Positions 1-64,000 of a DNA stretch of 64,000 nucleotides are shown here, piece by piece (the first letter of the stretch is position 1; every line of letters begins with the position of its first letter). The notes beneath the pieces are model-generated. The model was not told the origin of the DNA, did not search any database, and worked only from the letters and a program-made list of their open reading frames with translations. The translations under genes and the position numbers were made by a program. Origin of the DNA: a virus; IMG/VR virus record IMGVR_UViG_3300005613_000037, positions 8,731 through 72,730 of that record. One strand, given 5' to 3'.

Positions 1-30
1 TTAATATATATTAAAAATGAAGTGAGAAAA

Positions 31-405
31 ATGATACTGAAAACTATATTGGTCATGTTGTTTGTAATTATTGCTGCAATATCGAAGGCAGTTCAGGATA
101 AGATACAATTTCATTTCTATGAGTCAAAATTCAAAAAGATGGGAGATTTTTGGAATCCAGAAAAATCTTGGAAATTCAAATACAAGGATGGTGATCCGAA
201 AAAAGGTGATCTGTTCTTAGGATCGTCAACTTTTTTTGTGGGATTTACTGACGCATGGCATCTTTTTGGTCTGATAAGGAATATTTCACTTTTCTCAGCC
301 ATTGTTTGTGCTTCTGGAATATGGTGGTTGATATTCACATACCCGATATTCACCGGAACATTCACATTGTTCTACAAAGTTATTTTCAGTTCGAAAGAAG
401 TTTGA
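31..405 (+). CDS. Hypothetical membrane protein
   Basis: ORF 22..405; ATG at 31 preferred over GTG at 22. Hydrophobic N- and C-terminal segments flank a WNPxxSWKxKY...TDAWHLF core; AATATATA at 3-10. Confidence 0.7.
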   Translation: MILKTILVMLFVIIAAISKAVQDKIQFHFYESKFKKMGDFWNPEKSWKFKYKDGDPKKGDLFLGSSTFFVGFTDAWHLFGLIRNISLFSAIVCASGIWWLIFTYPIFTGTFTLFYKVIFSSKEV

Positions 406-1000
406 GTAGGTCTTCAGTGATCTTGGTTATCATCTTTTTACCTTTCTCGATCTCGATGTTTGGAATATTTCTTATCGAAGAGAATTCAGGAGCTCCTTTT
501 ACTTGAATGTTTTCTATCAATTTAGTGAGTTTCTGGTTCTTGGCATACTTTCTGAGATAATATCCTTTCAGTTCAAGGACAAATCTTTCCATATCAACTC
601 CTTTATTATTGTTATATTTCAACATCTGAAGTTCATTTGATTGTTTCTCAACAAGAATATACCATATTGAGTTTTTAGATATTTTAACATTTTCTAAAAA
701 GTTCAATGCTTTGGACGCTTTTGTTCTATTTGGGAATTTTGCAACCTTTCCAATGAAATCAACTTTTTCATCTGTCTTCTCGGTCTCTGTTCTCCCAAGT
801 TCAATGTCCTGTTCTTTTGGTATGATTGTCTTTCTCGATGGCATTTTTTCCAATTTCTTGCCATTATCAACATGATTCGGCATAGCAGGTCTGTCAGAAT
901 CCACTTCTGGTATTATGGACGGTTGAACTTCTTCAACTTCCTTGTTGGATTTTTTCATTTCTGAAAACTTTTTGAAACCTTGAACTTTTCTTTCTGCCAT
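386..1000 (-). CDS. Hypothetical protein with CTS-like N-terminus (FKKFSE)
   Basis: 204 aa ORF; AATATATA on the minus strand at 1023-1030. Confidence 0.75.
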   Translation of the reverse strand: MAERKVQGFKKFSEMKKSNKEVEEVQPSIIPEVDSDRPAMPNHVDNGKKLEKMPSRKTIIPKEQDIELGRTETEKTDEKVDFIGKVAKFPNRTKASKALNFLENVKISKNSIWYILVEKQSNELQMLKYNNNKGVDMERFVLELKGYYLRKYAKNQKLTKLIENIQVKGAPEFSSIRNIPNIEIEKGKKMITKITEDLLKLLSN

Positions 1001-1055
1001 GTTTTATTATTTTATTTAATGTTATATATTAAGTTTTTCTGATGGTTTTTTATTT

Positions 1056-1310
1056 TTAGCCATTATGTTTGTAATAATACTTATCGACAGTGTAATTTTT
1101 CATGTTCTTTATGATGTTGAACCTATCAAAGAAGCTTGCAACGAGTGGCTGCAATCTTTCGATAAAACTGTTCATCATGTCATTTTTGAACAGATATGGT
1201 GATAGTGAGTTTGTCAATATTGATTTCTCATAGTCCACATAATCATCAAAATCATCGTGTCTGTGTTTGAGCTCGTGTAATTCAGGCAGGTCTTTATATT
1301 CGTATAACAT
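1056..1310 (-). CDS. Hypothetical protein
   Basis: 84 aa ORF whose start overlaps the upstream stop (coupled). Confidence 0.65.
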   Translation of the reverse strand: MLYEYKDLPELHELKHRHDDFDDYVDYEKSILTNSLSPYLFKNDMMNSFIERLQPLVASFFDRFNIIKNMKNYTVDKYYYKHNG

Positions 1311-2137
1311 TAGTTCGGATAGTAAGATTTTAGTGATTCATCTATCGGCTCAAGTATTTCAAACTCATATTCCGATATCGGTATCATTTCTTTGTATGTG
1401 AGTCCAGTATATATATTTTTCGTGAGCCAATCCATCCAGTATTTTTGTTTCTCGATCGGACTCATTTTCTGCCACTTTTCTTTGTTCATTGCAATTTCAG
1501 TGAAATTCCCATCTTCATCAACATACTTGTCATAATCTTTTGAATTATCATACTTATTGGGTCTGAAATGTTTTGCGATTCCCCTATCGGATAATGTTTC
1601 AAAATATTTGAACTCGGTTTCTATATCAAATCTTATCACATAACCTTTGTTTGTGAGCTTGCTTTCAACTCGGTTCAACCTATCTGGTGATATCACATAA
1701 TCGGTTATCTGTTCTGCCATTATCTCATAATAATCTTCAAAATTATTTTCTCTCTTGAAATATAAGGATACCTTCTGTTTATATGTATCAAACTCAATTG
1801 TGTAGTTTGACACAAGTGATCTTGCCTTTTCGATCATTTGCTTCATCTCTACGATAAGTTCGTAAAAGTTATTGAAGTTGTTGTGGTCTAACTGAACAAT
1901 ACCTTCTTGTTCGGTGTTCATGAAATGTTCAATGTGCTTCTTGAATTCAAAGTTAAGAAAAACAGGTGGACCTTCTTCCAACATATCTATATCAGCTTCA
2001 AATGCAGGTATCATTTTATCATCATACAGGAAATTAAGTTCCATTTCGAATTCAAGACCTATTTCATCTGCCATTTCTTGAACGATCTCTTTGAGGTCAT
2101 CTTTTTTGTAACTTAATGATTCTGTGAACTTTCTCAT
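1310..2137 (-). CDS. Hypothetical acidic protein with CTS-like N-terminus (MRKFTES)
   Basis: 275 aa ORF with a 4-nt overlap with the wedge gene stop. Confidence 0.75.
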   Translation of the reverse strand: MRKFTESLSYKKDDLKEIVQEMADEIGLEFEMELNFLYDDKMIPAFEADIDMLEEGPPVFLNFEFKKHIEHFMNTEQEGIVQLDHNNFNNFYELIVEMKQMIEKARSLVSNYTIEFDTYKQKVSLYFKRENNFEDYYEIMAEQITDYVISPDRLNRVESKLTNKGYVIRFDIETEFKYFETLSDRGIAKHFRPNKYDNSKDYDKYVDEDGNFTEIAMNKEKWQKMSPIEKQKYWMDWLTKNIYTGLTYKEMIPISEYEFEILEPIDESLKSYYPN

Positions 2138-3849
2138 CTGTTATCTCGTAATTTTGAATCGACCACACCGGTCTTTATTATGTTTATTGACTTTAAATTC
2201 TTATCTCTCAGATTCGGTGAGAAGAAGATACCATTTCTATCATACCATCCACCTCTTACTATTGGATATTCATTCGGTTCGAATATTATATCTCCAAGTA
2301 TAGGATCAAGTCCTGGTGTGAAATTGGGTCTGTATGTTGGATCAACTTGAACGCCTACCGGGGCTATCTTTGACTCGGATGCAGCAACCTTGTTTTCGGT
2401 TCTTATTTTGTTTATTCTGTGATAATCTTCATTCTTTTTACTTATGAATTGAACATCGACCGAGTGTATATCATTTATATTTGAAAGTTTTGCAATGATA
2501 TCTGATTTTGGTATTCTGGAAGTTCTGTTTATATCCAAAAAATACTCTGAAACGATATCTGTTATCTGTGAGTTGATCGAGTCATCATTTGAATCGGAGT
2601 ATCTTATCACAAAAACATTCATCACATAATAGCTCAATCTAGGCGAATCTATTCTGAATTTCCTGGTCAATTGTATGTTCCCATTGCTTCTTAGATACTT
2701 GCCTATTTTTGACTTTTCATAATCATCCAATACGAACGCATTTGAATTCACTGAGAAATAATCTGCATTTCTGTTCTTGAACAATCTGATGTTGGGTGTT
2801 GCAACTATGTAAATTATGTTATTATCCTCATACGCATTCACATGTGAGAACACTCCCAATTTCTTGATCTCATAGGCATATTGTTGTGGAAGACCAAGAA
2901 CAAAGTTATTCGATGCGATCGGAAGTATGTTTTTTGTGAAGCTGATCTCTTCTGAGTTTGATCCGAAATTTATATCATTGAATATGAGTACATCGAATAT
3001 CTGAGGTATATCAGCCGTTCCTCCTAAACCATCAAGAACATCATCAACGAATGTGAAATCATTTTGAGTTCTTCTGAATATGTTACCATCTCTACCGTCT
3101 GTGACAATATATCTTACGATTATTGTTGATCCAAGATCTGGTATGTTTCCGAATCCTTGATTTCCGAATATCACATCTATGCCTCCGTTGAATCCTGTTC
3201 TCACAACACATGAATTCTCACCTGGTAAAAGATCATAAAGATGTTTTTTAACGGTCCAGAATTCTCCGTTCACAATTACTTCCACATTGAAATTCTCTAT
3301 ATCCTGATTGCCTTTCAGCGCAACCTGATATGTCTGATTTATCTCACCGGTTCCGGTGAATGTTGTTTCACTTACTCGTCCTTGTATTATCGGTAAGAAT
3401 ATTTGAGTTGACCGACTGACCTGATAGGTAACTGCATCCTGTCCTATATCAAGTGAATAGAAAAGTCCGTTCGTGTTATTTCTTAAAGTTGATCTGTTAT
3501 TGAATGTGACCCGTCCACCTCTCAACTCAGATTCAAGGTCTATGCCAGGTTTCACAACAAGTTTCAATGTTCCAGTTGCTGATATTGCTCGTCCTGGGAT
3601 GTGTCCTGCGAATATTGCTGCATTTCTTACTATTTTTGGATTTGATGAGTTGGGTTGACTGAGGTCAAAACCATTTTTTGAATTTTTCAGATAAAGAAAT
3701 GAAAGTTGTTGCATTTTTTCGATCACATTCAATATCATGCCAAAAGGAGATGCAGGAGAGAATGTGACATCTGCTTTATTATGTTCTCTTCTGAGGAACC
3801 TTTCGACCTCGCCTTTTATGTTATTGAATGTTATCTGTGTAAAATCCAT
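2134..3849 (-). CDS. Baseplate wedge subunit (T4 gp6 / baseplate J-like)
   Basis: 571 aa; pattern IVRNAAIFAGHIPGRAISA...IIQG...VIVNGEFW...DVIFGNQGFGNIP...IIVRYIVTDGRDGN is typical of gp6-like proteins. Confidence 0.85.
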   Translation of the reverse strand: MDFTQITFNNIKGEVERFLRREHNKADVTFSPASPFGMILNVIEKMQQLSFLYLKNSKNGFDLSQPNSSNPKIVRNAAIFAGHIPGRAISATGTLKLVVKPGIDLESELRGGRVTFNNRSTLRNNTNGLFYSLDIGQDAVTYQVSRSTQIFLPIIQGRVSETTFTGTGEINQTYQVALKGNQDIENFNVEVIVNGEFWTVKKHLYDLLPGENSCVVRTGFNGGIDVIFGNQGFGNIPDLGSTIIVRYIVTDGRDGNIFRRTQNDFTFVDDVLDGLGGTADIPQIFDVLIFNDINFGSNSEEISFTKNILPIASNNFVLGLPQQYAYEIKKLGVFSHVNAYEDNNIIYIVATPNIRLFKNRNADYFSVNSNAFVLDDYEKSKIGKYLRSNGNIQLTRKFRIDSPRLSYYVMNVFVIRYSDSNDDSINSQITDIVSEYFLDINRTSRIPKSDIIAKLSNINDIHSVDVQFISKKNEDYHRINKIRTENKVAASESKIAPVGVQVDPTYRPNFTPGLDPILGDIIFEPNEYPIVRGGWYDRNGIFFSPNLRDKNLKSINIIKTGVVDSKLRDNR

Positions 3850-3851
3850 GC

Positions 3852-4166
3852 TTATTTAATTGAATTTATGTAATCTTGATCAAATCTTTTTTTCTCGAAT
3901 ATATCGGAAACATCCTTTTTGAATGATTCTATTGATGAACATCTTTCGATCAGTGAGTCCTCATTGTTCGGATCTGCAAGGTACGACCATTTGAAGTTGT
4001 TTTTTTCAAGTTGGTTTTTTTCCATGAACATGACAAGTCGCATTTCATTATCAATATCAATTCTGACATGGTTTCTGAATTTCTTGTCTGATATTTCTCG
4101 AATGTTCACATTTTCAAAAATTTCTGTGATATCGAAGTGGATCCGGTTGATATTATCTTTGTACAT
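3852..4166 (-). CDS. Hypothetical protein
   Basis: 104 aa ORF ending 2 nt before the wedge gene; TATATA box near 4187-4194. Confidence 0.65.
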   Translation of the reverse strand: MYKDNINRIHFDITEIFENVNIREISDKKFRNHVRIDIDNEMRLVMFMEKNQLEKNNFKWSYLADPNNEDSLIERCSSIESFKKDVSDIFEKKRFDQDYINSIK

Positions 4167-4257
4167 TTTGTTGAATATATTTTCGTTTATATATAAAATA
4201 TCTGATCCTCACTTACTTTCACTGATACAGCATTTCAGTTTTTAATTTTTCCATCTT

Positions 4258-4265
4258 AATATATA
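4258..4265 (+). promoter_or_regulatory. AATATATA putative phage late promoter (representative of about 25 copies; see findings)
   Basis: Exact octamer in the correct orientation upstream of gene starts throughout the window. Confidence 0.7.
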
Positions 4266-4270
4266 TCAGT

Positions 4271-4981
4271 ATGGAAGATATAATAAAAGTTTGGAAGCAA
4301 TATGGCATCGAAGGTGTCATTGTAGCAGGGTTGGGTCTTATAGTGACCGGTTTGTTAAAATCAGGTAAGATAGGCAGTTTTTTCTCTAGGATATCTGATA
4401 GATTGCTTGAAAGAGTGATGGAAAGTTCATCTGATGAGAATATTATGCGTTCTCATATAAATGAATCCAATATCGTGAATCACGATATTTTCAATTACAT
4501 TGATTTTTGGATGTACTCAAAGGTTCCTGCAATGAAATTCTCAACTGATTACAGAACTGCAGTTTTCAGAAAGTATCTTACCGTTTATCTCAAGTGTTAT
4601 AAGAAGGAATTGAAAAAGGTAGTTGATTCTGGTGAATATAAAGAAATGGATTCATCCGAACTTTGGAAAACAATGATCGATCTTTTGAATCAGATAGTTT
4701 ATCAATATGAAAGTCAGTCAAGAGAGCAAGGCATTCCTGATGTTGTTATCAATAAAATGAAGGTAAAGAACAATGATACGATCCAACTTACGATGGATCT
4801 CATAGAAAGTGTTGTGAATTCACAATTCTATGAATCGGAAAATAATTATCTTAAGGTTTATTCGATACAGAACATTATACTATCGGTCTTGGAAAGTACG
4901 ATATCGAACTCTGATTTCATTTGCAACTCGATAAACGGTGAACTTCAAGGTCTCACAATGGACGGATTCACTGAACCTTGA
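4271..4981 (+). CDS. Membrane-anchored protein, possible holin-like
   Basis: Single N-terminal hydrophobic helix (GIEGVIVAGLGLIVTGLL) followed by a large soluble domain; AATATATA 5 nt before the ATG. Function is inferred only. Confidence 0.5.
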   Translation: MEDIIKVWKQYGIEGVIVAGLGLIVTGLLKSGKIGSFFSRISDRLLERVMESSSDENIMRSHINESNIVNHDIFNYIDFWMYSKVPAMKFSTDYRTAVFRKYLTVYLKCYKKELKKVVDSGEYKEMDSSELWKTMIDLLNQIVYQYESQSREQGIPDVVINKMKVKNNDTIQLTMDLIESVVNSQFYESENNYLKVYSIQNIILSVLESTISNSDFICNSINGELQGLTMDGFTEP

Positions 4982-5056
4982 TCCTATAAAAGATCCACAC
5001 TTTTCGGAAACCAAATAATTAAATAATTATATAATAAAAAAAATAATTAATTAATC

Positions 5057-5341
5057 ATGGAAAAATTCGAAGAAATGAAAAAAGACATCGAGGCAATTCT
5101 CGAAGAGGTAGAAGAGAACATCACAGATTTCTCTCTTGATCAGATCAAAGGTATCAAGTCAAAGGTAGAACAGCTTGAATCAAGTATTTTGAAAAGACGA
5201 GATAAGAAGAAAGTGAAAACATTCACGGTATCAGAAGAGGTTCACTCACAGGTAAAGAAGTTCTGTGTTGAGAATGATATCAAGATGGGTGAGTGGATCG
5301 AATCAAAGTTGATTGAGCACATCAATCCCAAAGCGAAATGA
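5057..5341 (+). CDS. Ribbon-helix-helix-like DNA-binding protein
   Basis: C-terminal KVKTFTVSEEVHSQVKKFCVENDIKMGEWIESKL fits the RHH strand-helix-helix pattern. Confidence 0.55.
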   Translation: MEKFEEMKKDIEAILEEVEENITDFSLDQIKGIKSKVEQLESSILKRRDKKKVKTFTVSEEVHSQVKKFCVENDIKMGEWIESKLIEHINPKAK

Positions 5342-5840
5342 TCATTTCAACTGAGAATTCAGGATCAGTTACTTTCAGATCCCAATCTGTCATATCTGCA
5401 AAGTCATTTTTGTCAGCAAGTAGTCGCCTTTCAATTGAGTCGTTCTTATCGGCCCTGTTGAACAGGCGACTTCTTCTTGTTTCCTCGTCAATGTCCAAAT
5501 AGACGATAAAACAATTTTCTCTTACACTCTGTTCTATTTGGTTCAATTCACCAGGTGTCATTATGAATACTTGTTTATTGTTGAATTCCTCTTTTTCAAA
5601 TCCATACAACCATCTATCACCTAAGTGGTTTTTGAATTCTTCATAAACGATCATATCATTTATATTGAAGTTTTCATTTTGAGTGAATTTATATGTGATT
5701 CCTTGGATCTCTTTTTTTCTTTTTGGGCGTGTGGTTGTTTTCACACCTACAAGGTATCCAAGTTCTCTGAGTTGTGATGTTATGAAATCCTTTCCTGATC
5801 CACTCTGACCACATATTAGCAGTTTTTCAAATTTATCCAT
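5322..5840 (-). CDS. gmk: Guanylate kinase-like protein
   Basis: P-loop GQSGSGKD, TTTRPKRKKEIQGITYKF, WLYG and IERRLLAD motifs. Confidence 0.85.
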   Translation of the reverse strand: MDKFEKLLICGQSGSGKDFITSQLRELGYLVGVKTTTRPKRKKEIQGITYKFTQNENFNINDMIVYEEFKNHLGDRWLYGFEKEEFNNKQVFIMTPGELNQIEQSVRENCFIVYLDIDEETRRSRLFNRADKNDSIERRLLADKNDFADMTDWDLKVTDPEFSVEMIISLWD

Positions 5841-5870
5841 GTGGATTATATATGGATTTAAAAATAAGGT

Positions 5871-6386
5871 TTAATTTTCAACTTTTGTCACATCCTTCAA
5901 GTGTGACTTTGTGAATTTGTCAAAGTCCATTACCTTACCAGCAGGGGCTTTCTTCTTCAACATTTGCTGTATCGATTTCAGATCGATCTTCTTCTGTCTT
6001 GATTTTTTCCCTGTTCTTGCTCCATGGTTCTTTCCCATTTCTATCTTTTGGAATGTCCTGTTTGCCCCAGATGGGTTGTAAGGAACTGATATGTCGCCAC
6101 TTCCTTCGGTGCCGCCACCTGATGCCCAAGCTTTTCCATTCAAAGCTCCCGGAAGTGCAGCGGGTTGTGATGATTGAACTGGTCCCATTCCGGCAGTTGT
6201 TGCATTTCCAAGTGCAACTCCTCCTGAGAATGGAGTTGCACCACCTGATGCTGCCCCACCGGTTGCTGATGTTGTTTCCAATATTACAAGGCTTTCTTCA
6301 ATGAATCGGTCAAGTTCTTCGACCATTTCAATATCGTTCTTTTGTTTGGCGGTTTCCCGCAGTTGGTATAATTCGTAAATAGACAT
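5871..6386 (-). CDS. Hypothetical Gly/Ala-rich protein with basic C-terminus
   Basis: 171 aa ORF; TATATA box 4 nt before the ATG. Confidence 0.7.
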   Translation of the reverse strand: MSIYELYQLRETAKQKNDIEMVEELDRFIEESLVILETTSATGGAASGGATPFSGGVALGNATTAGMGPVQSSQPAALPGALNGKAWASGGGTEGSGDISVPYNPSGANRTFQKIEMGKNHGARTGKKSRQKKIDLKSIQQMLKKKAPAGKVMDFDKFTKSHLKDVTKVEN

Positions 6387-6446
6387 ATTGTATATATAAT
6401 TTTCAGAAAATGAAAAACATTGAATAAATAAGATAATATCATTAAA

Positions 6447-6992
6447 GTGGATACATTGAAAACATTGGAGGTTGATAGGCTTATCAAAAAGCTGGAATTT
6501 GTAATATCAGATTATGAATATCAATCTGAGTTAATGAGTGGTGTTGAAAGACATTTTCAAACATCTGTCAGTGAATTATTGAAAGAGTATCCACAGCTTT
6601 CTGAATTTTATGAAGAGAACAAGTTTGATGATGGATCTGAATCAATTGATATCGAGCAAAATAGTGATCAAAGTGTCATAAAAGATCTTTATAAAAAGAT
6701 AGTCAAAGAGACACATCCTGATAAAACGGCTGATTCAAAGATGAATACGCTGTTCAAAGAAGCAAGTCAGGCATATAAGAACAAGGATATAGTTGATATG
6801 ATCAGGTATGGACATGCCTTGAACATTGACATTGAGGATATCCCAATTGACAAGATAAAGGAAAGGATCGAAATGATCGAAAAGAAAACTGAATTCTTAA
6901 AGAAGACATACACTTGGAAGTGGATGGTAACAGATGACCAGATCGAAAAAAGAAAAATAATAATTCAATATCTCAGGTCCAACATCATATGA
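6447..6992 (+). CDS. J-domain (DnaJ-like) co-chaperone
   Basis: IKDLYKKIVKETHPDK...LFKEASQAY contains the HPD signature; GTG start. Confidence 0.8.
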   Translation: MDTLKTLEVDRLIKKLEFVISDYEYQSELMSGVERHFQTSVSELLKEYPQLSEFYEENKFDDGSESIDIEQNSDQSVIKDLYKKIVKETHPDKTADSKMNTLFKEASQAYKNKDIVDMIRYGHALNIDIEDIPIDKIKERIEMIEKKTEFLKKTYTWKWMVTDDQIEKRKIIIQYLRSNII

Positions 6993-7611
6993 TATTCAAT
7001 TTCAAACCTCGTTTATCAATTATTTCTTCGAATTCCTCTTTTCTGAGAATTCTCTTATAAACATCATTTGCCTGTCTTGGATCCTGCAACTGCCAATCAT
7101 TTCCGTTCGATGTGGTATATATGAAGTTTTTATTATCATCAACTATTTCAATTGTTCTTGATGTCAGTTTATTGTAAAAATCATTGATGTTGCCGGTCAG
7201 CTTATAAAGTTTGGCTTCTTCCCATTGTTTCAAAGCTGTGTTCCATGTCTGAAACATGATATATTCTGGATTTTCAAGTTCGTTTGCATTCTGGTCATAT
7301 ATCAACATGAATTTACAAGGTTTGTTAACGAAGGTTTCATAGTTATCGGTTTCTTCTACTTGAGTTTTTTTCAGTCCAAGTGATATCAATGAGTTCACAA
7401 AATCAACATCATTTGCCATTTCATCTATATCAAGTTTTGTTTCCTGAGAAAGTTTCAGTTCATCGAATATATCAGTGAGTTCTGCTCCGATCGATGCAAG
7501 AAGAACATCATGCCACATTGAAAGGGATTCTTTCAGGTCATCTATCAATTGAAAGTTTGTATCTATTTCAAACTGTTCCAAGAATTTTTTAAATGTTTTA
7601 ATGTTTTGCAT
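6985..7611 (-). CDS. Hypothetical protein with CTS-like N-terminus (IKTFKKFLE)
   Basis: 208 aa ORF; AATATATA at 7619-7626. Confidence 0.75.
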   Translation of the reverse strand: MQNIKTFKKFLEQFEIDTNFQLIDDLKESLSMWHDVLLASIGAELTDIFDELKLSQETKLDIDEMANDVDFVNSLISLGLKKTQVEETDNYETFVNKPCKFMLIYDQNANELENPEYIMFQTWNTALKQWEEAKLYKLTGNINDFYNKLTSRTIEIVDDNKNFIYTTSNGNDWQLQDPRQANDVYKRILRKEEFEEIIDKRGLKLNII

Positions 7612-7641
7612 ATCACTATATATATTAAACTTTCAAACAGA

Positions 7642-10572
7642 TCACGCAAGATCGTTGTTTCTGAATTCATCATAAGTGTTGAAAGCAATAAGTGACCTGT
7701 TGACCCTTTTATCTCTCGTCTTATTTTTTTCTCTTAGCGCGTCTTCGAATGTTCTTTGTCCATCTGTACAGTATTTTCGATTCTTTTTCCAATCTCTCCA
7801 ACAAAGATATGTTGCTGGTCTGAGATCTGCTAATATGGCATCAGCTGCCTCTTCGGCCGATTGTGCTTTTTTCAGATCAACTTGCAGGGTTTTGTCCAAT
7901 TCATCCCAATAATATTTTATGGCCGCCTCAAATGAAACTTTTTGCCTGACTATTTCTTGATATTTTTCAACATTTTCGTTGTTCGGTCCGATGAGTCTTT
8001 TCCTTTCTTGAACGCTGTTTGCTATTCCGAAGAATTGTTCAAATTCCAATCTACGACTTCCGGTCCATTGAACTAGACTTACACCACCTTTCCATGATTG
8101 TTTTTTATTAAGCAATGAAATTTCCAATCTATCTACTATCAAACCACTCTCTGCAATCATGTTACCAACAATGGCAGCTGCGCCATATTGAGATGCACCA
8201 TGTGTGTTCATCAATATATCCATTGCTTTTGCAATTCGTTCTTTCTCACTCAAAGTTGTAGTATCAGTGCTATTGGTAATATTATTCGTGTTGTTGGTAC
8301 TTACATTATTGGCCGCTTGTGTCGTTCCAGTTGGATCAGTCAGAGGCTGATCTGTAGGTCCAAGAGGATTATCATTATCTTGAAAATCTTCTTGTAAATT
8401 TTCACTGGTCGTATTGGTTGTTTCCAATTCTTCGATCGTTTTTTCAAGATCTCTTCTCAACAGTCCTACTTTTTGGTAGAATTGGTTGCCATCGAAAACG
8501 AATTCGATCGAATTTATTATTGCTTCACCCGCAACTCTCAGGTGTTTGATCGATTCTTGAAATCCTGGTTTCATATATGTCAATAGGAAATTCACTTTCT
8601 GGTAAAGTTGAAGGTTGTAGTTTGGACTTGGTAATGTGAGATCAATGTCGATCTTGTTAAGTTCATTTGAATTGACCATATTGTGAACTTCTGCAAAATT
8701 CATATTATCGTGTGAATTTCCAAGTCCATTGTCCCATCTGTCCATCTTACCTTTCCACTTACTTATTGTGTTCTCATCATAGAAGCTGTTATCTTTTGTC
8801 TTGCCTTTTAGAATAAGTTTGTCCTTATTTGTAGTGAGTGTGTCTATGTTGAATATGAGCATTTCCTTATTCACATCATCATAGTATTTTGTTTTTGTCA
8901 GGTAGGATGCATTCAAAGATACTTTTGTTGATCTGTTGAGGATTTCAACATTTCTCACATAAGCGTTCGAATCTTTTGCAAATTCCTCTGTTGTAAGAAC
9001 CATTGTTGTTACTTTTTCATCCAATTCCTGTTGCTGTTGTATTTTACTGAATCCACTTGAAAGTATCATTTTATCATTTTCAATGTCTCTTTCTATCTCT
9101 TTCTCAAGATCAACAAAGCACAGATTGTAATAAAAATCAACAAAACACATTGTGAATGCAGTATCTGATATATAAGATTTCTTTGAAACATCTTCTATGA
9201 AGTCAAGTCGTCTGAAACCTGGATTGATCCATGTCTGTATATCATTCGTTGAATTTGCATTTGTTGCAAATCCAAGCTGACATTCTTTTGCAACCTGTCT
9301 GAGTGTATCGATCGAGCTCATTGATCTGTATGATCTGAATTTTCTAAGATATATCTGCGGTATGTCACATATTCCTCTCATGATATATGAGTTTCCTACA
9401 TCTTTGAATCCCGTGACTTTGAAATCCATGTATATCGGTCTTAACCTTTCTGTTATTGGATGAAGGAATATTGTGATGATCGAATCGTCATTTGGAAATC
9501 CATAACCTGAGAATATACCATATGCGTCTTTGAAATTTATAGATATCGCAGGTAACATGTTCTCATGATAGAGTGTGAAATATTGAATATTCTCAACATC
9601 GATAAGTACACCATTATAATAGACCAATGGGCCTTGTGAAAATCCAGATCTGAATATCTTTGAGGTCACATCATCACTCACAGATTCTCCTGTTTTCTCA
9701 AAACTTATCTTTGTTGGTGCAATTGTTGGTTTGAACTCCTGAGTCAATTGCACAGGTGTGAACTCAGCTTCTGTTTGTGTTGTTTCATCATTTGAATCAT
9801 CTGCTGGTTGTTCGATCTCATTTGGATTCACTTCTTCATTATTGTTCTGAACAGGTGTATCTTGATTGGGATCAGCATCCAATTCTTGGTTCTGTTGTGT
9901 GATCGGATCCTGTGTTTCAACTTCTGGTTCTATTTCGATAGGTTGTTCTGTCGGTATCGGAGCAGGATTCGATTCAGATCTTACATCATCAGATACGATA
10001 CTTTTCGGTATCAGAAACATTACTCTTACTTTATTGTCAAGATCCAATTTGAATTTACCTACTTTATTGATATCGGTTTTATCTATCAATTCAAGTGTCT
10101 TTGTCTCAGCTGACCGTTCAGCCTGTGCTTGAATCGTATTTGTCTGTGATATGACATAATATTCGTTATCAGAATTTTTATCAAGATAGGATTTCATAGG
10201 AAGATTTCCTGCTATTGCACTCCAACTTTCGTTCCTTGATTTTCTTTTGACTTCTTTCAATGTAAGAAGTGGTGCGAGATTTGTTGGTTGTGATTCGTTC
10301 TGTATGGGATTTGCCTGTTTTGGACCATCCACAAGTTCAATGTATTCCTTGACCTTATCGATGATATTTTGCCTTTCATTCACTAAAAGTTCCCAAGTTA
10401 GGTCAGTTGATTTTATGAAATATTCATCTTTCAGTCGGTTGAACTCATCCCAAAGGTCGCCGCCATTTGGTTGGAGTATTTCCAATTTTTCATATCCAAG
10501 TTCTTGGACCTGTGCAAAATTGAGCGATTTATATACTCCAATATCGAAGATATATTGTTGAGGATCTAACAT
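7642..10572 (-). CDS. Baseplate hub-like protein with C-terminal phage tail lysozyme domain
   Basis: 976 aa. The C-terminus GAAAIVGNMIAESGL...GGVSLVQWTGSRR...LKKAQSAEEAA matches the tail-lysozyme (Phage_lysozyme2-like) pattern. The central region resembles gp27/late-control-D hubs; the gene neighbours other baseplate genes. Confidence 0.7.
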   Translation of the reverse strand: MLDPQQYIFDIGVYKSLNFAQVQELGYEKLEILQPNGGDLWDEFNRLKDEYFIKSTDLTWELLVNERQNIIDKVKEYIELVDGPKQANPIQNESQPTNLAPLLTLKEVKRKSRNESWSAIAGNLPMKSYLDKNSDNEYYVISQTNTIQAQAERSAETKTLELIDKTDINKVGKFKLDLDNKVRVMFLIPKSIVSDDVRSESNPAPIPTEQPIEIEPEVETQDPITQQNQELDADPNQDTPVQNNNEEVNPNEIEQPADDSNDETTQTEAEFTPVQLTQEFKPTIAPTKISFEKTGESVSDDVTSKIFRSGFSQGPLVYYNGVLIDVENIQYFTLYHENMLPAISINFKDAYGIFSGYGFPNDDSIITIFLHPITERLRPIYMDFKVTGFKDVGNSYIMRGICDIPQIYLRKFRSYRSMSSIDTLRQVAKECQLGFATNANSTNDIQTWINPGFRRLDFIEDVSKKSYISDTAFTMCFVDFYYNLCFVDLEKEIERDIENDKMILSSGFSKIQQQQELDEKVTTMVLTTEEFAKDSNAYVRNVEILNRSTKVSLNASYLTKTKYYDDVNKEMLIFNIDTLTTNKDKLILKGKTKDNSFYDENTISKWKGKMDRWDNGLGNSHDNMNFAEVHNMVNSNELNKIDIDLTLPSPNYNLQLYQKVNFLLTYMKPGFQESIKHLRVAGEAIINSIEFVFDGNQFYQKVGLLRRDLEKTIEELETTNTTSENLQEDFQDNDNPLGPTDQPLTDPTGTTQAANNVSTNNTNNITNSTDTTTLSEKERIAKAMDILMNTHGASQYGAAAIVGNMIAESGLIVDRLEISLLNKKQSWKGGVSLVQWTGSRRLEFEQFFGIANSVQERKRLIGPNNENVEKYQEIVRQKVSFEAAIKYYWDELDKTLQVDLKKAQSAEEAADAILADLRPATYLCWRDWKKNRKYCTDGQRTFEDALREKNKTRDKRVNRSLIAFNTYDEFRNNDLA

Positions 10573-10575
10573 GTT

Positions 10576-11052
10576 TTATCTATTAAAAAGTCCTCCGCCT
10601 ATTATGATCTCATTTGAATCCAAGTTGATGGGGTCAAGTTTTTCTGGTAGTTGATTAGGTGGTAATTTTCTATTATTGTCGATATATTGTTTTCTCTTAG
10701 GATCCTTTCTTGTTTGTTTTGAAGGAACCTGTGTGATATCTTCTTCATCTGTGAGAGTTGAATCTGTCAATCTCATATCATCCAATGAGTCTTTGCTAGG
10801 ATATAGAATCACCTCACCTTCTTTGAAGTTCAGTGGATTATCAATGTTGTTTATGTAACAAAGTATATCGATATCATCTATATCTCTGTATAATGTTTCA
10901 GAAATAAGGTCAATTCTCATTTCTTCTCCTTTTTGAACTCTGTATGGCAATGCAGTGAGCAATGATGTGCTGTTAGAATCGAACGCATTCAATGTGATGT
11001 CGAATGTCTCATCGCTTTTCTTTGGTGATATGCCCAATGATTTAATTTCCAT
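10576..11052 (-). CDS. Baseplate wedge gp53/LysM-like protein
   Basis: YRVQKGEEMRIDLISETLY...ILCYINNIDNPLNFKEGEVILYP. Confidence 0.75.
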   Translation of the reverse strand: MEIKSLGISPKKSDETFDITLNAFDSNSTSLLTALPYRVQKGEEMRIDLISETLYRDIDDIDILCYINNIDNPLNFKEGEVILYPSKDSLDDMRLTDSTLTDEEDITQVPSKQTRKDPKRKQYIDNNRKLPPNQLPEKLDPINLDSNEIIIGGGLFNR

Positions 11053-11059
11053 TTAGTTA

Positions 11060-13237
11060 CTATTTGCTTACTTTTTTGAATTCTATACCAAGCTTACCGT
11101 AGTCCACAAGATATAGACCGTTCTCGTCAATTGTCAAACAATCTTCAAATTGAGTTCCGATCAGTTCCTGAGCTATGACACCTTGATATATTGTATCAGG
11201 ATCAGAATTGAATGTGAAATGGTAGATATTGATACCTTTTTCCACACCTACCTTTTTGATTATATTTTTAAGTCTGATATCTGACCTTCTTATCCAGTTC
11301 ACTAACCTGCCCCCCAATTCAACACTTTTGTCATAAAGTCCTCCCCAACTCCCTTTATCATACGCTTCATAAACTTCATCAATCTTTTCTTCTACCGCTT
11401 CATAAGCTTCATCAATCTTTTCTTCTATCACTTCGATAGTTTCACCACCGGTAACCACTATTTTAGCAAGTGTTCCTTCACCCCCAATATTATCGGCAAT
11501 AAATTCTGCGCCCGCAACACCATACCCAAGCAGGCTATCTTCCTCTTTAATTATATCTATACTGCGGTCTGCAGCCGCAACTTTTGTCTTATATTCTTGC
11601 TCTTCTTGTATTGCTTGATTCACCTTATTTTCCCTATCTTTAATATCTTGAGATATATTTTCACTGACTGCTGTATTGATTTCTTCGTCTGTCAATAAAG
11701 GTTCAAGTTTATTCGTCCAAAAAGTAATTCCTGGTTCAATTATACTTGATTTTGCTTTATTGACCGTTCTCAACCCACCAGAGTTCAATTTTGAAAAAAG
11801 TTCTTGAAGTCCATGGTTTCTTGCGCTTGTGAGTTTAATTGTGGCTTCTATATATGTAGGAAGGTCATTGAAGCTTAATTGTGGACCAAGTTTTACATTT
11901 ATATCCTCGCACTCCATATCACCAGAACAAAGAATTGGTCTGAGTGGATTTCCAATTGTGACATGCCACGGTGTTGATGGAGCTCCTGTCAGTGCTGCCA
12001 TTATACCAAATGCTTGAACTCGAAATCTTTTATTTATGTAATCAGATACATATCTGATTGCATCCTTCACACCTTGAATTGCTGTTTGCGCCAATTCATT
12101 CAGATCTGATGTGGCGAAATTTGTGAGATATTTATAGGTGTTTTTGGCTTTCTCAGTGAGAGATTGTTTATCACCAGCTGCCTTTTGTTCATCTGTTCCC
12201 GATTCTTTTATTTTATCACTTATGAGAACTGCTGTTACCTTCTCAATGATCGGTGTGAGCACTTGAACAGTTGCCAATATGAAATTTTTAAGTGTTTTCA
12301 TTGGATCCTTTATCATATCCCGTATGAACTTCTCGATCTTTGAATTTGTGCCAAGGTAAAATGATGACTTTGATGTTCCCATGCTCAATAATGTTCCAAG
12401 TATGTCCATATAGACCAAAGTCGGATCTACACCTTGTATGAACTTTTGTTCGTATCTCACGGTGAATGTAACTTTTATCTTGCCGGTGAGTCCTGATCCA
12501 GGTTCTTCACTTCCCAGAGTTCTTCTTACTCTTGCCTCTTTTATAAGGTTTGGATCACCAAGTGGAACAGCACTGACATCATCTTCATTAATAAGTCCCA
12601 GTTTTGCAAGTACTTGTCTTTGAAATAGAACACTTGCTGGTGGAGATGGCATAAGATTGGCACCTTTTTTGGCATAGGTACCCAGGTTTAAAGATGCACC
12701 ACCTATCGAAAAATCAGATCCTATAGAATTGAGTATTTTCTCAAAACTTGCCTCTGCTGCTGTCCATTCCTCACCAAAGTCAAAGTTGAGAAAATCCGTA
12801 TCATTGTCAACATACCCCACTATGGTTGATATTGGAGTTCCTGGTCCTTCATCATTGCCAAGAGAGTAAATATCATCTGAAACAGGATTTGCAAATCTTC
12901 TCAGTACGATAAGCCTGTTATTGGGATAAACGCCGTAATCTTTCAGGTATGCAAAATCTGCGTATTTTAAACTCAGATGGTCAATTGCTTGGAATTGATT
13001 GATTATATTCTGTGTGGATGTATCGTATATCTCGTCTGTGTGTAGCTTGCTACCTTTGCTAGCAAAAACATTGTTGTTTTTTCCTGTTTTCTGATATCTA
13101 TAATATTTGTTCTGACCTGAGAATTGTGTTTGATACTCATCAGCGCTGTTTCCGCTTGCTGTAGATCCATAAGGCGATATTATATCTCTTGGTATCAGAC
13201 CAAGTGGTGAATTGGTAAGTTGTTTATAATTTGCCAC
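11060..13237 (-). CDS. Baseplate/tail-tube-associated structural protein with C-terminal S74-type intramolecular chaperone
   Basis: GTG start, first gene of the baseplate run; WHVTIGNPLRPI...GPQLSFNDLP core; C-terminal SDIRLKNII...GVIAQEL...VDYGKL. Confidence 0.65.
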   Translation of the reverse strand: MANYKQLTNSPLGLIPRDIISPYGSTASGNSADEYQTQFSGQNKYYRYQKTGKNNNVFASKGSKLHTDEIYDTSTQNIINQFQAIDHLSLKYADFAYLKDYGVYPNNRLIVLRRFANPVSDDIYSLGNDEGPGTPISTIVGYVDNDTDFLNFDFGEEWTAAEASFEKILNSIGSDFSIGGASLNLGTYAKKGANLMPSPPASVLFQRQVLAKLGLINEDDVSAVPLGDPNLIKEARVRRTLGSEEPGSGLTGKIKVTFTVRYEQKFIQGVDPTLVYMDILGTLLSMGTSKSSFYLGTNSKIEKFIRDMIKDPMKTLKNFILATVQVLTPIIEKVTAVLISDKIKESGTDEQKAAGDKQSLTEKAKNTYKYLTNFATSDLNELAQTAIQGVKDAIRYVSDYINKRFRVQAFGIMAALTGAPSTPWHVTIGNPLRPILCSGDMECEDINVKLGPQLSFNDLPTYIEATIKLTSARNHGLQELFSKLNSGGLRTVNKAKSSIIEPGITFWTNKLEPLLTDEEINTAVSENISQDIKDRENKVNQAIQEEQEYKTKVAAADRSIDIIKEEDSLLGYGVAGAEFIADNIGGEGTLAKIVVTGGETIEVIEEKIDEAYEAVEEKIDEVYEAYDKGSWGGLYDKSVELGGRLVNWIRRSDIRLKNIIKKVGVEKGINIYHFTFNSDPDTIYQGVIAQELIGTQFEDCLTIDENGLYLVDYGKLGIEFKKVSK
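11364..11429 (-). repeat. 33-nt tandem repeat x2 (EEKIDEAYEAV / EEKIDEVYEAY)
   Basis: gcttcataa(a/g)cttcatcaatcttttcttcta(c/t)c occurs at 11364 and 11397. Confidence 0.85.
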
Positions 13238-13279
13238 TCAAAAACAATTTTTCTTTATATATTATTTTGATATGGTCCG

Positions 13280-13669
13280 TTAGTAATCGCGTATTATTTG
13301 TGAGTTGCTGAATGCTGATAGGTTTGAAAGTACCTGTTCTAAAGTTTCTGTGTCTTTTCTGAATTCATTGTAGAAGATGAGAACATTGAAATTGTTCTTT
13401 CCAAGCATTTTTTTAAGGTTGAGCAATTTGTCGATCGAGAATTCATGTGTGAAATCGGGTATGTAATAAATATCTTTATTTCTTTCGACTGCTTGTTTTA
13501 TTTTATTGAATATCAATATTTTGACATATGTTTTATCTTCTTCGAAATCCAGTTCTTCTTCTTCAAGGATTTTTTTGATATCTATGACATATTTGTTTCT
13601 CACTCGGTTGTTCTTGAAATATTTATCAACCTTTTTCCTATTCTTTGAATACACGCAGAAAAAATCCAT
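13280..13669 (-). CDS. Hypothetical protein
   Basis: 129 aa ORF; AATATATA at 13692-13699 (-). Confidence 0.7.
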   Translation of the reverse strand: MDFFCVYSKNRKKVDKYFKNNRVRNKYVIDIKKILEEEELDFEEDKTYVKILIFNKIKQAVERNKDIYYIPDFTHEFSIDKLLNLKKMLGKNNFNVLIFYNEFRKDTETLEQVLSNLSAFSNSQIIRDY

Positions 13670-13756
13670 TCATTAATCTTTTGATTTGTTTTATATATTG
13701 ATATCACACCTCTCCTGGAAAAAAATTAACAACATCTTATTTTAATATATAAACAC

Positions 13757-15154
13757 ATGAGAAAATATTCCGAGAAATTCGTATCTGAGCACAAGAAGCT
13801 ATCACATGCCTTGATCGGTTTTGAATTTGAGTTCTATATGAAGGACCTTTCATATTATAAGACATTGGAAATGCTCAATAGAGATCTTGATCCGGTAAAG
13901 GTTCATGGATTCAGACAATATCACTCTGATTTTGAGGTTGATTCAAGAAACTTCAAGATAGAACCTGATACCTCAGGTGGTAGTAACATGGTTGAATTGA
14001 TAACAGGTCCGTTGCAATATTCCGAGGCAAAGATATATCTTGTCAAGATATTGAATTTCATAAACAGATTCGGATATACCAACGATAAGTGTTCATTGCA
14101 TATGAACATATCATTTTCCGGTGAGAAGGATCTGAATGACCTCAATATTCTTAAATTGATATTGAACACTGATGAAGACGAAATATACCGGTTCTTCCCA
14201 GATAGAAAGAACAACATCTATGCGAAATCTGTAAAGAATCTTATTCCTTACAAACAATATGATTATTTCAATGTTCCGATCAATTCGGTGAAGAACTCAA
14301 TGAAATTGCCCAATGACAAATATTTCGGTATAAATTTCACAACCATAACAGATAACAAGAAGACACAGAGGATCGAGTACCGTTACATTGGTGGTGAGAA
14401 CTATGAAAAGAACATAGGCACCATCATTTATTTTCTTGATAGATTCATTTTGGATTCATTCAATTCGGTTGATGTTGGTTTTGATAATAAGGATGCAGAA
14501 AAGCTTGAAGAATTCATGGATGAGAATATCAATAAGTTCAGAACATTCTCGAATTTTGACAATTTCATTGTTGAGTATCCTACAATTGAGTTACAGGTCG
14601 ATATGGAAAGTGATTATTATAAGATAGAATCCAACTTTTCGAGAATGTATGATCAACTTTTCGAGATTGTTGAAAGTTGTGATGATCTCAAAGAATGTAT
14701 CATAAATTTCGACACTGATAGAAAGGTGATCGAAGTAGTTGATGCAACGATAAAGGCAATACTTACAGTGAAAAAGTCAGAGTTCATAAACTGTATCATA
14801 CTTGATGGTATCTTCGAGTCGTGCAATTTTCATGGATGTGAGATAAGTGATTCTCATCTCGTCAGATCAAGTGTTCACGCATCTGATGTAAACGAATCAA
14901 AATTATTGGCCTGTCATGTTGATCAATCAACTTTGGTGGATTGCTTCTTTGTGAATGGTAAATTGGATGGATCAATGGAAGGTGGTGTGTTCAGGTCAGG
15001 TGAGCTTGGTCCATTCGCATCGATATCACCAGAAACCAAGATAATTCACGATAAGGGTTATGGTAACTTCTTTGATACGAGATTTGACCAAGATGAAAAA
15101 TTCGATAAGGATTCTCTTGTTTTCCCTAAAATGAAATTTGATTTCAAGAAATAA
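13757..15154 (+). CDS. Putative amidoligase (COOH-NH2 ligase) with C-terminal pentapeptide-like beta-helix
   Basis: IGFEFEF, FKIEPDTSGG...VELITGP, TNDKCSLHMNISF, KYFGINF and RIEYRYIGG motifs; C-terminal 5-residue periodicity. Confidence 0.75.
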   Translation: MRKYSEKFVSEHKKLSHALIGFEFEFYMKDLSYYKTLEMLNRDLDPVKVHGFRQYHSDFEVDSRNFKIEPDTSGGSNMVELITGPLQYSEAKIYLVKILNFINRFGYTNDKCSLHMNISFSGEKDLNDLNILKLILNTDEDEIYRFFPDRKNNIYAKSVKNLIPYKQYDYFNVPINSVKNSMKLPNDKYFGINFTTITDNKKTQRIEYRYIGGENYEKNIGTIIYFLDRFILDSFNSVDVGFDNKDAEKLEEFMDENINKFRTFSNFDNFIVEYPTIELQVDMESDYYKIESNFSRMYDQLFEIVESCDDLKECIINFDTDRKVIEVVDATIKAILTVKKSEFINCIILDGIFESCNFHGCEISDSHLVRSSVHASDVNESKLLACHVDQSTLVDCFFVNGKLDGSMEGGVFRSGELGPFASISPETKIIHDKGYGNFFDTRFDQDEKFDKDSLVFPKMKFDFKK

Positions 15155-15165
15155 TATATAATGAT

Positions 15166-16989
15166 ATGAAAAAATTCAATGAATTCATAAATGAAGAGGT
15201 CGGTATAAAAGGACTCAAAGAGATCGTAAAGGATAAAAAACGATGTGAGATATATTTCCACAAAGACCTTGATGGTGTTACAAGTGCAATTGCCATGAAG
15301 GTTTTTTTGAAAACCTATTATGGTATCGAATGTGTTGATGCACATCAGATACAATACGGTGGTATGGAATTTGCCATCAAGGATCACAAAGCAGGTAATT
15401 TGCCTGTGTTGGTTGATTTTGCACACTCAAAACCAATGTTCACAATTGCAACCGATCACCATGATTCACAGATAGGTGGTGAAGATACAGAGGCAACTTA
15501 TTACAAATCTGCAAGAGCCAATGTTGAGACAATATCCGGTGAGATCGCCTATTCAGATGTTTTCGGACCGACTGATATTGAGCTGATCAAAACAGTTGAT
15601 TCAGCAGACTTTCTGAAACATGACCTTAAACCAAGTGACATACAGAATGCCATCTTCAAGTTGGATAAGGAATTGGGTGGTGAAAAGAACCGTTTTCTTA
15701 TGGGTCTTGTGACAAATAGATTATTACTTGCTTATAAGAACAAGAGGATCACGGTCGAATCATTGGATGGTAGATCACAGCACGATAATAAGAATCTACT
15801 TGAATGTTTGGTACTTGATTCGAATGCAAGTCTTTTGTCGATATTCAATAACATAAGACATTATGTGAACAATGCAAGAACGAGTGATAAGGCAGGTAAA
15901 TTGGCAACCTCACAGGAGATAACTGAGAACCTTATGGATTATATAGAGAGAATGAGATCTTATAAATTCATTGAGGATGAGGATGATGTTGTTGAATATG
16001 ATCCATCGAACTGGAAGGCTCAAAAGTTATTAAGACAAGGTAAAAAGGTTCAAAAAGGATCAAACTTCGATCCTAAGTATAAGATATTCATTCAATATGG
16101 TGGTGGTGCCATGTTCAAACCTGGATCATATGACAGATATGTTGCATTTGAGAATAATCCTGAAGCAGAATTTTTCTGTATGGTATGGCCAATGGGTCTG
16201 ATACAGGTAAGTGGAAATCCTTTCAAAGAAAAAAAGTTGAAAGGAGTTGATCTTGGTAAGATATCAAAAGAGGTGTTGGCAAAACACGAAGAGATGTTAA
16301 AGAGGATCACAATTGGTCTGAATGATCTGAAAGAAGAACTTGAGACATCAAGTGATTGGAAAGCAATGAAACGACAAGAAGGAGAAGAGTATAAAGGTGT
16401 TGGATTCAAATTCAGTGACCTTAAAGCGTTCTATTCGGATTGTATAACAAAGAACAACGAGCTGGTTGATATTGGATCTGAAAACTTGAAGCCTCAGATG
16501 GACAAGTTGTATGAAGATATGGGTCAGTCTGATAAACAAATGCTTTCAGAATATCGAATATCTGTGTGGGAACTTATAGTGAGAAATTCCGGAGGTCATA
16601 AATCGATAACAAATATACAAGGATTCAATTTCTTGAAATACAATATTCCTGCAATGGAAGTTGCCTATGGTGTGAAGCGGTTTCAAGATGTCATGAAAAA
16701 GGTTGCGAGAGAATTTGTCAACACATTGAAAGAAAAGATCGACATGGTTGATTCTGGTGGTGAGATTGAATATGATACTAAGGCGGTTGACTTTCAGGGT
16801 ACTGTATCGAATGAGAACTTTGATTATTATGTAGTGAGATCAGGTAAAGAATCCAAAGTAACAAAGGATGAATTTGTGAAAATGGGGTCGAGCAATGCCA
16901 TGAAACAAAAGGACAGGTCAAACTTCACAGTTGATCATCAAAGAAAAAGAGTTATTGCAAAATTTGAAAGTTTCAAAAAAATCGCTTAA
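15166..16989 (+). CDS. DHH/DHHA1-family phosphoesterase
   Basis: FHKDLDG, VDFA and TDHHDS motifs with a C-terminal SGGHK; N-terminus MKKFNEFINEE. Confidence 0.75.
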   Translation: MKKFNEFINEEVGIKGLKEIVKDKKRCEIYFHKDLDGVTSAIAMKVFLKTYYGIECVDAHQIQYGGMEFAIKDHKAGNLPVLVDFAHSKPMFTIATDHHDSQIGGEDTEATYYKSARANVETISGEIAYSDVFGPTDIELIKTVDSADFLKHDLKPSDIQNAIFKLDKELGGEKNRFLMGLVTNRLLLAYKNKRITVESLDGRSQHDNKNLLECLVLDSNASLLSIFNNIRHYVNNARTSDKAGKLATSQEITENLMDYIERMRSYKFIEDEDDVVEYDPSNWKAQKLLRQGKKVQKGSNFDPKYKIFIQYGGGAMFKPGSYDRYVAFENNPEAEFFCMVWPMGLIQVSGNPFKEKKLKGVDLGKISKEVLAKHEEMLKRITIGLNDLKEELETSSDWKAMKRQEGEEYKGVGFKFSDLKAFYSDCITKNNELVDIGSENLKPQMDKLYEDMGQSDKQMLSEYRISVWELIVRNSGGHKSITNIQGFNFLKYNIPAMEVAYGVKRFQDVMKKVAREFVNTLKEKIDMVDSGGEIEYDTKAVDFQGTVSNENFDYYVVRSGKESKVTKDEFVKMGSSNAMKQKDRSNFTVDHQRKRVIAKFESFKKIA

Positions 16990-16994
16990 ATTTG
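16963..16994 (+). promoter_or_regulatory. Bacteroidota-type sigma70 promoter TTTG-N20-TAAATTTG
   Basis: TTTG at 16963-16966 and TAAATTTG at 16987-16994, 4 nt before ATG 16999; matches the Bacteroides/Flavobacterium -33/-7 consensus. Confidence 0.65.
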
Positions 16995-16998
16995 CTCA

Positions 16999-17601
16999 AT
17001 GCAAATTGACATTGATAGAATATTGGACATTTCAAAAGTTCATCCACTGAGACTTAAAGCGTGTTATGTTTTCGGATCTCGTGTGTATGGTACATCAAAG
17101 AAAAATTCTGATTGTGATATTAAATTGATCGCCAATGGTACTCGTAGTAACTTGGAGATAAAACACGATATTTACAATATTCACATAATAACACCTCAGG
17201 ATTTTCAAGACCAACTTAAACAACACAAACCAGGATCAGTTGAGTGTGTATTGGCGCCTGACGAATTCAAAATAAAGACAGGTGATTTTAAGTTTGATAT
17301 GAATATACCATCGCTGAGGCATTCATTTTCACACACTTCTTCGAATTCTTGGGTAAAGGCCAAAAAGAAATTGTTACAGAACGATTATGAAATAGGAATA
17401 AAATCCATGTTTCACTCACTTAGGATACCACTTTTTGGTATACAGATTGCAAAAACTGGCAAGATACATGACTTTTCTGAGGCAAATTGGATATGGAAAA
17501 AATTAAGGAATCAATATTGGACTTGGGATCGATTGGATCAAGAGTTCAGACCTATTAGGAATATGATCATGTCGGAGTTTAGAAATGTTACTGAGAAATG
17601 A
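16999..17601 (+). CDS. Pol-beta superfamily nucleotidyltransferase
   Basis: YVFGSRVYGTSKKNSDCD (GS...DxD motif); helical C-terminal SNSWVKAKKKL...KSMFHSLRI. Confidence 0.8.
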   Translation: MQIDIDRILDISKVHPLRLKACYVFGSRVYGTSKKNSDCDIKLIANGTRSNLEIKHDIYNIHIITPQDFQDQLKQHKPGSVECVLAPDEFKIKTGDFKFDMNIPSLRHSFSHTSSNSWVKAKKKLLQNDYEIGIKSMFHSLRIPLFGIQIAKTGKIHDFSEANWIWKKLRNQYWTWDRLDQEFRPIRNMIMSEFRNVTEK

Positions 17602-17918
17602 GACTGAGTGATTCTATATTTGAAAATTTACCAGAATTCTCAAGATATTTGTGTGATGTACCACCACAGGTGATGGCCAAGTGGTTGAAAAAATATGTCA
17701 AGAAAGATATTTCACTCGAAGAATTTTCTGAATTTATCAAATATAGGTCTTATTATGGATATTTTGAAGATTACAAAGAATCATTGGATTATTTCATCTT
17801 GAAAGATACATTATGTATGAAACTTGATGAATGGGATTGGTTTCATAAAAAATTCACTGTACCGGACGACATTAAATTCATCAGATATTTTAAACTATGG
17901 ACACTTCAAAGAAGCTGA
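17598..17918 (+). CDS. Hypothetical protein
   Basis: 106 aa; ATGA overlap with the upstream gene. Confidence 0.6.
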   Translation: MRLSDSIFENLPEFSRYLCDVPPQVMAKWLKKYVKKDISLEEFSEFIKYRSYYGYFEDYKESLDYFILKDTLCMKLDEWDWFHKKFTVPDDIKFIRYFKLWTLQRS

Positions 17919-18373
17919 TAATATTCAAGGCAACGAGATTTGCAAAAGATATGATAATTGGATATGATGATTATGATAGCACTCACGCCTATCTGAATGA
18001 TCGTGTTTTATCTGATAAATTGAATGATCTATCTTTGACAGATCTCGGTGATGGGTTTTATAATGTTGATCAGCCGTTCATTGCAGTTGAATTCATTATC
18101 GATGTGGTAAGTAATAGAAGATTGCATCATGATGAGTCTGCAACTGACTTTTTAATTGGATCATTCTATCCAAAATACTCATCATGTTCATTGGGTAAAC
18201 TTTTCAAAGATATAAGTGATAAATTCGATGTGGATCATATTTCAAAATATGGTAGTGAGACAATTCAATTCATAGGTGAATTTGAAATGTGGAGTTATTA
18301 TGATTCATGGTGTGGTGACGGTGATGCAGGAATTGATTATGTAAAGATATGTGATGAGAGTTGTTTGTATTAA
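17897..18373 (+). CDS. Hypothetical protein
   Basis: 158 aa; overlapping operon arrangement. Confidence 0.6.
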   Translation: MDTSKKLIIFKATRFAKDMIIGYDDYDSTHAYLNDRVLSDKLNDLSLTDLGDGFYNVDQPFIAVEFIIDVVSNRRLHHDESATDFLIGSFYPKYSSCSLGKLFKDISDKFDVDHISKYGSETIQFIGEFEMWSYYDSWCGDGDAGIDYVKICDESCLY

Positions 18374-18569
18374 AGAGTTCCGACATGAATATTTGGATGC
18401 TAAACCAAATAAAATATTTGAGATACTTCCTATCAGAGGCCATTCGAATGGCTTCGAATTTGGTCAAATTTGTATCAAAACAGGTGGTTTTTGGGTAAGT
18501 CAAGAATTTTTCTTACCTTTGAGCGAATTTAGAAAACAAAAAATAAATAAAATAATACATGAGAATTGA
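18354..18569 (+). CDS. Small hypothetical protein with C-terminal RKQKINKI motif
   Basis: About 71 aa; GTG at 18351 or ATG at 18354. Confidence 0.6.
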   Translation: MRVVCIKEFRHEYLDAKPNKIFEILPIRGHSNGFEFGQICIKTGGFWVSQEFFLPLSEFRKQKINKIIHEN

Positions 18570-19173
18570 AACACAGAATATACATTTTACATCAGACCTT
18601 CACATAGGCCATTCAAATGTAATAAGATTCGATAAAAGGCCATTTCAAGATGTCAATGAGATGCACAGTGAGATGATCAGAAGGTGGAACTCAGTTGTTG
18701 CGCCTGATGACATTGTATTCAATCTTGGTGATCTTTTTTTCAGAACCGACATCAAAACAGCCAAGTGGTTTGTCAATCGTTTGAACGGTAAGATATATCA
18801 CATAATGGGAAATCACGACAGGTATCGTGATATGGTAAAACTTGGAAGGTTTGAAAAGATATTCGGAGATAGTTCTGCACTTGGTGGTGTGACCATTCAA
18901 GTAAAGGATGAAGATGCAAACAGAGGTTGGCAAGATATTATTCTTTGTCATTATGCTATCCTCTCATGGAATAAAGGACACTACGGAAGCTGGCACCTAC
19001 ACGGCCACAGTCACCAGTCTCTTGTGAATAATCCTGATATGGCTTGGTTCTATGAACGAAAGGTTTTAGACATGGGTTGTAACGGTTGGGATTACACACC
19101 GGTATCATATCAAAGGGTAAAGGAAATAATGGATACAAGAGGTATAAAGCCTGTTGATCATCATGAAGGATGA
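18559..19173 (+). CDS. Calcineurin-like metallophosphoesterase
   Basis: SDLHIGH, NLGDLF, MGNHD, LCHYA and HLHGHSH motifs. Confidence 0.9.
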   Translation: MRIETQNIHFTSDLHIGHSNVIRFDKRPFQDVNEMHSEMIRRWNSVVAPDDIVFNLGDLFFRTDIKTAKWFVNRLNGKIYHIMGNHDRYRDMVKLGRFEKIFGDSSALGGVTIQVKDEDANRGWQDIILCHYAILSWNKGHYGSWHLHGHSHQSLVNNPDMAWFYERKVLDMGCNGWDYTPVSYQRVKEIMDTRGIKPVDHHEG

Positions 19174-19499
19174 AATTGGATAATTTCAAAAAATTACTGA
19201 GTTATAGGGGTATCAAGTTCGAATATCAAGAGCATTCTGATGATATTGTTGACTTTATCACAAATCAGAGGGTTTTTAAATCGACTTTGAGTTTTTCAAT
19301 GTTCGGTGATAATTATGTGATAAAACATTTTAATACATTCGAAGTGAAATATGGTGTCATTGCAGGATCATTCAATGATGTGCAATGTTATTTGAACTCA
19401 AAAAGAGTTGAACTACATACAATATATGATGATATTTTATTGTTCAAAGAAAATAACAGAAGGTATGTTATCTCGCAATTAATGAAAGATACTCTTTGA
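19170..19499 (+). CDS. Hypothetical protein
   Basis: 109 aa; ATGA overlap. Confidence 0.6.
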   Translation: MKLDNFKKLLSYRGIKFEYQEHSDDIVDFITNQRVFKSTLSFSMFGDNYVIKHFNTFEVKYGVIAGSFNDVQCYLNSKRVELHTIYDDILLFKENNRRYVISQLMKDTL

Positions 19500-20004
19500 T
19501 GACATTTCGCCTTTTTTCTGATATATCAACTCCATCTATGATGTTCAGGATATCAGGGTTCATATCTTTGGCCTTTAATGCAATGAATTGAATAAAATCT
19601 TCATCATCCTTATATCTTTCAGAGATTGACTTTATTCTTGTTTTTATATTGAAATTTTCTTTTTTCAGAAATTTGTTCTCGTTTTTCAATGAATCAATAG
19701 CATTATCAATCAGTTCGTGGTCTTTCGAATTCGTCTTCATTGATTCGAGTAGTTTTATCGTTTTTTTATTTTCCTTCTCAGATAGCATGTCGATAATAGC
19801 ATCCACCACCATTTCCTTGCCATCAACTTTCATTGTGCCTGCCGTATGATATCTTGAAATTGGGCCATATGTTCTCACACTTAATAGATTGTCCAATATC
19901 CCATGAATCTCCTCTTTGAGTTCGTGTATTGGATCATTTGTTTCTACTTTGGATGTTTTCAATTCATCAACTTTGATGTTATTTATTTTAGAGAACTTTT
20001 TCAT
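19468..20004 (-). CDS. Hypothetical protein (MKKFSKI N-terminus)
   Basis: 178 aa; AATATATA at 20026-20033 (-). Confidence 0.7.
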   Translation of the reverse strand: MKKFSKINNIKVDELKTSKVETNDPIHELKEEIHGILDNLLSVRTYGPISRYHTAGTMKVDGKEMVVDAIIDMLSEKENKKTIKLLESMKTNSKDHELIDNAIDSLKNENKFLKKENFNIKTRIKSISERYKDDEDFIQFIALKAKDMNPDILNIIDGVDISEKRRNVIKEYLSLIAR

Positions 20005-20033
20005 ATCTTAAATTTTAGTTTTAACTATATATT

Positions 20034-20068
20034 AAAAATCCCCATCAATAAAATTGATAGGGATTTTT
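20034..20068 (-). terminator. Rho-independent terminator hairpin
   Basis: aaaaatccc-c-atcaat aaa attgat-a-gggattttt, downstream of the Hc1-like gene and flanked by A/T tracts. Confidence 0.75.
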
Positions 20069-20086
20069 TTCTCATTCCGATATATG

Positions 20087-20302
20087 TCAGAGTGTTTGTT
20101 TGAATTCTTGAACATCCTCTCTTACTTCTTGTGCAATATTCTTCAATTCTTGCATGATCTTTCTCACACGGGTTCCTGATGTTTTATTGCCTTTCACAAA
20201 ACATTTTTCGAACTCTTCTTTGAGTGTGAATTTCTTTCCTTTCATCTCGAATTCTTCTGTTACGAGTTTTAGGATTTTTTCATATTTATCTAAAGATTCC
20301 AT
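20087..20302 (-). CDS. Histone H1-like nucleoid protein (Hc1 family, Bacteroidota type)
   Basis: KGNKTSGTRVRKIMQELK matches the KGNKAAGTRARK signature. Confidence 0.75.
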   Translation of the reverse strand: MESLDKYEKILKLVTEEFEMKGKKFTLKEEFEKCFVKGNKTSGTRVRKIMQELKNIAQEVREDVQEFKQTL

Positions 20303-20328
20303 ATTATTTGTTATTATTTTTTTATAAT

Positions 20329-20661
20329 TTATATATCGTTTGGACTTGTTTCCATAGATATGGTTTCACCTTTTATTCTTTCTTTCCATGAAAGTTTTCT
20401 TGATTGTTTCAGTTGGTGGTTTTCATCTTTCAGTTGTGCTATTCTGCTTTTCAACTCAGTATTACTTTTTTGCGTGGCCTTTTTCAACTCATTCAGTTCT
20501 CTTTCAAACTTTTCGACATCGCCACATTTGAGTCTGAAATTACCATATAGTATCCTATAATAGTTTCTGAATCTTTTAAAGAGTGACCGCCATTCTTCTG
20601 GTTTAAGATCTTCATCAAAGTCTGATGTCATGAGCTCTTCAAGTGTTTCATCTTGTATCAT
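20329..20661 (-). CDS. Coiled-coil hypothetical protein
   Basis: 110 aa with a heptad-rich C-terminal half; overlaps the AAA gene stop. Confidence 0.65.
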   Translation of the reverse strand: MIQDETLEELMTSDFDEDLKPEEWRSLFKRFRNYYRILYGNFRLKCGDVEKFERELNELKKATQKSNTELKSRIAQLKDENHQLKQSRKLSWKERIKGETISMETSPNDI

Positions 20662-21683
20662 AATCCGAAATTGACTTTATTTTTTATCTGCTTTTTCAGA
20701 ACATCTCTGAGTTTACCAGGTCTGTCAAGTTTTTTCATTCTTAGATGTTCTCTGAGGTCATTTGCTTCTTCTGAACTGAGATGATCTATTTCAATAACAT
20801 CGTATATGCTGTTACAATCAAGAAGATTCTGATCAACATCTTTTCTTTTTGTGTTGAATGTAAGTATAAGATGTATGTTATTTTTCTCACTTAATATACT
20901 TTCTGTCATTTGGATCACATTTGATGTAAAGTAGTTCATTTTTGAGTATTGTGAATTTGTCATGAACTCACAATCATCTATCATCAAAAGAACACTTCCA
21001 TATCGGGATATCAAATTAATGAACTCAGGATTATTTATTGAATGGTCGACCAGATTATTGGGTATGAAAATTGTAAGTCTGTCTGAGTTGTTTGCAATGT
21101 GCTTCATAAGTTGTGTTTTGCCGGTTCCTCGGTGACCACATAAAATGGTGATATTATTTCGAATATTCGACATGTTCCTTAAAAGTTTCTTCACCTTTTT
21201 GAATGAATTTTTTGAATAGAACATGTCAATATCTTCTTGGTGATCGTAATGTATAGGATCGATTTCCAACATACCATCTCTAATTGACAATATATTGTCT
21301 TTGACGATCTCCTCTTGATGTGATATTCTGCATTCATCTACATCTTCTAAAAATTCTTCTATTATATCATTGTGATATATTTTAATGCCGGAAATGTCTT
21401 CGGTATCATCTTCCATGAAAAATGAGATGAAAATATCACTGTTGTTCGATATTATCTTAATGAATTTGTATTCCGTTTTTATATTTTCCTCATCAAATGG
21501 AATTATTTCAGTTTCCTGATTGATGAGTTCAATGTTTTTATTCTCGATCAGTGTCAGAAATTGATCCTTGTTGAAAAAGGCGTGAAGTGTTGTTTTGTAC
21601 GGAATTTTCTTGAAATATTCATATGCAATGGCGTATTCATTGCTTTCTTGTTCGCCTGTGAAATTTATATTGGAATTGTTCAT
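20658..21683 (-). CDS. AAA+ ATPase
   Basis: Walker A GHRGTGKT, Walker B LLMIDDCE, and ILTFNT. Confidence 0.8.
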   Translation of the reverse strand: MNNSNINFTGEQESNEYAIAYEYFKKIPYKTTLHAFFNKDQFLTLIENKNIELINQETEIIPFDEENIKTEYKFIKIISNNSDIFISFFMEDDTEDISGIKIYHNDIIEEFLEDVDECRISHQEEIVKDNILSIRDGMLEIDPIHYDHQEDIDMFYSKNSFKKVKKLLRNMSNIRNNITILCGHRGTGKTQLMKHIANNSDRLTIFIPNNLVDHSINNPEFINLISRYGSVLLMIDDCEFMTNSQYSKMNYFTSNVIQMTESILSEKNNIHLILTFNTKRKDVDQNLLDCNSIYDVIEIDHLSSEEANDLREHLRMKKLDRPGKLRDVLKKQIKNKVNFGL

Positions 21684-21713
21684 TTTTTGTAAATAAAATT
21701 AATATATAGTGTT

Positions 21714-21899
21714 ATGTCAGATAAAAAGATAAAATCGATACTTGTTGTCAATAACTACTTATCTACTTGTAAGCAAGGATGTGATAAGAAAAAGTTATCA
21801 AGAATGTATCTTTCTGAAAGAATATCCGACAGTCTCTATAAAAGAAGAAAAGGATTTCTTTTCACATTCATGACTTTGATAACTTTATCTATCAAATAG
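21714..21899 (+). CDS. Small basic hypothetical protein
   Basis: 61 aa; AATATATA 5 nt before the ATG; stop overlaps the convergent gene, as is common in this window. Confidence 0.5.
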   Translation: MSDKKIKSILVVNNYLSTCKQGCDKKKLSRMYLSERISDSLYKRRKGFLFTFMTLITLSIK

Positions 21900-22110
21900 A
21901 TGGTCCTTCTATTATAGGCCCATCGCTCTCAGTAGGTATCTCAGGACCTTGTGGTAGATTATCAAACAATCCCTGTTGATTTTCCTGTGCAATAAGTTGT
22001 TCGAGCAATTGTCGTTGCATTTTTTCAACTCTTCTTTTAGCATGTTCCATTCGTTGTCTTCTTGCAGCAACTTTCTTTTTGTGATTCTTTCTATTTCTTG
22101 ATTTTGGCAT
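21892..22110 (-). CDS. Small protein with highly basic N-terminus
   Basis: MPKSRNRKNHKKKVAARRQR followed by an acidic/Pro-rich tail. Confidence 0.65.
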   Translation of the reverse strand: MPKSRNRKNHKKKVAARRQRMEHAKRRVEKMQRQLLEQLIAQENQQGLFDNLPQGPEIPTESDGPIIEGPSI

Positions 22111-22139
22111 ACTTTTATTATTTATTTTGTATCTTATAT

Positions 22140-23414
22140 TTAATTCGATTCTATTTGTTGATTATTGAAAACCACATCATATCTTTCTTTTATCTCTTCG
22201 AGTTCTTCGAGTGTGAGTCCTACCAAGGTTCTTCCGTCTGGTAATTTCACATCATACACATATTTGATATCGTTGGCAAGTTTTTGAACCTGTTCTATCT
22301 CTTTTTGAATATCTTTTGTTTGATCATATTTTTTTAGATCATCCTCTGTGAATGTTATATCGAATCCTTTCTCGATCTCTGTCAATCTTCCTTTGAGTGA
22401 TGCAATTTCAATGTTCAAAGAATCTATATCATCTTGGTCATCTGAGTTATCTCTTTCCTTTTCTTTCTTTTTTATCAATTTTGTGATCTCACCGATAAGT
22501 GTGCTCAGATTCAATGGACTTATAAGTTTCAATATGAATTCCAATATTGCATCGATCCCCTTTTTCAGAGCGAATATCGGTGTGTAAAGTCCTTCCAATA
22601 TGATTATTGCAATATTAAGTGGTAATGTGATTATCTGATAAGCCTCATCAGGAAGTAATAGTTTCAATTGTTTCAAAGGTTCTATGTTGTCTATCACATC
22701 GGCAAATCTTTTTGCAATTGCATTTATTGTTTCGATTATTCCCAATACCACTTTAATGGCCAATGGTACATTGAATGAGGTTGGTGCAATGGCACCAACT
22801 GCTGCAGGGATTGATACACCAAGTGCTATGACCGTGTTCACAAGTTCTCCTATAAGTTCTTTCTGTTCTTTGAGCATTTTGAATATTGCTTTCTTGACCT
22901 CTTCTATTATTTTCTTCGCCTCTTCTTTTAATTGTGTTCTGAACTCTTGTGCTTTGGCAGCTGCTTCGTCTTTTCTTTTTTGTCTTTCTGCCTTTCTTTT
23001 ATTTCTTCTTTCAATTCTTTTTGCTCTTTGGTCCTCTGTTTCATTTTCAGGTATCTCCTCTTCTACTTCTTCCTCTGAAGAATCGAGTTTTTCCTCTTCT
23101 GGATAAACAACACTTACAAGATCAACAGGCACCATCTTATCCAGTGCATCCTGTTTATCAAGTTCTCCAAGTTGTTCAGCAGCTCGGTTCTCTGGTTGTT
23201 CTTCTTGTTTTTTGCCATCAATGATAAGATCAATATCTTCTTTTTTCATGAATGGATTCTTTGCAGCGATTATTTTCTTTGCAATTTCATTCAGTGGTAA
23301 GAATTGATCAGTTATCTGTTTCATAACTGAAGATATCGCATCACCTTCATATATTTTGCTTTTGAAAGACTCGACATTATCTTCGAGTCCTCTTGTAAGT
23401 GGATCTTGTGCCAT
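22140..23414 (-). CDS. Hypothetical helical protein with hydrophobic central segments (possibly structural)
   Basis: 424 aa; charged coiled coil followed by long apolar helices. Confidence 0.65.
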   Translation of the reverse strand: MAQDPLTRGLEDNVESFKSKIYEGDAISSVMKQITDQFLPLNEIAKKIIAAKNPFMKKEDIDLIIDGKKQEEQPENRAAEQLGELDKQDALDKMVPVDLVSVVYPEEEKLDSSEEEVEEEIPENETEDQRAKRIERRNKRKAERQKRKDEAAAKAQEFRTQLKEEAKKIIEEVKKAIFKMLKEQKELIGELVNTVIALGVSIPAAVGAIAPTSFNVPLAIKVVLGIIETINAIAKRFADVIDNIEPLKQLKLLLPDEAYQIITLPLNIAIIILEGLYTPIFALKKGIDAILEFILKLISPLNLSTLIGEITKLIKKKEKERDNSDDQDDIDSLNIEIASLKGRLTEIEKGFDITFTEDDLKKYDQTKDIQKEIEQVQKLANDIKYVYDVKLPDGRTLVGLTLEELEEIKERYDVVFNNQQIESN

Positions 23415-23438
23415 GGGATCAATTGATTTTTAATCTAT

Positions 23439-24815
23439 TTATTGATCTTCCTTGTCTTGCTCGATCTTGCTTAGCTTGTAATTGAAATTATCAGGAATAT
23501 CGAATTTGTATTTTGCACTTAATTTATCTGAGAATTCACCACCTTGGAATTTCACAGATACGGTGAATTGCATTATCTCATCTTCTTTGAACGATATCTT
23601 AACTTTCATCTTGAAGTCGTTGTCATCTTGATCCTCATATCTTTTGAATTTTACATGGTAATCAAAATCAACATCGATATCATCATAGAATTTTCTAAAG
23701 AAGGTTCTTGATGGTATTCTGAAAAAATCATTTCCTGACTTTGAAAGATAATAAAGTGGTCTTTCTTCACATCCTAATTTCTCAACCAATATTTTGATCA
23801 GCTTCATTTTAAGTGTGCCGGATGAACGCTTCCAAACATCATCTATTTTTTCAATTTCTTCTTTTTTATTTTTTATCAAAGAGGTTGTGAAAAGATTTTC
23901 CAATATTTTTGAGTTCAGTACAACTATTTTCATGTCGGTCCATTCTTTTATTGCTCTTTCAGGATCGTTAAGGTATTTTTCAGGTTCTTTCCAAACGAGT
24001 TTCAAGAGATCATTCAAGTATAGAATGTTTTTATCGAATTCAGGCATCAATTCACCAAGATATTTGAATCGGGGATCTCTGTGTCTGATATTGAAATATT
24101 CAAAATATCCGATCGAATCGATTCTTTTCGTATCTATGAACTTTTCAATGTGTGTCTGTATGTTCTTGTTCGCGCTTTCATATGTTATCTCAATGAAAGC
24201 CTGTGCAAGTCTGTCCCATTTTTTTATATTGTCAGGACCATATAGATTTTCAAGATCAGCTTCTATGAATTCTTCTGCGAATGTGTTAAAGGAAGATGTT
24301 TTCTGTGTTTGAAGGTTCTTATTCAAGAATAGTGAGTATTGTTTACCCAATGTTGTTTCAATTATTATATCTTCTTTATTTTCCTCTGTTTTATTTGGAC
24401 CGAGCCAGTATATCATTCTTATTTGTTTCTCATCGAGTTTTTCATCACCTAGTAGCTTATCAATGATATTTCTTGCAGTTGTTCTTGCATCGATCAGTTT
24501 TTTCCAATCCTTTTCAATATCAAATTCAAGTGTTTCGAAAACTCCGTTCAGTTTTGAGAGGTCTTCATCCTTTATACACTTACCATCATAGAATTTTCCA
24601 AGACTCAACCTGTTCTTTGATTGAACAAGACTTTTAAGGTCATTTAAAAATACTTGTGAATCTTCACTATATCTTGCTTTCAATCCTTTGTCTAGAAGAT
24701 TGTCCAAAAATTGATTGTTCAATAGAACCATTGATATGCATATTTCTTCTATCAGGTTCTTATTGGTATAATTTGTCTTTGATTCTTTTATGAATTCGAG
24801 ATATTTCTTTAACAT
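23439..24815 (-). CDS. Hypothetical protein with CTS-like N-terminus (MLKKYLEFIKES)
   Basis: 458 aa; AATATATA 4 nt before the ATG; YWLGP...KEDIIIE...YSLFL is weakly restriction-endonuclease-like. Confidence 0.7.
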   Translation of the reverse strand: MLKKYLEFIKESKTNYTNKNLIEEICISMVLLNNQFLDNLLDKGLKARYSEDSQVFLNDLKSLVQSKNRLSLGKFYDGKCIKDEDLSKLNGVFETLEFDIEKDWKKLIDARTTARNIIDKLLGDEKLDEKQIRMIYWLGPNKTEENKEDIIIETTLGKQYSLFLNKNLQTQKTSSFNTFAEEFIEADLENLYGPDNIKKWDRLAQAFIEITYESANKNIQTHIEKFIDTKRIDSIGYFEYFNIRHRDPRFKYLGELMPEFDKNILYLNDLLKLVWKEPEKYLNDPERAIKEWTDMKIVVLNSKILENLFTTSLIKNKKEEIEKIDDVWKRSSGTLKMKLIKILVEKLGCEERPLYYLSKSGNDFFRIPSRTFFRKFYDDIDVDFDYHVKFKRYEDQDDNDFKMKVKISFKEDEIMQFTVSVKFQGGEFSDKLSAKYKFDIPDNFNYKLSKIEQDKEDQ

Positions 24816-24875
24816 GTTCTATATATTTATTTTGAAATCTCATTTAGAAACACTTCCATTATCAATATATATTAC

Positions 24876-26558
24876 ATGGCAGACAGTTTGAACAGATTTT
24901 TTCAAGAAGCAGGCAATCAACTCAATGATGCTTTGGGAAATCCAAGAGCGCAGCAACGACCAGGATTGAATGATCCTGGACATCCTTCAAACCGTCAAGT
25001 AAACAACAGAACTGGTGCTCCTGATGGCAAGGCTCTTATAGCATTGCAAGAGAATCTTTATGGTGAGACAAAAATTCAAAGTCCAGGTTTTACACCTGTG
25101 GAATATTACAGGACTGTGAGTTCTCAGTATTCTGGCGAAGATCCTGTTTTTAAAATTCTGCCACCGGAGAATTGGACACATAGAAATACGAAAGATGTCT
25201 ATGACTCGATTGCGGGCCAAGATGGATCCTACAATAAATATGGTGATGACAAGACTCGTGATTTCAAATTCAAATCTGGTTCTGAGACCCCAAATTATAT
25301 ACCGAGTCTTTCAAATTCGGATTTTTTACAGAAAGAAATTGGAACTGCTTTTATCACACCTGATGATAATGAAGATCCTGTGTTCTTTGGATTCGATGTC
25401 AAATTGAATGGATTTTCCTCACCATTGATAAATGGTGAGATAAATAGGTTTCTGAATAATGTTGATCCTTATCCTCAGTGGAGTGATGTTCTAGATACAG
25501 AGTTGGTTTCGAGAAGTTCTGTGTATCTAGAATTTTTAAAAGAGATTTCAAAATATTTTGATATATCTGGTGTTGATATACCGGCAAGTGATAATTCAAT
25601 ATTTGGAACAACTGGTGCGAATAAGAAATATTATCTGAAAAAGATAGATGGTCTTCAAAAATTGAATGAATCAAATTCACCGAGTAAGCAAGAGGCATTT
25701 ACAAAATATCAGACAGATATTTTGAAATTCACTTTCTATGAGGATACAACCTTGAATATGGGAACTTTATATTCGCTTTACAAACTTCTTTATTGGTCAA
25801 GGATTCGTGGCAAGTCAATGATACCTGAGAATCTTTTGAGATTTGATATGACAATCACCGTATCTGAATTGAGAAATTTTGTTGCTGTAAAAAAAGCAAC
25901 ACCGACAGATCAAATGCAGCTTTTAAAGGCCAATCTTTCCAAATATGTGTATAATATCTATGAGTGTCAATTCTTTTTTTCAACACCGACACATCCAGAT
26001 ACTATCGATCTAGGATCAAAGCCTGAGATGACTGATAGTTATGCAATTGATATTTCTTATAAATATTCAAATATGGATTTTCATCGATATAATCCTCAAA
26101 AGGAAAGTTTTTATAAGGTTACAAATAAGGATATTTATTTGTCAGAACTTTCGGATGAATTTTCGAACACATCTCTTATAGAGACCGGTGTAATAACACC
26201 AAGTGATGCAGAAATTCAGAATGGTCGAGTTGATGTTCTAACAGAGTTCGACCAATCATCTTTGTCTGTAAATAATCTTGGCGACTTTGTGAAAAATCAA
26301 AAGCAAAGTGCCACTTCAAGATTATTGAATGGTCTGAAATCTGCTGCATTGAATGAAGCTCAACGACAATTGAACACACAATTTTCGCTTTTGAACAATA
26401 CCATCGATGAGATAAGAACCAATTTCGGTATAGGTCGAATGCCGCCACCGACAAATGTTTACCAGATACCACCTGGGGGTCAGTTCTTCTTTGATGTTCA
26501 GAATTCACTCAGAAATTTCGGTGGTGATGTTCTCTCAAATTTTTTCTTTGGGCAATAA
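24876..26558 (+). CDS. Tail tube initiator / baseplate-tube-like structural protein
   Basis: 560 aa; YYLKKIDGL...LKFTFYED...FDMTITVSE...YNIYECQF resembles the tube fold; directly precedes the gp5-like gene. Confidence 0.5.
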   Translation: MADSLNRFFQEAGNQLNDALGNPRAQQRPGLNDPGHPSNRQVNNRTGAPDGKALIALQENLYGETKIQSPGFTPVEYYRTVSSQYSGEDPVFKILPPENWTHRNTKDVYDSIAGQDGSYNKYGDDKTRDFKFKSGSETPNYIPSLSNSDFLQKEIGTAFITPDDNEDPVFFGFDVKLNGFSSPLINGEINRFLNNVDPYPQWSDVLDTELVSRSSVYLEFLKEISKYFDISGVDIPASDNSIFGTTGANKKYYLKKIDGLQKLNESNSPSKQEAFTKYQTDILKFTFYEDTTLNMGTLYSLYKLLYWSRIRGKSMIPENLLRFDMTITVSELRNFVAVKKATPTDQMQLLKANLSKYVYNIYECQFFFSTPTHPDTIDLGSKPEMTDSYAIDISYKYSNMDFHRYNPQKESFYKVTNKDIYLSELSDEFSNTSLIETGVITPSDAEIQNGRVDVLTEFDQSSLSVNNLGDFVKNQKQSATSRLLNGLKSAALNEAQRQLNTQFSLLNNTIDEIRTNFGIGRMPPPTNVYQIPPGGQFFFDVQNSLRNFGGDVLSNFFFGQ

Positions 26559-26577
26559 GATATTTCATATATAATTT

Positions 26578-28425
26578 ATGTTCGTTGAAAGTTCTAAAAC
26601 ATATGTTGGTGTTGTTGAGGATAACTTGGATCCTAAACGCATCGGTAGATGTCGAGTAAGAGTAATTGATGTTTTTGATGAGATTCCAGTTGAGGATATA
26701 CCATGGGCATCACCTTGGAAAGACATCAACGGAAATGAATTCAATGTTCCCGAAAAAGGAAAGATAGTTACATGTGTCTTTGACTCTGGTAATATCTATA
26801 AACCTGAGTATATATATGCAGATCATTATAATTTGAATCTTGAAAGGAAATTAAGAGAACTCAGTGATGAGGCTTATGCATCAATGAGAACTTTGATGTT
26901 CGATCACAAGACGCAGATATATTCAAATGATGATGAAGGTCTTATGGTTGATTATAAATTCCATAATATGAATATCCGAGAAGAGGGAATTGATCTGAAC
27001 CTTAAAGATAGTTATTCAAAACTCAATTTAGGTGATAGGAATTCGGACCAACAGGTGATACTTGGAACAAATTTTTTGAATTGGTTTGATAAGTTCATAA
27101 AACAACTTGCTACATTGGGTGGAGGACCTTATCTTGGAAATAAAGGAGCTCCTGTGCAGGCAACTCCATCATTCATAAGAGTTCTTAACGAATACTTTCA
27201 ACTGAAAGATCCCAAATTTCTTTCCAATAATGTTTATGTTCCAAGTAATTTTCAAATTAATTCAGTGTCTGCTGCTCAGGGTGGATTTGCTTTCCCAAAG
27301 TATCCAGCAAGACAGATGCAAGATGTTAAAGGTGATAATTTCAAAGCAACTGAAACAATTTCCGAATCAAGTATTGAATTTGATAGTAATGTGCCTTCAT
27401 TCATACCGAATATTGATAGTAACGATCAATCAAATGTTTCTCAGGATCCAACCTCTGGTGATCTTGTTCCCAAAAGCAACCCTGTTTATTTGGATCCAGA
27501 AAAAGGTCCATTGTCTGATATAATTTCTGACTTTGCAAAACAGATGGTCAGGGTCGCAGAAACTCAAGTTGGTGTGACTGGAAACCCTAAGAACTCGAAT
27601 ACAGGACCTGAGGTTTTTGTCTATCAGGATTCAACTTGGTTATATCCTGTCAGGTCACCACAGCCAGGTGAGAAATATAAACCACCGAAACCAGGTTGGC
27701 CATGGTGTGCTGCTTTTGTTTGTTTTTTATTCAAAGCTGTTTCGGGAATAAAGGATATAAACTACTCTTTTTCTTTACCAAGAACTGCAGGTGCCTATGA
27801 TTTCGAAAATTGGGCAAGAAAAAATTCAAGATATGTTGATATAATAAAGCCTCCATTTGACAAGATATTACCCGGTGATATAATCATATTCAATTTCGGC
27901 CACATAGGAATATCAATAAGTACAATTACTGGTAATAGAATATTGACCATTGAGGGTAATACATCACCTTTGGATATACCCGATGTGTCAGGGATTGCAA
28001 ATAACTTTACAACTTTATCTCCTGATATCCCTGGAACTGATCAAGTTTCAAATGCTACAGGTATCGCCTCACAAGCATCTTCTCAGTTATCAAATATACC
28101 AGGAACCGGTAACATCACAGGTAATGTGAATGCAGCAACATCAGCTTTGAACAATCCTGATCTATCATTTATCACCAATTTCAGTAAGCAAAGAGAAGGT
28201 GATGGTGTCTATAAGAAAATAAGAAAACTTTCTCTTATCAGAAGTGTTCTGAGATTGAAATATGACGAATCTAAAGTTGAGCTGAAACCCCGCGAAGAAG
28301 TTGTGACAAAGACAATTGTTCGTACCGAAGTGGTTGGATCTGATCAGGGTGAGAACCCGGATCCAGAATCTTCGACACCTCAACAAAATGTCGATCCGAG
28401 TGTTGATAATAATTCGCAAAGTTGA
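26578..28425 (+). CDS. Baseplate central spike (gp5-like OB fold) fused to a CHAP peptidoglycan hydrolase
   Basis: N-terminal YVGVVEDNLDPKRIGRCRVRV...IPWASP; CHAP motifs PWCAAFV, PGDIIIFNFGHIGI, TIEGNTS and GDGVY. Confidence 0.85.
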   Translation: MFVESSKTYVGVVEDNLDPKRIGRCRVRVIDVFDEIPVEDIPWASPWKDINGNEFNVPEKGKIVTCVFDSGNIYKPEYIYADHYNLNLERKLRELSDEAYASMRTLMFDHKTQIYSNDDEGLMVDYKFHNMNIREEGIDLNLKDSYSKLNLGDRNSDQQVILGTNFLNWFDKFIKQLATLGGGPYLGNKGAPVQATPSFIRVLNEYFQLKDPKFLSNNVYVPSNFQINSVSAAQGGFAFPKYPARQMQDVKGDNFKATETISESSIEFDSNVPSFIPNIDSNDQSNVSQDPTSGDLVPKSNPVYLDPEKGPLSDIISDFAKQMVRVAETQVGVTGNPKNSNTGPEVFVYQDSTWLYPVRSPQPGEKYKPPKPGWPWCAAFVCFLFKAVSGIKDINYSFSLPRTAGAYDFENWARKNSRYVDIIKPPFDKILPGDIIIFNFGHIGISISTITGNRILTIEGNTSPLDIPDVSGIANNFTTLSPDIPGTDQVSNATGIASQASSQLSNIPGTGNITGNVNAATSALNNPDLSFITNFSKQREGDGVYKKIRKLSLIRSVLRLKYDESKVELKPREEVVTKTIVRTEVVGSDQGENPDPESSTPQQNVDPSVDNNSQS

Positions 28426-28431
28426 AACTAA

Positions 28432-30045
28432 TTAAAGATATATCATTTTTTCATCGAATGGATATTCTCTCTTAAAGTAGAATTTTTTTCTTTCCAACCA
28501 ATGTCTGAACAATATGTTCTGTTTTTTATCACTGAAAACATCAACAAGGTCAAATATGAGAGCTCTTTTTTTGTTACCGATCAATCTTAACAATCGTCCT
28601 ATTGATTGTATTACGATCTGTTCTGACTTGAATGAGTCTGCAAGTATGAGATAATGTAAATTTCTGATACTCACACCTGTCGATAGTGTACCGAAAGAAG
28701 CTACAAGAACCCGTATCTTACCATCAGTTTTATCCATTTCTTTTTTTATGTGTTCTCTTTCTTTGTTCTTCACAGAACCATCTATATAGAAGAATTCTTT
28801 ATCAGTGCATTTCTCTGACAGTGAATTGAAAAGCGCCTGTCCATGTTCTATCGAGTGAAAAAGAAGAAGTACATTGTTATCACATTTATCAATTATCTTT
28901 TTAATTATATCTTTTCTTTTTTCTGACTTTTGAATATAATCTTTCTCAAAATTCAGGACTTCTTTACCCATTCCACCTCTTTTGATATGATCCATGGTTG
29001 ATTCAAATTCAGTATCGTTGTGATTGAGGATTATTGCCTTTATCTTCATTGGTGTGATTATCCCTTTGTCTTTTAGTTCTTTTGCAGAAACTTCTGTTAT
29101 CTTAGGCCCCAATACAGATTGTATGGTCAATATCTCACACGAATCATCAGGTGGGAATGTGCCTGAAACACCGAATCTCGAATGTGCGTGTCCAAATGTT
29201 TTTTTCAATATTTTCAGTGTTGTCTTGGCTTTCGCACCGTGCGCTTCGTCACAGGCAACGGTATGAAATTGTTCGAAGAATTCTTTAGGCCATTTTTCCA
29301 AAGATTGATATGTTCCGATATAGATGTTGGCATCTTTCACACCTGAGTATTTTCTTGGTTTATCTGACATTATCTCTTCAACTCTGACATTACAAGGTGT
29401 TGCGTTCGTATTATCGTTCAATATAGCGTCAAGTTTTTCTCCTCGTTGCTGTTCAAGTGAGTTTGCTCCGAAATTGTATTCAAGAATATTATCATAGAAT
29501 TGTGTTACAAGTGTTATTGATGGAACTATCAGAAGGAATTTTGCATCTGGATCCATGTTTTTAAGTGTATAGAATATCACGATAGATATGATCAATGATT
29601 TACCACCTGATGTGGCAACTTCTGCCATACAATACCTATTTTTCAATATTTTGAAAGCAGTTTCAATTTGATGGTCATAGGGCATGAATTCGATCCATTC
29701 TCCTTTTTTATTTTTCACTTTATGATTTTTAAAGAATTCTTCACAGAATTCTCTTACTGAATCCAATGTAACATCTCTATTGAGTGGGAAATCTTCTTTA
29801 TTTTCAAGTGTGAATTTTGCACCGATCTCACGAGTTGCGTTCACACATTCTTTCCAAAGTCCAAGAGCAACTCTACCATTTTTAAAATAGGATTGTTTAC
29901 CGTTCCAAATTCCCATTTTGAACGCAGGCATGAACCTGTATCCTTTCACATGTCGAGATAACCAAAGTTCCATTTGATGATACTCAATTCGTGTGGATTC
30001 TGTTATTACGAGTTCTTCTTTATTTTTATCATATTTGAACTTCAT
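28432..30045 (-). CDS. uvsW: UvsW-like superfamily 2 DNA helicase
   Basis: ATSGGKS, YIGTYQSL, DEAH, FGVSGT, FGTLSTGVSIRNLH and QSIGRLLR motifs. Confidence 0.9.
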   Translation of the reverse strand: MKFKYDKNKEELVITESTRIEYHQMELWLSRHVKGYRFMPAFKMGIWNGKQSYFKNGRVALGLWKECVNATREIGAKFTLENKEDFPLNRDVTLDSVREFCEEFFKNHKVKNKKGEWIEFMPYDHQIETAFKILKNRYCMAEVATSGGKSLIISIVIFYTLKNMDPDAKFLLIVPSITLVTQFYDNILEYNFGANSLEQQRGEKLDAILNDNTNATPCNVRVEEIMSDKPRKYSGVKDANIYIGTYQSLEKWPKEFFEQFHTVACDEAHGAKAKTTLKILKKTFGHAHSRFGVSGTFPPDDSCEILTIQSVLGPKITEVSAKELKDKGIITPMKIKAIILNHNDTEFESTMDHIKRGGMGKEVLNFEKDYIQKSEKRKDIIKKIIDKCDNNVLLLFHSIEHGQALFNSLSEKCTDKEFFYIDGSVKNKEREHIKKEMDKTDGKIRVLVASFGTLSTGVSIRNLHYLILADSFKSEQIVIQSIGRLLRLIGNKKRALIFDLVDVFSDKKQNILFRHWLERKKFYFKREYPFDEKMIYL

Positions 30046-30155
30046 ATCTTATATTATATATAATATTGATGTGTTTGTTCTAAATCATTGGTTTTCAATG
30101 AATTATCAAAGGAGGAAAACATTTTTTATATATAAGAAAAAATTATTTTATTATT

Positions 30156-30503
30156 ATGAAGAGATTTATTGATTTTTTAAAGTCGTTTTTCGGATTCAGT
30201 TCTGAAGCAAAATCCGAAGTTGTAATTGAAGAAGCGACTGAAAAGCAAGAAGCAGTGAAGGCTGAAGAGCCTGTTGTTGAAGAAAAGGTTGAAGAGCCTG
30301 TTGTTCAAGTTGAAGAACAGAAAACAAAGGTTGAAGAGCCTGTTGTTGAAGAAAAGGTTGAAGTGGTCAAAGAGGTCAAGCCGAAAAGAAAATACACAAA
30401 GAGAAAAACCAGTGCTAAAAGATCTACGAAAAAGACGACCAAAGAATCTACAACTACAAAGCCGAAAAGGAAATACACTAAAAGGAAAAAGAAAGAAGAT
30501 TGA
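30156..30503 (+). CDS. Low-complexity protein: acidic EEPVV repeats and basic KPKRKYTKRK x2
   Basis: 115 aa; acidic N-terminal half and K/R/T-rich C-terminal half. Confidence 0.7.
   Translation: MKRFIDFLKSFFGFSSEAKSEVVIEEATEKQEAVKAEEPVVEEKVEEPVVQVEEQKTKVEEPVVEEKVEVVKEVKPKRKYTKRKTSAKRSTKKTTKESTTTKPKRKYTKRKKKED
30263..30363 (+). repeat. 32-nt exact direct repeat inside the CDS
   Basis: tgaagagcctgttgttgaagaaaaggttgaag at 30263-30294 and 30332-30363. Confidence 0.85.
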
Positions 30504-30554
30504 ACCGGGGAACGAAAAGTTCCATTTTAGGACCGGTTATAGTTTTGGCTATAA

Positions 30555-30587
30555 GAAAACCACTGAATTCGCTACTCAGTGGTTTTC
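30555..30587. terminator. Perfect 12-bp hairpin between convergent genes
   Basis: gaaaaccactga-N9-tcagtggttttc. Confidence 0.75.
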
Positions 30588-31325
30588 ATTTTTAAGTAAC
30601 TCTATACTTATATCATAAAGTTCCTTATCCAACTCTGATGCAATATAATTTCTATTTGATTTTTTACAAGCTCTAGAAGTCGTTCCGATACCAGAGAATG
30701 GGTCATATATCAATGAATTTGGTTTGAAATAGATATTGATCAGTTTAAGAACCAGATCTTCTGAGTAAGCTGCTTTTAGTTTTGACTTTATTTTATCATT
30801 GTTAGCTGCCTCAATAAAGTTTACATAATGCTTATAGAATTTTTGATTCGTCTTTTCATTTATCTTGGATATTGTTTTATTTGTTTCGAAGTCATGTAAA
30901 TGTTCTTTATTTACTATGATGTAAACCTGTTCACATATTCTGGAAAGTTTCGTCTTTGATGATTGAAAGGGCATTGATGATTTCTTTTTCCAAGTTATCA
31001 TATCTGCCATCGTCAGTCCTGTATTTTTGTGTACTTCAGACATCAAAAGTAAGGGTAATATGGGATTATTGTTGTGATATGATATGTTGTAACAAATAAC
31101 TCCTTTTGGTTTTAATATTCTCTCAAATTCCTTGAATTCTTTCAGTCTTGTCTGTAAGTAGTCTTCTTCGGTCAGATCATCTATATCTGAATAACCATTA
31201 TCATAATAGTTATCTTTTCTTTTTGTAGTGATATTATAAGGCGGGGATGTTATTATACCATCGATTGAATAATCATTGAGTCTTTTCATTGTCTCAATGT
31301 TGTTTTCGTTGAATATTCTGTTCAT
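30576..31325 (-). CDS. DNA N4-C/N6-A methyltransferase (beta class), apparently orphan
   Basis: Catalytic TSPPYN precedes the SAM-binding YDPFSGIGTT motif. Confidence 0.9.
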   Translation of the reverse strand: MNRIFNENNIETMKRLNDYSIDGIITSPPYNITTKRKDNYYDNGYSDIDDLTEEDYLQTRLKEFKEFERILKPKGVICYNISYHNNNPILPLLLMSEVHKNTGLTMADMITWKKKSSMPFQSSKTKLSRICEQVYIIVNKEHLHDFETNKTISKINEKTNQKFYKHYVNFIEAANNDKIKSKLKAAYSEDLVLKLINIYFKPNSLIYDPFSGIGTTSRACKKSNRNYIASELDKELYDISIELLKNENH

Positions 31326-31627
31326 AATATTTTTCTTATTCTTTCCTTTCTTAATAGTGGTTTTATGGCAACAACTAAATCATCACACCATGTATATTTA
31401 ATCCTTGCAAGTTCTGGATTCAGTTCCGAGTTGTTGACCTTTTCACTTTCTTTGAACATATTGATTATTGATATTACATCACTATCATCTTCTCTCCAAT
31501 ATAATTCTCTTATGATCTCTGCTGAATCGGTTATGAACTCGTACACTTTCCTATCTTCGATATACAGAACAAGTAATGTGGTTTTTCCGTGATATTCTTG
31601 ATATGTGGTTGCGTGAATTATTTTCAT
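31322..31627 (-). CDS. Hypothetical protein with C-terminal RKERIRKIL motif
   Basis: 101 aa, coupled between clpP and the methyltransferase. Confidence 0.65.
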   Translation of the reverse strand: MKIIHATTYQEYHGKTTLLVLYIEDRKVYEFITDSAEIIRELYWREDDSDVISIINMFKESEKVNNSELNPELARIKYTWCDDLVVAIKPLLRKERIRKIL

Positions 31628-32235
31628 TTTCTTTTTATCAATATCTCATCGATCATTCCGTATTTCTTCGCCTCTTTTGCATTCATCCAATAGTCCCTGT
31701 CTGAGTCCTGGGAAACCTTATCATACTTTTGTCCTGTCTTTTCTGAGATTATCTCATAAAGTTCTTTTTTCAGCTCATCGATCTGTTTTGCCTCAATTAT
31801 CATATCTGATGCTTGTTGTATCCATCCACCTCCTATTGGTTGGTGTATCATTGTTCTACTTCTTTTCAGTGCTTTTCTTTTACCTTTCGTTCCTGAACAA
31901 AGTAAGACAGCTCCCATAGATGCACAAAGTCCTGTGTTGACAGTGACAATATCACACTTGATGTAATCCATAACATCCACGAGCCCTAATCCGTCATAAA
32001 CTGATCCACCTGGTGAATTTATATACATTGTAATGTCTTCATCTGACTGTGATTCAAGATATAGAAGACTTGCTTTTGCAAATTCACATATATAAGTATC
32101 TATCTCACCACTTATAACAATAATTCTTTCACTGAGTAGGTGATGAAATATATCACTCGGATGGTCATTGTCAATATCTATGAAGGATTTGTTATAAATT
32201 GAAGGTTTTCTATTAATTGATGTATTATTTCTCAT
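31624..32235 (-). CDS. clpP: ATP-dependent Clp protease proteolytic subunit
   Basis: YINSPGGSVYDGL, CASMG (Ser), MIHQP (His), DRDYWMNAKEAKKYGMID (Asp). Confidence 0.95.
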   Translation of the reverse strand: MRNNTSINRKPSIYNKSFIDIDNDHPSDIFHHLLSERIIVISGEIDTYICEFAKASLLYLESQSDEDITMYINSPGGSVYDGLGLVDVMDYIKCDIVTVNTGLCASMGAVLLCSGTKGKRKALKRSRTMIHQPIGGGWIQQASDMIIEAKQIDELKKELYEIISEKTGQKYDKVSQDSDRDYWMNAKEAKKYGMIDEILIKRK

Positions 32236-32278
32236 AATAATTATATTGGAAAGTGTGAATTGGTTTATATATATTTAA

Positions 32279-33205
32279 ATGAATGGATTGGTAATTTCAT
32301 CAGGTGGTTCAAAGGGTGCTTATGCAGGTGGTATTGTGCAGCACCTTATCAGTTCTGGAAAACAATGGGATATTTTCTTTGGATCATCGACCGGATCACT
32401 TATGATACCTTTCATAGCAGCCGGTGACATTGAAGGTCTCAAAAGGTGTTACACCAATATCAACTCAGAAGACATCTACACACATGATCCGTTCATTGTC
32501 AAGCAAAATAGATCTGGCAATTTCAAATACAAGATAAATCATTGGAGTATTGTAAGGAATTTCCTCACGGGAAACACTACATCTTTAGGATCAACTGAAA
32601 AGTTACGAGAACTCATTTCAAATAATTTCACTTTGGATCATTATAATAAGATCATAGATTCTGGCAAAGATTGTAGAATATGTGTTACGAACATAACAAC
32701 AGGGAAATTGGAGATCAAGTCGATACTTGATAACACATATCCTGATTTCTGTGATTGGATATGGGCCTCAACATGTGCACCACCTTTCATGTCCATAGTT
32801 GAGAAACAAGGGTATGAGTATGTTGATGGTGGTGTTATACGCCCTGTTCCTATTCGTGAGTCGATCGAATCAGGTTGTGATCATATTGATGTGATAGTAT
32901 TGAATGAGAAATTCAAAGATCCTCCTATTGAAAAAATAAGAAATGCGCTTCATCTTATTCAAATGACCGCAAGAGCTTTTCTATATAGGAACATTTATGA
33001 TGATATTGATATTCCAAAATTGATGAGAGATGTGAGTATTGACTCACCTATTGATGTTGATATTTATTTCACTCATAGAGAATTGACCAATAATCCACTT
33101 TTATTTGATTCTGACCTTATGACCGGTTGGTGGCAAGAAGGATATTCTAATATGAGTATGGAAAGTTGGAGAATCACTAAAAGATATGCTAAATTGAAAG
33201 AATGA
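32279..33205 (+). CDS. Patatin-like phospholipase
   Basis: SGGSKGAY oxyanion loop, GSSTG nucleophile elbow and YVDGGV catalytic Asp. Confidence 0.9.
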   Translation: MNGLVISSGGSKGAYAGGIVQHLISSGKQWDIFFGSSTGSLMIPFIAAGDIEGLKRCYTNINSEDIYTHDPFIVKQNRSGNFKYKINHWSIVRNFLTGNTTSLGSTEKLRELISNNFTLDHYNKIIDSGKDCRICVTNITTGKLEIKSILDNTYPDFCDWIWASTCAPPFMSIVEKQGYEYVDGGVIRPVPIRESIESGCDHIDVIVLNEKFKDPPIEKIRNALHLIQMTARAFLYRNIYDDIDIPKLMRDVSIDSPIDVDIYFTHRELTNNPLLFDSDLMTGWWQEGYSNMSMESWRITKRYAKLKE

Positions 33206-33256
33206 CAATTTTTCGGATTTTTAATTTAATATATAAAAAAAAATAACAATAAAACT

Positions 33257-33556
33257 ATGAAAACTACAATCGAAATGGAAGGCCTTGAGGTCGTTATCTC
33301 AGCCGATGAAACAAAACTAACTGTATCAGCAATGCGTGATGATGAAGTGGTTGAAGAATTTGAAGTTGAACTTTCAGAAGAAGGTGAAGATTCAGAAGAA
33401 GGTGAAGATCTAAAAGCTTTCGGTGACATGGAAGAAGAAGGTGACTTCGAAGACATGGAAATGCCAGAAGGTGACGATGATGAGGAAGACGATGACGATG
33501 ATGAGGAAGAAGGTCAACTTGAGTCTTTTCAGTCATTCATCAAAAAAAGAAAATAA
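33257..33556 (+). CDS. Highly acidic small protein
   Basis: D/E-dominated C-terminal half ending LESFQSFIKKRK; AATATATA at 33228-33235. Confidence 0.75.
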   Translation: MKTTIEMEGLEVVISADETKLTVSAMRDDEVVEEFEVELSEEGEDSEEGEDLKAFGDMEEEGDFEDMEMPEGDDDEEDDDDDEEEGQLESFQSFIKKRK

Positions 33557-33560
33557 AAAA

Positions 33561-34754
33561 ATGATAACAAAGTACTCAAAATTCTTCGAGTCAGGTAATG
33601 ATCTGTCTCTTTCATACTATGCATTTGACTGGGATGACAATATCCTTTATATGCCTACCGTGATCCATATGGAAATGCGTCAAGGTGACGAATGGGTTCC
33701 AGTTGATGTATCGACCAAAGACTTCGCAGAAAAAAGAAATGATCCTGATTATCGTTTATTAGATCAGAGTCCTGAGTCTGCATTCTCTGAGTTCAGAGAT
33801 AATGGACCTCGTGGTGAATCTGCATTTTTAGAAGATCTGAAATCTGCAATCTCACAGAAGGAATTCGGACCTGCTTGGGATGACTTTGTAGAATGTTTGA
33901 GTGAAGGTGCTTTGTTTGCGATCATAACAGCAAGAGGTCACGAAAGTGGTCCAATGAGAATGGGTGTTGAGTGGTTGATAGATAATGTTCTTACAGAGCA
34001 ACAATTGAATGAAATGTACAACAATCTGTTGAAGTTTGAGTATCTGTTCAAAGATTCATCTGAATCTGAAAGGTTATTGCGTGGAGTTCCAAGTAAGAAT
34101 CCGGTAATAAAGAGATATCTTGATAATTGTGAATTCATTGGTGTTTCATCACCATCAAGGGGTGGTAGTCCATCTAACCCTGAAAAGGCAAAGGAAATTG
34201 CTCTTATCGGTTTCAAGGAAAAAGTGAACCAATTTGCTGAAAGTTTAGGTGTCACTGCAAAAATAGGATTCTCAGATGATGATCCTGGAAATGTAAAACA
34301 CATCGAAGACCTCGTAAAGAATCTACATCACGAAACATTCTCTCATATAAAGGAATTCAATGTAAAGAAAACCACTGGTGGTGATATTGAAAAATTCAGA
34401 AGAACGATCGAATCGAATATAAGTTCTGATGGGACACCCGGTCTTGAAGGTTCTGTGATGAAGTTTACACAATATAACAATATGAAGGACACACTTTTTA
34501 CAGATTCTGAAGACTCAGGTAACACTAGCTTGAAAAGAGGTTCAAAACAACTTGCAAAAATGTCTAAGGAAATCTTAGAAGAAGAGGAAGAATTGGATAT
34601 CAATGAGAAAGTGTCTGAGAAAAATAAAGACATCGAACAGATCAAAAATAAAATTGATAAGATGGATGATAAATTGGCATTTTTGAAACTTCTTGACAAA
34701 TTGATAAAGGAGTATGCTACCAGAACAACTCGTGGTCTTAAACTAAAAAAATAA
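33561..34754 (+). CDS. HAD-superfamily hydrolase with CTS-like N-terminus (MITKYSKFFES)
   Basis: AFDWDDN (motif I), IITARG (motif II) and GFSDDD (motif IV). ATG 33561 preferred over 33423, which overlaps the upstream gene. Confidence 0.75.
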   Translation: MITKYSKFFESGNDLSLSYYAFDWDDNILYMPTVIHMEMRQGDEWVPVDVSTKDFAEKRNDPDYRLLDQSPESAFSEFRDNGPRGESAFLEDLKSAISQKEFGPAWDDFVECLSEGALFAIITARGHESGPMRMGVEWLIDNVLTEQQLNEMYNNLLKFEYLFKDSSESERLLRGVPSKNPVIKRYLDNCEFIGVSSPSRGGSPSNPEKAKEIALIGFKEKVNQFAESLGVTAKIGFSDDDPGNVKHIEDLVKNLHHETFSHIKEFNVKKTTGGDIEKFRRTIESNISSDGTPGLEGSVMKFTQYNNMKDTLFTDSEDSGNTSLKRGSKQLAKMSKEILEEEEELDINEKVSEKNKDIEQIKNKIDKMDDKLAFLKLLDKLIKEYATRTTRGLKLKK

Positions 34755-34763
34755 AAATAACAG

Positions 34764-35585
34764 ATGGAACACTTGAACAAATTTGACAGATTCAATGAGA
34801 AGGAAGAAAAATGGATACAGGATGCCATTAAATCGCCTGGTGCTTTGAGAAAGAAACTAAATAAAGGTAAGGATGAAAAGATCACTATGAAGGATATCAA
34901 TGATAAGATAAAAGAACTTGACAAAAAGGATAAAGATCCAAAGAAAAAAGGTTCTCAACTTTCTAAAAGTGATGCCAAGTTGAAAAAACAATTGGTTCTT
35001 GCCAAGACACTTAAAAAGGTGAAAGAATCTCATTCTGAAACAGATAATTACATGTTCTTTGCAAATTTAGAGAACATATGTTCCATGGTAACAAAAATAT
35101 TAGAGATGGATAAACATGAGATTGATGAAATGTTGACTGAAGGTCACGATTGGGCAACTGATCATATCTCATCTGCGAAAGAATCAATAGGTCATGTACA
35201 TGATTGGTTGATGACACACGACCCAAAGAATGTTGAATATCATCAGGAAGATCCGGATTTTGTTTCAAAGTTCGATGAGTATTCCGAACCGGTATCAGAA
35301 GGTTTTTTCGTTGATAAAAAGAAAATGAAAGAAGATATAAGTCGAGATTACAGAAAGATTGCACAAACCATACGCAATATTGAAGATTCGAAATCAGATT
35401 ATAAACTTAAGCCATATAGGTCAGGTTGGTCAGAATCGGTTAAAAATATGATAAGAAATTTCAAAAGAAAGTGGGACAATAAATTAGAAGATATGGGTGC
35501 TATCGAAGCAGCTCCTATCGAAGCTGATTTAAGGGAAAAGGTAAAACTATTGAATGATCAGATTAAAAAATATGATAAACTTTGA
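34764..35585 (+). CDS. Modular hypothetical protein with CTS-like N-terminus (MEHLNKFDRFNE)
   Basis: WIQDAIKSPGALRKKL basic module, then NYMFFANL...HDWATDHIS; several xxE|S-type sites. Confidence 0.75.
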   Translation: MEHLNKFDRFNEKEEKWIQDAIKSPGALRKKLNKGKDEKITMKDINDKIKELDKKDKDPKKKGSQLSKSDAKLKKQLVLAKTLKKVKESHSETDNYMFFANLENICSMVTKILEMDKHEIDEMLTEGHDWATDHISSAKESIGHVHDWLMTHDPKNVEYHQEDPDFVSKFDEYSEPVSEGFFVDKKKMKEDISRDYRKIAQTIRNIEDSKSDYKLKPYRSGWSESVKNMIRNFKRKWDNKLEDMGAIEAAPIEADLREKVKLLNDQIKKYDKL

Positions 35586-35592
35586 AAAAAAT

Positions 35593-35618
35593 AAAAACCC
35601 ACTTTTGAGTGGGTTTTT
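35593..35618. terminator. Bidirectional Rho-independent terminator
   Basis: aaaaacccact tttg agtgggttttt between convergent stops at 35585 and 35618. Confidence 0.9.
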
Positions 35619-35917
35619 TAGTATTTGAATCTCACATCATTGTCTGATGCAAACATACCAAACTCACCTATATCGATCGGAATATTACCATGTCCATCAC
35701 ATTCAGTGCAATCTTTAATTGTCAAATCCAATGGTAGTAGTTTTCCGTTATCTCTTTCAAGTTTTTTAGGTAAGGTCCCGCCAAAACACCTCTCACATAA
35801 TTTGTTTCCCTCAAATACCATGTGATGTGTGGTTCCTGTTCCGTTACACATAGGACAGTCTGATGCGCCATTATAGCACATCAGACATTTCCTTGATATT
35901 GTTTTTGCGAACATCAT
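35618..35917 (-). CDS. DnaJ-type CxxCxGxG zinc-finger protein
   Basis: CLMCYNG, CPMCNGTG, CERCFGG and CTECDGHG. Confidence 0.75.
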   Translation of the reverse strand: MMFAKTISRKCLMCYNGASDCPMCNGTGTTHHMVFEGNKLCERCFGGTLPKKLERDNGKLLPLDLTIKDCTECDGHGNIPIDIGEFGMFASDNDVRFKY

Positions 35918-36636
35918 ATCAGCATGAACTCATTTATGTCACAACAGATGAACTCACAACCATTGTGAAGGAATTTTTCAGAACGGTGAAAGTGTCCGTA
36001 ATGAAGAGACTTCAATTTGTTGTTCTTCATAATGTCTGTGATGATCTTTGTCATTTGTTGTCTCTCATTTCTCAACTCCTGTGTGAGTGTAGGATCATCT
36101 TGTGCATACTCCATGACAAGATTTCCCAATTGAAGTGGAGGACAAAAATCAGGTGATGTATGACAGACCATTCTATCGATTCCGGTGATAGATTCACAGA
36201 GATCATAGTCGAAATTCACAACTTCATCTTTCCACCATCCAGTGTTTCTTGATTGACGGTATTTTCTATCAATTGAGATTGCACCACCGATAAAAAGATA
36301 GTTTTCTCCATTGAGCATCATAACTTCATAATCACTGACCAATTTGATGTTGGTCAATTGGTCTTTGAAGGATTTGAAGTTGTCTCCATTGAACCATCTT
36401 GGATCATCGTGGTTCCCACGAATAGCAAAAAGAAAGTTGTTATCCATGGCAAGCATCTCATCGACCATTTTAAGAACCTCGAAGTCCTGTTCTGGTGATC
36501 TGAATCCGATACCGAAGTCACCCACTTGTATGTAAAGTGTGTTTCTGATGTCAAATTTTCTCACATGATTTTGAACGACACCCCATCTTCCGTGAATGTC
36601 GCCAAGTGCAATGATATTTTCGAATGTTAAGTTCAT
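35914..36636 (-). CDS. Calcineurin-like metallophosphoesterase
   Basis: GDIHG, VGDFG, RGNHD, GGAISIDR, CHTSP and YGHFH motifs. Confidence 0.9.
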   Translation of the reverse strand: MNLTFENIIALGDIHGRWGVVQNHVRKFDIRNTLYIQVGDFGIGFRSPEQDFEVLKMVDEMLAMDNNFLFAIRGNHDDPRWFNGDNFKSFKDQLTNIKLVSDYEVMMLNGENYLFIGGAISIDRKYRQSRNTGWWKDEVVNFDYDLCESITGIDRMVCHTSPDFCPPLQLGNLVMEYAQDDPTLTQELRNERQQMTKIITDIMKNNKLKSLHYGHFHRSEKFLHNGCEFICCDINEFMLI

Positions 36637-36640
36637 ACTA

Positions 36641-36648
36641 CAAATATA
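36641..36648 (-). promoter_or_regulatory. Bacteroidota-type -7 element TATATTTG (no matching -33 found)
   Basis: Reads TATATTTG-tagt-ATG on the minus strand, the same 4-nt spacing as at 16987. Confidence 0.45.
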
Positions 36649-36672
36649 CTAAAAATTTTCAATATATATTGT

Positions 36673-38526
36673 ATGATCTTAAATTTTAAAAGATTCAATG
36701 AATCAATAAATAAAAATGTGCCTTTTTATCTGTCCAAAGGTCTGAGACAGATCCTTGGTGTCATAAAAGATGAAGGTAATGTTTATGCAAAGGCAATTTT
36801 AGAAAATCATAGTAATGATATTGGATCTGATATCACATTCATCAATGTGACCAAACAGAATGACATTCTCAGTTTCATATCCGATGACCGTGTTATGAGG
36901 TTGTTCAAGACATCCAAGCAGAAAGATTTTGATGATTGGTTTGATAAGGTTTCGAATGATGAAACATCAGATGTATGGATACAGATGAGAAATCCAATAA
37001 AAGTTGGAAAATTTCTTACCAAGTTTGCCTATTTATTGAGTTTAAAGTTGGATGATAGAACACAGGAAAATTTTGTTAATTCCTATAAATCAACATATGA
37101 TATTATCAATGACAATTTCACTGACATTGAAATTGTCAAAGGAGAATCCATGAGAAAATGGTTCTTAGAGTCAAATTTTGAGAGTGATCGAGGGCAATTG
37201 GGTAAATCCTGTATGAGATATGAGAGATGTCAGCCTTATTTTGATATCTATTGTGAAAATCCAGATGTTTGTTCAATGTTGATTCTTCGATCAAAAAAAG
37301 ATTCGAGTAAAATAAGGGGAAGGGTCATTTTGTGGGAGACAAATATGGGAACATTCATGGATAGAATATACACAAATAATGATTCAGATATTGTTCTGCT
37401 CAATCGGTATCGTGATATTAAGAAAATGATAGAGTATCCGAATGATCAATATGTTCAATTGGCTGAGTGTGATTTTGAATTGTATCCTTATCTTGATAAT
37501 TTCAAGTGGCTTGATGTTGATTCGTGTAGGTTATATTATGAAGTGTCAGATGATAGTGATAAAAGAAAGTTACAGAATGCAGATGGCACATACACGGAAA
37601 ATGCAGTTTGGAGTGAATGGGAAGGTGAATATATTGACGAAGATGAGGCGGTATATTGTGAGTATTATGGTCATGTGCTCAGAGAGAATGCAGTTTATTT
37701 GGAATATGACGGATATTGGTACCCGGCAAGTTCAAATGAAGTATGTTTCTCAAATTATTTCGAAGAATATTACCACAAAAATGAATGTGTTTATTCTGAG
37801 TTTTTAGAATCTGATATACCAAGATCCGAATCCATCGAATATTATACATCACCAAATTCAAAACCGGATTTTATTGCAAATGAACTGATATCCTTGCTCA
37901 TACAAGTTGAGTATGACGGTAACGAGTATCGATCAATGATCGAACATTTGATTTTTGATCCGATCGAAAATAGATATAGGTTCAAAGATGAAACTGTTCA
38001 ATTGGGTGATCATAGTGTTTTAATAGGTGAATTTCTTTCTCAAAAGGTAGATCCAATTTCAAAGAGTGAGTTGATAGATAATATCAGATCATCAAAGGTT
38101 AGTGTTGATATTGATAAATTGCTTAAAAATATGTTGAATATTAATACCGGTGAGGATTTTTCAATCATATTGCGGTATTTTCTAAGGGATAGTAACTTAG
38201 GTCAAAGGATCATAAAGAACAGTGAATTTTATGAGGTTTTGAAATTCTTTTTGATACTTCATATCATAATGGGTAAGGATAAAATATCTGATGTTATGTA
38301 TAATCGGGCCACATACTCTTATAAGAGATTCAATCAACTTATTATAGATGATCGGATGGATCCATATCTTAACATGATATCAAAGGAGGTACTTGATATT
38401 CTGTACGATAAGCATGATTGGCGTGTGAAACTGGGATTCAAGTGTTACAAACTGGCACTTCTTGTAAGGAATCATATCATTGATGATCCGATATCAAAGT
38501 TCACATTTGATGAAAAATACAACTAA
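36673..38526 (+). CDS. Conserved phage protein (SCMR...RVILW...MDRIY...YPYLD) with CTS-like N-terminus
   Basis: 617 aa; MILNFKRFNES; aromatic/acidic repeats WSEWEGEYIDEDEAVYCEYY in the middle. Confidence 0.7.
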   Translation: MILNFKRFNESINKNVPFYLSKGLRQILGVIKDEGNVYAKAILENHSNDIGSDITFINVTKQNDILSFISDDRVMRLFKTSKQKDFDDWFDKVSNDETSDVWIQMRNPIKVGKFLTKFAYLLSLKLDDRTQENFVNSYKSTYDIINDNFTDIEIVKGESMRKWFLESNFESDRGQLGKSCMRYERCQPYFDIYCENPDVCSMLILRSKKDSSKIRGRVILWETNMGTFMDRIYTNNDSDIVLLNRYRDIKKMIEYPNDQYVQLAECDFELYPYLDNFKWLDVDSCRLYYEVSDDSDKRKLQNADGTYTENAVWSEWEGEYIDEDEAVYCEYYGHVLRENAVYLEYDGYWYPASSNEVCFSNYFEEYYHKNECVYSEFLESDIPRSESIEYYTSPNSKPDFIANELISLLIQVEYDGNEYRSMIEHLIFDPIENRYRFKDETVQLGDHSVLIGEFLSQKVDPISKSELIDNIRSSKVSVDIDKLLKNMLNINTGEDFSIILRYFLRDSNLGQRIIKNSEFYEVLKFFLILHIIMGKDKISDVMYNRATYSYKRFNQLIIDDRMDPYLNMISKEVLDILYDKHDWRVKLGFKCYKLALLVRNHIIDDPISKFTFDEKYN

Positions 38527-38552
38527 GATGTTCGTTTTTGATAAAACCATCA

Positions 38553-39725
38553 ATGGATACCAATTACATAAAAACTGTCACATCTGATATTCTGAATTCA
38601 AATTTCAAAGAATCGCAGAAGCGTGTTATCAAGGATTACCCCGATCGTATCAATTTTGCCTGTGTCTATTGTGGCGACTCACATAATGTTCATAAGAAGC
38701 GTGGTAATATTTATTTTGATAGATTGTTCTATGTTTGCTTCAATTGTGATAAGAAAACGACATTTGATAAATTTGCAAAGGATTTCAATAAGGTTCTTGA
38801 TCCTGATAAAAAGATGGAGATAATTGAACATCTCAATAATAACCTCACATACAATGATTTTCAGGATGATTTCATAGACACAAAATTCGATGACCTTATT
38901 GATATGAAATCTTTGGAAGATGCGTGTAATGTCAGAAAGGTTTCACCTATATATGACTTTGAACCTATAAAGAAAAATGGTGGTATCTATAAGTATCTTA
39001 CTGGAAGAGGAATACCAGAGGAATTGCATGAGAATATCTATCAGGCAAAATTTTCCAAAGGTGATGAAGGTTATGAACATGTCATTGTGCTTTTGAATCG
39101 AAGAAATGAAAAGGTTCTTGGAATTCAGGTCAGGAACCTCAGGATGGGTAAGAGAAGGTTCTTTACCATATATAATTACGAATCACTTTGTGAGTGGGTA
39201 GGAAAGACAGTTGATGACGAAAGTAAGTTGGTCGTGTATAATAAACTATCTTACTTTTTCAATATACTCAATGTTGATATGTCGCGTGAGATAACATTGT
39301 TTGAAGGATATCTTGATTCGCTTTTTTTCCCAAATTCCATAGGTGTCATTGGTGTGAATACTGATCTCAGGTTCTTGGAATCGAATGATCTATTGCTCAG
39401 ATATTTTTATGATAATGATAGAGCTGGTTTCAAAAAATCGCTGCAGAAGCTGAATTCAGGATATCCAGTATTTCTTTGGATGAAATTATTCGATGATATC
39501 ACTGAGAAAAAGAACAGCCAAGATCCATTTTCACTTTACCAAAGAATATCAAAGGTAAAAGACCTTAATAAGTTGGCTGAACTTGTCAATGATCCATATA
39601 CAAAATTGAATCTCGAAGGTTATTTTTCAAATGATGTTTTTGATAAAAGGTTCATACCTAAGTTGAAGTATGTGAATCGTGGTGATGGTAAAGATTACCA
39701 GAAAAGGTTTGATCAAGAACTTTAA
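38553..39725 (+). CDS. DNA primase (T4 gp61-like)
   Basis: Zn-binding NFACVYCGDS...YVCFNC; TOPRIM LFEGYLDSLF and FYDNDRAG; KDLN. ATG 38553 preferred over TTG 38538. Confidence 0.9.
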   Translation: MDTNYIKTVTSDILNSNFKESQKRVIKDYPDRINFACVYCGDSHNVHKKRGNIYFDRLFYVCFNCDKKTTFDKFAKDFNKVLDPDKKMEIIEHLNNNLTYNDFQDDFIDTKFDDLIDMKSLEDACNVRKVSPIYDFEPIKKNGGIYKYLTGRGIPEELHENIYQAKFSKGDEGYEHVIVLLNRRNEKVLGIQVRNLRMGKRRFFTIYNYESLCEWVGKTVDDESKLVVYNKLSYFFNILNVDMSREITLFEGYLDSLFFPNSIGVIGVNTDLRFLESNDLLLRYFYDNDRAGFKKSLQKLNSGYPVFLWMKLFDDITEKKNSQDPFSLYQRISKVKDLNKLAELVNDPYTKLNLEGYFSNDVFDKRFIPKLKYVNRGDGKDYQKRFDQEL

Positions 39726-40189
39726 ATGAAAATGAATTTTTCATCTGTTTGTTTTTTTGTTCTATAATACTCCATGAAGTCCATGTTACCTCTTTCATTA
39801 TTGCAATCGAAGCAGGTAGCTACAAGGTTGACCTGACAATTATTACCACCATCTGATATAGGATGTATGTGGTCAGCAGTTGCGTTTTCCTCATTAAGGT
39901 CGCACTCACAATAGATGCATTTCGGTGAGATTTTTGTTTTTATGTGTTCTTTTGCAAATCCAGTTGTTCTTCTCTTCACATTTTTCCCATTCCATTTGAG
40001 ACCGACCACAACGAAGTTTCTGAGGTTTTTATATTTTTTTCTGAATATTCGAGTTGGTATGTAGTTCTTATTGAAGAACATCACAAGTGTTATGAGAATA
40101 TTGTATTTTTTCCAAACATCAAATGGAACTGATATGAAATGTTGGTGTTTTTGTCTTGATAACTTTATCAATAGTTTTAATATGTTCAT
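39722..40189 (-). CDS. HNH endonuclease
   Basis: CIYC...ADHIHPISDGGNNCQVNLVATCFDCNNERGN. Confidence 0.9.
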   Translation of the reverse strand: MNILKLLIKLSRQKHQHFISVPFDVWKKYNILITLVMFFNKNYIPTRIFRKKYKNLRNFVVVGLKWNGKNVKRRTTGFAKEHIKTKISPKCIYCECDLNEENATADHIHPISDGGNNCQVNLVATCFDCNNERGNMDFMEYYRTKKQTDEKFIFI

Positions 40190-40437
40190 ATAAAATCTCT
40201 GAAATTTTTCAGATATGATTCATTTTTAACTTTTGATCGGTTTCTTGATAGGAATTCAACTACTTGATTTGGTTCATTGAATCTTTTTTCTTTATTCGTG
40301 TTCATATCTTTTACATGTAGCTGTCCGGTCTCTGAGAAGAATTCTATCTCATAGTTCTCATAGATGATTTTATTATCTGAGATTTCTTTTGACAGAAGAT
40401 CTGACAACTCTTTTATTTTTACTTCACCTATATACAT
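40186..40437 (-). CDS. Small hypothetical protein with C-terminal ESYLKNFRDFI
   Basis: ATG 40437 preferred; the longer start overlaps the upstream gene by more than 100 nt. Confidence 0.6.
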   Translation of the reverse strand: MYIGEVKIKELSDLLSKEISDNKIIYENYEIEFFSETGQLHVKDMNTNKEKRFNEPNQVVEFLSRNRSKVKNESYLKNFRDFI

Positions 40438-40441
40438 TTGT

Positions 40442-40933
40442 TTAAAAATCCATTTTTTCCACTTCACTGACAATATAATCCAAAAACGAATCAAGTTCAT
40501 ATTCAAGTCCTTCACAGAATTCAAAGATGTCATATGATATTCCATCATGTTCCTTTGAGAAATCCGGCACAGCTGCTCCGGTGTTGAAATAAACTATCCT
40601 ACCATCTATTTCACCTTCTATCTCTATATGGTCTAAAATGATGTCTGGGACGGTGATCGTTCCGTTTATGTATGTTTCATCTCCATAGTGTTCAACATCT
40701 CTTAGGATGAATTTAAATGGGTATGGACCATCATATTCAAAGGTGATATCATTTTCAAGATAGTTCAATTTTTTGTGTATTTCTTCGACCTCTTTATTGC
40801 CTTTTGCGTATGCGTCCAAGAAGTCTCTCTCATCTTTTGATATTGAATCTATTCCTTTATCCTTTATTTTATCGAGTATCTCATCAAGTCTTTCCTGTAT
40901 TGAAAATCCTTCATATCTCATTAAATGTTTCAT
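40442..40933 (-). CDS. Hypothetical protein with CTS-like start and RLDEILDKI...GIDSISKDERDFL motif
   Basis: 163 aa; AATATATA 4 nt before the ATG. Confidence 0.75.
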   Translation of the reverse strand: MKHLMRYEGFSIQERLDEILDKIKDKGIDSISKDERDFLDAYAKGNKEVEEIHKKLNYLENDITFEYDGPYPFKFILRDVEHYGDETYINGTITVPDIILDHIEIEGEIDGRIVYFNTGAAVPDFSKEHDGISYDIFEFCEGLEYELDSFLDYIVSEVEKMDF

Positions 40934-40936
40934 ATA

Positions 40937-41266
40937 TTATATATTTAAAATCAGTGTGTTATTTTCCAACTTTGTTATGACTGATCGGTATATCACATCC
41001 ATGAATCCTTGTGTTTCGTAAAGAATTATGTTAGGATTGTCCAAGTTTATTATTTTTTCAAAAACATTTTCATAACTTTCACCTAAGATTGTTTTTATTG
41101 TGCTGTATCTCATCAATTTCATTTTCTCTTTTTCAAGTGACTCAAAGAAAATGATCATTATGCCTTTGCTTCCGTCTCTTGGATGTTGCAATATCATTTC
41201 AACATCTATACCTTGATAGAACTGAACTTCCTGTTCATTGAATTTTTTTGTTTCCAACAATTTCAT
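40937..41266 (-). CDS. Hypothetical protein
   Basis: 109 aa, coupled to the upstream ORF. Confidence 0.6.
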   Translation of the reverse strand: MKLLETKKFNEQEVQFYQGIDVEMILQHPRDGSKGIMIIFFESLEKEKMKLMRYSTIKTILGESYENVFEKIINLDNPNIILYETQGFMDVIYRSVITKLENNTLILNI

Positions 41267-41463
41267 TCAACTATCAGTTTTATTTTTTTCTCTCTTGTCT
41301 TTCTGATTATATCATTTCTGAGTTTTTCATTCGAATTGAATTCTTCTAAGAAAAGTTGATAATTAAGGTCTGATATTCTGCTGAGTTGATACCAACCATC
41401 AGATAGGTTGAATATTTCTTTTTGTAGTAAAAGATATGTGGTGTATTCTTCGATCCGGTTCAC
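41263..41463 (-). CDS. Small hypothetical protein with C-terminal REKKIKLI motif
   Basis: GTG start 4 nt after AATATATA (41468-41475). Confidence 0.6.
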   Translation of the reverse strand: MNRIEEYTTYLLLQKEIFNLSDGWYQLSRISDLNYQLFLEEFNSNEKLRNDIIRKTREKKIKLIVE

Positions 41464-41493
41464 ATGTTATATATTGCAAACCGTGTCTTCTCA

Positions 41494-42267
41494 TCAGTCG
41501 AAACTTTGTTCAAAACTTATCATAAGCTTTGAATTTTTTCCCTCGGTCAATATGAAATTAGGAAACATGTTGAACTTAATTGTGTCGATATCAGTGTCGA
41601 TGAATTTGAGATGATCCTTATTTATCAGAATGTCACAATCTTCTTGATCAGTATCGTCAACTTGCATTTCCCAAATTCTTGATTCTTCGAACATTACTTT
41701 ACCAGAATCTGCTTGTATCTTCAGTATTTTTCTGGATTCATCTTTGTTGATGGTCGCAAGTTTTCTTATGTCGATGAATGTTTGTTTTTCAATTTCAAAA
41801 GACCATTCTTTTTTATCAGGATCCAATGTATCATTCATTTGTTGCTTTGTGATGTTGGTTATTTCTGATTGCAATCCTGTTTCAATGCTCAGTTTGAATT
41901 TATTGTTCTTGATAGTGAAATTTATGACCTCGTTGACATCATCTGTGTTTCTGAATGATACTCTTGCTCCTATTCTACTATCGGTTTGAATGAAAGTAAG
42001 ATTTTTTACGAATTTCTTTGCGTTCAGGACAACACAACTTAAATTCTCCTCAAAATCATATTTGGTGAAATGTTCACTTGTTTTTAGAATGTGTGTTTTC
42101 ATGGCCAGTACGATCGATTTTGATCCTAATATTGAATACATGAATATGTTCTCACTGTCGATATTGATTTTTATAGTATCACTCAGCTGTGTGAGATCAT
42201 TCAATTTTTCAATGAATGTATTGAAATTTTCCTTATTGAATTCTATGTTGAGATTCTGTGTTGCCAT
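41494..42267 (-). CDS. DNA sliding clamp-like protein (gp45/PCNA-type fold)
   Basis: 257 aa with a two-lobe alternating helix/strand pattern (FNTFIEKLNDL...IKINIDSENIFMYS; FEIEKQTFIDIRKL...NFILTEGKNSKLMISF); close to the primase. Confidence 0.6.
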   Translation of the reverse strand: MATQNLNIEFNKENFNTFIEKLNDLTQLSDTIKINIDSENIFMYSILGSKSIVLAMKTHILKTSEHFTKYDFEENLSCVVLNAKKFVKNLTFIQTDSRIGARVSFRNTDDVNEVINFTIKNNKFKLSIETGLQSEITNITKQQMNDTLDPDKKEWSFEIEKQTFIDIRKLATINKDESRKILKIQADSGKVMFEESRIWEMQVDDTDQEDCDILINKDHLKFIDTDIDTIKFNMFPNFILTEGKNSKLMISFEQSFD

Positions 42268-42314
42268 TTAATGATATTACAATTTAATATATACTGAAAA
42301 ATTAGTTTTGTTTA

Positions 42315-43220
42315 ATGTATATAATAAGAGAGTTCAGAAATTACAATCAGGTCGAATATGTTGAATCTCGTATCCAAGAGTTGAAAGATATGGTTGATAA
42401 TCTTGAAAATTTTAACTTTTCAAGTGAATTGCATGTTCATAATGGTGTCATCACCATATCAATAACTGTTCAAGATAAAGAGTTCGAGATATCGTATTCA
42501 AATGATGGTACTTTGCGTTATGACGGTAAGGCGATCGGAATAAGTTCAATCGATGATGGTCTGAACAGAATTGAAACAGAAATAAAAAATATTGCAGGTC
42601 TTGATGAAAATTTAGGGTATGACTCTTCAATTACACTCGATCAAGTATCTGCAATTGAGCCGAAAATAAAAAAGGTCCAATCGAGATTTGACAATTATGA
42701 CAAAGAACTTGATATGTCACATCAACAGGTCAATCAGATAGTTGAAAACTTAGAGGATAAGCTCAGAGGATTTGATGAGATAGTGAGTGAGTATATAATT
42801 GACCTTCTTATTTTTGATATTTGGACCGATAATGTTCCAAATGAGATCATTGAACTTGGTGATAAGATCATTGAGAGGTATGGAACAGAACCGAAAATGG
42901 TCATGGATGCATTTGAAATAGCGTTTGACTACCTATCTGAATTTGTTCCTGATATGAATGAGTCTATAAACGAAAGAAAAAAGAAACCGGGAAGACCAAA
43001 GGCAGGTAGAACAAAAAGTGGTAGAAAAGTACCTGGTAAATACCTCACCAAGAATAAAAAAGCTATGAAAAAAGAAATCGAAAGATATCAAGGGAAAGAT
43101 GAATATAAAACTGAGTGGGATGCTGATTACAAGTCAGGAAAAGGAGGAGAAGGAAAAAGATATAAAACCAAAAAGTCGGCTGCTACTAAAGCTTATCAAA
43201 AGAAATATGGGAACAAATGA
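42315..43220 (+). CDS. Modular hypothetical protein with basic C-terminal module (...KTKKSAATKAYQKKYG)
   Basis: 301 aa; acidic body, MNE|SINE|R sites and a Lys-rich tail. Confidence 0.75.
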   Translation: MYIIREFRNYNQVEYVESRIQELKDMVDNLENFNFSSELHVHNGVITISITVQDKEFEISYSNDGTLRYDGKAIGISSIDDGLNRIETEIKNIAGLDENLGYDSSITLDQVSAIEPKIKKVQSRFDNYDKELDMSHQQVNQIVENLEDKLRGFDEIVSEYIIDLLIFDIWTDNVPNEIIELGDKIIERYGTEPKMVMDAFEIAFDYLSEFVPDMNESINERKKKPGRPKAGRTKSGRKVPGKYLTKNKKAMKKEIERYQGKDEYKTEWDADYKSGKGGEGKRYKTKKSAATKAYQKKYGNK

Positions 43221-43353
43221 AATGCCTAAGAAAATTTAAGGAACATGAATCTTTTAAGAACTTAAAGATATGAAGTGGGGATTACATGATGGTTATTCAG
43301 AAGTAGTTGATTATTTAGAAAGTTTATTGATGGATGAAACTTACAAAAATTGA
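43217..43353 (+). pseudogene. Probable remnant of a CTS-tagged (ankyrin-like?) gene
   Basis: Two overlapping mini-ORFs: 43217-43273 MKCLRKFKEHESFKNLKI and 43270-43353 MKWGLHDGYSEVVDYLESLLMDETYKN. Confidence 0.35.
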
Positions 43354-44366
43354 TTTCTTATTCTTATCAAAAAGTTATAATCCTTTTCATATTCATTTAA
43401 CCTTCTTTCATAGATATCTCTTCTACTTTTTTTCATTTTGCCCTGTAATATCTTTTCTATCTTCAAATACTCTCGAAAGGATTTCAACTTATCAACAACC
43501 TCCTCCTTTGAAAGCTCATCATTGAAGTTAATATCCGATAACTTCTTATTTAGTGAATATTTATTTATAATAACATCTCTTGCCCAAACCAATGTCCAAT
43601 AATCAATATGTGTTATCTTCATCACCTTTTTATTAATCCTGAATGTGAAAAGCCATCTATTATACCAGTTGTCAAATTTTATTTCATTGAACTCTGATTT
43701 TATTTTTTTAACACCATCAATATTAGAATTGTCTCCTACATTCAAAAGGTCTATTGTATTTTTAATGTTGAATTGCCTACCCTCTTTGAATCCTTCTGGT
43801 ATTGGATCATTGTTAAATATCATCTTGGCCTCTCCTGTATCAGGATTGTGTATCCAAAATGAACCCTTTCTGTTTGATGATTGTTTTCTTAATTGTTCTA
43901 TATTAACTCTTTCCATTTTAACTCCCTTTACCCAACCTTTACCAGGTGATTCAAATGATCTGGTTTCTATGTTCATCTCTTCATTATACCAATATGGCAT
44001 ACCAGCCGATGCCTTTCCTCCCAAATGTGCAATTTCTTTACAATGTCCGGATTCAGCATTTTGTTTTCCGGATGTTTTTCCACCTTTTATTAAATAAGGT
44101 AATCTTTCTTCATTTGTCATAGAGAATATACCTAGTTTGTTTTCAAATACTTTCCTACCATTTTCTTGAGATATCTGTCTCAATAGTTCTTCTTTGCCTA
44201 TTTGTCCGGATAATCCTTTCCATGCCCATAGATCTTCTATTTTGCCAAATTCTTCATACAATTTTCTATGTGCTTCAGCATGTTCTTCAATTGTTAGTTC
44301 AATTAGATTTTCAGGATCATCTGTGCCTCCCATGTGTTTTGGTATAATGTGATGTTTATGTTTCAT
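43341..44366 (-). mobile_element. Free-standing HNH homing endonuclease
   Basis: HHIIPKHMGGTDDPENLIELTIEEHAEAH; two WxN...PxGW/FxxG repeats; AP2-like C-terminal segment; opposite strand to both neighbours; ATG 44366. Confidence 0.8.
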
Positions 44367-44445
44367 ATAAGTATATATCACAAAAGGTCACCTCCCTGGT
44401 GATATTTTTTAAAAAATATATACAATAAAGAAAAATAAAATTCAT

Positions 44446-44832
44446 ATGGATAAATTAATGACGTTTGAATCCTTTTCCAATGAATTGGATTATGAAAAAT
44501 ACTACCACTTAGTAGAGGATATCATTTTACTCGAAGAGGTAACCGCTGGATCGGTGGATAATCCTAATTCTAAGGCTGCAAAGATGATAAAAAATAAGTC
44601 TATAGATAGTGGAATATCACAAGGAATACTTAAACAAGTGTATAAACGCGCAATGTCGGCCTGGAACGCAGGTCATCGTCCAGGAACTCCACAGGCAGCT
44701 TGGGCAACTGGCAGAGTAAATTCTTTTATTACTGGTGCAGGCGGTGCAAGAAAAGCTGATGCTGATCTTTGGAAAAAAGCAAAAGCTCAGAAAGCTAAGA
44801 AGAAGAAAAATAAAAAAGGTAAGAAAAAATGA
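44446..44832 (+). CDS. DUF5824-like protein with CTS-like start and Lys-rich tail
   Basis: SGISQGILKQVYKRAMSAWNAGHRPG...WATGRVNSF...DADLW. Confidence 0.7.
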   Translation: MDKLMTFESFSNELDYEKYYHLVEDIILLEEVTAGSVDNPNSKAAKMIKNKSIDSGISQGILKQVYKRAMSAWNAGHRPGTPQAAWATGRVNSFITGAGGARKADADLWKKAKAQKAKKKKNKKGKKK

Positions 44833-45071
44833 AACATTTAAAAAGAATAGATGAAAGTTCTGATATCAGTGAAATGATACTCAACAGATCATTTAAAGAT
44901 TTTTCTAGGAAGTTAGGTATTGATCCTGTGTGGTTGGCAGATTATTTACATGAATGTTTTTCATTCAACTTGGATCAGTCTGAGATGCCATTCAGTGATG
45001 AAGAATTTGAAGATATTTTAGAAAAACTTGAAAAATTAAAAATAATATATGAAACACATTTTATTATTTGA
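44829..45071 (+). CDS. Small hypothetical protein (MKHLKRIDES)
   Basis: 80 aa; ATGA overlap. Confidence 0.65.
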   Translation: MKHLKRIDESSDISEMILNRSFKDFSRKLGIDPVWLADYLHECFSFNLDQSEMPFSDEEFEDILEKLEKLKIIYETHFII

Positions 45072-45273
45072 AAATTTCACATCTATCGATAGAACAAGAG
45101 AGCAGGTTATCGAATTATTATCACAATCATCTGATTTTGATATCGAGGATTTAGAAGAGATGTCTGATGATGAATTGGAGGGTCTTTGGAACTCACAGGA
45201 AATGGATGAATGGTTGGATGAATTGGAAAGAGAGGATAATAATTTAAAGAAGATCAATATGGATCAGCTTTGA
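45049..45273 (+). CDS. Small acidic hypothetical protein (MKHILLFENF)
   Basis: 74 aa; overlapping operon. Confidence 0.65.
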   Translation: MKHILLFENFTSIDRTREQVIELLSQSSDFDIEDLEEMSDDELEGLWNSQEMDEWLDELEREDNNLKKINMDQL

Positions 45274-45959
45274 ATCAGCGTTTTCAGCTTTTCACTTCTT
45301 GATATCACTATACTATCATGGTCTGTGATAATGTACTTTATACCAATCTCTTTATAGTATTCGTGTTTTTTTGAAATTTCAACTGCATGAATTTCAGGGA
45401 CCATTTTGAATTTGATGTCAGTGATGATATATTCTTTACCTGGTTCTTTTTTCTCGGATATTATATCGAATTTTTTAAATTTGAATTTTGATATTGGTTC
45501 CTCACCACTCACATCGAACCATTTCTCAATTGCATCAAGTGTGGCATCCATTGAATTGATTCCTTTTATGATATATTGTAATTGTGAGTCAAATTTATAT
45601 TCAATGAGTGTATTGCTACCGATTTCTACCGTGTGTATTTTTGTCCTATCACTGTCACCTTTCACTGACACCTGTTCAATTTTATTGGAAAGCCCATAAT
45701 TTGATGTATGTATATTTTTGATGAAATTGAAATTCAATTCATCCTCTGAATGGTTTTCGAGTATTTCTTCAAAGATAGTGAGTATCTTGTTATCAACTAT
45801 CAGTCGATGTGTGAATCCAAAATTCGATAGGAGTAGGTTTCCAAAATCATCTCCGTGATAATTTGGTATCAGTATGAATTGATTGTTTTTAAAATAACCA
45901 TCGATACTAAGTCTTCTCAGTCTCGATGGCCATTTATCTTCATCATGTATTCTCATCAT
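45264..45959 (-). CDS. Hypothetical protein with C-terminal RSEKLKTLI motif
   Basis: 231 aa, coupled to the NAMPT stop. Confidence 0.65.
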   Translation of the reverse strand: MMRIHDEDKWPSRLRRLSIDGYFKNNQFILIPNYHGDDFGNLLLSNFGFTHRLIVDNKILTIFEEILENHSEDELNFNFIKNIHTSNYGLSNKIEQVSVKGDSDRTKIHTVEIGSNTLIEYKFDSQLQYIIKGINSMDATLDAIEKWFDVSGEEPISKFKFKKFDIISEKKEPGKEYIITDIKFKMVPEIHAVEISKKHEYYKEIGIKYIITDHDSIVISRSEKLKTLIQS

Positions 45960-47539
45960 ACAAGTTCCATTTCAATTTCTGAGGTTACTTTGGCTCTTTC
46001 TCGGATCTCTTCGAATGTCCATTCTTTTGTGATAACACCATTGTTGAATACTTCAACCAATTCGTCTTGGTAATTATCGAAATCTTCTTCAACTGATGTT
46101 ACTGTTTTGTAACCACCTTCAGTTCTTACAAGTTTTGGAATACCTTGTTTTGATTTTTTGAAGGATTTAACCTGATTGAAGTTTTCGTCAATTTCTGTTG
46201 GTGATTTAACCACATTTCTTTCCTCACCATCAATTATAGCGTAACAAGCTTTGGTTGCGAAATTCTGAGTATCACGATCAATTTCAGCTTGAAGAAGTTT
46301 TCCACCCATTCCGAATACGATGTTTTCTGCTGAGATTTTTTCTTTGATCAAGAAGTCATAGATTTCTTTGATAGAGTTGATATTTACTCCATCACCTTGG
46401 ATAACTCGGATCTGTGGTGGTAGAACTTTGAATCCTTTTGAGTTTGTTGTATATCCGAAATTCTCGAAAAGTGAATCGAACAACATTTTCAAAGTGTTTA
46501 GAACGTGTCCAGAATCAGGTCTAATTACGAGTTGATTGCCTGGTTCATTCGGACGACTTAGAATTTCAGCCTTTAGTTGTTTCCCCCAATAGTTATTGAC
46601 AGCGTTCATAATATCATAAGTATCAGAAACACATGCAACGATCCCTGTTGGATACTTTTCCAAAACTCTTCTCATCATTTCTACTTCTCCTTCGACTCCT
46701 TCTAAACACATGATAGAGTGTTCTGTTGCAGGAACGCTTTGTCCGAATACTTGAGTCGTATTGTAATTATCTCTGATGAGTTTGGATGCTACTGTTGTAT
46801 CAGATCCTCTGAAATTGACCAAGTGAGCAGATCCACCGATTTCTGCAGACTGAACAGAAGAAACTCCTCTGAATCCGAAATCATTTAAAACATATTCCAT
46901 AAGGAATTCTTTTGTTGCATCATCATAATCGCTGGTTATATCAAATGCTGATTTTACCACCTTTTTAACTTCTCTTGATAGTGTAGCAACTGTGATAGGA
47001 TACCAAATTTGAAGGATCAGAGTTTCAAGAAAGTTGGTAATCCAAGCGCACTTAGGATCTGTATTTTCAATATAAAGTAGAACATTTTTTGTTCCTACTA
47101 CTGTTCCTTCGGGAACTGCTTTGATTTTTACTGGAAGTCTTCCACCGTGTTCTTCTACGATATAATCAAACTTTGATCTATCGAAGACATCTTCTCTTCC
47201 GAACACACCTAATTTTGTTCCAAGGTATTCGTAAGCTTCATCAACATCTTGTTTTGTGATGGCGACTCCTTTGAGGTATCTTTTCAAGAAAACTTGTAGT
47301 CCGTAGAAAACGGTTTCTGAGAATCTTCCACCTCTTGATTCTAAGTATGAACCCATTTTTGTCATACCATCTGGATAGAATTTGTGGTGTGAGTATTTGT
47401 AAGCATCTCCGAGTAGAACCAAGTTGTTTGGTTTATCGAGTGCTTTTTCGATTAGTGTTTCAAGTTCTGTTAAGAGAGTAAAATCTTGATTTTCGATTGC
47501 TTTTCTTAATTGTCTTTTAATGTGTCTTTGTAAGCTCAT
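45956..47539 (-). CDS. nadV: Nicotinamide phosphoribosyltransferase (NAMPT)
   Basis: DAYKYSH, DFGFRGVSS, AHLVNFRGSDT, VPATEHS, VSDTYD, VIRPDSG, IQGDGV and RDTQNFATKA motifs. Confidence 0.95.
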   Translation of the reverse strand: MSLQRHIKRQLRKAIENQDFTLLTELETLIEKALDKPNNLVLLGDAYKYSHHKFYPDGMTKMGSYLESRGGRFSETVFYGLQVFLKRYLKGVAITKQDVDEAYEYLGTKLGVFGREDVFDRSKFDYIVEEHGGRLPVKIKAVPEGTVVGTKNVLLYIENTDPKCAWITNFLETLILQIWYPITVATLSREVKKVVKSAFDITSDYDDATKEFLMEYVLNDFGFRGVSSVQSAEIGGSAHLVNFRGSDTTVASKLIRDNYNTTQVFGQSVPATEHSIMCLEGVEGEVEMMRRVLEKYPTGIVACVSDTYDIMNAVNNYWGKQLKAEILSRPNEPGNQLVIRPDSGHVLNTLKMLFDSLFENFGYTTNSKGFKVLPPQIRVIQGDGVNINSIKEIYDFLIKEKISAENIVFGMGGKLLQAEIDRDTQNFATKACYAIIDGEERNVVKSPTEIDENFNQVKSFKKSKQGIPKLVRTEGGYKTVTSVEEDFDNYQDELVEVFNNGVITKEWTFEEIRERAKVTSEIEMELV

Positions 47540-47541
47540 GA

Positions 47542-48456
47542 TTATTTATTTTTAATTTGATTTTTGAATTTGTTTAAAATATCTTGATGATCTGCCATGA
47601 TATCTGGTTCTTTGATTGTATCAATATCAAACCATTTCAGTTCCATTATATCATTTGATGCTTGGATATTTCCCCAAAGGTATTGACAAATATAAAAATT
47701 CGTCATTATCTTATCATTTTCTCCTCTGAATCTCCAGTCGTTGACTTTTGTTGAGAATAACATTTTGAAATCTCCGCAATTGATGTCACGACCTGCTTCT
47801 TTGTGAATTACTCTTTTTACTGATCCATCTAGATCATCATCTTCTACTTTGACGAAACCTCCAATGAATCTGAAATTTGATTCATCATATTTTTTTGCCA
47901 AAAGAACTTGGTTCTTGTCATTTAGAATTGCTACATCAATTGCTGGGATAACTCTTGGATAAAGGTTATAAGCGTGATAGATAACCCCACTTCTGAAATC
48001 CTGTGAGTTTTTAACTTCTTCTGAAATAAGTTTTCTGATATCTGTTCCTGCGAATGTTCCTAAAGGTTTCAATTCTTTTGTTTTGAATTGTCCTCCTCCA
48101 TTAAGATAGTGTGGAATAAAAGAATCTCTACTTCCATACATAAGAACTTCTCCGTGTTGGAATACTTCTCTGATTCTTCTATCGAGTTCTGATGCCCATC
48201 TGAAATTATCTGATTGATCTGGAATAGCCAAGATAACTGAGTCTGGGTAGTGACTTTGTACCATTCTTTTTCTGGTATCAAAATCAAGTGGATTTTTTTG
48301 TGTTCCTACAAATTTAGGAACTCCTAAGAAAATGATGGTTTTTTTATGATTATCGGTTACTTGTTTGATAATGTGGTGATGACCTTCGTGAAGTTCGTGA
48401 ACTTGGAATCTTGCTACTATTACACCGATTGAATAATTTTTTACCTCTTCGTCCAT
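47542..48456 (-). CDS. NMN adenylyltransferase fused to a degenerate Nudix domain (NadM-Nudix / NatV-like)
   Basis: ARFQVHELHEGH (HxGH) and NPLDFDTRKRM; Nudix half RFIGGFV...DWRFRGENDKIMT. Confidence 0.9.
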   Translation of the reverse strand: MDEEVKNYSIGVIVARFQVHELHEGHHHIIKQVTDNHKKTIIFLGVPKFVGTQKNPLDFDTRKRMVQSHYPDSVILAIPDQSDNFRWASELDRRIREVFQHGEVLMYGSRDSFIPHYLNGGGQFKTKELKPLGTFAGTDIRKLISEEVKNSQDFRSGVIYHAYNLYPRVIPAIDVAILNDKNQVLLAKKYDESNFRFIGGFVKVEDDDLDGSVKRVIHKEAGRDINCGDFKMLFSTKVNDWRFRGENDKIMTNFYICQYLWGNIQASNDIMELKWFDIDTIKEPDIMADHQDILNKFKNQIKNK

Positions 48457-48471
48457 ATTTTAAATTTTAAA

Positions 48472-48502
48472 CAAATATAAGGATCAAATCATATCACTCA
48501 AA
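48472..48502 (-). promoter_or_regulatory. Bacteroidota-type sigma70 promoter TTTG-N19-TATATTTG
   Basis: caaa at 48499-48502 and caaatata at 48472-48479 give an exact consensus on the minus strand upstream of the NMNAT-NAMPT operon. Confidence 0.75.
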
Positions 48503-48783
48503 GCATCTCTGATGAATTTTTCAATTTTTATTGCCTTTTTTCTTGTTGTTCTAACATCGAGTTGTAACCTCCATGTCTGAACCTCTGAGTCATCGTCTAT
48601 TTTTTTCATTGTAAAATGATCCTCTTCTGATTCCTTTATTGATTTTGCAATGAAGTGATGTGGTATCTCCATATTGCCTGAGTCGGTTACGAGTGTATAA
48701 CTTTCTGATTTCTCAAATTCTTTGCCTTTTTCGAAAAGTAGAAAGTCGTTTATCACTATATTTTCTGTTGCAACTAACTTCAT
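48484..48783 (-). CDS. Hypothetical protein
   Basis: 99 aa; 4-nt overlap with the upstream gene. Confidence 0.65.
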   Translation of the reverse strand: MKLVATENIVINDFLLFEKGKEFEKSESYTLVTDSGNMEIPHHFIAKSIKESEEDHFTMKKIDDDSEVQTWRLQLDVRTTRKKAIKIEKFIRDALSDMI

Positions 48784-49268
48784 CTGAGAATATTATAAAG
48801 TTCGATTATGTTTTTTAGTGTGTATTGTAACGATTCAAGATTTTTGTTCATTCCTCTTAGGAATTCAATGTAGTTTTCAATTAGTTCTATGTTTCGTTGT
48901 TCTTCTGCAAGGTGACCTTCTATTAAAAGTTGTTTTTCACCGTAGTTTGTTTTCACACCGAATCCGGTGGCATAGAACAGAAACTTATCTTGTTTCAATC
49001 TTTTCAGTTTTACATCTTGTTTTGAACGCTTGTCCAAAAATTCAGATACTTGTTCATTTATTCTCTGTCTATATGAAAGAGCAAGTGCCTGTGTGTCAGA
49101 AATTCTTGATGAGGTTTCACGCGATATCTCAATTTTAACAACTTGGAAAAGTGGTTCAAGTAGTTTTGCCCAATCTTCTCGTTTCTGAGTGAACCAAAGT
49201 TCAAGACGGTCATTCTTTTCCTTTAGCTTCTTGATCTGTTCTATTTCTTGCTGACTATAAACTTGCAT
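48780..49268 (-). CDS. UvsY-like recombination mediator
   Basis: Helical protein; FLFYAT...EKQLLIEGHL...YIEFLRGMNKNLESLQYTLKNIIEL parallels the UvsY C-terminal pattern. Confidence 0.55.
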   Translation of the reverse strand: MQVYSQQEIEQIKKLKEKNDRLELWFTQKREDWAKLLEPLFQVVKIEISRETSSRISDTQALALSYRQRINEQVSEFLDKRSKQDVKLKRLKQDKFLFYATGFGVKTNYGEKQLLIEGHLAEEQRNIELIENYIEFLRGMNKNLESLQYTLKNIIELYNILR

Positions 49269-49284
49269 GTATATTATACACGGA

Positions 49285-50397
49285 TCACTTGAGTATGTTT
49301 ATAACTTCTGGATACCAATCTGCTTTTGTTTCATCCTTACCTTCATAGTCGATCGTATCGAGTACATATCTCATTGCGTTCAATCTTCCTATCTTCTTAT
49401 CATTTGAGTTCACGATCACCCAAGGTGATTTTTCTGTACTTGTTTTTTGGAACATTTCGTTTTTGAAGTCACCGATCATTTCAAATTTATCGACAACTTT
49501 TGCATCGTTCGGTGAGAATTTCCAATATTTAAGTGGGCTTTCTTGTCTGATGTTGAACCTTTGTAGTTGTTTTTCTTTTGTTATCGAGAACCAGAATTTT
49601 ATCAATATCACCCCATCATCTATCAATTTACTCTCCCACACATTTACATTTGACATGAAATCTTTGTATTGTTCTTCTGTACAATATCCCATTACAGGTT
49701 CTACAACAGCTCTATTGTACCAACTCCTGTCGAAGAAAACTATTTCTCCTTCATGTGGTAGGTGTTCTTCATATCTTTTGAACCAATTATTTTTTTCTTC
49801 CTCAGTTGGAACTCCAAGGGCGACAACTCTGAAATGTTTCGGGTTCAAATATTCTATGAATCTTTTGATGGTTGATCCTTTACCGGCAGCATCTCGGCCT
49901 TCGAATACGATAGCAACTTTTTTATTGTTCTTGATGACCCATTCCTGTAATTTTAAAAGTTCTACTTGAATATCATATTTTTCGCCCTCATATCTTTTTC
50001 TTGGTAGAATTGATTCTTCTTGTTCTATTCTGTCAAAATATTCTTCTTTAGGAAATTTTTCTCTTTGTTTTTCCATTCTTTGTGCAAGTCCATCAACATA
50101 TCTGTCAATGTTCCTGATGATTCTTTCTTCTGTGTTCTTAGGTCTTAATTTGAGAATTTGAAATATCTTCCTGAGCAATGCTTCGGTGTTGAGTATCTTA
50201 ATGTTCTCATTGCCGAACTTCTTTTTCATTTCATGTAGAGTTTTTTCCACATCTATGTTCGAATCGCCTTCAATGATATCATTTTTAATGTCGTTCAGAT
50301 ATGATCCGATATTATTAATCAGTTCTGTATCAGTGTCTTTGTAATTCTCATATATTGGATTTGTTCGCGTAAATTCTATGTAATTGGAAATTTTCAT
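49285..50397 (-). CDS. ppk2: Polyphosphate kinase 2 with an N-terminal extension of about 130 aa
   Basis: FEGRDAAGKGS, FFDRSWYNRAVVEPVMGYC, LIKFWFSIT and WKFSPND motifs. Confidence 0.95.
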   Translation of the reverse strand: MKISNYIEFTRTNPIYENYKDTDTELINNIGSYLNDIKNDIIEGDSNIDVEKTLHEMKKKFGNENIKILNTEALLRKIFQILKLRPKNTEERIIRNIDRYVDGLAQRMEKQREKFPKEEYFDRIEQEESILPRKRYEGEKYDIQVELLKLQEWVIKNNKKVAIVFEGRDAAGKGSTIKRFIEYLNPKHFRVVALGVPTEEEKNNWFKRYEEHLPHEGEIVFFDRSWYNRAVVEPVMGYCTEEQYKDFMSNVNVWESKLIDDGVILIKFWFSITKEKQLQRFNIRQESPLKYWKFSPNDAKVVDKFEMIGDFKNEMFQKTSTEKSPWVIVNSNDKKIGRLNAMRYVLDTIDYEGKDETKADWYPEVINILK

Positions 50398-50421
50398 AAT
50401 ATGTTATATATTATTTGAATA

Positions 50422-51327
50422 TCATATCTTTTTTTCAAATATGTAAAGATCATATATCTTATTTCCCTTTACATTCTTAATTTTTTTCAATACATCACCA
50501 GTTGTTGAATCAAGGACCTTATAAACGCCAATGTTCTGTCCTTTGTCTGTCAGTATTTTAACCGTGTTCCCTGGTTTTCCGATTGCTCCAAGTATGGCAA
50601 CATATTGATTTCCATATATTGATTTGAGAAAGCTTATTCTGATGTTCTCTACATTTTTAACATTATTGACATATGCGTTATCGCTAACATTATCAAGGTC
50701 AAGTTTAGTGTCAGTCGGTGTGACCCTTATTGTTGCAAACTTTCGTTTTTCATCACCTAGTGATATTTCTTCTCGGTTCTGAATATAGTTCTGATTGACC
50801 AATTTCTGTTGTTCTCTTCGTATAGAATTGAAATCTGCTCTTGCAATGATCCCGCCTCTCATTCCTTTATCATCCATATTATATCCTTCGGGCGCAAGTC
50901 GGAAGAAAGATCCGGTCCATGTCATTGATAATATTCTATCGGCTCTGAAAAGTCGCCATATTTTATTTATATGTCGATTACTTGATACAGACCATCCATT
51001 GAGATGATATCCTCTTATCAATATTTTTCCTTTTGATGATCGGCCTATCACCATCGGGTATATCACTCTCTCGTGTCCAGCAAAGTGTTTATCCTTTTCA
51101 CCTTTATAATTTATCAAAAATACCATTCCATATTTTATTGCTTTCACAATAAGTTCCTTTGTATATTTGATAGGCTCGTTCACTGGTATGTTTTTGAACT
51201 CCTTGACATTTTTCAATGAGAATCTTGGTATGAACTCACGATCTTCTTTTAGGTCATTATATGACTCTTTGATTATGAACTCTACCGGCTTTCTATTGAA
51301 GTATGATTTTGATTGACTGATATTCAT
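50422..51327 (-). CDS. WYL-like domain protein
   Basis: KAIKYGMVFLINYKG...ERVIYPMVIG...LIRGYH...WRLFRADRILS; no N-terminal HTH seen; ATG 51327 lies 7 nt after AATATATA. Confidence 0.7.
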   Translation of the reverse strand: MNISQSKSYFNRKPVEFIIKESYNDLKEDREFIPRFSLKNVKEFKNIPVNEPIKYTKELIVKAIKYGMVFLINYKGEKDKHFAGHERVIYPMVIGRSSKGKILIRGYHLNGWSVSSNRHINKIWRLFRADRILSMTWTGSFFRLAPEGYNMDDKGMRGGIIARADFNSIRREQQKLVNQNYIQNREEISLGDEKRKFATIRVTPTDTKLDLDNVSDNAYVNNVKNVENIRISFLKSIYGNQYVAILGAIGKPGNTVKILTDKGQNIGVYKVLDSTTGDVLKKIKNVKGNKIYDLYIFEKKI

Positions 51328-51374
51328 TACTTTATATATATTAAAATGTGATTTCAAAATAAAATATATACGAT

Positions 51375-52076
51375 ATGGATTCAGATAAACTTACAGATTA
51401 TTATATAAAGGTCAAATCTTATGTGGATGATTACATTTCAACATGGAATGTAAGACCTTCAAGATTAAAGAAATATCTTAACAGAAATCGTCTTTCTGAT
51501 TTTTTAGAGAACCAATCTTTGAATGATGTTAAATTGATAGATCGTGTATTGGATGATGTTCTGTCCAGTTACATTGCTTTGGAGAATGACAGCATACTCA
51601 CATTTGAGAATTATAATTTCGTTAATGATAATGATGACTTATTGAGTATATTGTTTTTTGGTATGTCAGATTCAAGTGTTGATCACGAAAAGTTATTGGC
51701 AGATATCTTTGACACTTCTCTTAGTAGAATAGATTCTATTGATTCTACCAAGCATCTTTTCCGAGTTGATGGTCTCGTTTCAGATGCTGATGTGATGATC
51801 TTTGATGAAAGTGATATTGAAGTTCTCAAAGAAAATGTTGCAGAGTTCGTGCAAAATGAGTTAAGAAAAGAGTCGGTCAGTGTGGGGATTTCCGAAGGTA
51901 TCTCGTTAGATTTTGCTGTTGGGGATTTTATTGATCATTATGACATGAATTCTCATATTTGGTCGCAGGTCGATTACAATTTTTTAGTTCAATTACTTGA
52001 ATCTGTTTTGGATTGTGAGGTAACTGAGGATCCCAATGAGAAATACATTGTGTGCAAAGAACCTCAGATCATGTAA
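51375..52076 (+). CDS. Acidic hypothetical protein
   Basis: 233 aa; AATATATA 4 nt before the ATG. Confidence 0.7.
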   Translation: MDSDKLTDYYIKVKSYVDDYISTWNVRPSRLKKYLNRNRLSDFLENQSLNDVKLIDRVLDDVLSSYIALENDSILTFENYNFVNDNDDLLSILFFGMSDSSVDHEKLLADIFDTSLSRIDSIDSTKHLFRVDGLVSDADVMIFDESDIEVLKENVAEFVQNELRKESVSVGISEGISLDFAVGDFIDHYDMNSHIWSQVDYNFLVQLLESVLDCEVTEDPNEKYIVCKEPQIM

Positions 52077-52095
52077 CATCATGATAGTATTTTAA

Positions 52096-52371
52096 CTAAT
52101 TCTCTTCTAATGTTGCCGAGAGTCCTGCATGTATTAGTTTTTCTTTCATGGTGGAGAGTTTTTCGAAGTCTCCGTATTTTACATCACATTTTCCGTTGAA
52201 GTGTACTATGTGAGCGCATTGGTTTGCCTGTTCCAACTCGTGTCCACATATTGTCATTAGGCATTGTATCACATGATCGAAAGTATTGTAATCATCATTG
52301 TGTAGTATGATTTTAAATGGTTGTGATAGAATTTCCTCGACTTTTGATTGTTTCTTAGTTTTAGTTGCCAT
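52096..52371 (-). CDS. clpS: ATP-dependent Clp protease adaptor ClpS
   Basis: IILHNDDYNTFDHVI...AHIVHFNGKCDV...AGLSATLE. Confidence 0.9.
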   Translation of the reverse strand: MATKTKKQSKVEEILSQPFKIILHNDDYNTFDHVIQCLMTICGHELEQANQCAHIVHFNGKCDVKYGDFEKLSTMKEKLIHAGLSATLEEN

Positions 52372-52372
52372 T

Positions 52373-52930
52373 TTATTTATTTATTATTAAAGGTTTTTTT
52401 TCTGATTTTGTTACATCGATTATTTCTACAACACAAGGTTGTGTTTTTGCCCACTCTGGGAATTTTTTCAAGTGTTCATGTCTATCGTCATACATTACAA
52501 ATGTATTAGGATTGTATTTATTGATAAGATCAGAGAAAAGATTTGTTTTGAAATGATATGTATCCATACCAGGGTTCAAATAGACATGTTCTCCGAATTC
52601 TATATTATGGGTTCTGAGTACATCTTCTACTTGTGGTCTTAGTGAGAGCTTACCTGGATATTTACCGTTTCTTGATTTGTCCAATCTTCCGGTTGCTAAG
52701 ATACATAATGTATCATCTTCAGTGATTGCTTCAAGATATTTTTTATAGACATATGGGTTGACTGGAATGTTGAATATTTCAACATTCAAAGTTTCTGGTT
52801 TTGACCACCAACCGTTGTATGGCCAATCAAGTCCTGTTTTTTGTTCCCATTCTTTTTTACCTGTGATATGATCAGGCGTGAAGAAAAGTGTATCATCAAA
52901 GTCGAAACTTACTATTTTATTGTATTTCAT
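52373..52930 (-). CDS. HAD-superfamily phosphatase (RNA-repair HAD-like)
   Basis: SFDFDDTLFFTP, WWSKPETL, LATGR and MYDDR motifs. Confidence 0.8.
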   Translation of the reverse strand: MKYNKIVSFDFDDTLFFTPDHITGKKEWEQKTGLDWPYNGWWSKPETLNVEIFNIPVNPYVYKKYLEAITEDDTLCILATGRLDKSRNGKYPGKLSLRPQVEDVLRTHNIEFGEHVYLNPGMDTYHFKTNLFSDLINKYNPNTFVMYDDRHEHLKKFPEWAKTQPCVVEIIDVTKSEKKPLIINK

Positions 52931-52995
52931 TTTAGGAGCATCGTTTTTCTATATATAAATTATTACGATACAAATATATAAAAAAATATCATAAA

Positions 52996-53430
52996 ATGAA
53001 AATACTTGAAATTATATCAAAAATGGATTTTAAAACGATTGTTATTATCGTTTTACTGGCAATCTGTGCCGGATTTTTTTACAATTGGTTATATACTGAC
53101 ACCGGGAATGGTGAGGAAAGAAAGCGACTTGAACGAGAGAATCAATTGATAAAGATAGAAAGAAAAAAATTGGAAACTTCACTTTATGAATTGGATAAGA
53201 AATTCAAGAGAGACTCACTTAGGTTGATAGAAATAAATTCAGAAATTATTGTTTTGAATCAACAATTGAATGAGAAAGATGAAAAGCTCAATAGAACTTT
53301 AAAAGAACTTGAACAACAGAGGAAGGTTGCAGAGGATATAAGAAAAAAGATAAAGGATCTCGAGCAGAATCAGATAAAGAGAAAGGGAGTTGATCTTTTA
53401 GAATCATTAGAAGAAAAAACAAAGCAGTAA
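52996..53430 (+). CDS. N-anchored coiled-coil membrane protein (i-spanin-like)
   Basis: TM segment IVIIVLLAICAGFFY followed by a long heptad coiled coil. Confidence 0.6.
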   Translation: MKILEIISKMDFKTIVIIVLLAICAGFFYNWLYTDTGNGEERKRLERENQLIKIERKKLETSLYELDKKFKRDSLRLIEINSEIIVLNQQLNEKDEKLNRTLKELEQQRKVAEDIRKKIKDLEQNQIKRKGVDLLESLEEKTKQ

Positions 53431-53431
53431 T

Positions 53432-54016
53432 ATGAAAAAGATAACTTTATTTATAATATTAACATTGTCATTTATCAATTCCTATTCACAGGAATTTTAC
53501 TCACTTTACTCTGATACTATCATAGAAGAGCCTTGTGATATGATATCGGAGCAAAAAGATAGTGTTGTTTTTGACCTACCAGAATTCTATGTTATAGAGA
53601 ATGATACCGTCGGGGTCATTATTACAGTTGAACAGGCTCAGAAGATAGATTCTGATCTTGAAATGTTGAAACTGTTCAAGCAACTTGATAATCAGGTTAA
53701 ACAGGTTGATGAATTTTATATTACTGTTATAAATTCACAGAATGACAAGATTTCCATACTTGAAACAACAATATCAAAGTTGAAACAGGCAAGTGGAAAT
53801 CAAGATGAGATGATAAAAACTCTGAAAGACAAGATTAATCAAAGAAAACGAGACATTGAACTTGCAAACCAACAGATATTCAATGATCAAGTTATCATAC
53901 AGGGGTTGAAAGAAGATCTTTCCAAGGAAAAAACAAAGAAGATCATTGGAACGGTCACTACTGGTAGTGGCGCTGCAATACTTTTGGGATTATTGATATG
54001 GCAATCCGTGAAGTGA
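53432..54016 (+). CDS. Secreted coiled-coil protein with C-terminal hydrophobic anchor (spanin partner candidate)
   Basis: Signal peptide MKKITLFIILTLSFINSYSQ, coiled coil, C-terminal GAAILLGLLIW. Confidence 0.6.
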   Translation: MKKITLFIILTLSFINSYSQEFYSLYSDTIIEEPCDMISEQKDSVVFDLPEFYVIENDTVGVIITVEQAQKIDSDLEMLKLFKQLDNQVKQVDEFYITVINSQNDKISILETTISKLKQASGNQDEMIKTLKDKINQRKRDIELANQQIFNDQVIIQGLKEDLSKEKTKKIIGTVTTGSGAAILLGLLIWQSVK

Positions 54017-54079
54017 AAAAAACGAGTTTTTTAAAACAATATATACATTAAATAAAATTACAAAAAAATCAAAAAAGAT

Positions 54080-54691
54080 ATGAAAAGACACGTAAGAAAC
54101 TTTGATAACTTCAAAAAAAGTAAACTTGAAAAAAATCAAGAGAAATCTACTCCGATACAAGAGAATGTAATGGAGACCGGTAACACTTTGAAGGTGATAA
54201 CAACCATTGATGTTCCTACATCATTGGTGAACGCTTATGCTAAAAAGGCAAAGGATACATTTGATAAAGATGTTCTGAGATTCTATGGTAGAGATGGAGT
54301 TGCAGAAGAGCTAGTTAAATGGGTCGGTATGAACAAATTGAATATCGATGAGATACCAGCAGGAGCATTGACGGGTGATGAAGAACCACAGGTACAACCT
54401 GAAGCTCAGCCACAGGTACAGGCGCAAGTTCAACCTGAGGAGCCACAGATACAGGCACAACCACAAGAAGAGCCACAGGCACAACCACAGGCACAAGGTC
54501 AGATGCAGGCTCAGACAGAGCCTCAGGCACAACCCGAATTACAGACACAAGCACAGCCAGAAGAAGTGCAAGGTCAGTCACAAACAGACTTTGAAGAAGT
54601 TCAGGCACAAGAAGGTGCAGAAGGTGATGAAGAACTAGAAGAAACAGATGAAGAAGAAGGTGCTCAAGGTGAGGAAGAACTACCTCTCTGA
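54080..54691 (+). CDS. Protein with CTS-like start and Q/P/A/E low-complexity tail
   Basis: 203 aa; QPEAQPQVQAQ repeats and an acidic end. Confidence 0.75.
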   Translation: MKRHVRNFDNFKKSKLEKNQEKSTPIQENVMETGNTLKVITTIDVPTSLVNAYAKKAKDTFDKDVLRFYGRDGVAEELVKWVGMNKLNIDEIPAGALTGDEEPQVQPEAQPQVQAQVQPEEPQIQAQPQEEPQAQPQAQGQMQAQTEPQAQPELQTQAQPEEVQGQSQTDFEEVQAQEGAEGDEELEETDEEEGAQGEEELPL

Positions 54692-54719
54692 TCATTGAAT
54701 TAAGAAATAAATTTTTAAT

Positions 54720-54750
54720 AGGAGTGAATTTGAAAGAATTCACTCCTTTT
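54720..54750 (+). terminator. Rho-independent terminator
   Basis: ggagtgaatt-tgaaag-aattcactcc followed by tttt. Confidence 0.85.
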
Positions 54751-54767
54751 CATTTTATATATATCGT

Positions 54768-55379
54768 ATGAATTACCTACTTGAATATAAGAATTATGAT
54801 CGGGTACTTATTATTGTTGATGTGCAAAGATCATTCTCAAAATTCTTCACCGATAATTATTTGAAAGCCTTGAAAGAACACTGTAAGAAATTTCCTGAGG
54901 TTTTTCAGATATTTGATAACCATGTTGATGGTAAAAATGTAGATAAGGATTATCTGTATGATGTCGATCCCGATATACCGATACATCACGACCTATATTT
55001 TTTCCCAAATCAAGTTGAACAGATAGAAAAAAGGTACAATTACGATGTCGATGTGGATTTTTATAGAAAAATACTTGATAGTGAAACCTATGACTCAATA
55101 AAGAAAAAACAGGACACTGGTTCTCTTAAACTCGGAGACATGTTCAAAACCAATCAAGGCACGATCATAACTTACATCGGTAACAATCATAAGTGGTTTC
55201 ATTTACCGAAGAGACTTTATGAGATATTTCTGAAATTGAAAAATAGGCCGATAGAAATTGTTGGTGGATCTGATAATGAGTGTCTTGAAGATGTATTCAT
55301 AACGGCTAATTCCATGGGTCTGAACATTCATAAAAATAAGAGTTTTATATATAGCGCTAAAAATTGTCCGATAAAATAA
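54768..55379 (+). CDS. Isochorismatase/cysteine-hydrolase family protein (nicotinamidase-like fold)
   Basis: VLIIVDVQ (catalytic Asp), EKRY (Lys) and IVGGSDNECLEDV (Cys). Confidence 0.7.
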   Translation: MNYLLEYKNYDRVLIIVDVQRSFSKFFTDNYLKALKEHCKKFPEVFQIFDNHVDGKNVDKDYLYDVDPDIPIHHDLYFFPNQVEQIEKRYNYDVDVDFYRKILDSETYDSIKKKQDTGSLKLGDMFKTNQGTIITYIGNNHKWFHLPKRLYEIFLKLKNRPIEIVGGSDNECLEDVFITANSMGLNIHKNKSFIYSAKNCPIK

Positions 55380-55591
55380 TGCCAGCAACCTCTAAACAAC
55401 AGTTCAAGTATATATGGACCATGAGAAATAAATATGGTTCCAAAAAGAATGCACCTAAAAAGATGAAATGGGTTTTTGATAAAGAATGGACCGATGATGT
55501 TGATTATAAAAAACTTCCTAAAAAGAAGAAAGAAAAAAAGGTGAGTGAAAACTTCACCCACCTTTTGAATTTCAAAGATTACACTTCTTGA
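55379..55591 (+). CDS. Small basic protein (MPATSKQQ...) with C-terminal FKDY motif
   Basis: ATG overlaps the TAA of the upstream gene. Confidence 0.65.
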   Translation: MPATSKQQFKYIWTMRNKYGSKKNAPKKMKWVFDKEWTDDVDYKKLPKKKKEKKVSENFTHLLNFKDYTS

Positions 55592-56250
55592 TCTTCGACC
55601 TGTTCAACAGGTTGATGTGGGATGGCTTCGTCCATTGAGACGGGTGACATTGCATAAACCCATTTTGATATGGTATCGACCATGTTCTTTGCGCTAGTGT
55701 CATAATAGGATATTAACTTTGAAAGTTCACCTATTTTCAAAAGTATCTCTGAGAAAGTATAGGTGTCTTTTGAAAGGCCCTTTACTTTATGAGTTGCGAT
55801 CAAATGATAGATATAAGTTATCTGAGTAGCGTTACAGGCAAATTTGATCTGTTCAACATCATTTTCATGTTTTGCTTTCTTCATTGTGCCTAAAAGGTCG
55901 GTCAATTCAATTGCGATGAATACTTGATTCACATCATACTCCATCTTTTTGATAAGAAGATCGGTCAGGAACCTGTATTGTGATCTATCAAGATAGAAAT
56001 TGAAGGAACATTCTCTGAGTTCATTTTTGAATTCTCTTAACATTTGTTGTGCATTGGCGTAAAGTACATCCTTTTCTTCTTCTGTTTTATCAGTTCCTTT
56101 ATTTTCTTCCATGTATTTCTCCAATGTTTCCAATTTCAGATCCAAAGATGATTCTACATCAAAATCAATGATCCTGTACATTGTGTCGTTAACATTGAAT
56201 TCCAATTCTGGCTTTTGAGTTGCCACTTCTACTTTTTGTTTGTTTTCCAT
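55579..56250 (-). CDS. Hypothetical helical protein
   Basis: 223 aa ORF in a minus-strand run. Confidence 0.7.
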   Translation of the reverse strand: MENKQKVEVATQKPELEFNVNDTMYRIIDFDVESSLDLKLETLEKYMEENKGTDKTEEEKDVLYANAQQMLREFKNELRECSFNFYLDRSQYRFLTDLLIKKMEYDVNQVFIAIELTDLLGTMKKAKHENDVEQIKFACNATQITYIYHLIATHKVKGLSKDTYTFSEILLKIGELSKLISYYDTSAKNMVDTISKWVYAMSPVSMDEAIPHQPVEQVEDQEV

Positions 56251-56260
56251 ATATTTATAA

Positions 56261-56470
56261 TTATTTTTTTATCAATTCTTCGAGAGCTGCTAATTTATCT
56301 TTAGCATCTACATATTGATTAATCCATTTTTCCTGTTCTTCCATAAGATCAGAATGTTCACCTATGGCTGCAAGGTTCTTGTCTGATACATAAAGTGAAA
56401 AATTTGCCTCAGCTTCTGCCATTTCTGCTTTGAATCTTGCGCTTAGTGCATTGATGTATTTTTGATTCAT
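56261..56470 (-). CDS. Small helical-hairpin phage protein (…IGEHSDLMEE…)
   Basis: 69 aa; the GEHSD motif is of a kind I recall from small T4-like phage proteins; AATATATA at 56473-56480. Confidence 0.65.
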   Translation of the reverse strand: MNQKYINALSARFKAEMAEAEANFSLYVSDKNLAAIGEHSDLMEEQEKWINQYVDAKDKLAALEELIKK

Positions 56471-56487
56471 TTTATATATTTATTTTT

Positions 56488-56910
56488 TCAAAGGATCTCT
56501 GCGTGACCGTCCTTTTTCTGTTGGTCATAAAGTTCTTCAACTTGATTTGCTCTTGCAACCTTATCAAGTGTGTACTTATTTATGATCGAAGAGAAAGTTG
56601 TAAGATCAGGTTTGACCATTTTGATCTTACCGGATTGTGTGTCAATTGCAACTTTGTCTATTTCCTGTTCGATCAAGATGTCTATTGATTCTTCATCGAA
56701 TACTGATAGAAGAGTCTCATTGAATGAAACAAGTAATTGTTTCTGTAATAGAAATGCAAATTGATCATTCAATTTTGAGATCTTTATAAGTTCTTTTTGT
56801 TTTTCATTTCCAAGAAATTGAAAGTCAACAGCTATTGGAAATGCTTTCTTGGAAAATACTTTCATAAATGTGTCGATCGTATCTTGATCAACTTCATAGA
56901 ATTTGCTCAT
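56488..56910 (-). CDS. Phage metallopeptidase-like protein lacking HExxH
   Basis: ILIEQEIDKV...GKIKMVKPDLTTFSSIINKY parallels LIxHELxH...PDxEEFxxIxxRYG. Confidence 0.45.
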   Translation of the reverse strand: MSKFYEVDQDTIDTFMKVFSKKAFPIAVDFQFLGNEKQKELIKISKLNDQFAFLLQKQLLVSFNETLLSVFDEESIDILIEQEIDKVAIDTQSGKIKMVKPDLTTFSSIINKYTLDKVARANQVEELYDQQKKDGHAEIL

Positions 56911-56955
56911 TTTAATAATAGTTTTTTTCTTTGTATGTTATTGATTATCATTTGT

Positions 56956-57381
56956 TTAAAACAAAAGATATAAAAAAGTGGATATTGTTAATATACTAGT
57001 GGTCGGAACAAGGAATCTCCAAAAGAACTTATTCAAAGAAACAGTATCGATCGGTTTGAATCCTATGACCAAGAGATATGAATATTTGTCAACTTTCTGT
57101 ATCGGTTGGTAGTAGTCATACATTTCACTCAAACCCTTTGAATTCAAGTAGTTACCCAATTCTTTAACATATTCTCGTATATAATTCTGTGCGATAGTAT
57201 CAATGTCTCTTTTATTCACATTATAAGGTTCTTGGAACAGATCGTCCGGTATGTTCAGAACTGTGTACATACGATTTGCATTATCGATTCGGATATTGAA
57301 TCTGGTCCCAAGATCAATTTCATTTTCATTTATTGTCTTTCTGTATTGAAAAAAAAGTTTTATATCCTTATATAGTCCCAT
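56956..57381 (-). CDS. Hypothetical protein with C-terminal transmembrane anchor
   Basis: Ends FFWRFLVPTTSILTISTFLYLLF. Confidence 0.7.
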   Translation of the reverse strand: MGLYKDIKLFFQYRKTINENEIDLGTRFNIRIDNANRMYTVLNIPDDLFQEPYNVNKRDIDTIAQNYIREYVKELGNYLNSKGLSEMYDYYQPIQKVDKYSYLLVIGFKPIDTVSLNKFFWRFLVPTTSILTISTFLYLLF

Positions 57382-57403
57382 AAGATTTATATTTATTTGA
57401 ATG

Positions 57404-60400
57404 TCAATTGTTTACTTTCTTGAAATCAATTCCAAGCTTATTGTAGTTCACTGAATATAGTCCGTTTTTGTCCAATTTCAGACAATCCTCGAATTGTGTA
57501 CCTATAAGTTCCTGTGCAATCACACCTTGATAGATTGTATTAGGATCGAAATTATATGTAAAGTGATAGATGTTAATTCCTCTTTCAACTCCAATTTTTC
57601 TGATTATTTTCTTTGTCCTCATATCAGATCTCACATTCGAGTCGATCTGATTTTCTCTGATGGACATCAAATAATTCTTCAATGTTCCCTTCGATCCCAC
57701 AACGGTTGATATGTCTGCTAGTATTGCGGTCATTGCGTCCAATTTTTCACTGAGTATTTCATTAGATCTGTCCTCTTGAGATTGATTACTTGCTACTGCA
57801 ACTGACTTGAAATTCCTTGATTTCTCTTCCATGTCATTTGTGAGTTGACTGAAAACACCAGACTTTGATTCGATCTTTTCCATCATACTTTCGAACTGAT
57901 TAGGATCCATCATGGATAAGAGAACAACAGAAGAAGAAAGTGAACGGATAGCATTTATCTTTTCCAAATTGATGGATTCTACTGAATTTGAGAATTTCCC
58001 TATTGACATGGATAATCTATCAAACTGGTCTGCCATTTCAACAAGACCGTTCTGAGACTTTGAGAAATCAACCTTTTCGATATTTTCAAGGTCTTGTCCT
58101 TCCAATAGTTTACTGGTTTTTACCAATCCCATGATGGCGTTCTGCACATTTGCCATATAGTTGGCACCAGGATAATTTATAAAGTTACCTTTTGTGAATT
58201 TCTTATCTATCTCTAAAATCTTATCAACAGCACCCACTATACCGAGACCAAATAGGTCAGCCCCCTTCTCCAGAATACCTTTTCCTATGGATCCTAAATT
58301 GGTGAAATCATCTATCATTTGCATGAATGACCGTATCGTAGAAGAGACACCTTTGTTCCAAGCAACTGATGGGAACTTGATAAATTCTCCTTGATTGAGA
58401 AGATTACTTATTGTTGATATGGTCTTAGCAAGTAATATCAATGTTCCTGAACCAAGTAATATTATAGGAAGACCGAAAACACCAAGAACCCCGAACATAC
58501 CTACATATTTTGCAAAACCAAATAATGTTTCACCAACACCATCTATCCAATCCTTTGATGGATATTTATCATAGGATCCTCTACTGAGTGTCTGTGATAT
58601 TAAAAATATCGAAGTTGCCATTGCCGTCATCACCATAGAACCTACAACTAAGAATGGGGCAAGTAATGAAGCACCTAAGACGAACTTCCCGAATTCGACC
58701 ATTGAATTTCCAACACCTGTTACCCATTCCATACTTGGATATTTATCGTAGTTTCCTGAATTCAAGATGTGAGATACTATCGATATGGTTCCTGCAAGAG
58801 TCATAATGGCAAGTATTCCTGCACCCATTGCAACTGCTGCCATTCCACCGGTTGCAGTCATCAGAACACCAAGAGCAAGTGTGCTTATTCCGAAAAGTAA
58901 TAAAGAAGCACCTACTGATCCAGCCCATTCAAGACTTGGGAAATTCGAGTAATCACCAAAGGATAGTATCTGAGAAGCTGTTGTGATGGCGGTTGATATC
59001 AGAACAACGGCAAGACCACCGATAAGATAATCCTTCAATGTTCCTATCTTACCTAATAGAACCATTGACGCTCCAAGTAAGGGTGTTATCACGGCAAGTG
59101 AGAGACCAATTGCAAGAATTGTCAATACCTGAGTTATTCCAAGAGGAACTACGGCACTCAATATCCACGAGGATGCGGTTATTGCAGCAGCAACAGATGT
59201 GAAGAAAAGTGGTATCATGAACAATTTCCCGATACCTATCAATTTGTCAATAACTACTATACCAACTGCAATCTCTTCAAAGAAATACGACAATCCTGCA
59301 AATATACCAGCGATCAATATTGAAGTAAGTGCCTGTGTGAACGAAATTGGCATTATCAGATTCATTATCCATGAAGAGGCCGTAATGGCAGTTGCTATCG
59401 ATGTCAAAGTAGTGAACAATGCAAATGGACTTACTTTGAATCTTTGAAAAGCAGTCACACCAGCCATCAGTTTCTCAATGTTCATTGATATCAGTGCAAA
59501 TGTTCCTGCTATCAGAATTGCTGTCAATCCTTGTGAAATACTTATCGGATTAATAAGGCCCATGACCCATGAAGAGGCTGTTATGGCAGTTGCAATTGCA
59601 ACCAATGAAAGAAACACTTTATTTGCATCCACCTTGAATTTATCATACATTGCGACACCTGCCATCAATTTCTCCATATTCATTGATATCACAGCAAATG
59701 TTCCTGCTATCAGAATTGCAGTAAGTCCCTGTGATATGGATATTGGAACTATCAGATTCATTATCCATGAAGCAGCTGTTATACCTGCACCAATGGCTGA
59801 AAACATTGAGAAAATTGCAAAAGCACTGATATTCGCCTTATCATAAAGTGCAGCACCCATCATCAATTTTTGCATACTCATCGAAATAACAGCAAACATA
59901 CCTGATATTAGAATTGCAGTGATCATTTTCAAAGGTCCAACAGGAACTATTCCCTGTAATATGTAAGAAGAAGTTGTTATGGCAAGTGCCATCGTTGTTG
60001 TGATTCCGAAAATCGATAACATATTTGAAAAGGTAAGATCTTTCATTTTTGCAATCCTTTCGAATGCAATTGCTATCAAAGGAAGTGACATCGATAGAGC
60101 AAGAACTGAAAAGAAATCAACTTGTCCTATCAATTTGAAGGCCATTCCTATGGCAAGAACAGCGCCTGCGATCAATATTATCACACTGATACCATCTTTC
60201 AACATACTTTTCTTCTCACCGGATTCTTCGAACATCTTTGACTCACTGGTGGATTGTTGTTTCTGTAACTTGATGATTGTTTCTTGATTATCAAGTATCT
60301 TTTTATTATCTTCCTTTATTTGGTCTATACCTTGGGATATCTTTGTGAGTGTCTGTGAAAAATCACCCGATTGTAATGCATCGGATGTCGGTCTATTGAA

Positions 60401-60481
60401 TGTCTGATCTTCCAATGCTTGGGCTATCTGGTCAAGAGCGACAGACATATTGTTCAAAGCATCAAGTAATTGTTGGTCCAT
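57404..60481 (-). CDS. Tape-measure-like protein with 66-aa hydrophobic repeats and C-terminal S74-type chaperone
   Basis: 1025 aa, Ala/Ile/Gly/Ser-rich helices with repeated AITASSWI units; C-terminal SDMRTKKII...GVIAQEL...VNYNKL. Confidence 0.75.
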   Translation of the reverse strand: MDQQLLDALNNMSVALDQIAQALEDQTFNRPTSDALQSGDFSQTLTKISQGIDQIKEDNKKILDNQETIIKLQKQQSTSESKMFEESGEKKSMLKDGISVIILIAGAVLAIGMAFKLIGQVDFFSVLALSMSLPLIAIAFERIAKMKDLTFSNMLSIFGITTTMALAITTSSYILQGIVPVGPLKMITAILISGMFAVISMSMQKLMMGAALYDKANISAFAIFSMFSAIGAGITAASWIMNLIVPISISQGLTAILIAGTFAVISMNMEKLMAGVAMYDKFKVDANKVFLSLVAIATAITASSWVMGLINPISISQGLTAILIAGTFALISMNIEKLMAGVTAFQRFKVSPFALFTTLTSIATAITASSWIMNLIMPISFTQALTSILIAGIFAGLSYFFEEIAVGIVVIDKLIGIGKLFMIPLFFTSVAAAITASSWILSAVVPLGITQVLTILAIGLSLAVITPLLGASMVLLGKIGTLKDYLIGGLAVVLISTAITTASQILSFGDYSNFPSLEWAGSVGASLLLFGISTLALGVLMTATGGMAAVAMGAGILAIMTLAGTISIVSHILNSGNYDKYPSMEWVTGVGNSMVEFGKFVLGASLLAPFLVVGSMVMTAMATSIFLISQTLSRGSYDKYPSKDWIDGVGETLFGFAKYVGMFGVLGVFGLPIILLGSGTLILLAKTISTISNLLNQGEFIKFPSVAWNKGVSSTIRSFMQMIDDFTNLGSIGKGILEKGADLFGLGIVGAVDKILEIDKKFTKGNFINYPGANYMANVQNAIMGLVKTSKLLEGQDLENIEKVDFSKSQNGLVEMADQFDRLSMSIGKFSNSVESINLEKINAIRSLSSSVVLLSMMDPNQFESMMEKIESKSGVFSQLTNDMEEKSRNFKSVAVASNQSQEDRSNEILSEKLDAMTAILADISTVVGSKGTLKNYLMSIRENQIDSNVRSDMRTKKIIRKIGVERGINIYHFTYNFDPNTIYQGVIAQELIGTQFEDCLKLDKNGLYSVNYNKLGIDFKKVNN
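59140..60000 (-). repeat. Approximately 198-nt (66-aa) internal repeats in the tape-measure-like gene
   Basis: ttcattgatatca...gcaaatgttcctgctatcagaattgc at 59481 and 59679; the AITxSS(W/Y) unit recurs about 5 times. Boundaries approximate. Confidence 0.75.
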
Positions 60482-60542
60482 GTTTAACTTTTGTTTATAG
60501 GTTATATATAAATTATATTATTGCATCTTAATATATAACAAT

Positions 60543-61013
60543 ATGAAACAAAGTACGATCATGACATTCAAAAGGTTTTTAAATTATTTCAATATCAAAG
60601 AATCGTTCAAGGAAAAACGATTGAATTCGATATTGCAGAAGATCAACAAAGGTGAGGATATTACCAATGTCGAGAAAAGTTTTCTTGATCGATATGGGGA
60701 CATCGATGAGACAGAGATGAGAGATCATATGATGCTTAGTATGTCATCTACCTATAAGATAATAAGTGACATGCTTGAAAGGGAAAGAAAGGTGATATGC
60801 AATCTTACTGATAGAAATGGTGTGATAAATTCGCCTATCATATCAATAACAAATGATTATGAGAATGAATGTTGTATTCTGAAGCTCAGATCAGGTGAAA
60901 TGTGTAAGATGAAGGATAACTTTCTTTATAATATCATATACGATGTTGAATTGGATCAATTTTCATTGGAAGCACATGATGAATACTTTGAAAAAATACC
61001 AGTGAAAAAATGA
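60543..61013 (+). CDS. Hypothetical protein with CTS-like start and KRLNSILQKI...EKSFLD motif
   Basis: 156 aa; AATATATA 5 nt before the ATG. Confidence 0.75.
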   Translation: MKQSTIMTFKRFLNYFNIKESFKEKRLNSILQKINKGEDITNVEKSFLDRYGDIDETEMRDHMMLSMSSTYKIISDMLERERKVICNLTDRNGVINSPIISITNDYENECCILKLRSGEMCKMKDNFLYNIIYDVELDQFSLEAHDEYFEKIPVKK

Positions 61014-61297
61014 TATTCAATTTCAAGCAATTCAAAGAAGCGGTATCGGGAACAGAACTTGTTGGAAATCATATGGGTCCTGGATATCCACAACAGGTAA
61101 ATAAAGCAAACACATTGACATCAACAAGCACAGATGCATTGCTTTGTAATATCGATGATAAGATATACACATATGATGATTATCAATCGAAATATCACGA
61201 ATATCTAAAAATCGGAGGAACCCCTCTCACAGGATTCAATCAACAGAATTTAGATCACATCATACTCAAACTTACGGAAGATACAGAGGAATCTTAA
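61010..61297 (+). CDS. Small hypothetical protein (MIFNFKQFKEA)
   Basis: 95 aa; ATGA overlap. Confidence 0.7.
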   Translation: MIFNFKQFKEAVSGTELVGNHMGPGYPQQVNKANTLTSTSTDALLCNIDDKIYTYDDYQSKYHEYLKIGGTPLTGFNQQNLDHIILKLTEDTEES

Positions 61298-64000
61298 GAT
61301 CAACATTATTCAAAGTTATATTCAAGTAACCATATGTTGCTCCGATAGTGGATGCGGTTCCAATAGGAGAATAGGTTGATCCTAATACGAATTGAGATGA
61401 AGTTGATACTATTGCTTTATAGCCAAGTGCTATTGAATTGCTTACCGTTCCTGATCCTGGTTGAACATAATTTTCAGCACCAAGAAAAACATTGAAATCT
61501 CCGTTATTTCCAGATCCAGATAAGAACCCTAAATTCACATTGTAATTGCCCGAAACATTACATTCACCGCTAGCAAAACCAACAAAGGTGTTCTGAGACC
61601 CGATACTGTTCCAAAGACCTGCAGAGTAACCTAAGAATGTATTGTTGTTACCTGTGGTATTTACTATTCCCGAATCTCTGCCTAAAAATGTATTCTGAAC
61701 GCCGATCGAATTGTTAAGTCCAGATCCATCACCTATGAATGTATTCTTTGATCCAGTTGAATTGCACCGACCAGAATCCTTACCAACAAATGTATTCTGA
61801 GAACCGAATGTGTTAGTTGCTCCCGATAGATGACCGATAAAAACATTTTCTGTTCCACTTGTATTTTGGCATCCTGATCGAGAACCAATGAATGTGTTAC
61901 ATCCGGCAGTTGTATTCGATCGACCTGCCTGAGATCCGATGAATGTGTTTTCTCTTCCTGTTGTATTGCTGTATCCTGAATTATAACCGATGAAAGTGTT
62001 GCATGATCCTGTCGTATTGAAATATCCAGTTGTGGAACCAAGAAATGTATTAAAAGATCCGCTTGTATTTTGAATACCCGAATCTCTCCCCATAAAAGTG
62101 TTCTGTGATCCAGTTGTGTTCTGTTGACCAGATTGTGCCCCTATGAATGTATTATTTGAACCAGTTGTATTTGAACTTCCTGAACTCGACCCTATGAATG
62201 TATTCTGTCCTCCTACCGTGTTTAAATTTCCTGATGTTTGTCCAATGAATGTATTATTAATACCAGTTGAGTTTTGTGTTCCTGTGAATGTTCCAATGAA
62301 TGTATTTCCACCACCTGTAGTGTTTCCACTACCACTACTGAAACCAATAAAGACATTCTGAGACCCTGAGGTGTTCTGGCTTCCTGCGAAATTACCAACG
62401 AAAATATTCCTTGATCCGGTCGTATTAAAGGTTCCAGTATTTTGCCCAACGAATGTATTACAATTTCCGACCGTATTGCTTATTCCAGCAAAACTTCCAA
62501 TGAATGTGTTGCAAGATCCAGATGTATTACTACACCCAGCGCCAAATCCGATAAATGTGTTATCACATGCACTATTATTGCTCAAACCCGACTCATATCC
62601 AATGAATGTATTTCTAGAACCAACATCATTGGAAGATCCTGAGTAGGCACCGAGAAATGAATTTTGAGTTCCAATTGTGTTGTTCAAACCAGATTGAAAT
62701 CCAATAAATGTATTTACCGATCCTGTCGTATTTGCATATCCAGTGTCCTTTCCTATGAATGTATTATATGTTCCTGTGGTATTTGACACACCAGAGTTGT
62801 CACCTATGAAGACATTATCCTCTGATATATTTTGTTTACCAGCATCTCTACCTATCAATATCGAGGCAGTCATACTCGATGAACTTGCACCTGCTCCTTT
62901 CCCTATCAGAACATTTCCTGTTCCAGTAAATAGGTCAATCCCTGTTGATGAACCAATAAACACAGAATCGGTCACGGTAGTAGAGGCTGATCCTGACCCT
63001 ATACCAACATAAACATTGTCTGTCCCTGTATTGGATGGACTTGATCCAATAAAGATATTCCTATCTGTTTCATCTTTAGTAAAAGATGTTCCAGATGGTC
63101 CTGTTGCACCTGCTGGTCCTGTTGCTCCAGATGGTCCTGTTGCTCCAGATGGACCTGTTGGTCCTGATACATCATACAGTTCTATGTTTCCAGCATTTAT
63201 TATTGTTGATCCAGTTCCGGCACTGAATGTTCCATTGACAACCACAACTTTTGCAAATGTTCCTATATCCAAAGTTCCGAAAACTTCAAGGTCACCATAT
63301 ATGAAATATTGCTGATAATCATCTACTCTTACTGTTTGGCTTGCTGTTATAGAATATTTTGGATAAACAGGTGTCTGTGGTAATTGATATATCTCGACCT
63401 GTGATCCTGATGCGCCGATTCCTATTCCTGTTCCACCATACACATCAAGTGATATCTCTCTGATGCTGAGAGATGGTTGAGATATACTGATTCCTGTACC
63501 AGATTGTATCTCTGTGAGAAGATCAACCTGTTGTAGAACTCCTGATCCGAAATTGGCAAATGATCCCGATCCACTTATGGTTCCATTCAATATGACAACT
63601 TTACCATAGTTATTGATAGCGCCATCAACATCAAGATCACCATATGAAAGATACATCGATCCTGTTGCTATGCTTATTGTCTGACCAAGTGGTATCTCAT
63701 ATTTCGGATAAACTGGATCACCTACGAACTCTTGTAATGTCCATACACCAGAATAATAAGTATAAATAGGACCTGTCTCGTCATCTACTCTAACTGACAT
63801 TCCTTCTGTTGGTGTAGTGAATACCCATGATCCTTGCCATTCGGCAATATTATTATCCCTTCCTGTCCAAGCCCCGACACCATTTATGATAAGATATCTG
63901 TCGCCATTTGAAGGCACCAATGTGGATGGATCGACCGATGTTCTTGTGATCACAGAATCTTGCCATTCACTCACGAAACTTGCACTTGGTCCGATAGCAA
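61272..64000 (-). CDS. Tail fibre / adhesin-like protein, 5'-truncated by the window edge
   Basis: Frame stays open past GTG 63974 to the window end. DUF2793-like GDRYLII...AWTGRDNNIAEW...WVF; duplicated YPKY...YGDLxVxG module; collagen GPx triplets; about 32 17-aa repeats; terminal LKIPLY. Confidence 0.85.
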   Translation of the reverse strand, partial: AIGPSASFVSEWQDSVITRTSVDPSTLVPSNGDRYLIINGVGAWTGRDNNIAEWQGSWVFTTPTEGMSVRVDDETGPIYTYYSGVWTLQEFVGDPVYPKYEIPLGQTISIATGSMYLSYGDLDVDGAINNYGKVVILNGTISGSGSFANFGSGVLQQVDLLTEIQSGTGISISQPSLSIREISLDVYGGTGIGIGASGSQVEIYQLPQTPVYPKYSITASQTVRVDDYQQYFIYGDLEVFGTLDIGTFAKVVVVNGTFSAGTGSTIINAGNIELYDVSGPTGPSGATGPSGATGPAGATGPSGTSFTKDETDRNIFIGSSPSNTGTDNVYVGIGSGSASTTVTDSVFIGSSTGIDLFTGTGNVLIGKGAGASSSSMTASILIGRDAGKQNISEDNVFIGDNSGVSNTTGTYNTFIGKDTGYANTTGSVNTFIGFQSGLNNTIGTQNSFLGAYSGSSNDVGSRNTFIGYESGLSNNSACDNTFIGFGAGCSNTSGSCNTFIGSFAGISNTVGNCNTFVGQNTGTFNTTGSRNIFVGNFAGSQNTSGSQNVFIGFSSGSGNTTGGGNTFIGTFTGTQNSTGINNTFIGQTSGNLNTVGGQNTFIGSSSGSSNTTGSNNTFIGAQSGQQNTTGSQNTFMGRDSGIQNTSGSFNTFLGSTTGYFNTTGSCNTFIGYNSGYSNTTGRENTFIGSQAGRSNTTAGCNTFIGSRSGCQNTSGTENVFIGHLSGATNTFGSQNTFVGKDSGRCNSTGSKNTFIGDGSGLNNSIGVQNTFLGRDSGIVNTTGNNNTFLGYSAGLWNSIGSQNTFVGFASGECNVSGNYNVNLGFLSGSGNNGDFNVFLGAENYVQPGSGTVSNSIALGYKAIVSTSSQFVLGSTYSPIGTASTIGATYGYLNITLNNVDLKIPLYLP
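61430..63063 (-). repeat. About 32 tandem 17-aa (51-nt) repeats xNTFIGxxSGxxNTTGS (beta-helix)
   Basis: Counted by eye in the translation; boundaries approximate. Confidence 0.9.
63091..63165 (-). repeat. Short collagen-like Gly-X-Y stretch
   Basis: GPTGPSGATGPSGATGPAGATGPSG; 18-nt tandem gttgctccagatgg(t/a)cct. Confidence 0.9.

What the first reader, a model, noticed from the sequence alone, without database searches (positions are those of the whole stretch)
386..61297. About 20 unrelated proteins share a T4-like capsid-targeting peptide with a Glu cleavage site: candidate large packaged and injected cargo
Seen: N-termini MRKFTE|S (2137-), ..GFKKFSE (1000-), MQNIKTFKKFLE (7611-), MRKYSEKFVSE (13757+), MKKFNEFINE|E (15166+), MKKFSKI (20004-), MLKKYLEFIKE|S (24815-), MITKYSKFFE|S (33561+), MEHLNKFDRFNE (34764+), MILNFKRFNE|S (36673+), MKHLMRYEGF (40933-), MYIIREFRNY (42315+), MDKLMTFESF (44446+), MKHLKRIDE|S (44829+), MKHILLFENF (45049+), MKISNYIEF..IYE (50397-), MKRHVRNFDNF (54080+), MNYLLEYKNY (54768+), ..TFKRF..IKE|S (60543+) and MIFNFKQFKE|A (61010+). 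Consensus is roughly M-basic-[FY]xx[FY]xxE|[SA]. Established: T4 internal proteins IPII/IPIII use MKTYQEFIAE as a capsid-targeting sequence, and gp21 protease cleaves after Glu. Also seen: the motif is absent from primase, clamp, UvsW, MTase, ClpP, ClpS, NAMPT, NMNAT, gmk and the tail proteins, and almost all tagged genes or their operons follow an AATATATA box. Inference: a modular address tag has been grafted onto many passengers, including an amidoligase, DHH phosphoesterase, HAD, cysteine hydrolase and PPK2. These would be made late, packaged and delivered at infection, on a much larger scale than the few T4 internal proteins.
Basis: partly seen in the sequence, partly recalled or inferred. 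Interest (0 to 1): 0.9.

Follow-up and report, generated by a model that had tools for sequence, protein, structure and literature searches.

The report
T4-like capsid-address tags in a megaphage
About one in eight genes in this fragment of an uncultured ~600-kb "megaphage" starts with a short peptide closely resembling the signal phage T4 uses to load proteins into its head for injection, so these phages may deliver over a hundred different proteins with their DNA, far more than T4's three.

Summary
All 20 N-termini read as quoted. Aromatic-xx-aromatic in residues 2-15 occurs in 29 of 103 ORFs, against 12-14 expected. A PSSM trained only on a 635-kb relative flags 13-14 of 107 contig ORFs (about 1 expected).

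There are two interchangeable tags, MK[YH][LI]Kx[YF][EK]x[FY]E[SA] and M[IL]KK[YFW]xxF[IL]xE[SE]. They sit at the extreme N-terminus of unrelated proteins, are conserved in orthologs, and are selected at the protein level. They match the T4 CTS at its four functional positions, and two thirds end in [ILF]-x-E followed by S or A.

Complete relatives (LR745206, LR756502) carry the tag on 13-15% of ORFs. They have a T4-type head: a gp23-family capsid protein and a gp21-type protease fused to a scaffold of 13-residue repeats with core YSEY[IL]AE. In T4, the megaphage-trained model ranks IPII and IPIII first.

The best explanation is a greatly expanded T4-type capsid-targeting system (confidence about 0.55). 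Packaging, cleavage and injection are unproven, and this contig lacks the head module. Earlier notes from this scan report similar tags on other DNA. My literature searches found no report of it for megaphages.

The parts
6985..7611 (-). Tagged ORF (208 aa), type 1 tag MQNIKTFKKFLE|Q
   Evidence: PSSM 10.8. The W01 ortholog keeps the tag, MRYIKSYKTFKES. A TATATA box ends 7 nt before the ATG.
13757..15154 (+). Tagged ORF (465 aa), variant tag MRKYSEKFVSE|H with aromatic spacing of 4; weak amidoligase-like
   Evidence: PSSM -2.9, so it is not called by the model. The W01 ortholog retains the N-terminus as MRKYSDKFLSQ, with Q replacing the Glu. Amidoligase_2 E=0.0014 is below the Pfam cut-off, with the domain starting at residue 20. 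Uncertain member.
15166..16989 (+). Tagged ORF (607 aa), tag MKKFNEFINE|E in the exact T4 register (F4, F7, I8, E10); weak DHH phosphoesterase
   Evidence: PSSM 16.3. T4 IPII/IPIII read MKTYQEFIAE. The W01 ortholog reads MISKYNQFINEE. The DHH hit (E=2e-5) is just below the cut-off and starts at residue 29.
23439..24815 (-). Tagged ORF (458 aa), type 2 tag MLKKYLEFIKE|S
   Evidence: PSSM 21.7, the best in the window. The W01 ortholog (59% identical) carries a type 1 tag instead, MKWLRNFELFKEA, so the two types are interchangeable.
30156..30503 (+).
   Evidence: PSSM 12.3 with the match starting about 4 residues in. No Pfam family.
33561..34754 (+). Tagged ORF (397 aa), type 2 tag MITKYSKFFE|S
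   Evidence: PSSM 10.5. The start is confirmed because the W01 ortholog MIKKFNQFLENN aligns from this Met.
34764..35585 (+). Tagged ORF (273 aa), MEHLNKFDRFNE|K
   Evidence: PSSM 9.7. Only sub-threshold family hits.
36673..38526 (+). Tagged ORF (617 aa), type 2 tag MILNFKRFNE|S
   Evidence: PSSM 8.2. The W01 homolog reads MISRYNKFRENL. A box ends 4 nt before the ATG.
40442..40933 (-). Tagged ORF (163 aa), type 1 tag MKHLMRYEGF
   Evidence: PSSM 14.1. The W01 and W02 orthologs read MKHLMRYEGY.
44446..44832 (+). Tagged small ORF (128 aa), MDKLMTFESF; first of three tandem tagged genes
   Evidence: PSSM 11.8. DUF5824.
44829..45071 (+). Small ORF (80 aa), MKHLKRIDE|S; sub-type with one hydrophobic residue in place of the aromatic pair
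   Evidence: PSSM -3.0. It matches the MKHLKxYNES / MKHIKRFNEA sub-type that is frequent in W02 and W01. Uncertain member.
45049..45273 (+). Tagged small ORF (74 aa), type 1 tag MKHILLFENF
   Evidence: PSSM 17.6.
49285..50397 (-). PPK2 with a ~130-aa N-terminal extension that starts with a degenerate tag, MKISNYIEF
   Evidence: PPK2 E=1e-81 over residues 133-355. PSSM 6.7. The W02 ortholog starts MINNFIKFINEE, and the W01 ortholog has MPVYNFHKFINEE at an internal Met.
54080..54691 (+). Tagged ORF (203 aa), MKRHVRNFDNF (type 1, shifted by one residue)
   Evidence: PSSM 13.9. The W01 ortholog reads MKHIRTYENY.
54768..55379 (+). Tagged ORF (203 aa), MNYLLEYKNY; member of a 1,240-protein megaphage family
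   Evidence: PSSM 11.7. Tag positions 3, 4, 5, 7, 8 and 10 are conserved across 120 homologs, and the domain starts at about residue 14. In the AF2 model (pLDDT 82.8) residues 1-8 fall below 50 and a detached helix spans 4-11.
60543..61013 (+). ORF (156 aa) with a tag-like segment about 5-6 residues in, ..IMTFKRFLNYFNIKE|S
   Evidence: PSSM 5.6, just below the 99% null. A box ends 5 nt before the ATG. Moderate.
61010..61297 (+). ORF (95 aa), MIFNFKQFKE|A
   Evidence: PSSM 3.5. The W01 ortholog has a canonical type 2 tag, MIKKFYQFINE, followed by the same SGTELVG.
31624..32235 (-). ClpP (untagged); relevant to the degron rival
   Evidence: PF00574 E=1e-65 at G000 40366-40890.
52096..52371 (-). 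ClpS adaptor (untagged); relevant to the degron rival
   Evidence: PF02617 E=8e-20.
2134..3849 (-). gp6-like baseplate wedge (untagged structural control)
   Evidence: phrog_219 E=4e-13. Not among the PSSM hits.
26578..28425 (+). gp5-like baseplate hub with lysozyme (untagged structural control, preceded by the TATATA box)
   Evidence: phrog_430 E=1e-15. Box 3 nt before the ATG and PSSM -2.5.

Best explanation
The shared N-termini are a portable 10-12-residue address peptide that works like the capsid-targeting sequence (CTS) of phage T4 and is probably homologous to it.

Proposed mechanism:
1. A short amphipathic helix presents a hydrophobic residue and two aromatic residues spaced by three (h-xx-[FYW]-xx-[FYW]). 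It docks the passenger protein onto the scaffolding core of a T4-type prohead while the head assembles.
2. The gp21-type prohead protease then cuts after the Glu that follows ([I/L/F]-x-E, then S or A).
3. The freed passenger stays inside the head and is presumably ejected into the host with the DNA.

What is shown:
- The tag exists and is position-specific.
- It is under protein-level selection.
- It sits on unrelated proteins and is conserved in orthologs.
- It matches T4's functional positions.
- Complete relatives have the T4-type head genes, with a scaffold whose repeat unit resembles the tag.

What is inferred: docking to the scaffold, cleavage, retention in the capsid and injection.
For: 1. 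Real and position-specific. In LR745206, PSSM hits number 95 at residue 2 and 29 at residues 3-4, against 34 across the internal positions (residue 31 onward) of the ~190,000-residue proteome. The aromatic pair starts at residue 7 in 68 ORFs, against about 11 per background position.

2. Protein-level selection. F, Y and W interchange. Ser12 is encoded by both TCN and AGY codons, Leu4 by TTA and CTA, and Lys, Tyr and Phe by both of their codons at near-genomic ratios.

3. Modular. The 102 tagged proteins of LR745206 fall into 96 unrelated clusters once the tag is removed, and none of the window's 21 are related. AF2 shows the tag as a low-confidence detached helix ahead of the first strand. 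Pfam domains start after it.

4. Heritable. In 386 LR745206-LR756502 ortholog pairs defined on residues 21 to the end, tag state agrees in 367 (odds ratio 128, p=4e-30). There are 3 type switches there and one window-W01 switch. Within one family of 120 homologs the key tag positions are conserved.

5. Match to T4. T4 IPII/IPIII read MKTYQEFIAE|A, IPI MKTFKEFTS..ITE|A and gp24 MAKINELLRE|S. Residues 4 and 7 drive targeting, residues 8 and 10 drive processing, and gp21 cuts after L/I-X-E (PMC9026906). Window 15166 reads MKKFNEFINE|E.

6. Glu context. With tags defined without using Glu, 62-69% have a Glu within 0-2 residues of the second aromatic, against 16-20% for internal matches. P3 is I, L, F or V in about 90% of cases and P1' is mostly S or A.

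7. Machinery in relatives. There is a gp23-family capsid protein (Pfam E=2e-26) and a head maturation protease (phrog_207 E=4e-30, plus a weak PF03420 hit). The protease is fused to about 10-12 repeats with core YSEY[IL]AE, and the repeat is conserved in 60-odd contigs and down to 73% protease identity. That one protein holds 11 of the genome's 89 a..a[ILV].E motifs.

8. Cross-validation. In T4 (35% GC, same pipeline) no ORF passes the threshold, and the two best of 243 ORFs are IPII and IPIII.

9. Regulatory association. Tagged genes are about 6-fold enriched for a TATATA box that also precedes tail genes.
Against: - No virion proteomics exist for any member of this clade.
- The window's contig (about 13% of a genome) has no prohead protease or capsid gene, so the machinery is inferred from relatives that share 62 of 107 proteins.
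- About 15% of tags have no nearby Glu. The common FE[NS][FY] sub-type places its Glu without I or L at P3. One ortholog has Gln in place of the Glu.
- Tagged proteins are more acidic than untagged ones (median pI 4.9 against 5.5), unlike the basic T4 internal proteins.
- The capsid and protease genes lack the TATATA box, so co-expression is not established.
- Loading 118-135 different proteins into one head would be unprecedented.
- IPII and IPIII have identical tags, so the T4 cross-check counts as one independent event (roughly p=0.01).
Confidence: 0.55

Rival explanations
1. The tag is a genuine protein-level address or docking peptide, but for a different destination or partner than the capsid interior. 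Candidates are a membrane-binding amphipathic helix, a phage-built compartment, another assembly hub, or a chaperone.
For: The peptide is Lys-rich and aromatic, and AF2 predicts a short helix. Such helices often bind membranes or hub proteins. Tagged proteins are acidic and very numerous, which fits capsid cargo less comfortably. Nothing here shows physical location.
Against: It would not explain the Glu with an [ILF]-x-E / S-A context, the residue-by-residue match to the T4 CTS, the T4 cross-validation, or the resemblance to the repeat of the protease-scaffold protein.
Confidence: 0.2
2. The conserved 5' coding sequence serves the mRNA rather than the protein. Many tagged genes have a TATATA box ending 4-5 nt before the ATG, so the transcripts may be leaderless, and the first codons may be selected for initiation or for promoter function.
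For: The box is associated with tags with an odds ratio near 6 in both genomes, at a sharply fixed distance of 4-5 nt. There is a mild excess of A at the third position of codons 4, 6 and 9.
Against: - Synonymous codons vary at the conserved positions, and Ser is encoded from two codon families.
- Substitutions are conservative at the amino-acid level (F/Y/W, I/L/V).
- 56% of tagged genes lack the box, and 63% of box genes lack the tag.
- The same peptide occasionally occurs internally or at C-termini.
Confidence: 0.08
3. The tag is a degradation signal read by the Clp system (the phage encodes ClpP and ClpS), used to time the removal of a class of phage proteins.
For: ClpP (E=1e-65) and ClpS (E=8e-20) are encoded in the window. 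N-terminal basic-hydrophobic motifs can be ClpX signals (general knowledge).
Against: - ClpS reads a free N-terminal L, F, Y or W. Here residue 2 is mostly K, R or I, after which the initiator Met is normally kept, so no N-degron is exposed (established rule applied).
- Cleavage after the Glu would expose S, A, N or E, none of which is destabilising.
- No ClpX or ClpA was looked for or found.
- Marking 13-15% of the proteome for destruction is hard to rationalise.
Confidence: 0.07
4. The tag is a leader recognised by a modifying enzyme (a RiPP-like, radical-SAM system), as an earlier scan note proposed for a shared leader in phage RB43.
For: LR745206 and LR756502 each encode one radical-SAM protein. 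In LR745206 it sits next to three tandem tagged small genes.
Against: There is a single generic radical-SAM gene (Radical_SAM plus Fer4_12, no SPASM hit reported) for more than 100 tagged genes scattered over 635 kb. None is present in the window's contig, which has 13-14 tags. The tag has no Cys- or Gly-rich core.
Confidence: 0.03
5. The tag is a chance, composition or paralogy artefact of AT-rich coding sequence.
For: Lys, Phe, Asn, Glu, Ile and Tyr are all AT-rich codons and are common at N-termini in a 34% GC genome.
Against: The excess survives shuffled and internal-segment nulls. T4, at 35% GC, shows no such excess under the same pipeline. The protein bodies are unrelated.
Confidence: 0.02

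Closest known systems
Capsid targeting sequence (CTS) of phage T4 internal proteins IPI, IPII and IPIII (and the N-terminal propeptides of Alt and gp24), removed by prohead protease gp21
   Same: - Located at the extreme N-terminus and 10-12 residues long.
- Hydrophobic or aromatic residues three apart, at the positions that drive targeting in IPIII (4 and 7).
- Followed by I/L-x-E, with S or A at P1'.
- Placed on otherwise unrelated proteins.
- Relatives have gp23-type capsid and gp21-type protease genes.
- T4's own scaffold gp22 also starts with a CTS-like MLKEQLIAE|A.
   Different: - Scale: 3 Ips in T4 and 'at least 10 reported' across T-even phages (PMC12373910), against 118-135 tagged ORFs per megaphage genome, or 13-15% of ORFs.
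- Two interchangeable tag classes rather than one.
- Passengers include large enzymes (PPK2; a 607-aa DHH-like protein) and are acidic rather than basic.
- The protease is fused to a scaffold built of 13-residue repeats.
- Nothing has been tested experimentally.
Processed head and ejection proteins of giant phages phiKZ, 201phi2-1 and SPN3US
   Same: Many head proteins (8-19) are cut after Glu by a gp21-related protease. Their propeptides are thought to target proteins into the prohead, and a large protein mass is packaged and ejected.
   Different: - Those propeptides are mostly over 100 residues and have no shared N-terminal consensus.
- Their cleavage motif is S/A/G-x-E or A-x-E, whereas here P3 is I, L or F.
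- There the cargo lists come from proteomics; here they come from sequence only.
Scaffold-mediated cargo loading in other protein shells (for example encapsulin cargo-loading peptides)
   Same: A short terminal peptide is enough to send diverse passengers into an assembling icosahedral shell (general knowledge).
   Different: Encapsulin peptides are usually C-terminal, bind the shell protein itself and are not cleaved. No homology was tested here.

Membership tests
T4-type capsid targeting sequence (CTS) | Short (10-19 aa) peptide at the extreme N-terminus | tested here: met
   PSSM hits concentrate at residue 2 (95) and residues 3-4 (29), against 34 at all internal positions. The aromatic-pair histogram peaks at residues 5-7.
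T4-type capsid targeting sequence (CTS) | Hydrophobic or aromatic residues three apart, at the positions that drive targeting in IPIII (4 and 7) | tested here: met
   Logos. T4 sequences. Functional positions from PMC9026906. Window 15166 has F4 and F7; the other tags are shifted by 1-3 residues.
T4-type capsid targeting sequence (CTS) | Ends in the gp21 cleavage motif L/I-x-E | tested here: inconclusive
   62-69% of tags have a Glu within 0-2 residues of the second aromatic, with I, L, F or V at P3 and S or A at P1'. About 15% have no Glu, and the FE[NS][FY] sub-type lacks I or L at P3.
T4-type capsid targeting sequence (CTS) | Shared by otherwise unrelated passenger proteins | tested here: met
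   96 clusters among 102 tagged bodies in LR745206. No similarity among the 21 window bodies.
T4-type capsid targeting sequence (CTS) | Phage encodes a gp21-type prohead protease, a scaffolding core and a gp23-type capsid protein | tested here: inconclusive
   Met in the relatives LR745206 and LR756502 and in 266 IMG/VR contigs. Not found on the window's own contig, which is about 13% of a genome.
T4-type capsid targeting sequence (CTS) | Passenger is physically packaged, trimmed and injected | not testable with these tools
   No cultured member of the clade (PMC9723777) and no proteomic data.
T4-type capsid targeting sequence (CTS) | Expressed late, together with head proteins | tested here: inconclusive
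   Tagged genes are about 6-fold enriched for a TATATA box that also precedes tail genes, but the capsid and protease genes lack it. No transcript data.
phiKZ-like giant-phage propeptides | Cleavage motif S/A/G-x-E and long propeptides (often over 100 aa) without a shared N-terminal consensus | tested here: not met
   P3 is I, L or F. The tags are 10-12 aa and stereotyped. Literature features.
RiPP-like leader for a radical-SAM maturase | Tagged genes co-encoded with a dedicated radical-SAM/SPASM enzyme | tested here: not met
   One generic radical-SAM gene per 635-642-kb genome, and none in the window's contig.
ClpS N-degron | Free N-terminal Leu, Phe, Tyr or Trp | tested here: not met
   Residue 2 is K, R, I or N, after which the initiator Met is normally retained. 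Predicted neo-N-termini are S, A, N or E.

The most novel reading that the evidence does not exclude
Megaphages of this clade pre-load more than 100 different proteins (13-15% of their genes, including enzymes such as PPK2 and a DHH-type phosphoesterase) into the capsid. They do so through two interchangeable CTS classes that mimic the repeat unit of a protease-scaffold fusion protein. The 'injectome' of an uncultured phage could then be read directly from its sequence, and the near-invariance of the scaffold repeat would reflect its role as a hub for all these clients.
Probability: 0.4. Interest if true: 0.85.

Novelty: new variant of a known kind. Interest (0 to 1): 0.68.

Why it matters
- **Predictable cargo lists.** If the tag works as in T4, it gives a sequence-only way to list the proteins that uncultured 0.5-0.65-Mb phages carry into the cell. 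That list is about 40 times longer than T4's.
- **A function for dark genes.** T4's three tagged proteins are all injected inhibitors of host restriction enzymes (PMC12373910). The tagged set is therefore a natural place to look for new counter-defence and host-takeover functions, and it would assign a role to a large share of megaphage genes of unknown function.
- **A view of assembly.** It suggests how very large capsids organise their contents: a protease-scaffold fusion with a repeated docking and cleavage unit.
- **A possible tool.** It offers a second, natural set of packaging tags for engineering protein delivery by phage heads.

Tried and rejected
- **Head module on the window's contig.** No PF03420 hit, so I worked from relatives.
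- **C-terminal copies of the motif** (another first-stage note). There is no positional enrichment at C-termini in LR745206, only a few isolated cases.
- **Co-variation of tag and scaffold.** Not testable, because the scaffold repeat is nearly invariant across all fetched relatives, down to 73% protease identity.
- **Co-occurrence test with G002** (183 kb, 18% tagged, no protease hit). Uninformative, because G002 also lacks a confident capsid gene and is probably a fragment.
- **Mar_Mega_1 (OU342829).** Not in the phage collection.
- **Fold of the 54768 family.** Foldseek against the PDB gave only non-significant isochorismatase/nicotinamidase resemblances (best E=0.04, TM up to 0.45). The invariant D18/K88/C172 fits that family's triad, but membership is not established.
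- **Pfam and PHROG scans of tagged proteins.** These mostly returned nothing.
- **Literature.** The search for 'capsid-targeting' was swamped by HIV papers. No paper was found describing such tags in megaphages.
- **A closer relative of the window phage.** None found; the best helicase identity is about 70-74%.

Full report
**What the window is.** The window is 64 kb of a single 78.6-kb viral contig with 34% GC. CheckV rates the contig about 13% complete, which implies a genome near 600 kb. It encodes:
- T4-type tail proteins: a gp6-like baseplate wedge and a gp5-like hub with lysozyme;
- a helicase, NAMPT, PPK2, a patatin-like phospholipase, ClpP and ClpS.

Its only nucleotide match in the phage collection is LR745206, a 634,780-bp uncultured phage. 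LR745206 belongs to the group of the largest known megaphages, none of which has been cultured (PMC9723777). Of the contig's 107 ORFs, 62 have a homolog in LR745206, mostly in syntenic blocks.

**Checking the observation.**
- The unusual start at 33561 is right, because the LR745206 ortholog begins exactly there.
- In 103 ORFs of the contig, an aromatic-xx-aromatic pair within residues 2-15 occurs 29 times. Shuffled N-termini give 14.4+-3.0 and internal segments give 11.7+-2.9.
- The version followed by Glu occurs 12 times, against about 2 expected.
- To avoid circularity I built position-specific scoring matrices from LR745206 alone and scored the contig. 13 of 107 ORFs exceed the 99th percentile of an internal-segment null, where 1.07 are expected. 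With one more register allowed the count is 14.
Three are supported only by orthology or by a sub-type common in relatives (61010, 13757, 44829). Four are weak (1310, 386, 19468, 42315).
- Beyond residue 18, the 21 proteins show no similarity to one another.

**The same feature at genome scale.** I fetched the complete relatives LR745206 (W01) and LR756502 (W02) and ran the same ORF caller on them.
- In W01 the first aromatic of the pair falls at residue 7 in 68 ORFs and at residues 5 and 6 in 27 and 25. The background is about 11 per position.
- Two stereotyped tags emerge. Type 1 is M-K-[YH]-[LI]-K-x-[YF]-[EK]-x-[FY]-E-[SA]. Type 2 is M-[IL]-K-K-[YFW]-x-x-F-[IL]-x-E-[SE], sometimes shifted by one residue.
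- High-scoring matches sit at residue 2 (95 hits) or residues 3-4 (29 hits). Only 34 fall at internal positions (residue 31 onward) of the ~190,000-residue proteome. Several of those follow an in-frame Met, so they are probably mis-called starts.
- The tagged fraction is 118 of 882 ORFs in W01, 135 of 917 in W02, 27 of 251 in the first 200 kb of a 508-kb contig, and 45 of 246 in a 25% GC contig.
- With the tag removed, 102 tagged W01 proteins fall into 96 unrelated clusters.

**Protein or nucleotide signal?**
- At the conserved positions synonymous codons vary at close to genomic ratios. Ser12 is drawn from both the TCN and AGY families, Leu4 from TTA and CTA, and F, Y and W replace one another. 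There is only a mild excess of third-position A.
- In 386 W01-W02 ortholog pairs defined on residues 21 to the end, tag state agrees in 367 (odds ratio 128, p=4e-30). Most disagreements are sub-threshold variants or start miscalls.
- Orthologs sometimes carry the other tag type: three cases between W01 and W02, plus window 23439 (type 2) against its W01 ortholog (type 1) at 59% identity. The two types therefore look functionally equivalent.
- In the 1,240-member family of window 54768, tag positions 3, 4, 5, 7, 8 and 10 are conserved across 120 homologs. Positions 2, 6, 9 and 11-13 drift, and the globular domain starts at about residue 14.
- An AlphaFold model of that protein (pLDDT 82.8, pTM 0.82) places residues 1-8 below pLDDT 50. 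They form part of a short detached helix (4-11) ahead of the first strand.
- Pfam domains in other tagged proteins also start after the tag: DHH at residue 29, amidoligase at 20 and PPK2 at 133.

**Comparison with T4, using sequences read here.**
- T4 IPII and IPIII begin MKTYQEFIAE|A and IPI begins MKTFKEFTS...ITE|A.
- T4 gp24 begins MAKINELLRE|S, scaffold gp22 begins MLKEQLIAE|A and protease gp21 begins MNEPQLLIE|T.
- According to the review PMC9026906, gp21 cuts after L/I-X-E, and the first 10 residues of IPIII suffice for packaging. Targeting depends mainly on residues 4 and 7, and processing on residues 8 and 10.
- Type 2 tags reproduce all four positions, and window 15166 (MKKFNEFINE|E) does so in the identical register.
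- When tags are defined without reference to Glu, 62-69% have a Glu within 0-2 residues of the second aromatic, against 16-20% for the same pattern at internal positions. The residue at P3 is I, L, F or V in about 90% of cases, and P1' is mostly S or A.
- As a composition-matched control I ran the same pipeline on T4 (35.3% GC). No ORF reaches the threshold. The two best-scoring N-termini among 243 ORFs, under a model trained only on megaphage tags, are IPII and IPIII. Because their tags are identical, this counts as one independent success (roughly p=0.01).

**The head machinery.**
- The window's contig has no prohead protease.
- In W01, a 707-aa protein at 198546-200669 matches the head maturation protease family (phrog_207, E=4e-30) and weakly matches T4's Peptidase_S77.
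- It is followed by a 560-aa gp23-family major capsid protein (Pfam E=1.8e-26). The N-terminus of that protein, KKWSPVLEN, resembles T4 gp23's NKWKPLLEG.
- Downstream of its protease domain, the 707-aa protein carries about 10-12 tandem 13-residue repeats, YSEY[LI]AENLDKNIx.
- The repeat core, Y-x-x-Y-[IL]-x-E, has the same pattern as the T4 CTS core (YQEFIAE) and the type 2 tag. This one protein holds 11 of the 89 occurrences of aromatic-xx-aromatic-[ILV]-x-E in the genome, and another 25 are at N-termini.
- The capsid propeptide also contains WMSEYAE.
- 266 IMG/VR contigs carry the same protease, and the repeat is almost invariant in every case examined, down to 73% protease identity.
- I read this protein as a protease-scaffold fusion whose repeat is both a docking unit and a cleavage unit, and I read the tags as mimicking it. 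That last step is inference.

**Regulation.**
- A box of the form [AT]ATATA[TA]A ends 4-5 nt before the ATG of many genes.
- It precedes 52 of 118 tagged against 88 of 764 untagged ORFs in W01 (odds ratio 6, p=1e-15). In the contig the figures are 8 of 14 against 18 of 93 (p=0.005).
- It also precedes the gp5-like hub and a neighbouring tail gene, but not the capsid, protease or gp6-like genes.
- So it marks a regulatory class enriched in tagged genes. It is not shown to be 'late', and its position suggests leaderless or near-leaderless transcripts.

**Rivals.**
- *An mRNA-level role* is made unlikely by the codon data and by the incomplete overlap with the box.
- *A Clp degron* is conceivable because ClpP and ClpS are encoded. 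However, ClpS needs a free N-terminal L, F, Y or W, and these proteins start M-K, M-R or M-I.
- *A radical-SAM leader*, raised by an earlier scan note, does not fit. There is one generic radical-SAM gene per genome and none in this contig.
- *Composition or paralogy* is excluded by the nulls, the T4 control and the clustering.
- *A different docking partner* for a genuine protein-level tag cannot be excluded and is the main rival.

**Points against the capsid reading.**
- There is no physical evidence.
- Tagged proteins are more acidic than the rest (median pI 4.9 against 5.5), unlike T4's basic internal proteins, and few have membrane segments.
- About 15% of tags lack a Glu, and the common FE[NS][FY] sub-type has no I or L at P3.
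- One ortholog has Gln in place of the Glu.
- The number of putative passengers is very large.

**Novelty.**
- The CTS and its use to recognise internal-protein genes are well known. T4 has three, and 'at least 10' are reported across T-even phages (PMC12373910).
- Giant phiKZ-like phages process 8-19 head proteins after Glu, but through long propeptides without a shared consensus and with S/A/G at P3.
- I found no paper reporting a stereotyped CTS-like tag on more than 100 genes of a megaphage.
- Earlier notes from this scan describe similar tags on other DNA, including a Bacteroidota megaphage. Those notes are unchecked leads and not independent evidence.
- I class the finding as a new variant of a known kind.

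Noticed in passing
window-wide, e.g. 4251-4270, 7612-7635, 13737-13756, 24855-24875, 36653-36672: A box [AT]ATATA[TA]A ends at a sharply fixed 4-5 nt before the ATG of 26 of the contig's 107 ORFs (140 of 882 in LR745206). If it is a -10-like promoter element, the transcripts would be leaderless or nearly so. The capsid, protease and gp6-like genes lack it.
   Followed up: partly
L035:546-2669 (LR745206 198546-200669): The head maturation protease is fused to a scaffold-like region of about 10-12 tandem 13-residue repeats, YSEY[LI]AENLDKNIx, followed by an acidic tail. The repeat is almost invariant across more than 60 contigs, even where the protease domain has diverged to 73% identity.
   Followed up: partly
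window 54768-55379: Founder of a family of 1,240 unannotated ~204-aa proteins found only on megaphage-like contigs. D18, K88 and C172 are invariant, and there is a weak, non-significant fold resemblance to isochorismatase/nicotinamidase enzymes. It lies about 7 kb from the NAMPT/NMNAT pair, so an NAD-salvage role is a lead.
   Followed up: partly
LR756502 10-100 kb (L120-L124): Most of the first ~100 kb of this 642-kb phage is an array of small genes that nearly all start MK[HY]LKxYK[IL]FES. It looks like a hugely expanded counterpart of T4's hyperplastic internal-protein loci.
   Followed up: no
L001:31370-33622 (LR745206 ~132.6-134.9 kb): Three tandem tagged small genes (MRLKRFNKFKINES, MFYLRKFNENS, MRHLKRFNEST) lie directly beside the genome's only radical-SAM gene. 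At the corresponding place the window has three tandem tagged small genes (44446-45273) beside an HNH-like ORF (43341-44366).
   Followed up: partly
LR745206 208377-208574 and 615382-615699: A few small proteins carry a tag-like peptide at the C-terminus (...KIVKFESFISKK, ...FLRAYELFESKF), one of them in addition to an N-terminal tag. This recalls T4 Alt, which is processed at both ends. There is no general positional enrichment at C-termini.
   Followed up: partly
T4 AF158101 69312-69905 (gene e.6): Under the megaphage-trained tag model, the third-best T4 N-terminus after IPII and IPIII is the uncharacterised e.6 protein (MNTLKKIVEFIRTK), encoded about 2.3 kb from the e / ipIII / ipII cluster.
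   Followed up: no
window 32279-33205: Patatin-like phospholipase (Pfam E=6e-26), untagged and preceded by the TATATA box. A patatin gene was noted in LR745206 and Mar_Mega_1 in the literature (PMC9723777).
   Followed up: no
G002 (IMG/VR contig of 182,728 bp, L215-L224): A 25% GC contig related through its helicase (60% identity) has 18% tagged ORFs with consensus MKYLKLFENF, several followed by a shared ...SEIDxIC... segment. CheckV calls it 84% complete, but it lacks confident capsid and protease genes, so it is probably a megaphage fragment.
   Followed up: partly
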